Shown piece by piece: positions 1-64,000 of a stretch of 64,000 bases of DNA. A program made the position numbers and the translations under genes. Position 1 is the first letter of the stretch, and every line of letters starts with the position of its first letter. The notes below the pieces were generated by a model. The model was given only the letters and a program-made list of their open reading frames with translations, made no database searches and was not told the origin of the DNA. Where the stretch lies: the NCBI RefSeq assembly GCF_963676685.1, contig NC_092355.1, positions 16,802,001 through 16,866,000 of the forward strand, in the 5' to 3' direction. Source of the stretch: Mytilus edulis (lineage: Eukaryota).

Positions 1-137
1 CCATTTTGAGTGCCATCAAACTTCTGCAAAAAAAAACCAGATTAAAATCCTAGTTTACAATGATACCAAAGACTTATCACACATGTCACAGCTGATATAT
101 ATTAGAAATAGAGAGACGCGATAAGTAAATTTTGAAT

Positions 138-470
138 AACAAAAATTCGTAAGGGTTCCGCGGAACCCAGTGTCTCGCCTACTATTGCTGTTATTCGCAG
201 GCTCAACAAAAATGAGAAAAAAATCAATAAAAATATCCCTCTTGATACTATTTGTTGACTGTGAGAAGCATCTGTCCAAGTTTGGTAAATATCCACGATA
301 GTTTATGAATCTAATAAATGGTTTAAAAACTAAAAACATTTCTTTCTAGATACTAGCTTTTGATCATGAACAAGCTTAACTCCAAGTTTGGTACAAATCC
401 AAAACAGTATAAGAAAGGTATTAAAATTTAAAAAAACTTTAACCACATAGTGAATGTGTTTTTTCCTGGC
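138..470. repeat. Fragment of a dispersed HINE/MITE-like repeat
   Basis: Starts with a short hairpin (GGGTTCCGCGGAACCC) followed by two similar units containing 'tccaagtttggta(a/c)a...tcca' (~276 and ~380); architecture resembles the other HINEs in the window. Confidence 0.4.
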
Positions 471-1913
471 CAAATTTTTTTTTTACAAAAGTTGACCTTT
501 AATAGGGAAAATAGAAAAAAGAAAGCAAATTCAAATCTAGAACTGAAAATAAATTATCAAGCCCTTACAAGAAAGCAACAACGGATGAACAGGAAACGAA
601 GTGATACAGTTTTCAAAATAAGCAATACTAATCACAGATATCCCGTAAGTTATATCAAAGAAGATCAGAGCTGATTAAGTCAGTTAAAAATTAATAGTAT
701 ATCATATAAACCCAAACGAATTGAAATAAACTAGCAAAGTGTACAATTTCAAGGCAGAGCCGAAAATTCAATTTATTCAGTTAGCAGTGTCTTTTTTTGC
801 ACTTCGGTGTCCCTGATGATTTACGTTTATAGTTGAAATCGATTACTGACTAACACCGGTATACTACTGTTGCCTTTATATGTTACCTGAAAAAAAAAGA
901 AAATGTGAATTTACACAACTCAAAAAACAGGACTGACCAGGAATGCATTAGCAAGAATACAAAACTGAAGATACAAGAAAGCTATCAATGCAAAAGATCA
1001 CTGAAAGAGAAAGGAAACAAAAAACAGCTAACTATCATAGAATTTTTTTTAGAACGCAGTGATAATATCAGTAATATGCCGAATAAGAAGGAAGTGAAAA
1101 AAGTTAATGACCATCAAAAGCCGAAACGGATACTTGAAGATTACATAAACAATTACTACAGTGATAATTTTCGTTTGGAAAAAGAAACAACCAAGGCCAG
1201 TAGAGCTAAATGTCGTCCAAGTATAATATTTTGCAGTTTCGTTCACAACAAAAAGATAGTGCTTCTGCATTAAAAATGAAAATATGGCCCTGATGACAAG
1301 CAAAGGACTGAATGAAAAACTTGGCGAAACTGACAGAGCACTAGAAAGTTTATTACAGAAACTCTTATGATTCTTTAAAGGATAGTTAATTATATGGGCA
1401 AAACAAAAATAGCGTTTAGTAAAGGACAGATAATTGATATTAGTGTTGGACGGAAACAAAATGGGTAAGGTAAATGTTGAGCATAAAGTCATTGGGTTCA
1501 AAATAGAACTAGTCAAATTTGCTGATATCAATAGGCAATACGTCCATAGTTTTACTAATCAATACGAGATGATACACTTATTGAAATCATAAATCATAAA
1601 AATTTAAATAATTACTATTCCTACAAAATATTTTTCCGATAACAGCATTGTCAGATGTTTCCCCTTTGAGCAGATACAAACATGTGTATTAAAGAAAAGT
1701 GTTAAATTCACATAGCGGTGAACGGTTGGTAGTTATTTTCTTGACATCACCACGGCTTTTCATTAACAAAACATAACACCCTTATTTATCTGAGATGTTG
1801 TTGAAAATATCATCATTTTATTACCTTTGTGTGAGGAGGATATTTCGAAAACGGTATATTCATTCCAATCCTTTGCATTGCATGCCCAATTACCTTAATT
1901 TACTTAATTTATA

Positions 1914-1950
1914 TGTGGCATTCTTCAGCTTAGATTAGAAACAGGACGTT
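1914..1950 (+). mobile_element. Non-LTR retrotransposon 3' remnant, left half (CGILQLRLETGR)
   Basis: Translates to CGILQLRLETGR, which joins in frame to FVVESEYQRVCRMC...HFLIEC at ~9272 once the intervening Penelope-like element is removed. Confidence 0.65.
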
Positions 1951-2767
1951 GTCCTAAGTTTAGAGAACCCCAATACATCAATTGGAACCATACCTTCAAA
2001 ATAATTATGGATTCCATTGAGGACTAAGCAAGAGCATGGGCTAAGCGAGAAGAAGTTGAACTGGACACTTTGTCAGAATGGGTTAAAACTATCAGGTCTC
2101 TGATAAAACGTCGCATTCACGAGTTAAATTAAAGCGCGAAAGCGCTGTAAAGGCAGTTAATTACAGGTTGTGTGTATTTCTAGTCCAGTTATATCATTAT
2201 CTTCCATAGAACAGAGGTGGTTTGTAGAATTTAAGATTTAGGGTTCTTTTGTACCTAGTTCACCTATATCTATAGTCTACTGTTTACAGTATATTTTCTG
2301 TGCCTCGCCATGAAATGCATTTTTAGCCATGGCCTTGTCAGTTTGCTTTAAATTTATGAGTTTGACTGTCCCTTATGTGTCTTTCGTCCCTCTTCTTTAG
2401 ACATATAAGAACTTTTCCTTTTCAATATAAATAGACTATTTTTAATTATTGATTGTATACGCATATTCTATGACTCCTATAAAAAGAAGTTCACAAAGAT
2501 TGACTAGTCTCTGTACTGTGTGTATAGCAAGAACATCAAGTAACATAATGGTAAATGTACATAGTAACACATCAACTTTTTTGATGACCATACCTGCCAA
2601 CTGTCAGTATTTGCAGAGTATTTCCCCCATCGAGCTCGAGGCTCCCAAATGGAAATTGTGTAAGAGCAATTTTGTCGACTATTTTAAAGAAAACAATTAA
2701 TTCAACAATGGCAATGAGCTTGTTTATGCACGAAGAAGCCAAAAACCACATTAGAATATATTTGAAG

Positions 2768-4479
2768 GGAATCCATGACTAATCGCCCCATTAGCAAATA
2801 GCCCCACTTTTTCACTAACTCGCCCCACTTTAAAAAAAAACTGCCCCAACCTGGATAACCAAATCGCCCCACTTGTGAAATGTGTTATATCCCTTAATAT
2901 TACTCCTGCCAACTTGACCCAACTTATAGAAAACGATAATATCTAGATAAATATATTATTAACCAGGAAGAATTTACTATTGCCAACTCGCCCCACTCAT
3001 GTAAAAAGATGTTATCCCGTTGTATATAAGTTAAATTCCGTTAATATTACTCCTGCCAACTGGTCCCACCTAATGGAAATCAGTGAAATCTAGATAAATA
3101 TATTATTAACCAGGATGAATTTAGTAATGCCAAATAAAGGCAACAGTAGTATACCGCTATTCAAAACTCATAAATCCAGGGACAAAAAACAAAATCGGGG
3201 TAACAAACTAAAACCGAGGGAAACTCATTAAATATAAGAGGAGAACAACGACATAACACCGAAACGGACCAAGCATCAGACAAAACACCACGAGAATAAC
3301 AAATATAACATGAAAACCAAATACATGAATTAGGGATAGACAAGTACCGTGCCACGTCTGATCTCAATATCTCAAAAATAAGAGAAAACACAAACGACTC
3401 AACGTTATATTAAAATGCAACACACACAGAAACGAACAATAATATAACAATGGCCATCTTCCTGACTTGGTACAGGACACTTTTAAAGGGAATAAAAATA
3501 AAAAGTGGTGGGTTGAACCTGGTTTTGTGGCATGCCAAACCTCGCACTTTAATGGCAAAGTTAAATATAACATTGAAATGACAACATATTACAGGACTAC
3601 AATACAAATAAATAGGAGAACATATTAGACAAAGATTAACATGATTAATAGATAACAAAAAGCATCAGGTTTAAAATTCAATACGCCAAAAACGCGCCTT
3701 GTCCACACAGGACTTACAAGTGACGCCCAGATATAAAAGATCGAAAGAGAAAAAAGTACAAAGTTGTACAGCACTGGAGATAAAAAGTTGAAAAGGTTTC
3801 GCCAAATACGGCATTGTTTTTATGCCCGGGATAAGAACATTCTTATTATATAGAACAATTCATGCTATTGCAAACAGTAAATTTTATCAAATGAATATGA
3901 AAGAGATATACATAAAGAAACTGAAGTATTAACTAATTACAGAAAACTAAACCCGAATACATAACGCCCAGATATAAAAGATCGAAAGTGAAAAAGGCAC
4001 AAAGCCGCACAGCACCGAAGACCAAAAGCTGAAAAGGTCTTGCCACTCTCCCCACTTATGGAAAAAGATGTTATCCCGTTGAATATAATTTAAATTCCTT
4101 ATATTGCATTATGATACAATTAACAGGTTTCTTTTCAATTGTTATGCAAATAACTAAGCTTCAAAACTTAGTTATTCTTCAAAAATACATTTTTTTTTTA
4201 GAATTATAATTTCAGTATATCAATAATAGTAATTAAATAAATTTTCGGTTTGTTTGTATTCTGTGTAGATTAGTTTTCATTAAAGTGGTGCGAGTTTTTA
4301 TTTTTAATTATATATATATATATATTAATCTAAATATTACCGTTTTTTAGGGCGGGTTGGCAGGAGTAATATTTAACATGATTTAACCAATTTCACATGT
4401 GGGGCGATTTGATAAATCAGTTTGTGGCGGTTTTTTTAAAAGTGGGCAATTAGCCAGTGGGGCGACTTGTCCTGCTTCC
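2768..4479. mobile_element. Foldback-type MITE, GG...CC ends, 8-bp TSD ATTTGAAG
   Basis: Long imperfect TIRs rich in (T)CGCCCCAC (2768-2920 vs 4345-4479). ATTTGAAG is duplicated on both sides, while the empty host copy at ~37038 has it once. Confidence 0.85.
3134..4045 (-). mobile_element. Penelope-associated pLTR-like fragment nested in the MITE
   Basis: Interrupts an internal repeat unit (…tgcca|ctc…cccact…). Shares CCTGTACCAAGTCAGGA with 9138-9154 and carries a degenerate hammerhead at ~3683-3730. Confidence 0.7.
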
Positions 4480-7400
4480 ATTTGAAGGCCCCCTTGAAGG
4501 TTGTGTATGACTATATGAACCACCTTTCACGTAAAACCCCCATGTGCATTTTGAAAAGTTGGCAGATATGTTTCTAACTCCAGGCAAAATCTACCGGTAT
4601 GAATGAAAAAGAAGTTTTCAATTAAGGCTCTGTGGCCATAACAGCTGTCTCATTAGCATTTTAACCACTTCCCATATTTGCAATTAAAACAATAGAAGAA
4701 AATTATTCAACGCAAAAACAAAACTTACTTGTAAATATGAAATTCTCTTTACGTTATGAGTTTTTCTCATTGTTTGAGATTGTACAGTAGTACCTGTAAC
4801 TGCTTATACCTATTTCTTATTCACTTTTGCTTGATAAACTCACTAAATATCATGTATATACATTGTACCACATCTCCTTATTTTTATATGCATTCCAATA
4901 ACATGAACAATTGTAATTCAATTCTATATACCAAAGCAAAATGAACTGCACCACTTTCATTCACTAGTATGCATCTTTTGGCAAAATACAAGTTCTTAAA
5001 TGACACAAGATATATTTATTGATAAAAAAAATAAAATTTAGTATACAACTCTTTAACAGGTATAAAAAAAAAGCACAGCTGTGTCATAACTTGTGAAATC
5101 TGTGCTGAAAACATAGACATTGATGGTATTTGAGTAATTCCATATGTGAAGCTCAACATTAGCTCGTCAGTTGGTGGTGGACAGTTATAGTTCCTTTCTG
5201 CAGGCTAGGATGAATGACTTTTCAGGAAAACCAATTTCACAAATCAAAACTTTCCTCTAGATTTCTCCTACAATATTCATCCAGTTTAGTTCTTTTGGTT
5301 TAATTGGACACCGTCCTGATTTTTAATTTTGCAAACCATTCAGTCTCTTGCTTGCAAATGGTGCATGAAAATAGGATTGGTATGGCAGTAGACAAGTCAC
5401 TTTAAAGTGGGTTTGTGCCCTGAAAAAAAGTTTTATAACTTTAGTTTTTTTGAAACTTGTGCAACACACATACCTAAATAACTATAACATAGAAGAGAGC
5501 ATCATTCGTGTCAATGTTTTGTTCCTGTTTACATTGTCATTGATATTTTTTCAGAAAGCCTGAGGCATAGCTCAGGAATTCCTGTCATTACATCCTAAAT
5601 TAACATAATTACTGCTAGAATAATTATCAGTATGATATACGTACACTATCATTGTACAGCCCAAGTCTTCAGTATATATCATTGTTGCATTCATTCACTC
5701 CTGTGTTCAGTCGTTCAAAAATATTTAAACATCAACAAATGAACTTTAATATTAAAGGACAAGAAAACACTAGAAAAGATACGTACATACAACCCGTGTT
5801 TAAGTGTATTTGAAAGAGAAATATATCTGGTTAAACGATGTATAAAGGAGGAAAAAATTGCAGATATTGCATTACGATGCTTTCTACATAATAGCACGTG
5901 AATATGTTTACATATTTAGACTTGACCCAGTATGACCCGTACCTTGTAGGTCACCGCCGTCGTTTAAACACTAGACTACAGTCGTGTATAAGACAATAAA
6001 ATGCTTAAGCCTGTACTATTTGTGTGAAGTAAATGTGTTTTTTCTGTACATTTAAATTGTTTTACCTGATAGCAAGGACGTATATTTATCCGTTTCCTTC
6101 TCAATTCACTTTGTCAATTTCTTCGAGCTCCTTCAAAACATACGTATAACTGAGCCCGGAAGTGAAAAAAATATTAGAAATCCTCGTAAAATAATGCTAT
6201 TTTCAATTTTGTGGAATCCATTTTGTTATATTTATTATATAAAGATAAAAAAAGTTACGATTAATTATGAATTTGCATATCATTATACGGAACGTTTATG
6301 GACTATTTTTCCATAGCTGTAAGTCGGTCATTTTGGCGAGAAATCATGTACACATACACACGTAGATTGGCTGGTACCTGATCGTAATGTTACACATCAG
6401 ATATATCAAATAGCTAATACCCGGAACGTAGTACCGGGAACCAGGATAATACGTAGACAACATACATAACTAATACCGAAATTGAAAACGCTTTACGGTT
6501 TCTTGTTTATAAACTGAATTCCGCTTTGAATTATAGAAGATGCAATATTAATCATGTTCAGTCGACTTTTCATTGTTATATCAACGTCTGAACTAATTAA
6601 AAAATCTTTAGATCTCAGATAACACTCGAAATTGACCCGACCTCTTTCCACACGGAATACAAATAATGATAGTTTGTAGTCAGGTTGACTGCTTATAATG
6701 CAAAATACACATTAATAACAAGTTCTATAAAACGAACAATACACACTGATCGTTTCTTTAGTCCCCAATGTAAATGAAAGAAACAAAAACCATATCATAC
6801 CATAAAAAGAAGAGGAGAAATTCGAACATTTCCGGATCTTTTTCTGGCCAAAAGACCCCCTGCATAGATTGCGTATGAAAAGATTAACCTCATGACTTGA
6901 AAGTCAGGCCTTAAAGCACTGCCTTTAAAAACATTGTGGACGATCGACCAAAGACCGTTTTCAGAGACAAAGAGGCCACGAAATGTCTATCATCTCTTCA
7001 TGATAAGTATGTTGTTGTTCCTGCGGACAAGGCTTCAAATAATATTGTCTTTGTATGTAAATCGAATGTCTTGTAAAAGAAATTTGGTATTAAGGAGCAC
7101 TGAGGTAATCCCACATACAAAGACATATCATTTGACAAGGATGAGATTTTAGCAAATCATATGTCCTTTATGGCTTCAACAAACATTACATTCAACACCA
7201 AATCTGAGGACTTACCTTGTTTGTATTGGATACCAAAGCTTCATAAAATTCCGTACAAACAACGGTATATTGCTGGTTCATATTCATGTTCGACTAAAGA
7301 ATTGTCCATTAGATTGACTAAAATTCTGTCCGCAGTGAAAGAGGCTCTTCAGAAATACTGTGAAACTGTTTACTCACGTAGTGGTATTAACCATATGTGG

Positions 7401-9271
7401 ATTCTTAAAAATTCTAAAGAACTTCTAGACAATTTTAAATCTCGGTCTTTTTCTGAAATTAGTTCTATCAAAACTTTTGATTTTTCAACCATGTATACCA
7501 CCATTCCCCATGAGGAATTGAAAAATCGCCTTAAAGAAATAATCCACAATGCCTTTCAGCATAAAAATGGTAGCATACGCTATAAGTTTATTACTTTGGG
7601 ATTTCATATATTTCGTTAATAGTGACAAACAAAAAGGTAAAACATGCTACACAGAAGAACAAGTGGTCAGTATGCTGGAGTTTCTTATCGACAACCTATT
7701 TGTTGAGTTTGGAGGTAGACTTTTCCAACAAATTGACGGCATTCCTATGGGAACAAACTGTGGGCCTCTTCTTGCCGCCGACCTCTTCTTATTTTCATAT
7801 GAATCGGAGTTCCTCCAGACACTTGTCAAAAACAAGAGGATCAAAGAAGCCATGCAGATTATTTAATTTCACTTTCAGATATATTGATGATGCTCTTTCC
7901 ATAAACAATCCGAACTTTTCTGATTGGGTTCCATTAATATAACCCCCAGAACTAGAAATTAAAGAAACAACAGACATGGCTTCCTCCGCCTCATTTTTAG
8001 ACTTATATCTCGAATTTGACTTACACAGTCATCTCAGTACAAAAATCTATGACAAACGAGACGATTTTAATTTTGAAATTATCAATTTCCCCCACCTTAG
8101 TAGCAATATACCAACTTCACCTGCATATGGGATATATATTTCCCAACTTATTCGATATTCAAGAGCTTGCAGCTCCTACTGAGACTTTGTAAAACGTCAT
8201 CAGTGTCTGAGTAGAAAGTTGATTAACCAGGGGTATGTCAAAGCATGTTTCGTCCTTTTTAAAAAAAAAAAGGACATCGGAAGGTACCAAGACCTTGTTG
8301 ATAAGTATTCCGTTTCAACTTCCCAAATAATACATGATGGTCTTGATGTATAGATTCTGCGTACTGATGTTGTTTATCATCTTAACAACGTGTTTTATTG
8401 TTCTTTCATTTGTCTTTGTTCTATTATTAATATTACTTTTACTTTTGGATTGTGATATCCATTTGGCGTGGCTCGGTACTTATACATCAAGTCAATGTGT
8501 TTGTATTGTCTTTCATTTTTTGCTGGTGTGTTTTGTATATACGACTTTTTGTATTTCTTTGGTTCTTATAACGTGACTCTATACTTCAAAAGATCCCGTC
8601 AGTATGATATTGTTCTATTTTATGTCAGTATGATATATTTCTATTATGAATTACAAAATACGTTGAACCACAAACGTCAAAATCATTCAATCACGTAGTG
8701 GAATTAACTATTTGTGGATTCTTATAAATTCTTTATATTACTTTTGGACTATTTTAAATCTCGGTCTATTTCTGAAATTTATTCTTACATACTTTTGATT
8801 TTTTAACCCTGTATGCTAACATTGCCTATGTGAAATTTTAAAATTGTTTGTATGTACACTGAACGACAAATATATGTGACGTATAAAATTTTCTGACGTC
8901 AGACACGCGAATCAATGAATGCGTTTGTAGATGTTTTGGTGGTCTGTTAAATTGTTCCTTTTAAAATTGTTACAAAATGATGACTGCTGTACCCATATTT
9001 TGACTATTTTATCTATTGTGTCTGTTTAGTTAACGCATCATTGTAAATATAACAAAATTTGATGAGACTGTCATCAAAGTCAGAGGGTTAGCGCTATAAA
9101 AGCAGGTTTAATCCACCATTTTCTACATTTGAAAATGCCTGTACCAAGTCAGGAAAATGACAAGTTTTGTCCATTCGTTTTTGATGTGTTTTGTTATTTG
9201 ATTTTGCCATGTGATTATGGACTTCCCAAATTGATTTTCCTCTGAGTTCAGTATTTTTGTGATTTTACTTT

Positions 9272-9530
9272 TTGTTGTTGAGTCAGAATACCAACGGGTA
9301 TGTAGAATGTGCGACTCCGGACATGTTGAAAATGAACTACACTTTCTGATTGAATGCGAATTTTACAATGAACTACGTAATCAATTATTCTCTGGACTCA
9401 GTAAAACCGTATTAAATTTGAATAACAGTGAAAAGTTAAATTTATTATTGTCAGAACATCCTCGAAAAACAGCTTGATACTTAGAACAGTCATTAACAAA
9501 ACGCAGACAACACTTATTTTTAAATAATTA
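9272..9530 (+). mobile_element. Non-LTR retrotransposon 3' remnant, right half (CCHC-type zinc knuckle; RTE-X/L2-like)
   Basis: RVCRMCDSGHVENELHFLIECEFYNELR matches the CxxC...ExHFLxxC motif found C-terminal to RT in non-LTR elements. Confidence 0.75.
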
Positions 9531-10022
9531 ACATGTATATAAAATTCCTGATGTCAATCTGAATTAATGCTATAGTATCTATTTGAAGTGACTTATAGGT
9601 CCATTGGCCCGGGTGTAATTTAATTGAATTTTTTTTTTCAATATTGTATATATTTTGTTATACACACTGTCATTATAATAAACATATTTGCATTGTGTTG
9701 TATTGTATATGATGGGCAATTTGTTTCTAATTTTATTTATGTTGTTTTACCTTATATCCATTATATTTTCCGCTTTATACATATACAGGTACATGGAATT
9801 AGGGGGAGTGTTCATTTGTCCGTTCTTTCGTTTTTTCGTTCTTTCGTCTGTTTATTTTTATAGCTGATTCATGAAACACACGACACAATTTTGTAAAACT
9901 TCAACAGGACCTCACTCACATGATGTAATTGTCATGGGACTTCATAGTATCTTCACAATATTGATTGCCTTTATACAGTCTACGTAGACCTATGTCTGGG
10001 TCATACAGATAAAGAAATATGG

Positions 10023-11066
10023 TTTTCATACGCCCGTCAAAATTTTGACGGGACGTATTATGGTATACAAATGTCCTGTGTTCGTCCGTCTGTCCGTCCG
10101 TCTGTCTGTCCGTCTGTCCGGCGTAAACATGTCGCACCGTAACTTGAGAACGACTTATCCAAATTTCATAAAACTTAATATAGTTGTTTCTTATGATGGT
10201 CAAATGATCTGTATACTTTTTGGTGAAAATAAGATTTAAACTTTTTGAGTTACGACACTTTATAACTAAAACAGGGATGTGTGTTTTTCACATGTCGCAC
10301 TGTATCTCAAAAACTATTCTTGATTATGACTTAAAACTTTAAACACTTCTTAGTTATATTAATCGCAATATCTGTATACTTTTTGGTGATGATTCAAATT
10401 TCATTTTTGAGTTATTAGTATTTTGTAAAAAAGGGGGAGGTTTTTTTTACATGTCGCGCCATATCTCAAAAACTATTTATGATCATTGCTTAAAACTTTA
10501 CACATGTTTTTGTTATATTAATCTAAAGATATGTATACTTTTTGGTGATGATTCAAAATTTCATTTTTGAGTTATTAGTATTTTGTATAAAAGGGGGAGG
10601 GTTTTTTACATGTTGTGCCGTATCTCAAAAACGATTTATGATTATTGCTTAAAACTTTACACACTTCTTTGTTCTATCAATCTAAAGATCTGTATACTTT
10701 TTGATGATTATTCGAAATTTTATTTTTGAGTTATTGAATATTTTGTAAAACAGGGAAGGGTTTTTTTCATGTCGCGCCGTATCTGAAAAATAATTTATGT
10801 TTATTGCTTAAAACTTTACACACTTCTTTGTTATATTAATCTAAAGATCTGTATACTTTTTGGTTTTGATTCAAAATTTTATTTTGGTAATATTTAGTTT
10901 TTTGTAAAAAAAAAAAAACAGGGTGGGGGTATCACATGTCCCGCCGTGTCTCTAAAACAATTATATGGTTATTGCTTAAAACTTTCTCAGAAACTATTTA
11001 TGATTATTGCATAAGACTTCCACATAAGACGTTGGGCGTATCATGCGCTCATGATGCAGCTGTTTA
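10023..11066 (+). mobile_element. Non-autonomous Helentron-like element (HINE/DINE-1 type) with ~160-bp internal tandem repeats
   Basis: 5' hairpin CCCGTCAAAATTTTGACGGG; subterminal IR TACGCCC...GGGCGTA; (GTCC/GTCT)n microsatellite; unit TGTATACTTTTTG recurs at 10210, 10373, 10532, 10691 and 10850; T-rich ends. Confidence 0.85.
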
Positions 11067-12239
11067 TTAATGATGTCAAGAGCTGGATTTGCAAAGTGGA
11101 GCACTAGAAATGTCTTTATTATAGTACTGAAGATCTAAAGTCAAGCGCTGTCAAACATAAGTCAAGCGCTGGAGGTGTAAAGTCTCATCATGAGGATATA
11201 AAATACAGACCTGAAGATATTAAGTATAGCTCTGGAGATGCAAAGGTCCAGCAATCGAGATTTAAGTCCGGCTCCTAAGATATAAACTCAAATATTATTA
11301 CCTCAAATAAGAGACACTAATTAAGAAAAAAATCACGAAGGATAAAGGAAAGGCTAAAATGTTCAGAGTGCTCACAGTTTTTGTAGAAAACAAAATCAGA
11401 CGTTTAGAACATTTAGGGTTATCGGATCTTTGTATGGGTAACAAATACACGATTAAATCAAATTGTTTACTTGTGTGAATGACTTGTGGAGAGACAAACA
11501 TAGTTATTTGACTTTTTAACACATTCTACTCATAACATTTAATGTATACCAAGGCTTAAAGCTGTATTATCCATTCTTTTTCTTTTCATATACCTTTTTA
11601 AAGATTTTTTCCACTCCAAAATCAATCAAATAAAAGTTACACACATTAATATATATCTAAGCCCCCGTTTTAAACTTTGGAATCTACGTTATTTTTTACG
11701 CCTGGACACACTTCAATGCAATTTTGTTTCGATATCGCTATTAAAATCATCGCTGAATTTAAAACCATACCTAACACGTCTATATTGATATCGTTTCAAA
11801 ATGTGATTTATATGTAGATGAAGTCACATGATTTAATCTAATCCGGGGTATTTGTCTCCAGTATTTGGAATTGTTAATCTTCCTGAATAAACGTGAGCAG
11901 TTTTCATTTTATTTTCCGTCTCAAATATTTTGACCTCAATAATTTAATTTAACGGTTTTGTGTTTAAGATTTATAAGCTGCTTATTACAATATAGATTCA
12001 TGTTTTTCTCTTTTAAACCAAAATTTACTTTCGTTTTCGTTTATGGTTTGTGAAATATACCATGGTAAGGTTGATAAACTATTTACAATGTTCTTCTGAT
12101 AACACATATGTATTCTTTATAACAATTTAAATCATCTTTTAAAGTTTAGTGTAAACATTATTTATCTTTGAAAAGAGATACAATAACACTTGGATAGTTC
12201 AAATGACACAATTATAAATATGTTTCGGTAGAAGTAAAC

Positions 12240-12690
12240 ATAAAAAATAAAAATCTCAAAAATACTGAACTCCGAGGAAAATTCAAAACGAAAAGTTTCT
12301 AATCAAATGACAAAATCATAAGCCCAAGCACATCAAACTACAAAAAAAAAAATGTTATAGAAAACAACTGTCATACTCCTGACTTTGTACAGGCATTTTC
12401 ATACGTAAAATATGGTAGAGTAAACCTGGTTTTATAGCTAGCTAAACCTCCTACTCGTATACCAGTCGCATCAAATTCCGTTATATAGACAACGATGTGT
12501 AAACAAAACAAACAGACTTAACAGGTTAAAATGTCAAAAACATTGCGTTTTAATCTAGATAACTATAAAAACGAACAATTATGTAACAAAGAAGCAAAAA
12601 TAAAAGGCATATAAACAAAGCACATTATCAAAATTACAGAAAAGAATACAGAAATTATACCATATCACAATAAGACATTGACAGGATGCA
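12240..12690 (-). repeat. Penelope-associated pLTR-like repeat copy
   Basis: Diverged reverse complement of ~8980-9273 (e.g. AAAAATACTGAACTC, CCTGACTT…GTACAGGCATTTTC). Confidence 0.7.
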
Positions 12691-14466
12691 TGAGATATAT
12701 GTGATTTAGATACAAGTTTTGATAAATTTTTACTTATAAAATTACAAACAGATAACCTACAAAGCGAATATTATGATGTGTCAACAGCTTTTAAACTCAA
12801 ACATTACATATAAAATATTCACAGAGGGAATTGGTGTCCCAATTGCAAAAGTAACTTTTTTCTTTTTGTTATAATTTGTCAATTTTCTTTTCCATTTTAA
12901 AGACACAGTTGTTCATAACCGTGTGCGTTAAAGGGGATGAAGTGGCCCACATCTTTATTATTATAACTATTCGAGTCTGATTCTGATTCGATTTTTTTCA
13001 CTATGCAAGTTATGCATGTTATGATTTCTGTTCATTTTTACATTACAAAACATTGAAATAGATGTTATGTAACCATTGTCGTGATATTGTGATCTTGTCG
13101 TTGAAGTTAATGTTCCTATGTTTCCTAGAAACTTGAGTAATTCTTCAATATTTTTGCTCTAACAATGTTTCCTTTTTATAATACATTTTATTTCTAATTT
13201 TGACCCTCATTTGGTGCAAACAATGACAAATTGCAACATTCTATTCCATGCACAATAAATTGAAAGAAGTGTAAAGAAATGTACGTCTTTCTTAAAAAAC
13301 CGAAAACTATATAGCATTTTGTTTTAAAATACTGTAAATCACAGCAAATTATCGTCAACCCTCTACCTACCCCCAATTACCCCAACCCACCAACAAAAGC
13401 AAACGTGACAAATAACAACATAAAGCAAACAAAAAAGACATATATATGTCGACATTATAGAAAAGAAATAATATCATATGTGGTATTCATTCATGACACA
13501 ACATCAGTTTGTTGCACAACATTCTTAAGAAACAACGCTTTTATTGCTGCTATTCATCTCAAACTCACAGTGAGGCCTGCAAAAAGTAAGTCGTCTACGA
13601 TACATAAGAGGTTTCCTTTTTACAGAACACCCTGCTCCTAATTGCGCCGAGTCTTAAATTTATTCAATGATAGTAAACAAAACTATTATAACGTTGACCT
13701 CAATACCATCATTTTTAAATGAAGACATTGATACATTAAGAAAAAGACCATCTCTGAGGGTATACCGAGATGGGACAGGCACATGTACCCTTTTTGTTTT
13801 AAATTGTCAACGGAAATTCAAAGACGGGTTTTGGTTTGACTTTACATTTAATAAAAGTAAAATGCACACCCTATCATGTATTCGCGACAAATGATATACC
13901 ATTCGCTATCAATTTTACACTATTTAAGGAAGACAAAAACCGATTTGACACGTACTTGATGATGCATTTATGAAGTCGATGTTGTTTTAAATCACAGCTT
14001 TTACAAATAGTAGAATTGATAAGTTTCATATACTTTGGATTTTGTCAGCAACCTGATTATATATTTCATCTAATTATCATATGACATTATTTATAATTAA
14101 GCTTAAACAGTGTCTTCAGTATATACACCGCTTATAGTAATGTACAAGTGAACAATAGGCTTGACAACAGATACAAACATTGTTATTTTAATTTACGTCA
14201 TCTAAAGCTATACGATTAGAAAAAAAAATTCAAATTTCGAAATTCCGGAACTACTTTCGGCACAGATAAAGAAGAAATGATGAGGCTATGCGGTGATAAA
14301 GACCTAACCTTATGTTAAATTTCCGGCTATATTGGGTTCATGTATACAGCTAGAAAATACAGGTGTTACGGAATTTTTGTTTTACTATGTTTCTTTTTAA
14401 AATATAGATTAATTATTATATAAACCCTTAGATAAGAGATGTACTGAATTTGAATTTAGATTAACC

Positions 14467-17400
14467 ATGGCGACGAATGACCACCTGTTAGTAGCTGCAT
14501 TGGATTTCGGAACAACTTATTCTGGATATGCCTTTTCCATGCGACATGAATTCAAAACTGATCCAATGAAAATTCATGCTAACCAGGCTTGGAATTCCGG
14601 CGGGAGAGCATTGTTATCATTAAAAACTCCTACATGTTTGCTTCTGAATGATAAGAAGCAATTAATAGCTTTTGGTTACGATGCAGAAAACCAATATGCA
14701 GATATTGTAATGGATGAAAAACAAGACGAATATTTCTACTTTCATCGATTTAAAATGAATCTTCATAACAACAAGGTATTACATACATACTACGTTATCA
14801 TAAGGCTATATACATTAAAATGAATAAGGAAATTTGGTAAATTTTAGACCAAGTAGAAACATGTCACCTCGTCAAACTATCGTATATTATCGCGCCTAGT
14901 AATGCACCATCACGAGATCTCATTTTTGCAACAAAAGTATTAATGGTACTAAAAGTATACACGAATGTTCTAGCAAACAATGTTTTGAAATTGCCTCGGC
15001 TTTCAGTGAGATAACATTATCAATTCATATAATCGGAATGCATATTTATCATTTTATAATTGTTGTTTATTAAACTTTAATCTTTGCAAGCTTTGTCTTA
15101 TATTTTTGACATTGGATAATAGCACAAATGCCTTGGATAATTTGCCAGTAAACTCATGTATAAAAAATATCTATTTTTCAAGTTGTATTATAATACTTTA
15201 TATTTTTTTCTAGACTTCATTGTAAAGGTTTTAATGCCCTTGTTAAGACAGCCTTTTACATCAATAATTTTAAGAATGATAAATATACAAAGTGCCTAGA
15301 AATTAATCTAACAATATTTCTCTAAATTTAATTCTTTACTTCATCCCCGTCCTGGGCTCGGACCTGTTATGTTCACCATTTTGTTCTATGAAAACACTGG
15401 ACAGCATTACGAAGACGCCTTATAACTTCTTCAGCTCTTGGTGTTAGGGTCGTATACTTTTAATATTCAAATATATTTTTATATTTTTACGATAAGAAAG
15501 AAGAGATTAGGACCGGGATACCTTTATCAATGTTATAACATAACCGACTGATAAACAATGAACCCATTTGGTAAGTTCTGTTTGGTTAAGTTTGGTAAGG
15601 TCAACGGCGATGAATGGCGAACATTTTAACTTGTACTGGATAAAGGGTTTGTTGAGTTGATATTTCTCATTGAAGTATGCCGTCCTGGTGGATTCAGCAA
15701 TGTATAGAACATGCGAAATCAGTAATACGATGCACAATGCATACTTTGGCTAACATATTTTGTTTTAAGTGAAACCTGCTAAAACATTTACTAAAACGAA
15801 AATAATATCTTATATTTTTAATGCGAAACATGTTGTTGTTTTAGAATATTTCGTCTGAAATGTTCTTGGAGGACATCTTAGGCAAGCCTGTGAGTGCAGT
15901 TGATGTGTTTAGCCTTTCCATTAAGGCACTGGTAGATCATTTCATGGACAGTGTAAAAAACAGGGAACCGGTGTGAAAATACAGGAAATACAATGGGTTT
16001 TAACAATACCAGCAATATGGACAGATGCTGCCAAACAGTTTATGAGGGAATGTGCTGAAAAGGTAATACGCTTTTGTTATATACATTGAAAAATTGACCA
16101 TGCATTAGGAAGCCTAATTACTGTTTGGTATAAGAGACTTCACTATGATATTCAATCCATATAATTTATTTTCTGAATAAAATATATTTAAATTGAGCGT
16201 GGAAGACAATCTTTCAGTTTAGTATTTATCAAAACGACATAGATATTATAAAATAAGCAATAATGTGTACGCAATTGAAGTTCCACTCATGAGACATAAA
16301 TGTCTCGTTCATCCAGAAAATATTTCTAACACTATTTTATCAGGTACTATTGACTAGATTGACCTCAGATTTAGTCTAAAGTTTGGTATTGATTACTTGT
16401 ATATTGTGTACTCATTTTGTATCTTTTTGGTGTTCAATAGTTTTCAAATGTACAAGGATTATAATTCAATACGCCAGACGCGAGTTTTGTCTACACAAGA
16501 CTCATCAGTGACGCTCAGATCAAAATAGTTATAAATCCAAACAAGTTCAAAGTTGCAGAGCTTTGAGGACACAAAATTCCAAAAGGTTGTACCAAAAACG
16601 GCTAAGGTAATCTATTCAATCGATTCTTATACGTTGTTTTTTCTCGAAATTTTCAATTAACTTATTTTTCGTGATTCATTTTTAAGTAATATTAAGCATT
16701 GAGGATCTAAAAAGTTGTGTCAAGTACGGCTAAGTTGACAAGTGTTTTTGATAATTTAAACCTTTATATGCTATATGTTGTTACTATGCTGCTATTGTCT
16801 TAATTCTGAAAATAGACTGCAATTTCAAATAGTTTTTGTTGACTTTTTGAGCTTCAAATATATCGCTTGAAATAATTTGGAAAATTGTATAAAGGCATAC
16901 GAATGTATAAAGTCAAAGCCAAAATTGACCTTAATTTGTTATTTGTTTGTCCAGCAATTTCCCATGTAAAATACATCTCCCAACAATATCTTTGCATAGA
17001 CAATAATGTGGATACATATTATCAAGGACAATTTTCTTTAAATTAAACTGATCTTTTCAGGCTAGCATTCCACCAGAAAAACTGCTGCTTGCTCTTGAAC
17101 CAGAAACCGCTAGTATATTCTGCCAGTATCTGCCGACTGAAAAATTACACGGAGCAGACCAGACTTTTGCAATGTCAGCTGAGGGGACTCGATACATGGT
17201 TGCCGACATAGGAGGTATATTTAAGTTTAAGTTATACTTGGTTTCTGTTTTACCCAAATGTATTCATTGTGCGCGTCTTTTTTTCAATTCAAGTTTGAAA
17301 TTTAATTATATCAAACAATTTTTTTTTAAATAGCTTAACTCTTAAAATGTGAAACAGTGGCTGTCTGGATAACTCGAATTTGATGGCAAATATTTGGTAG

Positions 17401-18719
17401 CCTATTTTATAACTTGCCATCAAACATTTGTCAAACGGAATGGTCTTTAAGTTTATGTATATGGCGTTGACACATTTGTGTATGTACATTAAGTTAATCA
17501 ATGAACGACAGTCGCATAGTATAACTGGTATCATTGAAGTCGTTGCACCTTCTAATTAGAAGTATTGAAATTCCATTTTTCCCATCTTTATATATTATAC
17601 AATGTACTTAATTGATAGTTTCTGGTATTATTTCAGCAACAAAACATCTTTTACTGTCTTTTATAGGCGGTACAGCTGATATAACTGTTCATGAAAAAAC
17701 AAAAGATGGACGTCTAAAAGAGCTCCACAGAGCTTCAGGGAATGATTGTGGGGGTACCTCAGTTGATGGCAGGTTCTTCCAGATGCTGGTGAAGATACTA
17801 GGTGGACCAGTGATGAAAAAGATTAAAGATGAAGATCCAGCTGCTTACCTTGACCTTTTCCGAGAATTTGATGCTGTTAAAAGGACAATTGTAACAGGAA
17901 AAGAGGGAAAAGTAAATATTACTATTCCCTATGCGTCCCTTGATGCTAATTGTAGAGAAATGTTGGGAGAGGATTTAAAAGCTGTGATTGCGTCATCTCC
18001 ATACGGAAATGAAATTTCACTACGTGGAGATAAAATGAGAATTGATGCACATCTAATGATCAATTTGTTTAAACCAACAGTTGACAACATAATTTCTCTT
18101 ATGTTCGAAATTCTCAAAGACAAAAAGGTACAAAATGTAACTCAAATTTTGCTAGTAGGAGGTTTCTCTGAATGTCGACTTATTCAAGATGCTGTTATCA
18201 AGAAATTCTGGGACAAAAAAATTATCATTCCAGAAGAAGCTGGACTTTCTGTACTAAAAGGTGCTGTTTTGTTTGGTCATAGGCCAGACTATATCCAGTC
18301 CCGTGTTCTGCGATTCACATATGGTGTTGAAATAGTAAATGCATTTAATCCGATTACACGATGTCAAATATCTGATGGAAATCGAAGGAGAAGATAAATG
18401 TGACAAAATCTTTTCAAAATTTGTTTCGAAAAACGAGGCTGTTGAAGCAGGGAAGAGAGTAAGTGGTGCATTTTATACGGTGAACAAGATGCAATCAGCT
18501 ATCACCTTTCCAGTTTATATTTCCACAAACGAAGATCCAATGTACACAGATGACGAAAGCTGTACACAACTCTGCAAAATTAGGTTAAAACTTCCTGATC
18601 CAACTGAAGAAGTAAGAACCGTTGATGTTGAATTTGTGTTCGGAAATACCGAAATAAGTGTAAGTGCTAAGGATCGCAATTCTGGAAAAGAAATTAAAAC
18701 AAAACTCAATCTTATATAA
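14467..18719 (+). CDS. HSPA12A: Heat shock 70 kDa protein 12A/12B-like (HSP70-12 family), 4 coding exons, two frameshifts (pseudogene or assembly error)
   Basis: Exons 14467-14775, 15845-16062, 17061-17214 and 17667-18719, all GT-AG. Motifs VAALDFGTTYSGYAFS, KTPT, WVLTIPAIW…AKQFMRECA, LALEPETAS, VADIGGGTADIT, GGTSVD, LLVGGFSEC, VLKGAVLFG. Exon 2 is 218 nt, one A short at 15955-15960; a second shift occurs at ~18352. Confidence 0.92.
16465..16620 (-). repeat. pLTR-type repeat containing a degenerate type I hammerhead ribozyme (16471-16516)
   Basis: Minus strand reads GCGTCA-CTGATGA-GTCT tgtgt AGAC-AAAA-CTCGC-GTC-TGGCGT: stem I, core CUGAUGA, stem II, GAAA mutated to AAAA, GUC cleavage triplet. 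Confidence 0.75.
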
Positions 18720-21470
18720 CTGTATTGCTATTAGGTGTGTTCTGACTAAGTTGAAAACTTATTTTTAGATTTAATTTGACATTCTTTTAGCATTTTACTA
18801 ATCGTTTTATAGAGGTAATTTATGTATTTCATGTATTCGGTACCAGATATCATCAATCAATTTGATAAAGTGGAACCAGAGACATATACATAAAGAAAGT
18901 TTCTTTAGGCTTGAACCTTATTTTTTTCTCTATATTAGACTGGTTTCTGCACTTGTTTTGTAATGATTGTATTTTTCTAATTTGTATGATTTAAATATCA
19001 CGTCTGAATTTGTCACGGTTGAAACAGCGTTGACAGAATAATGTTTTGCAAAGTTATATTGGGTTTGCTTATACATCTCTTTTTTTAAAATTTTTTATCT
19101 CATTTCTCTATTTAAAAAAGTAGAACTTATTAGTTGCATCTTTTCACTTTTACTATTTTTTACCATTGCGGGTGATATTCGAGGTTTGCGCGCAAGATAG
19201 TCAACATAAAAATCCATTGTATTTGTTCACACGCATGCACATGGCGCAACCGATTTGCCTTTTCTTCATCTACACGACAAAACATGATATAATATTTGCT
19301 GAATGGAGTTTCAGTAATCAAGGAAATTATGTCTTGCACAATTATTTATTAAAATGCATGGTTTAAAAAAAAACATATGCATAATATGGCTCTTCAACTG
19401 TTTCGAATCTTTTTTTTTCTTTTTCTCTCTAATTGATTCTTTATTGCACATATTGCTATTTAACAATTAAACTTGGTGTACAGCATTTCAACAAGTTTTC
19501 CTGTTTAATTACCCAGTGACGGATCCAGAACTTTCGAATCTTATACATCCTTGACTTTCAAATATGTGGTTTTAAGCGTTTCAGGTGAAGGCAAATCTAT
19601 AAAAATGTAATAATACGAAAATGAATTATTTAACGAATTTGTCCAGCAAAGGATTTGACTTCCACGACTTTTTAGGAAGCCTTTGTGTTAGAGAATAACC
19701 TTTAAGGTCATGACGGTATAATACCATTTAATAGAAAAACAATGCGTTCACATTCAATATATTACCAGATAAGATCCCCTAGACCCGCTCTAGATTCTAG
19801 CATTCATAATTGCAATTAATATTATAAATATATAGATACTTATTGTAGGATCCTGGTGGTTTTTGATTACAAAATAGTTTTGCATTTAAAAATGAAATAA
19901 GGTCTTGAAATCTCAAGGCTAGTCAATAATTTGGTCATATATATTGTAATGTTAATTTTTCAGCCGTTTGAGATAATTTCCAAAAGAGAGTTTGAGAGTA
20001 ACCTCCTATAACTTTTAGATAAAACTAAGCAGTGACGTGTAAAATGCACATGTAAACAACAGTTTAAATGATAATTTATGTCAGAACATATTAACGGCTT
20101 TCCATTAAGTATACTCACAATTCTTTTTTCAATACACGCCTGCAAGAATTAAGTTCAAAATGGTGACCAATAGTTTCTCAAATTTACGTCAGGTGGTTTC
20201 TGGTGGATATACTGTAGCATGTTAATCTATTGTAATAAAAAATCATGATATCTAATAAAGTTTGTAGATTTAGCTAACAAAGTCCTTATATTTGTATAAA
20301 GTAACATTCGTTTATAGTGGAAATTCATTTTAACGTTAAATAAGCTACAATTAAAAAAATTGCTTACTAGTCACTCTCTGTGATTAATACTAGGTAACTC
20401 TGGTTAATTTCCCAACCAATCTACCATGAAGGGGAGATAAATACTTCGGATTTTATTCATAGTCTTTTTCAAAAAAGATGAACGGTTCTTTATATTGGTA
20501 TGTAATAGTTTAAAAAACGTTTCAAATTTATGAAATTATATTCGCACATCAATGTCTTTGATACAACAATAACAAAAACTGAAATATATTGAATTTGTAC
20601 AGGTTGTAATTATTCAAAATTAAATCAGAAACCTATACTTAATCATATTAAAATAATTAACCTGTTGAAGGGAGACAATACTCCAATAACATTTTCGAAT
20701 CGGCACATAATACAAAGGAATGTCACTCGTGCATACAAATGGTACATCAATATAATTAATTAACTATGCATTCGTGTTCCACCTTCAATGAAGATTCTAA
20801 ATTATAAATAAAACTAAAAGTTGTTACTCTATAGGATAGTGAAGACTAATGAAAGCTAACCCACTGTAAAAATATGTCTTTGAAATGTTTTTAAACTTAC
20901 TCAGAAAAATGCTCGAGCCACTTGACTTTCATCGCTCATAACTAACGTTTTACACAATATTTTGAAAAAGTAGTTAAAGATTATCTGCTTCTCAAAGTGT
21001 ACGATGCAATATAAATCGTATGCTTGCATCATCTTACAACTTCATTTTAAACTTTTTTGGATTCGAGCGTCACTGATGAATTTCGACATGTGTTTGTTTA
21101 TTTTTTTTATCAATACCGGTTTTAAACAAATCACAAATACATGTTAAGATCCGACTAAATACCTTTATCCCGAAATCGTCAGGTAAATATGCTATATATA
21201 GTCGTCTCATTGGTAATCAAATGACATCTACTTAAATTATATTTATTGCCGTTGTACTTTTCTTCTATATGATAAATGGTAATCCTTATCATGCAATTTT
21301 GTGACTTTTTAATTAGTGAATTAATTAATGTACATGTAGTTCTGTAATGAAGTTCAAATACTAGTTGAATGATATTTTTTTCTTCTTCAAAATTAAGTAG
21401 TTCATATAATTGTTTTGTGCATGTACACAATGTATTTATGCATAACAACTAAATCATATGTAATGCTTTG

Positions 21471-22538
21471 TTATTTTTTCTTTCTTTTTGACCATTGTAC
21501 ATCCCATGGCCATTGATTTTGGTTTGTTAAAGAAACGCCCGTTGGTAATATAGGTTGAAATCCATGTTCATTCATAAAATCTAATATAAACTTTCCCGAA
21601 TCTCTACTCTTATGTGTATGAAATTCCATCATCACGAAATGCACATTTACAGATCTAAAGAAATTTTCGGCTCCTTTTAAAACAGTATGCTCACTTCCCT
21701 CCACGTCCAGTTTAAGTACGGCCGATTTTATATCAATCACTTCTAACAAATCATCCAGTCTTATTGCTTGAATAGTTTCAAGGGCGCCAATGACAGTTTC
21801 ACTGTTATTCACGTTCCAAGAGCTCTTTTGCACAATAGTGTTGCCACCTATATTTGATGGAGAAGACTCGCGAACCACAACCGTCTCTTTCCTATCTGAT
21901 AACGCATTATGAATGATATACATATTTTTTGACAGGTTTCCTAATTTTGCGGAGGCACAAAGTCGTTCTATGTTATCTTTAAAACAGTCAATTGCTATCA
22001 CTTTATATCCTAACGAAGCTAAAGTTAGGGAATACACGCCAACGTGGGCGCCAATATCTATAAAAATTGCATCTGGATTCTGACTCATTGCTTCTACTGA
22101 TTTAAGTAAGTTGTTATCCTCCCACGATCCTCCATTTAGAAGAACACGTGATATATGAATGTCATTGTCCGGTGGATGTAAATATATAGGGGTTTTCTTT
22201 TTATGTTTTTTGTGCCGAAGATGTCCTAAAACAAAGTTTTTCTTCCTCATACATGCGCTGTCGTTGGTGAATGTCCATAACGAATTGTTGTACGAAAAAA
22301 TACCATTACTTCTTTCAAAAATTACAACATTCCTTGTAGTTAGGGGATTTGCCAAAACTGCTTTTTTGTCTTGTTTCATAAAATCAGTGTGAACATCATG
22401 CGGAGAATGAGTTATCATATAATTATTGACGTTCATCCCTGGTATTCCATAGTTTGTTTGAGTACGTCTTGTGCCCGACCAGCACAAGAGACAAATAAAA
22501 CTTAGTACAATTAGTATAATATATACTTTAGCTGACAT
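21471..22538 (-). CDS. FkbM-family (Methyltransf_21) SAM-dependent methyltransferase with N-terminal TM anchor, 355 aa
   Basis: Intact single coding exon from MSAKVYIILIVLSFICLLCW. Motifs D…ISRVLLNGGSWE, FIDIGAHVGVYSL, HNALSD, IRLDDL, LKLDVEGSEHTVLKGA, VMMEF. A splice acceptor (tttcAG) at 22586-22591 indicates an upstream UTR exon. Confidence 0.92.
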   Translation of the reverse strand: MSAKVYIILIVLSFICLLCWSGTRRTQTNYGIPGMNVNNYMITHSPHDVHTDFMKQDKKAVLANPLTTRNVVIFERSNGIFSYNNSLWTFTNDSACMRKKNFVLGHLRHKKHKKKTPIYLHPPDNDIHISRVLLNGGSWEDNNLLKSVEAMSQNPDAIFIDIGAHVGVYSLTLASLGYKVIAIDCFKDNIERLCASAKLGNLSKNMYIIHNALSDRKETVVVRESSPSNIGGNTIVQKSSWNVNNSETVIGALETIQAIRLDDLLEVIDIKSAVLKLDVEGSEHTVLKGAENFFRSVNVHFVMMEFHTHKSRDSGKFILDFMNEHGFQPILPTGVSLTNQNQWPWDVQWSKRKKK

Positions 22539-22879
22539 GTTGTGATAATTTTCAAAGTTTTTTTTCCATTTTTTTTTGTTGATATCTGAAATATAACAAA
22601 AAACGTTTAATTTTTGCAGCGATCGTATATGGTACTCCAATAGTATATGGTAATCCAATTGGCAATTATGTTATTAAATCATCAAAACATAACTAAATAT
22701 GCATTGACATATATACAGTAATGAACACTTATGGTCCTTTATCCCTGCGATACTTATACGTTTGGATAGCACAAGATCATGCTGTGTTACACTATTTATG
22801 ACGTCTTTCATTTGTGTTTTAGTCTTCCAATGAAAATTAAATTTCTGTTAAAATTGGAATTCATTAACGATAAATAACT

Positions 22880-23255
22880 TTAAAAAATGAACGAAAAACA
22901 AATATGTAACACATCAACAAACCACAACCACTGAATTACAGGCTTCTGTCCTGGGACATGCATATATATACAGAGAATTCTCGGGGTTAAACATGTAAGC
23001 GGGACCCCTCCACCTAACCTGGGAAAGTGGTGTAACAGTAAAACATAAGAACGAATTATAAAATTCCGTGGAAAAAGGCTTAACTCATCAGATAGAAAAT
23101 AGAAATGCATACAACAAAAACACGTAATGGACGTGGCCGGGTACTTGTGTGACCGACAACAACAAAAAACAACAAACTACAGATCTGAGAATACTTGCAG
23201 TTACTAACAACTAGTTCAAAGCCACTAACAACTTAAATAACAATCATGCATCTAA
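22880..23255 (-). repeat. Dispersed Penelope-associated 3'/pLTR-like repeat
   Basis: Shares TGTCCCA(A)G…CAG(G/A)AGCCT and AACATGTTTAACCCC cores with 31650-31700, 48590-48680 and 61116-61170. Confidence 0.65.
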
Positions 23256-23538
23256 ATTGTTTGTTTCTATATGATATACTTGGACGTTACGCACGGTTTT
23301 CGGTCTATTTTTCATTTGACCATTTCCTGATGCATCAGTAGGAGAAAAACAAATCAATTCTACTTTATAATTAAATAAAACCTGATTTTAATAAATTTAA
23401 TTTTAAGTATTATTACATAATTAGGCAAAAATTCCGTGTTCAAAATGCCGTTTTTGCCATGTAAGACGTAACAACAATTACTAACCATCCAAATATAAAC
23501 GAAGAAAAAATACCAACTACTGAATGGAATTCGATGAA

Positions 23539-24122
23539 GGAGTAGGTCCGGTAAGGGCCGATTTAGGGCTCAAATTTCAGGTTCATCTAACGAAAGTTTT
23601 TGGACACTGTGTAAACACGTTTACTTAGTGTCTATTTCAATTGATTCGAATAGTTTATGTGAAAGATTTAATCTGATTTATAGTCATTAAATACGCTCTG
23701 ATTCAAGCTTAAATATGAAAAATCTATCAAATATGCCAAAAAACGTCACTTTCCAATGGTTTTTGTCCAAAATGAAAGTGGCCGCATCCGTGTTCATCCT
23801 CACCCTTTATATATGTTTTGTATTATCATCAAATACAACTTACATTTCAATATTATGAATGAACACGAATGCGGCCACTTTCATTTTAGACGGAAACCGT
23901 CTAAAAATTAACCAAAATCCTAAAGTTTTGAAGATTTCAGTAATTTAGCATGACTTTATGATGCTAGTACACGATATTTGTGCATTGTATTAACAAAAAC
24001 AGTTCATATTTATGTAGCAGAAGCATTTTACTTTCCAAAACATAGCTTAAAGATAACATTTTCACAATTTTCTAAACCTCCTATATTTTGGGGCCAAAAA
24101 AGGGTCTTACTGAACCTACCCC
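23539..24122. mobile_element. Non-autonomous TIR DNA transposon (GGAGTAGG ends), copy 1
   Basis: TIRs GGAGTAGGTCCGGTAAG...CTTACTGAACCTACCCC; internal palindromic AAAATGAAAGTGGCCGCAT pair; a full-length inverted copy lies at 40886-41456. Confidence 0.85.
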
Positions 24123-25392
24123 TTTGTACAGGTGGGATATAATATGAACATATTCATGATGTGAAACGGTCACGATAAATATTATGTCAGTTCGCAATTT
24201 TGCGGTCATTTTTGAAATTCCATAGAGCTGTTAGATTCGAAAATTCAAGTATGCAAAAATGAAAGCAACCTATTCGATATCATACTATGTTCACATAAAT
24301 TATAGAAAAGGTTCGCCACCACTACATGAAAACGTGATTTTATTGAATTTTACGAAAATCTTTTTATTCCTAACATAACTTCTCTCATTTTATTTTTTTA
24401 AAGTATTTTCCGCGTCTTCCTTAATGTTACCTTAGAGCCATTGTTCAAGATTTTTTCAGTACCATGATAATTAAGGGTATTTTAAATTTGTGATAGACAA
24501 ATGAAATATAAAACAAATGATACTCCTGAAATGTGATTTGTTTTAAAGATTCGTTTAAGCCTTCAATGTTAAGGAAACACTAAATTTTTCATCAATTTCT
24601 ATCAAGTTGTCCGTGTCTCCCCAAAATGTTACCACGTCCAAATAGAACGGTTTTTTGCACGGAACGACAATGTAACGTAATATATTATAATTTTGTTTTC
24701 CATTGACTGAAAGTTTAGCATTGTGTTTTTAGCACTTGACCAGAGCCCTGGCATTTGTGTAATGATATATTTTTTGGAGATAATTTTTAATAATTTCTTT
24801 TAAAAGGTAATAAATCAACAAGAAAATTTGACTTCCATCAAAGTTTTGTAAACCATGTGCTGATCTTAAAGGCGTCGAAGCTTTTGATGAATAATAAGTT
24901 TTCTATAATATCGAACCTTTCAACTTTGGAACCTAGTAACATGTATGTGTCTGCTAGTACGAATGTTTGTTGTATACAATAACAGTCATTTCCACGCATC
25001 CGACAAGCTGACTCATGTGAAAAATACTTAATATTTGAATTCAAGGACTGTAGATCATTTTTTAATTTTAGATAAAATGAAAAATTCCAAACTGCCGTTT
25101 TCATTCAAAAGTCTGAGGATGAAACTGAAATTATAGACCAAGAAAAGAGAAGATATATAGTAGCTGTTGCTGCCATTGACCCGAACGACTATTATTGTTT
25201 TATTTACAAGTTTCTTGAAAGACACATAAAAGACCCTTAATTATTCTCAAACTGTAGTTAAAAAAATACAGCTGAAGGCGGGTTTATAACATTTATACTC
25301 TAAAAACCCTAAACAGCTTCGGTACTGGCTGTTTCCACGCGATGACTATGCCCAGACGTAGATACTTGGGGTGACGGAATCCTGAGCATTCA

Positions 25393-25987
25393 GGTAGATC
25401 ACAAGTATATATTTTTTGAGACAGAATTTTTTCATAATTTGCCAAAATGAAGATATTATTAATATGCTCTTTTCAAAAATTTAATAAAAAGTATGGGTCA
25501 CCGTGCTATTTTTCAAGCTATGGGTCGTTGAAAATTGCCAAAATTTGGTTAGTTTGTTCATGAAAAAACACATTAGTGTGCATAAAAAAAGTTCTATGAG
25601 ATAGAATTTTGAAATAAATTGTGAGAAGAAAGGTTTCATAATATGTTTTAAGAAAATAAAAAGAAAACATGGTGTGACCGAACTTGTTTTCTTGCTACAA
25701 GTAAAAATAAAAAATTTCCCTATTAGCCCAGTATAAATTTTGTACTAAAAGAGTTATTTCCCCTTAAATGGCTCATTTGAAAAAAATAATTTTTATACCA
25801 AAAAAATGGATATTTGATAAAATATTTTGAATAATACGATTAATTAACAATTTCTCTTCAAATAGAAAAAACAGTCTAACCATTGAATTGCACATCTGTC
25901 TCCAAATCTGCAGATTTAGGCAAATAATTAGACCGATTTTGTACTGCGATTGTGCAATCCAAGATGGCGGTATACCATGAATCTACC
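25393..25987. mobile_element. Kolobok-like MITE (GGTAGAT...ATCTACC, TTAA-type target)
   Basis: Short TIRs flanked by TTCA (left) and TTAA (right). Confidence 0.65.
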
Positions 25988-26945
25988 TTAAGCATTTTGC
26001 AACAATTGACATGCTTGGGCAGTGACAAATATTTGAAATCTTTACTTTCGTTAAGTTAAGATTGGGAGGAAAGAAAGTTTATTTAATTGTCAAAAGTATA
26101 CAATCAGTCATGTAAACAGCCTATTTTTTTAAATGAGTAGTTAAACATGAAAATGTCAGCTGTATTAAAAACGGTGCAAAGCTTTGACGTTTTGTACAGA
26201 AGTCGGTTGAAAATAATTGAAAACTACATCGAGTAACGTTACCATTTCTAAACCGAACACTGTGCGTAACCACTAACTACAGATCTGAGAATACTTGCAG
26301 TTACTAACAACTAGTTCAAAGGCACTAACAACTAAAATAAAAACCATGCATCTAAATTGTTTGTTTCTATATGATATACTAGGCATTCAATTTCTTTTGC
26401 TGAATAATTGCTTCATACGTTTGACGTTTTCTTGTATCTCTTTATTCGTATTATTCATTTAATTGGCGAATTAAAGATAAATAAATAAACCTTACCTTAT
26501 GATTGTATAGATCTGTATTATGGTATTTAGTTAAAATAATGAAACCTTACACCAGCGTTTAAACCATAAAGGAAATCAGTTTAACAATTGGAGCATACAC
26601 ACTTCTATTGTATTAGTAATGTTTTGTGAAGATAAAGTTACGTCTCTTTTCAATCGTAATAAAATGGTGAACAGTAAACTATTTTAAAATATTTTTAAAA
26701 GACTTATACCCACTGGATTTATAGTTTCCTCACATCTGATGTAAAAATAAGGCATAATATTAAGTCCTGTATATTTTACTGAAAAATTCCGATGGTAAGA
26801 AAAAAAATTCATCACAACCTACTTATTATTTTATAGGCCTGGGACTTATTTCACAAAAAGATCTGACGATAAAAGTACTCGTCAGTGTGATCATTTAAAT
26901 AATCATAGAGATGAATTTTGTGAAAAGATTGTTTGTGAAAAAATC

Positions 26946-27035
26946 CCAAGACGCGCTAATCGTCCACGAAGGACTCATCAGTGACGCTCGTATTAAAAAG
27001 GCCTAATACAGTTCATAAGTTGAAGAGTTAACAAA
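26946..27035 (-). repeat. Degenerate hammerhead-containing pLTR fragment
   Basis: Minus strand reads GAGCGTCA-CTGATGA-GTCC ttcgt GGAC-GATT-AGCGC-GTC; same family as 16471-16516. Confidence 0.65.
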
Positions 27036-27324
27036 ATCGTATCTAAAACAGGGAATTTTTAGCATGACAGTCAATTAATTTGGTCATGTACATGTCATCT
27101 TAATATCAAAGACTGAGATTTCACACCCCAGTTAGGAAAGGGAGATTACCATTGGAAAGTTTATGGCAACCACGTATTATTAAAGTATCAACACGCTTTT
27201 TATACTTGTAAAACATGATGCACGAAACAGAAATACTAAATGCGCTGCTTTTCAGCCATTCAAGCGACATTTATTAGTACTTTTAAGGTCAAAGTTGTAG
27301 AGTCGGAAATACAACGTGAGCTGC

Positions 27325-27450
27325 ACAGGGGTTGATCCAGCCATTTTAAAAAGGGGGGTTCCCAACCAAGGACTGCAAAAGGGGGGGGGGGGGGAGGGGG
27401 TCCAACTATATGTTCCCATGCAAATGCATTGATCGGTCAAAAAAAGTGGT
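27325..27450. mobile_element. Truncated CAG(T/G)GGCGGATCCAG-type MITE
   Basis: Reverse-complement similarity to 52151-52294 (GATCCAGCCATTT…, TCCAACTATATG…CCCAT…CAAATGCATTGATCG). Confidence 0.65.
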
Positions 27451-28316
27451 GTTTTTGAAGCAGCGTGTTTTTTTGATGTTCAAGCGATACAAATTTAGAC
27501 CGACAATGGATTATTCGTTAAATGGGTAGAAAAGACAACCTTCATGTATTTGTTGTGTTTTAAATAGACATCAAAGAACACGAATGAAAATAACACACAA
27601 TGTACAGAACCGGTTTGTTGTTTTACGGAGATGCAATAACAGTGTCAAATCTAACCCGGAGGTGATGTACATTCCCATTGCAATTCGGACATGATTGATA
27701 ATTTAGGTTTAATGTCCAGTGGCAAATGTTTCATTGATATTCAGTACACATTCATTCTAAACGTAACTTCAACCGGTGAATGGAAGAATCAACTCGACAA
27801 AGTCTTTAAATATAGAGCAAATTATCATCGATTTAAACTGACAATTTTATATTCAAACTTATAAACTCACTATTTTTTTTTATAATATCAGCATGCAATT
27901 CGGCAACTTACAGTCTTGCAAGTTTTTCAATCTAGATACGTTCCTGTATACATATAATGTAGATGACTAGAAATCATCATGATTTAAAAGTATTTCTTGA
28001 ATATCAAATGGGTGGGATGGTATCATCTGTTGTTTTTTGTTTTTTATATAAAAAAAGAGTAGTTCAAATACACGTGACGTCAACAATAATTCTATGAAGA
28101 ATTTTTTGATTACCACAACAGTTTTACCTTTGTCGGACTGAATGAGGTGTACAAATGTAGGAACATTGTTTCATTATCATTATTTAAAATAAATTCTTTA
28201 TTCTGCAATTACTGAGCATGCTGAGAGTACTACAAAGCAGTATTGTATTTCCGATTCCACTCACATTAAAAGCTGCCCACAATATATTAATCACGAAAAC
28301 CTATCTATCTAGTTAC

Positions 28317-28980
28317 CTAGATTAAAACTGACGTGGAAAGGTAACACATGGCCAGCGAAAGCTCTTTTATGAGAGCCCAGGTGGTTGTGTGGTCTAGCGG
28401 GACGGCTGCAGTGCAGGCGATTTGGTGTCACGATATCACAGTAGCATGGGTTCGAATCCCGGCGAGGGAAGAACCAAAAATTTGCGAAAGCAAATTTACA
28501 GATCTAACATTGTTGGGTTGATGTTTAGACGAGTTGTATATACATTATGTACACAGCCATGTATCACCATCATTGATGGCGATCCGATGGATACATCTGT
28601 TGTAGGGTTGTCACTGACTCAGACGTACTTATGAATATAATTATTTTCTGTGACTGTATCTTACATTAATTTGTAGGATCCTTTACTATAGATAATTTAG
28701 CTGATCTGTAACAATAACATCTTCATGCCTTATATATCATGTACTGTAGTACGTCGCTAGATTAAAACTGACGTGTAAAGGTAACACATGGCCAGCGAAA
28801 GCTCTTTTATGAGAGCCCAGGTGGTCGTGTGGTCTAGCGGGACGGCTGCAGTGCAGGCGATTTGGTGTCACGATATCACAATAGCATGGGTTCGAATCCC
28901 GGCTAGGGAAGAACCAAAAATTTGCGAAAGCAAATTTACAGATCTAACATTGTTGGGTTGATGTTTAGACGAGTTATATA
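28317..28980 (+). repeat. 1.5-unit tandem repeat (period 440 bp) containing a tRNA-derived, multi-hairpin Pol III-type module
   Basis: 28317-28540 recurs at 28757-28980 with about 5 mismatches. A-box-like TGGTCGTGTGGTCTAG and B-box GGTTCGAATCC occur in both copies (28375-28469, 28815-28909). Confidence 0.85.
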
Positions 28981-28982
28981 GT

Positions 28983-29003
28983 TATATATATATAGAGAGA
29001 GAG

Positions 29004-29037
<34 letters not shown>
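28983..29037. repeat. (TA)n(GA)n microsatellite
   Basis: Directly visible. Confidence 0.95.
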
Positions 29038-29040
<3 letters not shown>

Positions 29041-29754
29041 AGTACTGTAAGACTTTTTTAAAATACTTTTGTATCCAACTCTATATTATTTATTTTCTTT
29101 GATTTTTTTTCTTTGTCCAATTTTTCTTAAGTTTGTTACTATAACTCTCTATTGTGTAAACTGTATACAATACATAATACACAGCAGGTAATGTGATAGA
29201 ACTAACACACGTATTTCCGTAAACAAATCGTTTCCTCTCCGTTGAGATATGTGTTTTATTCATCAATATTTATTTCCGGATAAACCTTCGAAAATAAATA
29301 ATATTTTTGATGACACAGACCTTCTTCAGATTGATATGATACACACTTAAGAAATTGCTTAAAATCTGAGGTGAGCAGATATGTGCTATTTGAAAACAGG
29401 TTACACGCCATTATTCTGTTATTCCGACAGCCCATTAGTCCGACAGCCCATTGGTCCGACAACCCATTAGTCCGACAACCCAACAGTCCGACAACCCATT
29501 GCTCCGACAGCCCAATACTCCGACAACCCATAAGTCCGACACTTATCAAGTCAATTATCAGGGTAAAATATTTTGTGTCTGTCTGTATTATTACGTAATA
29601 GCATATATTTCAAGAAATAACTTCGTATATATTACATAAGACTAAGGTAGTTCGAATACTTTCTATATATTCAATTCGAAATCTGTATATAGAATAGAAC
29701 AGAAAAGAATATTTCATTTTCCAAATAACACAGTCTATAAAGAGCATACAAATC

Positions 29755-30198
29755 ATGACCAACCAGTAATCATGGTAATGGTGCGAGCTACTGGTGATAC
29801 CCCCGCCCAAATATTTCGGTAAACAGGAAATTGTTGAGATGTGAATCTAAAAAAGCATCACACAGTATAACTGAATTATATAAACCTTGAAACCAAATTT
29901 CAGAAATCATTGTATTGTAGTTTCTGAGAAAAATATGACGAAAATGTTCAACTTAGCTCTCATGTAAAAAGTGTCCGGTAAACAGAAAGTTGTTGAGTTA
30001 AGAATCTGAAAATGCATCACGCGATAAACCCGACTTCAATAAACCCTGACACCAATTTCAGAAATCCTTGTAATGTTTTTTCATGAAAAAGAAGCAACGA
30101 AAATATTCACGGGGCGGACGGACGAACTGACAGATGGACGGACGGTCAGACAGAGGTAACACAGTATACTCCCCACTTTTACGAAGCGGCAGTATAAT
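29755..30198 (-). mobile_element. HINE-like element nested in the foldback element
   Basis: (GGAC/AGAC)n microsatellite at 30112-30152, terminal hairpin-like CCCCACTTTTACGAAGCGG, and two ~160-bp internal units (CCGGTAAACAG(G/A)AA…). Confidence 0.6.
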
Positions 30199-30603
30199 GA
30201 TTGGGTCAACATTAAGACATTACAATACTAATTTATACTAGTTATATTTATTTCACCATAAGCCTCAGTCACAATATGAGCCAAAACAAAATAGGAAAAA
30301 AAGAACTAACACATTGATATGAAACAACAGTCAGTATCAAGACCTGTACTACATAATTCAAATGAACTAATAATAAAATCATAATTTTTCCAATAAAAGT
30401 TAAGTTTTCTTGTGTTAACATCGAAGATTAATCATGTTTGTTTATCTAACTTTTTAAAGTTCTGACAAGTGCTAAAAATATGCTGAAAGAGTTCCTCACT
30501 CAAATTATTATGAAGGGAGCATTCGATTGAAAAATGACGCTCATCCTAAACCTATCAGCTGTACAATACGATTTTTTTAGTATCTGGCATTTTCTATTCC
30601 TAA

Positions 30604-32289
30604 TACCCCAGTCCCACTAGGCCACGATCGCACTACGATCTGTGAAAGAAACGCAAATTTTGATGATCGTGTAGGTCGCAGTAAGGTCGTACCACGGTCG
30701 TGGTGAGGTCTTCAAGATCGTGAAGAGCGTGGCCAACTTTGAACATGTTCAAAACAATCGTGGTGCGGTCGTGGCGAAATTAGGGCGTAGTAGAAGCGTA
30801 GTGAGAGCGCACTAAGATCCTAGTAAGATCGCAAAGGTCGCTGTACAATCGTAGCGAGAGCGTGATTCTATTCGGAGAGATTTCGCTACGATCTCACAGC
30901 GACATTATCACGACCTTACTACGACCATCACGTTCTCACCGCGACCCAACTACGCTTCCATTACGACTTAACCACGCTGTTCACGACCATAGTACGATTC
31001 TAGCACGCCCTTGCCGTCCTCATCACGCTCTTCTTACGACCTTACTACGTTCACACTACGACCATCATTTTTATTGTCATTTTCACATAAAATATATAAA
31101 AAAAACTCCCTAGATTTTGTTTGTCTGAATGTATTTATCCATTTGCTCTAACAGCTCAACCATGCTTCTCGTTTTTATATAGATTAGACCGTTGGTTTTT
31201 CCCGTTTAAATGGTTTAACATTAGTATTTTTTTGGGGCCCTTTATAGCATGCTGTTCAGTGTGAGCCAAGGCTCCGTATTGAAGGCCGTACCTTCGCCTA
31301 TAATGGTTTACTTTTATAGATTTTTACGTTGATGGAGAGTTGTCTCATTGGCACTCATACCACATCTTCCTATATATACTGACACATCTGTGTCATCTCT
31401 GCTATCGTTCACTAAAATATCGTCATTTGAGCTTTATGTATCCGTTTAATTGAAGTCTGGAGCTGGCATGACAGTTAACTGCTAGTAGTCTGTTGTTATT
31501 TATGTATTATTGTCTTTTTGATTAATTTCTTTAGTCACATCTTCTGACATCAGACTCTGACTTTTCTTGAACTGAATTTTAATGTGCGTATTGTTATGCG
31601 TTTACTTTTCTTCATTGGCTAGAGGTATAGGGGTAGGGTTGAGATCTCACAAACATGTTTAACCCCACTATTTTTGCGCCTGTCCCAAGTCAGAAGCCTC
31701 TGGCCTTTGTTACTCTTGTACTATTTTTAATTTTAGTTTCTTGTGTACTATTTGGAGTTTAGTATGGTGTTCATACTTTACTCCTTCTGCCTCTACATCA
31801 ACCCCTACCACCACGCCCACGTGTTCTAGTAGATTTTGGTGGCATCATGCCATGAGTGACTGTATTGTTTCCGAGAAATCTCCGTTTTAATCAGAAACAG
31901 AAGGAATGGAACTATATTGATATGAAACACGATATTGACGGTATTGCTGAGAACGTAGTAAGATCGTGGTATGAACGTAGTATAATCGTGGTAAGAACGT
32001 GCTATAATCGCAGTAAGATCGTGTTGCAATCGGATAACTCGTGGTATGGTCGTACTAAGTGAGAACGTGAAGAGCGTAGAAAGATCTTTATAAGCGTAGT
32101 GAGGTCGCAGAATAAGCGTGGTGAGAACGTGGTTTAATCGTAGCGGGATCGTTGTAGAAGCGTAATTAGGACGTAGTAGCATCATGAAAGCAACGAAAAT
32201 TAACATTTTAATGCCGCTCATACCGCGACCTCACCACGATCTAAATTTATTTCAGATCGCGGTGATCGTGGTCTAGTGGGACTGGGGCT
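30604..32289. mobile_element. PIF/Harbinger-like MITE (TAA target) nested in the foldback element
   Basis: TIR CCCCAGTCCCACTAGGCCACGATC / GATCGTGGTCTAGTGGGACTGGGG flanked by TAA on both sides; CpG-rich degenerate CGAT/CGTA internal repeats. Confidence 0.8.
31445..31772 (+). repeat. Dispersed repeat, near-identical to 60915-61240
   Basis: GTTTAATTGAAGTCTGGAGCTGGCATG…CCTGTCCCAAGTCAG…AGTATGG is colinear in both places. Confidence 0.85.
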
Positions 32290-33814
32290 TAATGTAATGG
32301 GTGAGCACCGATTCTAAATTAACATATGAACTACCTTTCTTAAAATCAATGATATCTAAATATTTTTCTCCTTGAAACATAATGAAAAATAAGTGTCAAG
32401 TATGCCACAAAACACATACTGAACTAAGTTTTTACAACTAGATAATTTGAGAAAGACACAAGCGTGAAATTTTCCCACATTGTCTTAGATTTTTTACTAG
32501 TTGTTATTGGCTTTTATATTGCACTCGTTCTATTTTTAAAAGCAGTCATTTTGAGTCATTTTGAGTTGACTGTTTGTTTCTTTGTCATATACAGTCCCTG
32601 AATATCACTTTTCCTCATGAATATTTAAATAGAAGTTGCCGAAATGTTCATTTCCGTCATACTTGTTTTTCGTAATAAGTTTTGTTGTAAATCATAAGTC
32701 CTGCACCTCCCCCAACCATTTTTAAATAATAAAGGAGGGATATTTTTCCTAGATTTTGAAATAAGCTTGGGATATAAAATTGGTATCCCTACAAATATAT
32801 TGAGTGTCATCTCTCAGACTATGTCTGATCTATCGTTTTTGGAAGTGACTTGTAGTTGTCTCAGTATTTCGTGGATTCACATTCCCGAACATGAAACCGT
32901 ATTCATAAAAAACACCAGGCGAACTAGAACATCACAGACTGACAGTTGACAAACAAACGACGAAATGTAAACAAATAAATACGTAAAACGAAAGAGGGTC
33001 GAATGTAAGGACTTAACAGTAGCAATTAGCATGTGTATCAACTCCAATATAATGAGACAACTATCCCGCATGGAAAGAATAATAGGGATCAAAACGAACA
33101 ATTCCAAATATTGAAGAGAACCGAGTTGGTCTTTTTAAAGAAAAAATACCAATACACACAAGACAGATGCATTGTCGGAGTAATGGGCTGTCGGAGTAAT
33201 GGGCTGTCGGAATAGTGGGCTGTCGGAGTATTGGGCTGTGGGAATAGCGGGCTGTCGGAGTAATGGGCTGTCGGAATAATAGGCTGTCGGAGTAATGGGC
33301 TGTCGGAATTATGGTTGTCAGACTAATGGGATGTCACCTGAAAACAAACTAATGCATGGAGGCAAAATATCTCTATGAATAAGAGACGAAATGTATGCCT
33401 TATGAACGGCAAAATACGACAAAAATACACACAAAAATAATACAACATAAAAAGCTAAAGATTGTGCTACACCTTTTGTACACGAGCCATAGTCAAAATT
33501 AATATGACGTCTTAAAAGTCCATTTTATTTTTTGCTTTGACGCCTTTCAGCAACAGTTGACATGTTTGATGTAAGTCGTCAAAGAAAAAAATACAATAGC
33601 CTTTAAACTTCAAGACATTATTTAAATCATTTTGATTACACAAACCCCACCAAAACAAGGGTACATGTAACTAATATAACCAATTCAGTATAAAGTAACC
33701 CCTGGCAAAGTTGTGTTTTCTATAGGCTTGGAGAGGCATGGCACCTAGACCGAGATTACACTGAATCAAACAGCTGTTTTGCCAGGCAAGCTGGGGTCGT
33801 GGCCAGCTTGGCTG

Positions 33815-33885
33815 GTAAAAGAGATGTTGGACGCAGGTGTGATGCCAGACAACATCATTTGTACAGGGCACCGTATTGTAACCAA
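33815..33885 (+). mobile_element. Tyrosine-recombinase (Crypton-like) C-terminal remnant
   Basis: EMLDAGVMPDNIICTGHR resembles the L..AGV....I...TGH(R/K)S box II motif of Crypton-type YRs; short and isolated. Confidence 0.4.
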
Positions 33886-34147
33886 TTGGTTAGATTTAAA
33901 ATCTTGTTTTCTTCTGTTTTGGTTTATTGATATCATACCTGTATCCTGCTGGTGGTATCAGGTTCGTTTGCCCTGATTACATGTTCACCATGTGTCCCTT
34001 TGCATTGAGTTCATTCGCCCATAAGAGTCTTTCGTCCTTGGTTCATTCTCCCTACATTAATATAAAAAAAAATATAAGTATTAACATGATTGAGGGCATC
34101 AAAGTTTACTTTTAACACTTATTCAGATATTTATCATGTTTATACAT

Positions 34148-34892
34148 CAGTCAGGGATATAACTCTATAGGGTTATTACAGGAAAATAACATACATGTGT
34201 TATTGTAGACTAAAAAATCAAAGAACTGTGATAATATACGTATGTTACATGTTTCAAAAGGACAATATACATCATTAGTTTAGTTAACATTTGTAAAAGT
34301 TCTATTGATATTACTTTTGTCTATATGTATACTTAATTATTGAAAGATATAACAGTTCATAGTTTGCCAATTTGCATAATACACCTATATGTTATCACAG
34401 AAAAAATATGCCTTTAATAACTAAAGGGTGTTATCTCAGCTTCTCTATATCACTTCAAAGGATTTGCTCAGACATAGATCATGCTTAATTACAATGTATT
34501 TTAATTTATTGTAAGAAATAATGACCAGAGCATGTAATGAGGTTCTGCCCAAGTTTCTCAGTAATTCCCAAGTGTCTTATATAATAAGTTACTTTCCTTT
34601 AATAACTAAGCCTTGTTATTACAGCTAAGTTTATCCCTTAATAGCCTAGTCTCATTGATTAACCATGGTTAATCAAAAATGTATTAATCTAATTAAGAAA
34701 TTAGTTATCAAGGCTATGCATTTATTTTCTGCGCAAAGTCTCAAGAGTTCCCTAGAGCCCACTATAAATGAAATAATTTTACAAATAACAAACATATGTT
34801 ATTACAGATTTAGAAAATTTTAGGAAGAAAATCTGTAATAACACACGCAAGTTATTTTCTGTAATAACCCTATAGAGTTATATCTCTTACTG
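34148..34892. mobile_element. Tc1/mariner-like MITE (CAGT termini, ~42-bp TIR)
   Basis: CAGTCAGGGATATAACTCTATAGGGTTATTACAGGAAAATAAC vs GTTATTTTCTGTAATAACCCTATAGAGTTATATCTCTTACTG followed by TA. Confidence 0.8.
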
Positions 34893-35830
34893 TACATGTT
34901 ATCATTGTTATACATGTTATCATTGTTATACATTGTTATATCATTGTATATGGTATATATATTCTTGAAATCTTTGAAAACATAGAAATATGTACAAGTT
35001 GATTGCTTGTTTAATTTAGAGCATTCATTGATCAATGGCATAATATATCTCAATGATTGGTGTAATATACATGTATATTACAATTGCTTTAAAAGTATGT
35101 TGGGGGAAAACCATGGTATACATACGCGTGTACATGTATTATCTGCAATTGATGTTGTACTATTCTTTAATAATTAAATATGTAGCTCAGCTAGAATCCA
35201 AAGGAAAGAAGACAGAGCTCTGACAGTTATAGTACAACATATTCATTGTCATGTTATTCCATGGGCCATAGCTGAAGCTCCATCCCTTTTTGAACAATGT
35301 TCGTCTCTGAAATATTTGGGAAACTGAAAAATCTAAACAGTCAGGGGACTTACAAGTACTTAAATGAGTGATTTTCCAAATCACTGATTCAAGTAACATT
35401 ATTTCCACAAAGGTTGGAAGTTAGAGTTGTCTTTCTTTAATAATCACCTATTTAAGTAGTACAAATTAATCACTAGAAGAAGTGATTTAATTTTATAGTA
35501 GCTTTAAATATACAATATTAATGATCCCGGGACTAATTATGTTTCTAAAATTATCAGAACCAACATCTGTGTTGATAGGATGACCATGCAGGTCATTTCA
35601 GGTGATGACCTTGTACTGAATCTAGGATAATGACATAAAAATCACTTGTTTAAGTATCATACCTCAATTTCCTTCCCAAAAATCACTTCTTTAAGTATCA
35701 TTGTTTTAATAACCCCCACTAATTTCAACACCCCCGAACAGTGAAATTTTTATCGTGAACAGTAGAATTTTATTACATAATCTGAAAGATGAAACCTTGA
35801 ACTTCACAGGAAAAATACTCCCACTGCTGG

Positions 35831-37147
35831 CAGTCAGGGGTACTACTTGTACAAGTTATTTTTAATTACTTGAAGAAGTAATATTAATATACTTATATAA
35901 GTAAATTTGTAGGATACTTATACAAGTGAATTTTATTTACTTGTATAGGTAAAAAAAATATCGGCTGAGTTATGTCCCTTAGACATTCAGATTTTTTTAC
36001 TTGTAGAAGTAAAAAAGTCATCCTATCTTCTCTTATTGAATTCTTATGATTTCTTTGCTCTAATAGAATTTTAAATTATTTGCCCTTTGCAGATGTCTTT
36101 ACTAATCATTTTAGTGTAATTTCGTGGACAATGAAGAACCCATTTGTCTGTTATCTTCAGAACACTGCTCATTTACAAGCCCCAAAGGAGCAATTTTGAA
36201 GGCCTTGGCAAATACTTTAAAAGATCTTTGCACAATCAGTTTCTTTGTTGAATTAATGAGATGAAACATTGAACACTTATAAAAAAAATTGAGCAAACAT
36301 GGGAAAAACCATTAAAGGCATAAATTTACATCTCAAAACTTGAGGACTTTTGTGGAATTGTAAGAAAAATTTACTTATACGAGTAAATTTTTGAGAAAAT
36401 TAAGGTATGTGTACTTGGAAAATTGCATATTCAACTCTATCTTCAAGTAAGTCTCTATATTGATGTGATCCAAACAGGCCCTGTGATGTTTTCTTGATGC
36501 TCAATTTAAAATGAAGGCTTTATTTGTATAGTGCAACTACCTCATTGTAATAACTCAAGTCATAATGAATAAAAGTTCTAAGGACAATATCATCATGATC
36601 ATATTGATATGTTCTTCCAATAGAAATATTTTCCATGTTTTTATGTGGATTTTTTGTCTCAAAACTTGAGAATTTTTGTGGAATTGTAAAAGAATTTACT
36701 TAGATACAAAAGATATAAAATTATATAATTAGTTGGAATTTATTTAAACATTATAATTAACATGCATGACATGATTAACTTATATAACATGTATAAGTAT
36801 ATTTTTTTACTTCTTGAAGTTCTTCAAGTAATCATGGTAAATAAAGATTACTTGTTCAAGTACTGCATACCTGCCAACTGTCATTATTTGCGGGAGATTT
36901 CCCCATGGAGGCTCCCAAATTGAAATTTTGAAAGAGCAATTTTGTCCACAATATGACAATTTAAACAAAACAATCAATTTCACAATGATTTTAGGCTTAT
37001 AAAAGTATGAAGAAGCCAAAAAACAACATTAAAATGTATTTGAAGCCCCCCCTTGAAGGTTTTTTAGGATCATGACAGCCATCTTGCACTCAAAACCCCC
37101 ATGGGCATTTTGAAAAGTTGGCAGGTATGAAGTAGTACCCCTGACTA
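35831..37147. mobile_element. CAGTCAGGGGTACTACTT-TIR element
   Basis: AGTCAGGGGTACTACTT (35832) / AAGTAGTACCCCTGACT (37130-37146); internal TACTT.TA.AAGTA palindromic repeats. Confidence 0.7.
36866..37129. mobile_element. hAT-like MITE with CATACCTGCCAACT TIRs (uninterrupted copy)
   Basis: Perfect 14-bp TIRs; imperfect 8-bp TSD AAGTACTG/AAGTAGTA. Confidence 0.88.
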
Positions 37148-37326
37148 AACGTACTGGAGGAAAATTCTGAAGGTTTTCAATTATCTTTTCAGAAATCCTG
37201 CATGGATAGTAGATTGTAACAGGTCAGAAAATTGATTGCAAAGTCATCAGTATCAAGATGTAAAGATTTAGAATGATACCTTGAACCTGTTGAAGATTAT
37301 TTAAGGACTCTCAAATGATAGCCAAA

Positions 37327-40300
37327 ATGAGGTATGTAAAATCAGTTAACATGGTTTCTAAATTTAAATGTATGTTTGAACCTACATTTTACTCTGGATT
37401 CAGATACATGTATACAAATACTGTTTCAGAAAAGGGAGAAGGTTTGGAACCATTAAAACGTTTAATCCCGCTGTAATAGTTTGCACCTGTCCTAAGTCAG
37501 GAATCTGATGTTCAGTAGTTGTTTGTTTATATGGTTCTTGAGTGCTTCTCGTTTTTTTATATAGATTAGACTGTTAATTTTTCTGTTTGAATGGTTTTAC
37601 ACTAGTAATTTTTGGGGGCCTTTATAGCTTGCTGGTGTGAGGCTAGGCTCTGTGTTGAAGACCGTACCTTGACCTATAATAGTTTACTTTAATAAATTGT
37701 GACTTGGATGGAGAGCTGTCTCATTGACACTCGAGCTCATACCACATCTTCCTATACCAAATAATTTTACAAGTTACATGTACATGTATGTGTTATTTGC
37801 ATTATGATATTGACAAAAATAAAAGGTTCGTCTAGTTTGCAAATGTTATACATGTAGGACTCAAATCTATGGTGAGTGCCAAATCTGTGGCAGATCCCTA
37901 ATCTATGGCAAATGTAACGTCATGCCATCCCAAATCTATGGCAGATTTTTTACAATCCTAATCTATGGTAAGTTTTGTAGTTTCCTAGTCTTTGGCGGAT
38001 TTTTGTTGTTTCCAAATCTATGGCAGATGTTGTGCAAATGGAAAACAATGCAGTACATATACGACTAATGATTTGTCTTAAAGAAGTTGACATGAACGAC
38101 AACGGGAGCATGTCTATAAAGCTTTGCAAAATAAACAATCCATAATGGTCAAATCGTGAACAATTCGTAAATGATGAATTCATATACCTTCCAGATTTCG
38201 AGATTGAAATGGTGTGTCCCGTAAAAATAAGCATTTTCTAATCTGTGCATGGTACCTGTTTAACCTATTCATAAATCCAACTAGTTAGTCCCTTAACAAA
38301 CAAAACGGAAGTTTTTTCTCAAACAAAAATGATAAATTATAAAAGTGAACAGTTTTAGTTTTCAAATAATATTTATTTCATTGTTGATACATTTTTTAGC
38401 TCACCTGGCCCAAAGGGCCAAGTGAGCTTTTCTCATCACTTGGCGTCCAGCGTCCGGCGTCCAGCGTCTGTCGTCGTCGTCCGTCGTTAGCTTTTACAAA
38501 AATCTTCTCCTCTGAAACTACTGGGCCAATTTTTACCAAACTTGGCCACAATCATCATAGGGGTATCTAGTTTAAAAATTGTGTCCGATGACCCGGCCAA
38601 CCAACCAAGATGGCCGCCATGGCTAAAAATAGAACATAGGGGTAAAATGCAGTTTTTGGCTTATAACTCAAAAACCAAAGCATTTAGAGCAAATCTGACA
38701 TGTGTAATATTGTTCATCAGGTCAAGTTCTATCTGCCCTGAAATTTTCAGATGAATCGGACATTTCGTTGTTGGGTTGCTGCCCCTGAAATGGTAATTTT
38801 AAGGAAATTTTGCTGTTTTTGGTTATTATCTTGAATATTATTATAGATAGAGATAAACTTTAAACAGCAATAATGTTCAGCAAAGTAAGATCTACAAATA
38901 AGTCACGTGACCAAAATGGTCAGTTGACCACTTTAGGAGTAATTGCCCTTTATAGTCAATTTGTAACCATTTTTCGTCAATCTTAGTAATCTTTTAGAAA
39001 AATCTTCTCCTCTGAAACTACTTGGCCAAATTTAACCAAACTTAGCCATAATCATCATTGGGGTATCGTTAAAAAAATGTGTCCGGTAACTCGGCCAACA
39101 AACCAAGATGGCCGCCATGGCTAAAAATAGAACATGGAGGTAAAATGCAGTTTTTGGCTTATAACTCAAAAACCAAAGCATTAAGAGCAAATCTGACAGG
39201 AAGTAAAATTGTTGTTCAGGTCACGATCTATCTGCCCTGGAATTTTCAGATGAATTGGATAATCGGTTGTTAGGTTGCTGCCCCTGAATTGGTAATTTTG
39301 AGGAAATTTTGCTGTTTTTTTGTTATCTTGAATATTATTATAGATAGAGATAAACTGTAAACAGCAATAATGTACAGCAAAGTAAGAACTAAAAATAAGT
39401 CACTATGACCAAAATAGTCAATTGACCCCCTAAGGAGTTATTGCCCTTCATAGTCAATTTTTAACAATTTGAAGATTTTCAATAACATTTTCCACAGAAA
39501 GTACTGTTATAGATAGAGATAATTGTAAGCAGCAAGAATGTTTAGTAAAGTAAGATCTACAAACACATCACCATCACCAAAACACAATTTTGTCATGAAT
39601 CCATCTGTGTCCATTGTTTAATATTCTCATAGACCAAGATGAGCGACACAGGCTCTTTAGAGCCTCTAGTTTTTATTGGAAGATGATTTAAATCAAATTG
39701 GTATCCGGTAATTTTTTCTTTCACCTTAAAAACTTTGCCAGCCGTAGATAACTTATTTTCTTAAAATATCATGTACTGAAAAAGAGGTGCCAGTGTTCAT
39801 CGCAGGGTTTGGACGGTACAGCACATTCTGTCCCTCCTCCGGATAATAGGTCACAACTTCCTGTAAACCGTCCTCAAATTGTTTTCGAGGGACATATCTT
39901 CATCGGGAATGGTGCTAAAATCTATGTGTTTTGCCATCGTTAGCGGCGTTGACGATGTAATATAGCGTTATTCAATTGTGACGTTATGTGTTAAATCTGC
40001 CATAGATTTGGAGAAAACAAAAATCTGCCATAGATTTGATTAGTTTAACGTTTGTAACGTCACATTTACCATAGATTAGGAATCTGCCATAGATTTGGAA
40101 CTGGCCATAGATTTGAGTCCTACATATATATCAGATGATCTTTAATCCATGCTAAATAAAAGATATGTATACAGCTTAAACATAACATGTGTATCATAAT
40201 CATGATAAGGATTATAGCAAATTTAGAAAAAATGTCCAAAATTGAAACAAACTATTGATTAAATATCTGTGAACATGGTGAACAACAACACGACATTGTC

Positions 40301-43300
40301 TTTTATTTTGAAATTACAAACAAAAGAAACATTAAGATTTAAATAATTTACATGTATCATGTGTATAATTTAGTTTATTCTGTTTACCAGTTATCATGGT
40401 TATATATGGAATGAAATTGTGTTTAAAAGTTTAAAAACATTGATCATCAATTCATGATTATCATGATTGTTTAGATTAATATTGCTTAGAATTGAGGATC
40501 TAAAAAAAATACTGAATGTTTTTTATCTACAGGTATAGAGGAAGGTTATGTCTGAAATATCACCGACCATTTTGGAAGTTATACCTGAAGTACCTGTGTG
40601 CAGCTTGTGTCATATCCTTCACCTCAATGTTCTGTGTCACTCTAAGTGAAGGTAAGAAGTGGGGTCTCACTGAATGTCGGTTATAGTCATGCTTCATTGA
40701 TTCCATATATATATAATAATTTTGACCTTTTTTATCTTACGTTTTCCTTAACAAACAAATGATTTTGTTCCCTTAAATTTACAGATTGGACAATCAATGC
40801 ATTTGAATGGGGACATATAGTTGGAACCTCCCTGGCTGGATATGCCCCTGGATGAAAAATCTAGAGAGAATAATTTCCTGCCAAAGGAATAGGTTCAGTA
40901 AGACCCCTTTTTGGCCCCAAAATATAGCAGTTTCACAAAATAGTTAAAATGTAAACTGTTAGTTATCAATTGGAAAGTAGAATGCTTCTTGAATCTTCTT
41001 CATAAATATGACAATACAATGCACATATATTGAGTACTAGCATCATTAATGCCAAATTACTGAAATCTTCACAATTTTAGCATTTTAGTTAAATTTTTGA
41101 TGGATTCTGTCTTATATGAAAGTGGCCACATTTGTGTTCATTCTTAAAATTGAAATGTAAGTTGTATTTGATCATAAAAAACAACATATTTAAAGGTTGA
41201 GGATGAACACGGATGCAGCCACTTTCATTTTTGACAAAAAAACATCTGCAAAGTGACATTTTTTGGCATATTTGATAGATTTTTCATATTTAAGCTTGAA
41301 TCGGAGAGTTTTTAATGACTAAATCTGTAAAAATCTTTCACATAAATTAATTGAATCAACTGAAATAGACACTTAAGTGTTTAAAAAGTGTCCAAAATCT
41401 TTCGTCAGATGAACTTGAAATTTGAGACCATAATCGGCCCATACAGGACCTACTCCTTTTCAAGGGCCTATATCTTGAAAACAAGCACATGAACACTTAA
41501 TTGTTTTCTGTTTGTATAATTCCTTTATGTACTATCAATTTACATCATTCTTTGTAAAAAGCTTAACACTTGTTAATTTGAAACAGAGTAGCAAACATTC
41601 TTATTGGAATTTATTTTTATGTTTTCAGATTTAGTGGATTGGTTTGCTTCATTCCATACAAAAATTGATGTAAACAGAATTGCACAAGAATTTCAAAACG
41701 ATAAAACAAGTGAGTGGAAATAGCAACTGAAAATAAAATAATGTATTTTACACTTGGTGCATTAACATTTATGTAACATTTTCATCATGTGTTAATGAGG
41801 TTCAAAAGAGAGAGCCGGGGTGTAGTGGTTAGCGCATTGGACTTCTAACACAAACTGAGGTTCCTGGTTCCATCCCTGTTCTGCGACTCTCCCTTAACAC
41901 CACTTGTGACTTGAGAGTATGGTCTTGAGAAACAAATGATAGTGCCTAATAAGGGGACAATAAATGACTGATCTGTGTTAAGAGAGAGACATATCTCTTG
42001 CACCCTTGTAGATTTCCAAAAAGAGCAGGCTAATGCTGCTATACACATGATACACTAGGTATTAAGTAACTGACAAAGTGAAGAAAATGTGAAAATTTGA
42101 TTGATTCAAAAATGACGTTTCCAGCCATGTCTGTGCATTTAATCATGAACCTTTCAACCAAAGCTTTTCACATTTAACTATGTTGTTACTGATGACAAAA
42201 TCGAGGTAAAGGTAAATAATGGCAATTTTGACTTTTACCGTTCATAAGTTATAGGTCTTGAAAGATTGAAAAATGGTGTTTCTAATTGTGTCCGTGCTTT
42301 TGCTCATGAACCTTTCAACCAAAGCTTTTCAAATTTAAATATGTTGTTACTGATGACAAAATGATGGTCAAGTTTAATAATGGCGATTTTCACTTTTCAT
42401 GTTCAGGAGTTATGGTTCTTAATATATTGAAAAATGGTGTTTGAAGGTATCAAGTCAGGTTGTTGCATTTACTAATGAACCATTCAACCAAAGCTTTTCA
42501 AATTTTAAAATGTTGTTACTTTTGACAAAATAGAGGTCAAGTTTGATATTGAACTTTTACCATTTAGGTGTTTTTGTCCTTGTGATATTGACAAATGCCA
42601 GGCAGGACATAAATAAATGTTAAAAAATCTGGTTTACTGTCATTCTGATTCTTGTAAAGATATACATTTTTTTTTACTATCATTTTTTACATTTTCATTT
42701 TAGTTTATGAAAATACAACAGCAGCAGATGAAATGTTCAAGAAAGTCAGAATACTTTGTCTTGTAATAACAACAAGTGGCCATTTAAATAAACAGATTCC
42801 AGTTGTAAATGCTACATGGGGAACAAGATGTAATAAAATTCTTTATGTCATGTGTACAGACAAAAAACAACCAGACATATTAAATTCCTGTGATGTGACG
42901 GAATCAAAAAGTCATTTGACTCGAAAAGTTAGATTCATGTTGCGATATGTGTATCTTCATTATTTAAAGGATTACGATTGGATATTAAAGGCAGATGACG
43001 ATACATATGTGATCATGGAGAATTTAAGATTTTTATTATCATTTCATAATCCTGATTTACCTGGTTACCTAGGTTACCATTTCAATATGCATTTAAAACA
43101 AGGTTACATGAGTGGTGGGGCTGGGTATGTGATTAGTAGGTCAGGGTTGAAAAAAGTTATCGAGGTAGCATTTAAAGAAAATGGCTGCCCACCAGACGGA
43201 AAAGATGAAGATTTAGATATTGGTAAATGTCTACAGATGGCGGGTGTACCTCCGCTTGTATCATATGACAAATATGGACGTGAGACATTCCATACTGATA

Positions 43301-45509
43301 AAGTGTGGCAACATCTTTATGGAACTGTTCCCCGATACCTGAAAAAATATAGTTGGAATGGGGTAAATGATGTAAGTTTACATGTTGAATGTTGAAATAT
43401 TTATTGAAATTTTAGAATTTTCTGACTAGATTTAGATGAGACAATAAAAAGTCCTGGTACTTGCATACCTACATGGTAATGTCAACATGTTAATGTGCTG
43501 TCATGGCTGTGATTGTTTTTTGTAGGTTTTTTAATTTTTTAATGTCTTTTATTGAACATATGTCATGTATGTACAGTATGTGTTATATTTTGAATATATT
43601 CAATCCAATGTGTAAAGCTAAATCAAAATACCTATTGACAGTATTGCACATTTTGCTTTTCATGCTTTTTGAATGAATATCTTTAATTGAACATAAGTTC
43701 AGTATGTGTTTCTCAGCTCATAGTTTTTAATTTAATTTCGGATAATGGGAGATAACTCATACCACCTCAGTGAAATATATATAAAAAGATCAATGAAAAA
43801 TGTTTTTTTAACATTTTTCTGGGTAAGCTGCTTTTCAGGTGTGTAGCTATGGGCAGGTAACTATTTTAATTTGATTTTGTTGTTGGCCTTTTGTATGTTA
43901 ATAATGTAACAACTCAAATATTTCTATAAAAACATAACAAACATTTACAATGATCTTTTGTATCATTTTTTAAAGGTTTTTCTGTGCTCTTACGTTCATT
44001 TCTTGTCTAAAACATGTTACAATGTTGTTGGTCAAGAAAAATCCTTACCTTCCTACATAGCCCTACAAGGGATGCTCAAATAAGAAATTTGTTAACAGTG
44101 GCCTAATTTTTAATGATACAATGTAGTATAACATGTATAATAAAAATCAGTTCACTTTTAGTTCTTAGAACTTCTAGTTAAGAATTTGTTTTCTCTTGTT
44201 TCAATTTTTGCAATGATTGTCTATTATATACATATCAAAGACCATAATTTGACCTCTTGATGCTTTTTTAGATATTTGTTGTTTTTATAGACATCGTAAG
44301 TGTAGACATCGTTTGATTGCCTTAGATTTGAACACCATGAACACTGCACTGTTTTATGTTTTAAAAAAATTGTTAATATATATTGTCATGATTGTACACA
44401 AAACAGATTCGGTTTCCTGTCTGAGTCTTGTATCTTAGTGGTTTTTAGTCCCCTAGGGACAAGTTAAATGGGATTTTAGGTTTGCACTCTGTCTGGCTGT
44501 TTGTCTGTCCTTCAGTCCAGCAAATCAGTTTTCCATGCTTTTTATTCTTTATGCTTGAAGATATTGATTCGATATTTGGTGTATTGTTTTATCATGTTTA
44601 TCATGACCAAATAAAGATCAAGATTAAATTTTGCTCTGGTCGGAATATTTTGTACAGAGTTGTTGTCCTTTGACTTAGAAAATTCACTAAAATATTCAGT
44701 TTCCTGTCCAAGTCTTGTATCATTGTGGGTTTTAGTCCCCTACCAACCAGATGAAGGGGAATTTAGGTTTGCACTCTGTCTGTCTGTTTGTCTGTCCATC
44801 TGTCATTCTGTCTATCTTTCCGTTTGTCCAGCAAATCTGTTTTCCACTCTTTTTTGGAGTATTATTTTATCATGACAAGTTACAGATCAAGTTAAAATTT
44901 TGTCCTGGTCCGATTATTTTATGCAGACTTATGGTCTTTTGACAAAAAAATCACTAAAACAATCAGGCTCAGCCTTTTTTTCTCATGCTGAAAGATATTG
45001 ATTTGAAAACTGGTATATAGTTTTATCATGACAAGTTACAGATCAAGTTAAAATTTTGTTTCGGACTTACTTATGATTTTGTGCAGAGTTCTGGTAATTT
45101 GACTTACAAAATTCCTTAAATAATCAGTTTTCAAAACTCCTTTTCATCCTGATTGAAGATATTGACTTGATATTTGTTATACATGTATATTTAGTTGACA
45201 CCATGACAAGATCAATGATGTTATAGATCAAGTTCAAATTTTGTTCCAAAACAATGGATTTAACCAGTAGGGGGCTTTGTATTGGCATGCATTACTCACA
45301 GAATGCTTTTTAAATCTTAATCCATTGTCTTCTTTATTTTACAGGGAGGAGGTTGCTGTAGCCAGTTTTCTGTTACATTCCACCACGTTAATCCACAGAC
45401 AATGTTATTGATGCATCAAATGTTATATAGAACAAGTGTCTATGGACGACAGACTCCTACAGATATATCAGATATGTTCCATATGGCTAAAGTGCTACCA
45501 TTACTTTAA
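37327..45509 (+). CDS. C1GALT1: Glycoprotein-N-acetylgalactosamine 3-beta-galactosyltransferase 1-like (core 1 T-synthase, GT31), 345 aa, 5 coding exons
   Basis: Exons 37327-37331 (gccaaaATGAG|gt), 40533-40651 (TM segment YLCAACVISFTSMFCVTL), 41629-41709, 42704-43371 and 45345-45509 are phase-consistent GT-AG, total 1038 nt. Motifs KVRILC, TWGTRCNK, DWILKADDDTYVIMENLR, GYMSGGAGYVIS, EDLDIGKCL, CCS…TFHHV. The first micro-exon is the least certain. Confidence 0.92.
37852..40125. mobile_element. TIR element with repeated AATCTATGGCA subterminal motifs (in C1GALT1 intron)
   Basis: Perfect terminal ATGTAGGACTCAAATCTATGG / CCATAGATTTGAGTCCTACAT, with multiple mirrored AATCTATGGCAGA motifs at both ends. 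Confidence 0.85.
38393..39673 (+). mobile_element. HINE/Helentron-like element with ~500-bp internal duplication
   Basis: 5' TAGCTCACCTGGCCCAAAGGGCCAAGTGAGC hairpin; (GTC)n; AAAATCTTCTCCTCTGAAACTA at ~38499 and ~38999; 3' GATGAGCGA plus hairpin AGGCTCTTTAGAGCCT; inserted in a T-run. Confidence 0.88.
40886..41456. mobile_element. Non-autonomous TIR DNA transposon, copy 2 (inverted relative to 23539-24122)
   Basis: Reverse-complement colinear with 23539-24122. Confidence 0.85.
41812..42047 (+). mobile_element. tRNA-derived SINE (decayed)
   Basis: Head GCCGGGGTGTAGTGGTTAGCGCATTGGACTTCTAA… (A box) and GGTTCCATCCC (degenerate B box), followed by a non-tRNA body. Confidence 0.65.
42120..42590. 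repeat. ~165-bp tandem repeat, 3 degenerate units
   Basis: ATGAACC.TTCAACCAAAGCTTTTCA recurs at ~42146, ~42306 and ~42475. Confidence 0.75.
44410..45310 (+). mobile_element. Degenerate HINE-like element(s) with ~150-bp internal repeats
   Basis: Duplicated start TTTTAGTCCCCTA (44443, 44730); (TGTC)n; CATGACAAGTTACAGATCAAGTT repeats; 3' TAGGGGG. Confidence 0.65.
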
Positions 45510-46722
45510 AGTAGATGTTAAACATGTTCAACGTAAATAGAATAGACATTCAAATAGTGTTACACATGTTATATATAAGTGCAATATGGACAAATATTAT
45601 TGCATGTTATAAGGGTGTTATATACTGTATACGCATTTTGTAAAATGGCAATTATTAGCAAAGAGCATTTTTAAGATTTTAGTTTTTTTTTTCTGTCTGA
45701 CATCTAAACAAATCAAGCATTTATACACATGTAACTAGACAGTGTTTCTGATACTTTTATGTTTATGTTTCTTTTTATTGAGTCTATGCTTTAAACAAAA
45801 TGTTTTTTTTTTATACTTTCTAATTCAGAAAAAGATTTGATTCAACATTATAACGATAAATCTTACTAGAGGATTGTTATGTCCAGCTGATGAACTATTC
45901 AAGTGCAGCTTTCATTGGTCAGATATCATCATTTAATAAATTTTGTTATACTGTTGAACTACCTTTTAGGTTGTACTTTTAAATTTTATATTGTCATGGT
46001 TGTATTGTCAAATGAATACAATTGTGAACAAATGATTTATAGGGTTTCAAAAGGCTGTATATAATATGTTTTATGTTGTTGGACTCACAGGTAAGCTTAA
46101 TTACAAGAGAAAGCACCAAATTTTTAAATGCACACAACTAGCACCCAAGCTTATACTGTTTCATATAAATTTATGTGAGCATTTTTTTAGTAATTCTAAA
46201 TATTTTATCTGCTTTATAATGTCATGAATGTAATTTACCAATGGTTTTATAATTACAGCAACATTCAAAACTAGAGTTACCTTTCCTTTGTTCATAGTTG
46301 CAGTTGATAAATATCCAATTCATCATGTTTGTTATTATAATGATTTAATTTTCGATACTTAATGCAATGCAATAATATTTTGTATCCACTGGGAACTGAA
46401 TGCAATTTTTATTCTCCAGTGCTCACAATCAATTTTATTATTGAAATTTTGTACTAGGCATGCTAGGTCAATAAATTATCAAAAATGTGATTTTAAAAAA
46501 ATATTTTTTATAGTCAAAAGTGGTTGTCATCTGAACTCTAAAATGCTTAAACATGCATTATAAGTGTAATATACAAGAAAGTACTAAGGAGATGTAGTAT
46601 GCCAATGAATCATATGTAAAGTTGTCACTTGTGTTTCCATGCTTACAGGCATGTTTTTTATAATTTGCCATATATTTTCTATTTTTATTTAAGAACTTTT
46701 TATTTCATGTTTTTTATATATC

Positions 46723-47772
46723 TGTCACCAAGGTCAACTCGATAGCACTGTTAGATAAGGGGGGGCTAACTCGTTTGTGCTTGAACCAAGGGACAGGGGG
46801 TCAGTCTATCGCTAGACTTAATGTTCTGATAGGCATAGCTAAAACGCAAGGAAGGTTTTCATAATTTAATTACTGTAACAATTTAAACGAATGAAAATAA
46901 CAAATCAATTAGTAAACAATTCCAAATAATAATAATAATCTAATTAAAGTACAAAGTATCAATTCAAAATATCAATTTCCAAAGTAAAAACTATTTCTCC
47001 TTAAAATGTAAAATATAAAATAAATGCCAAAATTACTAAATCATAAAATATACTTAATCTCAAATTCAAAATGTAAAGTCTTAAAATAAAAGATTCTCAA
47101 AAGTGTTTCCAAAGTTAAATTATGAGTCAGAGATAAATTTTGTCTCACACTACACAGTCAACTGGTAGACTGGTAGACAGTCTTATAGGGCCAGTATAAT
47201 GACGTGAGTAGTGTGAGGTTACGCTTCCGAAACACTGACTAAGATCTTAAAAATTATCAAAAATAAAAGGTGAGTCAAAAATACATTTTTGTCTAAACAC
47301 TACAAAGTCAACTAGTAGACTGATCGACAGTCCTACAGTACCAGTATAATAGACTTTAGCAGTGCAAGGTTAGGTTTCCGAAAGGTGACTGATTTTCCTA
47401 ATTTTTACAACGCTATTTATATTAAAACCAAATATAAATCAATATGACTCGAAATGTAAATATTACTCTCATTAACAAAAAATAGACATTAATTAACAAA
47501 GCCTAATCCTATAATGTTTTGATTACAGCTTTGATAAAAAACGTAAACTTTCCAAGTGACATATGCTAATTACAATTAGTCTTTCAAAATTAAGTACTTT
47601 GAGCAAACTGTGACATTTCGAGTACTAATGCCACAGCATAGGTAAAATTAATTAAACAGATTAATTAAAACTTTTACAAAATACAAACATTAAATTTTCT
47701 TTCATAAAATAAAACATATTTTTATCCAAAATAACACTAACACAAATTTAAGCCAAATAACGCACCATGACA
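46723..47772. mobile_element. Probable solo LTR (~1050 bp)
   Basis: TGTCA...TGACA termini within a (TA)n context; strong strand asymmetry; internal ~150-bp direct repeat (47135-47245 / 47285-47395). Confidence 0.5.
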
Positions 47773-48112
47773 TATATATATATACCGGGTATATATAACT
47801 GGATTTTTAGATTCAGAAAATAAAAGATCATAAAAGATATAAGCTTTTCAAACATTAAGTATGCATTAATAATTTTTCATGAATATGATGATGGGAGTTT
47901 AATATGACCTTGACTGACTATACGGCCCTTGCATGGTTGTATTAGTTTTAATAAATATATCATTTAATGAGAATGAATGTGCCATACTTAGATAGTGGTC
48001 AGTCTGAACCATCTTGATGAGGGAGATCCTTATAATAGTATATCTAAGTTACTAATTTGACTTCAATCAGATTGTTTTGTCAGATAACTAAAACATGTAA
48101 TAGCATTGTAAG

Positions 48113-48489
48113 CAGGGTTTTCACTTGCGGTCGCCATTTTTTCGCAATTTGCAAAAATTATAATTGTGGCGATTAAAATCTTTTTCTTTATGATGGTCTA
48201 GAAAAGTCCACTTCTTTTAAAGTTGTTCAAACTATAATCAATTTTCCCCATAAAGTTCTCCTTTTTAAAAGATAATTGTTTAGTGTTTATTCATTACAAT
48301 GTAGACTCTAAGATAAGTTTGAGAGAATGCTCGTAGACAACAATGGGGCAAACTCATCTTATTTAGGGGGATGTTAAATAAAATTAAAGCATGTTTATGT
48401 TTCTTGGCGAAAAAAGTAATACAGTTGCGAAAAATATTGTTTTGGAGAAAAAGGTGGAGAAAAAAATAATTGACCCAGGGGAAAACCTG
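48113..48489. mobile_element. hAT-like MITE (CAGGGTTT...AAACCTG)
   Basis: CAGG termini; imperfect 8-bp TSD ATTGTAAG/ATTGTTAC. Confidence 0.65.
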
Positions 48490-49404
48490 ATTGTTACCTC
48501 TACTATATATAGCTATGACTCATAAGGGGGTAAAAAAATTCAAAGTAGAAAACTAACTGGGTAAATTATAGACAAAATAATGAAAGTGAAAACAAATGTG
48601 GTACACAGCAACAAACCACAACCACTGAATTACAGGCTACTGACTGGGGACAGGCACATAGAAAATGTGGCAGGGTTATACTGGTTATTTAGCGCCAGAT
48701 AACCCTATGTTTAATGACATGGGTCGTCATGAAAATAAATTGACTTTTACTTCATGTATGTTTTTGTTTTATGCCACTTTTATCAACCCAAACCATATCA
48801 TGGTGGCCAGTCTGTATTTGTGTAAGAAACTGGTTTTAAAATCTGCAGATCCATTCATCAGACTGTAAATTTATTTTTAACCATATATTTTTCATTTTTT
48901 TTTTTAAAGTTTTTAAATCTCGGTTAGCTTTATGGTTAGTTATAGAAATAGCCATTCAACAATAACAAAAATTGGGTTTTTGAGGTAAAATGGATGTTTA
49001 ACAAAGACAAAGAGGTTCATGGTTGGAGGAAAATGGGACATGAATTTTCAGAATCATAAATTGAGATGAGCACAATGAGGCAAATTGATTTTGTCGATTT
49101 TGCAAAAAGAAATATTGTCTGATAAAAAAGGGGGGATGATGTACTACTTCTATTACCATGATTATATCTGCCAATGGATTTAGAACTCAACTGACACATT
49201 TAACCAACTGTATATTCATATGCCTGTCATTAGTCAAGACATTCCATATTGGTAGCCCTTTCACATGTATGTTCTTTCTACGATACATTTACAACGTCTA
49301 GATCAGATTAAAGTCGTTTTCACATTAAATTTGCATTTTGGAATATCAGATGCAGGATGCAGAAAAATTATTATTGATTGTGTATGCAAGATTATGTATA
49401 GCTG

Positions 49405-49822
49405 AAGAAAAAAGGCGAAAGATCTCAAAGACACACTCAAACTCCTAATTTTGAAAATAATAAAAACTAACAAAGCTATGACTAAAAAAAATAAATCAAC
49501 AGACAATAATACACAAAACAAAACATTGAAAACTAAAGACTGAGCAACACGGAGCACATCAAAACTGAAGGTATCTCAGGTTCTAAGGAAGGGTAAGCAG
49601 ATCCTGCGCCACATGTAGCACCCATTGTCTCGGTCATGTTAGTACAAGACCCGTCTGATTTGGTAGAAAACATTTGTTGACATTGAAAAGGGGACGGGAT
49701 TGTAGTAAAGACACACGTGACATATCCGCAATCATCAGTGAAATGGATGTTCCCTTACGGTCAACCAACTCATGATGGCTAGCGTCCATAAAATTTACGA
49801 TGGGATGATTTCAACTTCACCA
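49405..49822 (-). mobile_element. Penelope-like element 3' remnant
   Basis: Minus strand reads VKLKSSHRKFYGR*(P)HELVDRKGTSIS (with an indel), resembling the RT C-terminus at 8240-8350, followed by 3' UTR-like sequence. Confidence 0.55.
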
Positions 49823-50815
49823 AATAAAACCATAATAGTTCCCCTTTGTTGATATTATTCTGTTCTGTAGGGGATTTTATCAAGGAAATATGAATTAAAA
49901 TTGTATTGCATCATTTGTATTACGAGGTTTTTATTACCAGAATTAGATCATATGTAAATATAAAGAAGTTGTGATAGCTGTGCCAATGACACAATCCTCC
50001 ATCCAAGTCCCAATTTGTAATAACAAATGCACATACATGTACATACCCTGTAATTTTCTATAGATATTTAAATGTAGTAAATTGAGAAATGATTGCGCTG
50101 TTGTTGGATTACGTATATAAAAGATCAAATCTTATAACATTTTATTGCATTATTTGTGTCCATGCACTTATTGACGCTATTTCATCCATTCTTTAAAAAA
50201 TGCAGAAATAAACGTAGATATTAAAAGTACGTCTGATTTGACAGTTTGCAATGCCTTACATGGTAATATTATATATAGATGTTAAGAGTACATTTTTACT
50301 TTGATGTTAAAATGTACACTTGTATAACATAGTGGTTCTTAAAGAGCTTCCTTATAACTTTACTATTAGAGAGTGTTATATTTTTAACCGGAAACTATCA
50401 TTTATTAACGCCCACAATTATTTCCTTAAATGTATCTTAAATATAAAAATAAGAAAATATGATATGACTGTATAATGAATTTATCAAAAATAAATAATTT
50501 GGAAAATTCTTCACAATTGGCATTTCCATAATTTCATGACGTAACATTTACAGAATTAAGTTCTGCTTTGAAAGATGCAAACAGTGGATTGTTGTTAGAT
50601 GTGGTATTTTTATTTCTAGTTGGTAATTATATTTCTCTAATTTTTGTGCAAATGATCGTTCGAAATTTAATTATGACGTTTGATTGTTTTGATTTCTTTT
50701 GAATTTTCTATTGTGACTTTCAGAAAAAAAGGCGAACATGTCTGAATAAGTCACATATAGGGAACACAACTTTCTGCTTATCTTTGGAAAGGAAGGGAAA
50801 AAATCACTACAGAAT

Positions 50816-51254
50816 CAGATTCCATCACAATAACTCGTGTATTTACCAGTATTTCTCAACTCTAGACAGTTGAATTTTAATTATAACTAAAGAGCACTAC
50901 AAGCCTAGCGCTTTTAATATTAAAGTTCTCATTACACACTCTTTACTGTGATGGAATAAATCTATATTTCAGATTCCATCACAATAACTCGTGTATTTAC
51001 CAGTATTTCTCAACTCTAGACAGTTGAATTTTAATTATAACTAAAGAGCACTACAAGCCTAGCGCTTTAAATATTAAAGTTCTCATTACACACTCTTTAC
51101 TGTGATGGAATAAATCTATATTTCAGATTCCATCACAATAACTCGTGTATTTACCAGTATTTCTCAACTCTAGACAGTTGAATTTTAATTATAACCAAAG
51201 AGCACTACAAACCTAGCGCTTTAAATATTTAAAAAGTTCTCATTGCACACTCTT
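50816..51254. repeat. 154-bp tandem repeat, ~2.9 near-identical units
   Basis: CAGATTCCATCACAATAACTCG starts at 50816, 50970 and 51124. Confidence 0.95.
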
Positions 51255-52150
51255 TTTTAAATAGTAATTTAAAACAATTTGAATGTGGATACGACGTTAA
51301 AGCGAGTAAAATGTTATGCTGTGGACCCCTATACACTGACTACTTTGGCGAAAGGAACATTGATTTTTCTGTACATTAGACATATTAGATGATATAAATT
51401 CACGTAATCTTAACAATTCTATGATTAATTGGAATCAATAACTTTCACATTGGTGTTAGCTGAGCGATAGACTAACATGCCGATAATGAAATTATTTTGT
51501 ATTCGATTCCCACGAGAGCCTCATAATCCAGCTTCTGTTGCTTTGATCAATATACAATATCCGAGGTAAGGTGTGACTCAGGATAACTAAGGTTGTCAAC
51601 CCTTGTCAATGTTCACACATATAAAGAAAAGGTAAATGTATGCAGTAGTAAATGTTTTGTTAAATGTGTCATCAGGCAAATCATTACTTATGACTTATGA
51701 ATGTTATGTATAATGCATATTGCATTATTCTAGCATACTGTTACGTTGATTGTTTAACGGTAACATGTGTTTCTTGGAGATCTAGCGGTTACAACACAAG
51801 TAAGTTGATTGCTATTGTGTACTATCACTTGTTATATATAGTAACATTGTATCGGAAGAACAATTTCAAAGCAATTGAATATGTGATTTTTTTAACATCT
51901 ATTTTAAAACAACTGAAGCTTGACATATTTAACTACAAGTATCCACCTTCATATACAATGTGAACTCATGTTATGTCAATGAACTGTGTAAATTATGCAA
52001 CGGGAGAGAAAAAAAGAAAAGAAGATGATACACCAATCATTACACCATGGGCTTTAATGAAGGTCTGAATGGAGGAGGGTCCTTAATTTCTGTTTGATAA
52101 CTTTAAGTCAATTTTTCTGTATTCATTATTTTTATATTGCAACACCTCAT

Positions 52151-52294
52151 CAGTGGTGGATCCAAAAGGGGGGGTTCCGGTGGTTGGACCCCCTTTTTGT
52201 GGACGATCAATGCATTTGAATGGGAGCATATAGTTGGAAACCCCTTTTATTCTGGGTTGGGACCCCCATTTTGAAATGGCTGGATCTGCCACTG
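52151..52294. mobile_element. Short MITE CAGTGG(T/C)GGATCCA...TGGATCTGCCACTG
   Basis: 14-bp imperfect TIRs; CCTCAT duplicated on both flanks; related fragments at 27325, 40787 and 19515. Confidence 0.8.
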
Positions 52295-53759
52295 CCTCAT
52301 TATTCTCTGTTCTTTATATTTCCCCCATTTATCTCTGTTTTGGAAATTCCTTCCCACTTTCTTTACATATGTTTTAAACAATTTTATAAAAACGCCCGGT
52401 ACGGACACGCGGAAAACTCCCAAATGCTGTAAAATATGTACATTGTTCCTTTACAATGTATTAATATGAACCTTCTCATTAGATATACACAATAACTAGA
52501 TGATCAATGACACGCTAGCAAATATTATTATTTAAAATAAAAAAATGAACAAATTCCCCATGTATATTATACACTGATATACATTGACATGTTTAATAAA
52601 TTATTACTACAACACGGAAAGCAATAATAAAAATGATTTGATTTATGTAAAAATGTATACAAAATATATGTTTTTAATATGTCAAACACTGAAATAGTGT
52701 GCATTTTGTTACCTGAATTAAATTATCAACAAGGACATGATCACACGATTTGATAAAAATCATTGATTAGAATTTATTATTAGGTGCACGGAAATTTTAT
52801 TTGGTTATTTTCATTTTCTTATCTGACGCCATATTAAGGATTTACATACCTGGGTACTGTATAAATTTTGTAAGTAAATCTAAGATTCAGAAATTCAATT
52901 TTGATTAGAATTCAGAAATTACGTCGTGGCTTTATTCAAATTGATAAACCTTAAGTTTCGATTATTTATCTCTGACGTCGTTTTAGGACTTCGACATTTT
53001 TGAGTTAATATATGTTCAATAGATACGAAATCAAAATCTAATAAATTCTTTTTGACAGCAAATAAACAACAAAAAACAATCACATATAAACCATATGTTT
53101 TGTAGGTGCATCATTGAAGCGGTACATTAAAAGAGAAAGTAGAAATAAACCCTAACGCTGTAGGAAGGATAGTGTATAGGTTTTAGGTAAGCGTTTTATA
53201 TTATCTCCGCCGAGAAGTAGATATAGGAAGATGTAGTGTGAGTGCCAATGAGACAACTTTCCATCCAAATAACAATTTATAAAAGTAAATCCACAAGAGG
53301 TAACAGCGAAGGCATGTCAGTTATGAATATGGGTCTACCATTATATATGTTTTCCTAAGAAATATAATTTCGAAATGTGAGAGTTTCAATCGGCATTTAG
53401 TTTATTGTCATGAAGATGCATGTAATACTTGCCACCGGACGTTCAGCATCTAATAACCCATCAATCAAGTCATCTTTTAAAGCAGACATTTTTTTTATTG
53501 TACTCCGAAACCTCACATTTTAGCTGAATTTAATCTGAGATTTCTAATAACAAATAATGACTTATATTTTGTTTAAAGTTACAAAATCTTAACTGCATCC
53601 CGAAATGTATCAAAATAACAAATTGCATTGTCTGTTTTTCTTCGACATACGTTTATCTTTTTGTATCCCCTTCGTTGTCTACCTCTTCTTTTTAAACGTA
53701 GTGAAATTCAACTGTGAAGTCTTTTCCTAGCATCTCTCTTATGCTTTTGATACGTTATC

Positions 53760-53972
53760 GATCGAACTGAATGGTACATACACATGTTATTGATCGAACT
53801 GAATGGTACATACACATGTTATTGATCGAACTGAATGGTACATACACATGTTGAAATCATGATCGAACTGAATGGTACGTACACATGTTGAAATCATGAT
53901 CGAACTGAATGGTACATACACATGTTGAAATCATGATCGAACTAAATGGTACATACACATGTTGAAATCATG
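53760..53972. repeat. Minisatellite, 6 units of 32/37 bp
   Basis: GATCGAACTGAATGGTACATACACATGTT(ATT|GAAATCAT) at 53760, 53792, 53824, 53861, 53898 and 53935. Confidence 0.95.
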
Positions 53973-54606
53973 AAACACCCTTTAAACAGATGCATTTGGA
54001 CAGGTTCTTTAGATTCCAATCTCAATTGACCAAAATTTTTTTTTTCCTGCCGAAGGTAGACGGTTTTTCAAGGCTTCCTTTACAAATGAAAATATGGCTG
54101 CCACGAAACAGCCAGTAATGTTGAAAGTGGCGTTAAACATTGAAAAATAAATCAAATAATCAATGCAGGAGGTATTATGTTATTTAAATCATGCACATAC
54201 AGACAATGTATTCACATATCGATATAAACAGCTCATTACAATACTATTGTTTTATCATCATATAACATATTTGTTTGCGTTGAGTCTTTGAGTATGAAGA
54301 AGGGATAATAGATGACAAGAACAGAGACAAATGACCTAAAATATCAAAGAACACAGAAACGAAAGCATCTATTACGACAACTTAAGCTGTAATACTCATG
54401 TATTTGGATTTTAAGTGCTCAACACTTCCCTAATCTTTGACAAGCCTTTTACTTAACACATTTTATTTTATAATATTTTTATTTGAATATAAAAAAAATA
54501 TGAATAACGGAAGGAAAGATAGAATAAAGACATCATACACATTTCCTCTCATGTTAAATGATTGTTATTATTGTATATATTTGTATTTTTGTCTTTTACA
54601 GGAGTC

Positions 54607-55815
54607 ATGTCGGAATCTATGGAAATTAGCAAAAGAAAAATTTCGCCATATCCAACACTACCGGAAATCGAACATACAAGAAATGTATTTGTGACCCGCT
54701 TTGTAGCAAGATTTGTTCAGAAACACCGGAAGTATGCAAAACTGCTTCAGGAGAACGGAGCGTCACTTCCTGAAGCGTTTAGTAATTGTTCAGTTAATTT
54801 CTGTACAACTTTTGAAGACGAAGTTGACATGATTGTTAGTGAAAAAAGAAATAAAATAAAGAATGCCTGTCGGATGAAGGGTGCATATAGTTTAAAAGGA
54901 CTTTTCCGTCAAATTTATCAGATTGTACGCCGTGCAAGAGCGTCACGAATAGAGAGTAAACTACTAGACATTCCTAATCATGATCTAATGGAAACACTGA
55001 GAGACATTGCGTCAGAGTTAGGGTTTGCATATGAATATCAAATTGCGATGTTGAAAACGGAAGCGGAAGTACGTCTACTCGCGGACCATGCTGTTAGTTG
55101 TACTATGAACTATTTGAAACAGTCTGATGCAACGCTAAATAGATGCCACATTTTGGAAGCAGTCACAGATGTTTCACCCAAGAAAAGTTTAAGTCGTGCT
55201 GAAAAAGTTCCAACACGAATTCAAAAGACGAACAATGTAAAAGTAACAAAGACACAAAAATGGCGTCTTTCTGAAATTTTTAAACAACCGGGTCTTCGTA
55301 TACCTGATACTGACGGGATAGGTTATAACTTTTTAGGGTGTTTTACGCCTTATGGAAGTTTATGCAGACCAGATAAATATGGATTCCGAGGTCCACTCCA
55401 CGTCTGGGACGAGAACACAGCAGGCTATGCTCTTCTTTACAACGATCAAGTGTCGTGCAATAGCGTCCATCGTAGAGAAATAGAGCACGATATAACAGAC
55501 ATTCACCAAAATTATCAACCAATTCAACTTTGCTCACACGTGTGTTTAAGTAAAAAGATGACAAAAGAAGGCATCGAATGCAAACTGGACTCAACTAGTA
55601 CAGTAAATAAACAGAATACAACTGAATCATCTGATTGTTGTCCTGTTTATGACACTACCTGTGTTGATATTAAAGATATCACCTTAAACCAGGATAGAGA
55701 ATATATTCCTACCGAACAAGCATCGATGATAAACTGTCACTGCTCTACCGATAACATTGACAATGGTTTGCTTACAGAAACAACGAACTCGATAACACAG
55801 CTGATAAAGTCATAA
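54607..55815 (+). CDS. Uncharacterised protein (long single exon; probably extends to 56063 through a frameshift)
   Basis: 1.2-kb stop-free frame in AT-rich DNA preceded by an acceptor (ttttacAG at 54600-54601), with globular-looking segments (ASELGFAYEYQI, LADHAV, WRLSEIFKQPGLR, PDKYGFRG). A second frame is open 55761-56063. Confidence 0.75.
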   Translation: MSESMEISKRKISPYPTLPEIEHTRNVFVTRFVARFVQKHRKYAKLLQENGASLPEAFSNCSVNFCTTFEDEVDMIVSEKRNKIKNACRMKGAYSLKGLFRQIYQIVRRARASRIESKLLDIPNHDLMETLRDIASELGFAYEYQIAMLKTEAEVRLLADHAVSCTMNYLKQSDATLNRCHILEAVTDVSPKKSLSRAEKVPTRIQKTNNVKVTKTQKWRLSEIFKQPGLRIPDTDGIGYNFLGCFTPYGSLCRPDKYGFRGPLHVWDENTAGYALLYNDQVSCNSVHRREIEHDITDIHQNYQPIQLCSHVCLSKKMTKEGIECKLDSTSTVNKQNTTESSDCCPVYDTTCVDIKDITLNQDREYIPTEQASMINCHCSTDNIDNGLLTETTNSITQLIKS

Positions 55816-56526
55816 CCGAAAGAAACGGGAATACATCTACATCAAAGCTCCTTAACAGCGGGATTGACAACAATGAGGTTATTTCTTCCAAAGATGGCAG
55901 CTCAAATGATTCCGACATTTTTGTCGAGTCTAACCATAGTTCACACCAAAGATTAACTGGTTCAAATAGCAATGTAGAAAACATCAATACACTCAACAAT
56001 AGTGACGGACAAAAGTCACCATTAAAAACTAACTTTTGTGATGATATACTAGTAGCTGCATAAACAATTTGTGTTTAAGGTATTAGTAAATTGCACAAAG
56101 AGATTAGACATGTAACATAGAAAGAAAAAACGGAAATATCTAATAAATGGAATTCTGTTAACGCGATGTATCTGTTTACTGGTGTCTTATTTGATTATAC
56201 TGCTAGGATTCCTTTAGATTTTTTTTCAAGCATTAAAAGTTTTCATAAAAATTTCACTGTTTTTCTCGTATGTTGTTAGATTTCGGCCACCCTATACGAG
56301 AAACTAGATAGTTGCTGTCCTTTTGAACGAATCTTTCTAAGTAGAATGTTCTCCGTAGAATGTTCTCCATATCCGATAACGATATATGTGTTTCAAAGAA
56401 ACTTATTTTTAGTTGACTATGCATTATGGGCTCATTGTTGAAGGCCGTTTGTTGACCTATAGTTGTTAAATTCTGTGTCATTTGGTCGCGTGTGAAGAGT
56501 TGTCTCATTGGTAATCATACCACATC

Positions 56527-56835
56527 TTTTTATGCCCCACCTACGATAGTAGAGGGGCATTATGTTTTTTGGTCTGTGCGTCCGTTCGTCCGTTCGTTCG
56601 TCCGTTCGTCCGTTCGTCCGTCTGTCCCGCTTCAGGTTAAAGTTTTTGGTCGAGGTAGTTTTTGATGAAGTTGAAGTCCAATCAACTTCAAACTTGGTAC
56701 ACATGTTCCCTATGATATGATCTTTCTAATTTTAATTCCAAATTAGAGATTTTACCCCAATTTCACGGTCCACTGAACATAGAAAAATGATAGTGCCAGT
56801 GGGGAATTCGTGTACTGAGGACACATTCTTGTTTT
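56527..56835 (+). mobile_element. Short HINE-like element
   Basis: TTTTTATGCCCCACCTACGATAGTAGAGGGGCAT hairpin; (CGTC/CGTT)n; 3' GTGGGGAAT and terminal CTTGTTT. Confidence 0.8.
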
Positions 56836-57537
56836 ATGTTAGGTATCCTGTACCAACAATGACACTTGTATATCCTCTCCCAATAAGTGCCCTTTGATAC
56901 CCCCTCCCAATTGTAAGACGTGAGCATTGGCATTAGCAAAAAATAATTATGCTTAAGACGGGGAAAACACCACAAATAGACACTCAAACGCATAAGCCGA
57001 CAACTAACAACGCCTTACCAAAACAAAGAAGAAAAGGAATTCAAAAGTACAAAATGTATACAAAATACAACATGGAAAACCATATTAAGACTGAGCAACA
57101 CAAACTCTATAGAAACGGGATTGATCTCTATTGCACTGGAACGTGGCACCCGTTCAAATTACGGAACACATACGAAAAATAATGTGAAAAGTTAATGAGC
57201 TGTATATTTTATCTTAACTGCCACACAGTTTATTCGAATGTATGAGAGGATTGTACACATTTTGTGATGTTTAGAATTAAGAGATGTGCATCCTACCACC
57301 CCATAAAACAGAAGTAGATATTAAAGTCATAACAAACCAATAATGCTAAATAAGTACCAGGCTAATGCTTAAGAAGGCATAAGACAAACCAATACTTGGC
57401 GCTTACATAGCATACGTTCGGAAGCTATACAACGTTATTAATTCGTACGAAAATCAAGCATTTATAAATTAAGAGTTGAAAACATACTTTAATATCAAAC
57501 TTTTTATGAATAATTAAGTTTTATGTCCGTTGTTATG

Positions 57538-60022
57538 TCAATGTTTTGGCCAATCAGGATTCCCACCACTGGAATATATCCCTCTGAAATAGTGAATACA
57601 CGGACTTGCGTGCTCGATTCCATTATTCTTAAAATTATCAAAGACATCAAACATTCCAGCCTCGGTGTGGTTACCTTTGTTACAAGGAGATGGAAAGAAA
57701 GTTGTCTGGCAAGGATCGCCCTGAAAATGTAATCAAAAACAGTTTCTATATTAAAGCAGTTGAATTAAAGCAAGATATAAAATCTAAAGATTAAAAACCC
57801 AGAAAGGAGCACATTTTGAACAACAAGTATGGTCAATATCCGTCATATTGTATCAGTCAGAGGCTTACATTGGAGTTTTAATAATACACAGACAATTTTG
57901 AATATTAAAGCGTCGTAATATAATAATGTTAAACAATATGTTTTTCTTTACAATTTGAAAACTATCAATTGATTATGAATGAAAATAGCATATTATAAAT
58001 ATTGTGAGTCTGAAGCGCTTGTCTGATTTCTAATTCACATTCAAAAGGAAAAGCACAGAACGCCCAAGCCTGAACATTTGAAATTCATGAATTGATGAAT
58101 ATTTAGATACAAAATAGAAAACACATATTTGGACTAAACAAAATTCATCGATGTTTAAATCTTGTTCAGCTTAATTTCTGATAAATTATCGCTGGAGAGA
58201 CAAAAAGGCGGGACATTAGAAGACGTGATATAGTTGTATGTTGATATCTAACCTTATTGGTGTAAAGTGTGACAAATATTTCCTTGCCGGTATCTAACGC
58301 ATACTGGTATCCTGCCAGTTTAGTCCGGTCAGATATTTGAGGGAACGTGATGTATCCAACCTGAAAATATAGCATTAATTGATTGATTTTATGGACATGT
58401 GGAACGGATAAACAAAATGGCCACATGATCTCAACATATAAGGATAATTATCAAACAAACGTTTTTTTCGTTATTTGCTTGCAATCGTACAATCATATGC
58501 TATAAATATATATAAAAAGATTGTTTAAATGAGTAAACAATTGTCTTGAGCACAGATAACTGATAAAATTATTCAAATTGCTTGTCATATTTTCAAAGTG
58601 TAGAATTTGGGTCTAAATCAGATCTTTGGTGTCTCTAACCGACTGACAATATATTTGTCCACATTTTTGTGTTTTGTTTCTGTTCGTTCTGTTTTTCTGT
58701 TAAGAAAATGTCTTTAAAATACGCAATTGTTGTGTACCTAGGTTAGCTCTAAACACATACACAACAAAGTATAGTTTTACCTGAACATCAAGACTATCGA
58801 AAATGTCAATCATGTGTCTGACTGCAACTTGCGTTTTCCCGTTGTACGTAATCAGTTTCTGTGTACTACCACAGCGTCCCCAGTGCCAGCTGACGGAGTA
58901 ATGTGTAAGTAAATGACCATGAACTTGTTTCATGGCTTCCGTTTTAATCATATTTAGGTTTTGTAAGTACTTTGTCTGTTCTGACTGTCCACTGTGACAT
59001 TTTATCGATGCATATGCTTCATTGTTGACTGCAACTCCGTCAAACTTCTCATTTGCAGCTAAATATTGACATAATGTAAAATTATTAAGGTTTAGTTAAA
59101 AAACACGTTATTGTGGTATTGGCAAGGAGACAATTATTAGTAGTGTAAGTTTTAATAAAAAATGACAGACAACGTGGGAAAAAGAAAATCGAACGATCTG
59201 ATTTACCGTAACATAGATTTCCAGTTCCATTGTGTGATTTGATTCAAATGTCAAGTGTAAACAGGACAACAGTAGGTTAAGTAAGGACAATAACATATGT
59301 TTGTTTATATTGAAATCAAAGCGGTGACGCTCAAATTCATTTGGTATATTTTGTTTTGCAAATATCTAATGCAACATCATTTCAGCAGTGTATATCATAT
59401 CAATGAAACCATATGTTTGAAATACAAAATATACGTTTCAGATATATCTATGCTTTAGTATACATACATGTGTAGTGACAAACATGACTGTCTGATCGCT
59501 ATTTGTCTTATACTTTTTATATATTATGTGTACAATACCTGCGCAATGATCGTTGTACCAAACCACGTGCTTTATCAAATTCTTTTCGGATACGTCAATA
59601 TCACTTACAGCAAATAGTGCATAAACCTGGAGTCCCGGTACTGTTGAATGACCTTCACTTAATGTTTGTTTTATCAATTGAATTCCGGGTATTCCGCACG
59701 ATTTGGCATTAAACCCATCACGTAATTTATGATGAACGTCCGCAAGAAATATCTTTCGAATTTCTCTGCCCTGAACCTTACATGTGTTCCATAGCCATTG
59801 TCGTCTGCTATGAGTGTCCCAGGTATGTGTAAAGCATTTCGAATGTTTATCCCAGTTGAGAAAGTCACTTTGACTACATCTGGGTATCGTTGGGTCATAA
59901 CCGTCTCTCCATACATAGATGGCATATCCATTGTTCATTCCCGCCAGCAGAAAACATGTGGACTTTTGTATGAACAAAAATAGATATATTACACATGGAA
60001 AAATCAGCAAATTAGGTTCCAT
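57538..60022 (-). CDS. Secreted uncharacterised protein, glycoside-hydrolase-like TIM barrel, 350 aa, 4 exons
   Basis: Exons 60022-59539, 59058-58781, 58360-58253 and 57720-57538 are phase-consistent GT-AG (1053 nt, no internal stop). N-terminal hydrophobic signal; segments YAIYVW, IRKIFLA, GLQVYALFA, VVWYND…EKFDGVAVNNE; ends …GGNPDWPKH*. Confidence 0.85.
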
Positions 60023-60752
60023 AATGGAACATTAAGTTAGTGTAAGAACGAAAGAAAATTTAACTCTAGAGATAAGAATATTAACATCGCGTGACATTCG
60101 TGTAGACACGGTCGGAAATTTACTTAAGATATTGTATCCTGTTTTGTATTATGAAGGAAAATATACTGTGTAAATTATAAGGAATATATTGAAATAGGGA
60201 AAATCATTGTATATAAATCAACGATTAAAACTTATTTAACCGGTAGTTATCTTTTGAAGGCATATTAATTTCATTCAATTTATTTAAATAATTCATTCAA
60301 TAAAATATTTTCTTTTTGATTGATAAGGGGGGCATCGAAAGCAGTGCAACTACTTTTTCTGTATTCTTCTACTATAGCCTGTCACTAATTTCATGACAAT
60401 TACGGTGCGTTCGACTCAAACTTAAGTGAATATGATTGTCAGCTCCCTCCAGTTTCCTCCACTACAAAAGGTGATCGCCACAAAATGGCCATTAGTGCTG
60501 AAATGGCGTTAACAATAACCGATTTATCAATTAATCAGCTGCAAAGATACATTGTCAATTTTAGGCTAAAGCTTTATTTATCGTATCTGTGTTTTTTTGT
60601 CATTTGAAGAATATGCCATGGTACTGATTGCAGATCTTTGATTGATGACGTACAATATTCTTTATTCAAACATTCTAAGACTGCGGAATATTTTGCATGA
60701 CCTATTGTTTTACTATAAAACCAACTGTATGTTGTCCTCTAGTTGTCTTTAA

Positions 60753-61405
60753 TAAGGTCTTTGCATCGGAACTAAACACATTTATTCTAAAAACAGTTGT
60801 TGGCATGACACGGGTTATGTTCTTCTCATATATGTTATGATGGTATGATACTACACCCCTAACGGGAAGGATTGTGCCTGATGTTCATATGATGAAATCA
60901 TAATCTTTCAGTCAGTTTAATTGAAGTCTGGAGCTGGCATGTCAGTTAACTGCCAGTAGTCTGTTGTTATTTATGTATTACTGTCATTTTGTTTATTTTC
61001 TTTGGTTACATCTTCTGACATCAGACTCGGACTTCTCTTGAACTGAATTTTAATGTGCGTATTGTTATGCGTTTACTTTTCTACATTGGTTAGAGGTATA
61101 GGGGGAGGGTTGAGCAAACATGTTTAACCCCGCCGCATTTTTGCGCCTGTCCCAAGTCAGGAGCCTCTGGCCTTTGTTAGTCTTGTTTTATTTTAATTTT
61201 AGTTTCTTGTGTACAATTTGGAAATTAGTATGGCGTTCATTATCACTGGACTAGTATATATTTGTTTAGGGGCCAGCTGAAGGACGCCTCCGGTGCGGGA
61301 ATTTCTCGCTACATTGAAGACCTGTTGGTGACCCTCTGCTGTTGTTTTTTATTTGGTCGGGTTGTTGTCTCTTTGACACATTCCCCATTTCCATTCTCAA
61401 TTTTA
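60753..61405 (+). repeat. Dispersed Penelope-associated repeat (young copy)
   Basis: Colinear with 31445-31772; ends …TTGACACATTCCCCATTTCCATTCTCAATTTTA. Confidence 0.8.
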
Positions 61406-63819
61406 TTTGTGCTATTTGTATCACTGGAAAGTTATCTAATTAACATTTACCACGTATCATTAAGTATATTTAATCGGGTGATATATTTCATATCAAAAAG
61501 GTCAAATTAATAACGTTAAATAAAATGTTCTGGTAACTTGGTATTTAACAAAAACATGTTTTTGGTCCGTTTTTATTAATATGAAATAGAGCAATTCTAA
61601 GAATATTCTATATTTTGCAAATAAATTAATAAAAACTTGATAAATGAATAAAATATTTACCGTATATATGAAAATTCAATATTCCTTATATATTTTCGAA
61701 TATCAGCCTTAATATGTATATCTACCTTAACCCGACGGAAATCGATCACAAAGAAGATGGATACAGAACGTTGATTTTAAGAATTAACATCATTAAAGTA
61801 ATTGGAAACGAGTGACTGGTGAAAAATAAGGTTTATCCAATATTTGAACAAATGCATATATATTTCATTTATTACGCACCCATATCGTATAAGTATTCGT
61901 CCTTTTTCTCTCTCGATTTGTTATGATGTGAAAATATGGCAGCTAATTAAATGTCGTGTTTTCAAGTCATAATTTACAGATTGTCACGCTTAGTTCACTG
62001 CATACGGAAAACATATGGACGAATTTTTTTTTCTAAATTTGGACAAATTATAGAATTTTCCTGAGAAAGAAGTATATGTACAGAAGTTTTATATTAAAAA
62101 CTAGCCATTTAATTATAAAAAAAAATAATTATGCATTACTTTTTTTATTTAAAGTTTCATTTGACTTTATGACAGCTAATCTACCGACTGTCTCTATAAC
62201 AAGCAGGTATATAAACACCATACAAAGTAGGTCAGCTAAAATAGGGTTAATGTTTTATGATTCAAACCAGTTTGAAATTGTTTAATAAACAATGTATACA
62301 ATGTATACACGAATCAAGAAATGTTAAAATTGGACAGAAGCACAAGCCGTAACTAAAATAAAAACACATTGGTTGATGCTTACATATATCATAACACAAT
62401 TTTATTATTATGTACGTATACAAATGGCCTATATATTAATCAATAGAAACTATAAACGATTTGTGTTACAGATTGTTGAAAGTTTCTATTGAACAAACCA
62501 CATCATTTTTAGACGTTTTACATATCTGACAGCCATATGTATACAAACTGTATGAAATATTCTTGTTTATGCGTCGTTGGATTGTTGTCTTATTAATGTA
62601 TACCCCCACGTATCCTTGTATCAATAAATATCTGTGAAAACTTACCTGTTTATTTCCTGATCAATTTGGCCTTTTTATTTTTAATTCTGGTGTACAGGTA
62701 AATGATGTCAACAAAGTGTAACTGTCTAAAGATAGTGTGGATAAACACGTTGTATGATACTATTAGCTAAAATAGGTAATTTAGTACCAGCTGTACTTAG
62801 TTCTGAACAGTTTGACGTAAATTAAACTACCGTTTGTAGTGAGAGCAATGCAAACATTTCTTTAAATTGCATATAAAAAAGAGACGTTTTCATTTATGAT
62901 TAAATCTTGAAGAAGGAAATTGTATTTCCTTCGAGGTTACTAAAATTGAACAACTTTGTGTTATATATTCTTTAAGAACTTAATTAGTTCTCAATATTAT
63001 GTTTTTTGTTATCTCATTGTTTGTATTGTATTATGAAAGTTATTGATGTTGTGATGTTTATTCCCTTTGGGGCCCATAATTGGAAATAAAATAGCTTGTA
63101 ATGTTACAAGAGCGGTTACCACAATATGTATTTTCGTTTCTTTTCTTTCCTTGAAAATATTAGACAGGAAGTCATGAACCCTAAATAAACTACTTAAATT
63201 AAATATAAAGTTAAAAAAAGTCAGACATTTTTTTTTTAAGTATGAAAAGTTTACAAAGTCATGTCATGGGCCTGATTCTAGAAATACAAAAAAAAGTTGA
63301 AGCCTATAGTGCCTGATCCCTAACCTACGTGTTATATATGTTTCTTGACTTGTGAAGGGATTCTTACAAAATTCTAGCTAATCAGAAAAGCTAGAGTACG
63401 CCAGAAAAGTTGTGATTTCAAGTATCCTTTTTTACGTTTTTTTTATTTACACAAATGCTAATATATCAAAGATTTTTGAAAATATTACCCAGTACGAAAA
63501 AAAATTGCTGAAAAGGCACCACAGTTTATTATTCAAGGGAGACCTGCAAAAAGTTACTTAACGAGTCCCAATATTCATTTCGCCTTTTATTCGTTTCTAG
63601 GATTATGATTGGTTATAAACAGCCGCTTGGATACCGTGCATACTCCATATTAAGTTAATGGGCGCGGTTTATTCCAAAACGGTGTTAGAAGTATTGTCAC
63701 GTCCTTTTATAAATAATAACAAAACGATGTTGAGGAAAATTGTTAAAAGGTTTTAAAAGACGAGAAATTGATGATGAACGATTGAAATAAATTATCTAAC
63801 ACGCATTTAAGAGAGAATG

Positions 63820-64000
63820 GCGCTTCTATTAAGCTTCCACCTCGATATTTTGGGAAAACTAAAGTCTCTTCCTAAAAGGACAGCATGTGCATCAGTATAG
63901 CTTCTTCTTGGAGCTCTACCGTTTAATGCTGAAATTCACAAAAAACAACTTAGCCTCTTATTTTGGTGTTCTCAACAGCAATTATGAAACTAGCTATGCG
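63820..64000 (+). mobile_element. Non-LTR retrotransposon C-terminal remnant
   Basis: FHLDILGKLKSLPKRTACASV*LLLGALPFNAEIHKKQLSL resembles the post-RT region of RTE-X/L2-type LINEs; has an in-frame stop and runs off the window. Confidence 0.5.

What the first reader, a model, noticed from the sequence alone, without database searches (positions are those of the whole stretch)
21471..45509. Divergent pair of Golgi-type enzymes: FkbM methyltransferase plus T-synthase-like galactosyltransferase, a candidate glycan O-methylation module
Seen: the FkbM ORF has type II membrane topology (short N-tail, one TM, stem, C-terminal catalytic domain), the same layout as the adjacent head-to-head C1GALT1-like gene, and no other recognisable gene lies between them. 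Established: molluscan N- and O-glycans carry O-methylated hexoses including methyl-galactose, FkbM-family proteins are O-methyltransferases, and to my knowledge the responsible animal glycan methyltransferases have not been identified. Inference: this enzyme may methylate Gal added by the neighbouring GT31 enzyme. Caveat: both families are expanded in molluscs and the start codons are ~15 kb apart, so adjacency may be chance.
Basis: partly seen in the sequence, partly recalled or inferred. Interest (0 to 1): 0.7.

Follow-up and report, generated by a model that had tools for sequence, protein, structure and literature searches.

The report
Mussel membrane-anchored candidate glycan methyltransferase
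This mussel gene encodes a predicted membrane-anchored methyltransferase, likely one of the still-unidentified enzymes that add methyl groups to sugar chains; it probably faces its galactosyltransferase-like neighbour by chance, but a second group of such methyltransferase genes in the same genome lies beside sugar-transferase genes about ten times more often than expected, which gives better candidates to test.

Summary
Both genes are real, intact and head-to-head, with start codons 14,777 bases apart, and are linked in three other Mytilus assemblies. The FkbM gene (355 aa, PF05050, TIGR01444 over cut-off) has an N-terminal hydrophobic helix and intact core residues, so a luminal SAM-dependent O-methyltransferase, probably for glycans, is plausible. 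The two-gene module is not supported: 0 of 15 other clusters of its subfamily lie within 100 kb of a surveyed glycogene (0.55 expected); one such neighbour among 16 clusters has chance 0.43; the neighbour is a divergent T-synthase paralogue with 4 of 5 acceptor-site residues changed; CpG content differs sharply between the two genes. Following up gave a stronger lead elsewhere in the genome: the Star-like FkbM subfamily (7 of 18 clusters, 0.74 expected) and DUF268 genes (5 of 11, 0.47 expected) sit in mixed GT31/GT10/GT11 clusters, unlike control families, echoing C. elegans glycoclusters. The window gene's syntenic copies are only 78-85% identical to one another, against 93-99.7% for the neighbour. 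The scan noted the family-level idea before on other DNA (Naegleria, green algae). No activity is shown.

The parts
21471..22538 (-). FkbM-family methyltransferase, single coding exon, 355 aa
   Evidence: exact protein is in the public collection
22479..22529 (-). N-terminal hydrophobic helix, residues 4-20 (signal anchor or cleavable signal peptide)
   Evidence: hydropathy; model helix 3-21; contigs of runs X1 and X4 join it to the catalytic part
21555..22058 (-). PF05050 domain, residues 161-328, with D161-x-G163-x-x-x-G167 and K276-D278-E280-E283
22585..22587 (-). Splice acceptor (polypyrimidine-CAG) 47 bases above the ATG: the 5' exon lies elsewhere
   Evidence: sequence; no spliced contig seen
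26490..26496 (-). Best donor-like site on the minus strand (AAG|GTAAGG); candidate end of the FkbM 5' exon, inferred only
   Evidence: lies in a non-repeat segment
22588..37314 (.). Stretch between the coding regions: one third repeats, no protein match
32879..33004 (+). Candidate first (non-coding) exon of the C1GALT1-like gene, inferred
   Evidence: contig of run X4 at 32879-33101, donor-like site at 33004 and fall of CpG o/e after 34 kb
33726..33836 (+). Exon-like segment with AG/GT ends, 36 open codons, no Pfam match; possible UTR exon
37315..37331 (+). C1GALT1-like coding exon 1 (ATG)
40533..40651 (+). C1GALT1-like coding exon 2 (hydrophobic stretch, residues 26-44)
41629..41709 (+). C1GALT1-like coding exon 3 (stem)
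42704..43371 (+). C1GALT1-like coding exon 4 (GT31 catalytic domain, DDD, catalytic Asp)
45345..45509 (+). C1GALT1-like coding exon 5 (CCSQ in place of CCSD; stop)

Best explanation
The window's FkbM gene encodes an intact class I methyltransferase with an N-terminal hydrophobic helix that likely places it in the secretory pathway, where it likely transfers a methyl group from SAM to a sugar hydroxyl of a glycan, and its position next to the C1GALT1-like gene is probably incidental. Shown: ORF, family, fold, conserved core residues, hydrophobic helix, linkage within Mytilus, no enrichment of its subfamily near glycogenes. Inferred: luminal location (helix, four N-glycosylation sequons, C96 in 95% of relatives), catalytic activity, glycan substrate (mussels make O-methylated N-glycans; a sister FkbM subfamily and DUF268 co-cluster with glycosyltransferases in this genome), and independence from the neighbour. 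The acceptor sugar is unknown.
For: Family and fold: (class I Rossmann fold; FkbM structure 2py6 Z 12.2, rmsd 2.9, 163 aligned, tied with RNA and O-methyltransferases). Core residues at 95-100% in 143 aligned relatives are all present: D126, S130, D161, G163, G167, G231, K276, D278, E280, E283, E305, W343. N-terminal hydrophobic stretch in 19 of 21 paralogous ORFs and 95 of 121 full-length relatives among 150 hits. Need for such enzymes: 4-O-methylated N-glycans on the M. edulis extrapallial protein (PMC8699351, passages); glycan methyltransferases unidentified in C. elegans in 2023 (PMC7614267, passages and section 17). Family-level guilt by association: Star-like FkbM 7 of 18 clusters within 100 kb of a glycogene against 0.74 expected, controls 1 of 18 against 1.00. 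Incidental adjacency: 0 of 15 other window-type clusters, 0.55 expected; 1 of 16 has chance 0.43; CpG o/e 0.84-1.10 over 20-34 kb against 0.23-0.47 over most of 34-50 kb.
Against: Nothing here shows activity or substrate. The clustering signal belongs to another subfamily, not to this gene's. None of 29 long relatives is fused to a glycosyltransferase. The fold search does not favour sugar O-methyltransferases. No solved relative by sequence (0 hits). The closest paralogue also lies here, 33 kb to the left, and 3 of 7 C1GALT1-like clusters have some FkbM gene within 75 kb, so a glycocluster origin of this pair is not excluded. With only 0.55 links expected, 0 of 15 shows no enrichment but is no proof of depletion; multi-exon glycogenes are under-detected.
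Confidence: 0.42

Rival explanations
1. The first reader's module: the two genes form a functional pair, the FkbM enzyme methylating the galactose (or other sugar) added by the neighbouring GT31 enzyme; the locus is a small glycocluster like those on C1, C2, C7 and C9.
For: Real mixed glycoclusters exist in this genome. The canonical T-synthase on C2 is also head-to-head with an FkbM gene, of the Star-like kind. Snail O-glycans carry 4-O-methyl-Gal on GalNAc (PMC6272458, passages).
Against: 0 of 15 sister clusters near a glycogene; chance 0.29-0.43. Linkage within one genus is expected; the unrelated ORF at 54.5 kb travels along too. Different CpG profiles and very different rates of change. 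Oyster O-glycans are described without methyl groups. The neighbour's acceptor is unknown.
Confidence: 0.15
2. The protein is an active secretory-pathway or membrane methyltransferase with a non-glycan substrate (small molecule, lipid, protein carboxyl group).
For: The name-giving FkbM methylates a polyketide hydroxyl (recalled; FK506 papers in search listing). Best structural matches are RNA and small-molecule methyltransferases, all tied. This subfamily shows no link to glycogenes.
Against: Golgi-enzyme-like layout across the family; 3 of 29 long relatives pass the whole-protein cut-off of PF05575 RfbT, an O-antigen sugar methyltransferase (recalled).
Confidence: 0.25
3. The domain is used without catalysis, as a trafficking chaperone (as described for Drosophila Star, recalled) or as a secreted or surface sugar-binding protein under host-pathogen selection.
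For: Possible signal-peptide cleavage site; syntenic copies only 78-85% identical, some broken or without the helix in their gene models; a source names the sister subfamily 'protein Star-like'.
Against: SAM-binding and acidic core residues are near-invariant across 143 relatives and intact here; 4 of 5 listed differences of a diverged version in run X4 are at third codon positions.
Confidence: 0.15

Closest known systems
Bacterial FkbM family (PF05050 / TIGR01444; structure 2py6)
   Same: Passes both cut-offs; same fold (Z 12.2, rmsd 2.9 over 163 residues).
   Different: Only 17% identity to 2py6; has an N-terminal hydrophobic helix, stem, sequons and conserved Cys; best prokaryote-like matches in metagenomes are at most 35% identical. 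Substrate unknown.
Drosophila Star and 'Star-like' proteins (type II membrane proteins with PF05050; role of Star in Spitz trafficking recalled)
   Same: Same Pfam domain and N-terminal anchor; the genome's second subfamily is named 'protein Star-like' by a source and by an Atlas cluster.
   Different: The window protein is in another subfamily: the two protein searches share no hit; it scores 80 bits on TIGR01444 against 25-28 for the two Star-like proteins tested.
C. elegans glycoclusters (PMC7614267, section 17 read)
   Same: Mixed clusters of glycosyltransferases of different CAZy families with putative methyltransferases and DUF268; the same mix is found here on C1, C2, C7 and C9.
   Different: Here loose clusters over 50-200 kb in a 1.37 Gb genome; the window's own pair is not shown to be one; function unproven in both.
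Core 1 beta-1,3-galactosyltransferase, C1GalT1 / T-synthase (PDB 7q4i; PMC9065035; mollusc enzymes PMC11005171)
   Same: E 9.4e-55 to 7q4i; DDD, Y218 and catalytic D255 kept.
   Different: R152K, Y213H, W300Y, Y325H and CCSD to CCSQ; a paralogue on C2 keeps all of them. One oyster paralogue with the conserved motifs was inactive on GalNAc.

Membership tests
FkbM family (PF05050 / TIGR01444) | Score over the curated cut-offs | tested here: met
   64.6 bits vs 22.7; 80.2 vs 37.7
FkbM family (PF05050 / TIGR01444) | Class I Rossmann fold with D-x-G-x-x-x-G motif | tested here: met
FkbM family (PF05050 / TIGR01444) | SAM-dependent O-methyl transfer | not testable with these tools
   needs an assay
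Golgi type II glycan-modifying enzyme | Single N-terminal hydrophobic segment, stem, C-terminal domain, 300-600 aa (criterion of PMC7614267) | tested here: met
Golgi type II glycan-modifying enzyme | Uncleaved signal anchor rather than signal peptide | tested here: inconclusive
   3-residue N-tail, 17 hydrophobic residues, possible cleavage after S21; no predictor run
Golgi type II glycan-modifying enzyme | Golgi residence and glycan substrate | not testable with these tools
   needs localisation and assay
Star-like FkbM subfamily | Found by a Star-like query in the genome | tested here: not met
   not among 39 hits; Star-like genes not among 31 hits
GT31 C1GALT1-like (neighbour) | Fringe/Galactosyl_T domain, DDD motif, catalytic Asp | tested here: met
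Canonical T-synthase (neighbour) | Acceptor-site residues R152, Y213, Y218, W300, Y325 (Drosophila numbering) | tested here: not met
   1 of 5 kept (Y218); W300A is inactive in PMC9065035; W-to-Y is milder than W-to-A, so activity is not excluded
Canonical T-synthase (neighbour) | CCSD motif | tested here: not met
   CCSQ; PMC11005171 shows the motif is dispensable
Canonical T-synthase (neighbour) | Gal transfer to GalNAc-Ser/Thr | not testable with these tools
   needs an assay
Functional gene pair / glycocluster | Linkage repeated among paralogues above chance | tested here: not met
   0 of 15 other window-type clusters within 100 kb of 307 surveyed glycogene hits, 0.55 expected
Functional gene pair / glycocluster | Linkage conserved across species | tested here: inconclusive
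   3 other Mytilus assemblies by accession order; no named non-mytilid member found in the gene's clade, so deeper synteny was not reached
Functional gene pair / glycocluster | Shared bidirectional promoter or co-expression | tested here: inconclusive
   no start of transcription mapped; CpG profiles differ

The most novel reading that the evidence does not exclude
Mussels keep loose glycan-biosynthesis gene clusters in which membrane-anchored FkbM (Star-like, DUF268-fused and window-type) and DUF268 proteins are the long-sought animal glycan O-methyltransferases, acting on the sugars added by neighbouring GT31, GT10 and GT11 enzymes; the window gene is one of them and persists as old, deeply diverged alleles, a blood-group-like polymorphism of glycan methylation.
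Probability: 0.2. Interest if true: 0.85.

Novelty: new variant of a known kind. Interest (0 to 1): 0.5.

Why it matters
O-methylated glycans of molluscs and nematodes are described as targets of innate defence and antibodies (PMC6272458, passages), yet the enzymes were still unidentified in C. elegans in 2023 (PMC7614267), and six searches here turned up no identified animal enzyme; most subscription journals are not in the library. This work does not find the enzyme, but ranks candidates: Star-like FkbM, DUF268 and DUF268-FkbM fusion genes inside mixed glycosyltransferase clusters come first, the window gene second. Each can be tested with one recombinant domain, SAM and a panel of acceptors. 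It also shows mixed glycogene clusters in a mollusc, which one search did not find in print.

Tried and rejected
Bidirectional promoter: not shown; four runs (RNA by guess, none on record as RNA) hold contigs over the FkbM coding region at depth 3-15 but no splice joint at 22585 was listed, and repeats swamped the tables; the 5' exons remain unmapped. A third gene between the pair: none found. A second close copy in this assembly: none; the DNA search gives only the 69% paralogue. Fusion to a glycosyltransferase: 0 of 29 long relatives. Substrate from structure: top matches tied. Segmental duplication of one FkbM-C1GALT1 pair: rejected, the C12, C2 and C9 pairs use different FkbM subfamilies or clades. 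Held-out families alone (GT92, GT14, sulfotransferase 2) do not confirm the Star-like enrichment: 1 of 18, 0.21 expected, p 0.19. A search for Star with methyltransferase gave one listing that I did not read. Two key papers (Staudacher 2012; Wohlschlager 2014) were not held, so what they say on enzymes is not checked. No supplement was read; Fig. S15 of PMC7614267 may name the methyltransferase families in the worm clusters. No complex was predicted, as no binding is claimed.
Full report
1. The observation. The window lies on contig C12 of a 1.37 Gb genome; homologues place it in Mytilus. The minus-strand ORF 22538-21471 encodes 355 aa with PF05050 (E 1.6e-17) and TIGR01444 (80.2 bits, cut-off 37.7). 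Residues 4-20 are its only strongly hydrophobic stretch, and it has four N-x-S/T sequons. A model from a 19-sequence alignment (pLDDT 80.2) has helix 3-21, a disordered stem 21-72 and a class I methyltransferase fold. The plus-strand gene has five GT-AG exons from 37315 to 45509 giving 349 aa, as in public models. The ATGs are 14,777 bases apart, and no protein match lies between them.

2. The FkbM gene. It belongs to a large eukaryotic subfamily: 31 hits in this genome, which I grouped into 24 positions and 16 clusters, and 713 clusters at E 1e-30 or better among the 50% representatives. 19 of 21 paralogous ORFs and 95 of 121 full-length relatives (of 150 hits) have an N-terminal hydrophobic stretch. 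All residues conserved at 95% or more in 143 aligned relatives are present, so it looks like a working enzyme. The Atlas puts its nearest clusters in rotifers, diatoms and streptophytes. Structure does not name a substrate: the top rows (Z 12.7-12.0) are tied among RNA methyltransferases, O-methyltransferases and the bacterial FkbM structure 2py6. None of 29 long relatives is fused to a glycosyltransferase; three pass the whole-protein cut-off of PF05575 RfbT. Contigs from four runs of four studies, RNA by guess only, cover the coding region at low depth, two of them including the helix-coding part.

3. The neighbour. It is one of 10 C1GALT1-like genes in 7 clusters. Against Drosophila C1GalT1 (7q4i) it keeps DDD, Y218 and the catalytic D255 but has R152K, Y213H, W300Y and Y325H (alignment, numbered from the S73-Q388 construct; residues tested in PMC9065035, passages). 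The paralogue on C2 keeps all of these. Scallop and oyster relatives share most of the window's changes, so this is an old, divergent paralogue with unknown acceptor. PMC11005171 (passages and section 5) shows both that a divergent mollusc paralogue can be an active T-synthase and that one with the conserved motifs can be inactive.

4. Is the pairing more than chance? Accession order shows the pair in three other Mytilus assemblies, which a single genus would show for any neighbours. I mapped PF05050, two FkbM queries, seven glycosyltransferase families, one sulfotransferase family, DUF268 and three control families (Mab-21, C1q, 7tm_1) in the genome and placed each cluster at random on its own chromosome. 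Window-type clusters: 1 of 16 within 100 kb of a glycogene (the window itself; 0.55 expected, p 0.43), 0 of 15 without it. CpG o/e is 0.84-1.10 over 20-34 kb and 0.23-0.47 over 34-50 kb apart from one repeat-filled bin; in molluscs low CpG o/e marks methylated bodies of broadly expressed genes (recalled), so the two genes look differently regulated. The module is therefore not supported.

5. What the test turned up instead. The other FkbM subfamily, named 'protein Star-like' by a source, behaves differently: 6 of 18 clusters within 100 kb of the first five glycosyltransferase sets (0.56 expected), 7 of 18 with all sets (0.74 expected; no placement of 4,000 reached it), and 1 of 18 for 445 control hits (1.00 expected). 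DUF268 genes not fused to FkbM give 5 of 11 (0.47 expected), controls 0 of 11. Fetched DNA confirms mixed clusters, for example C1:28.03-28.18 Mb and C1:81.94-82.01 Mb, and the canonical T-synthase is itself head-to-head with a Star-like gene. Linked genes fall in three separate clades of a short, weakly resolved tree (79 columns), so there are at least three independent cases, not seven. Limits: the pattern was noticed before it was tested; the null is uniform placement, with 9 of 14 chromosome lengths estimated; controls are the best 147-150 of 510-1,754 candidates; multi-exon genes are under-detected; hits on small contigs and one weak PF05050 hit (C2:76.92 Mb) were dropped; the Star-like set includes broken copies, and one linked case (C11) is a broken copy beside a GT10 fragment; the three families added later do not confirm the Star-like signal on their own (1 of 18, p 0.19), though they do for DUF268 (2 of 11, p 0.009). 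PMC7614267 (section 17) reports the same mix, with putative methyltransferases and DUF268, in C. elegans, function unproven.

6. Unexplained. Four near-complete copies of the window gene from other Mytilus assemblies are 78-85% identical to it and to each other, with M. coruscus no further away than two M. galloprovincialis copies are from each other (80%), while the neighbour is 93-99.7% and the paralogue 90-99% identical. This assembly has one copy. Old allelic lineages or haplotype-specific paralogues would both fit; these gene models also start after the helix, which I could not check at DNA level.

7. Mechanism and comparison. Most likely the protein enters the secretory pathway, binds SAM in the lumen and methylates a sugar hydroxyl (inferred at each step). 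Mussels make such glycans: 4-O-methylated N-glycans on the M. edulis extrapallial protein (PMC8699351, passages). Methyl-Gal on O-linked GalNAc is described for snails, while oyster O-glycans are described as simple core 1 types (PMC6272458, passages). A putative SAM transporter gene, samt-1, is named in C. elegans. It works like a Golgi glycan-modifying enzyme by layout, is a member of the FkbM family by test, is not a Star-like protein, and is not shown to form a module with its neighbour. Earlier scan notes raised the same family-level idea on other DNA and a DUF268-fucosyltransferase link in bacteria; they are leads, not support.

8. Verdict. Observation partly confirmed; interpretation partly supported: plausible for the family, probably wrong for this pair. 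Interest 0.5, mostly for the ranked, directly testable candidates in the mixed glycogene clusters and for the odd divergence of this gene.

Noticed in passing
G000:C1:28,029,701-28,180,728 (L167-L183): Five glycogene-like ORFs with N-terminal hydrophobic stretches in 150 kb: beta-1,3-GT (PF01762), Star-like FkbM, GT10 fucosyltransferase, DUF268-FkbM fusion, beta-1,3-GT; more GT31, GT10 and sulfotransferase hits within 600 kb.
   Followed up: partly
G000:C1:81,942,341-82,062,118 (L195-L201): beta-1,3-GT, GT10 (in two frames), GT92-like ORF, Star-like FkbM, GT11 and a DUF268 hit with stops.
   Followed up: partly
   Followed up: partly
G000:C9:4,352,264-4,550,695 (L070-L082): C1GALT1-like gene 72 kb from an array of four DUF268-FkbM fusion ORFs and one broken copy.
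   Followed up: partly
G000:C7:577,481-630,804; C2:707-776 kb; C1:76.7-77.1 Mb; C1:99.47-99.63 Mb: Further mixed clusters: two GT10 with Star-like FkbM; GT31, GT92, GT11 and GT10 with DUF268. GT10, GT11 and GT31 also cluster with each other above chance.
   Followed up: partly
window 21471-22538 and P0001-P0004, P0159, P0160: Syntenic copies from other Mytilus assemblies are 78-85% identical to each other, with no species pattern, while the neighbour is 93-99.7% and the paralogue 90-99%; run X4 holds a near-identical and a 10% diverged version. Old alleles or haplotype-specific paralogues.
   Followed up: partly
G000:C3:50.69 Mb, C3:50.80 Mb, C11:53.25 Mb, C11:53.26 Mb: Single open frames of 604-970 codons with two or three window-type FkbM domains in tandem.
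   Followed up: no
G000:C12:16,789,442-16,790,407 (L055): Closest paralogue (44%), 320 aa with N-terminal hydrophobic stretch, tail-to-tail 33 kb left of the window gene, with a Mab-21/cGAS-like ORF between.
   Followed up: yes
window 14413-18719 (+): HSP70-family (HSPA12-like, label recalled) gene with a frame change near 18,340-18,397.
   Followed up: no
window 54562-55815 (+): 417-codon ORF without Pfam match, conserved in Mytilus as an uncharacterised protein and fused to the C1GALT1-like model in one M. coruscus prediction.
   Followed up: no
window 58700-60031 (-): Two ORFs without Pfam match, the first with a signal-peptide-like start; probably exons of one secreted protein.
   Followed up: no
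window 7104-7942 (+): Reverse-transcriptase-like fragments in three frames (label from motifs recalled; no Pfam hit for the one ORF tested).
   Followed up: no
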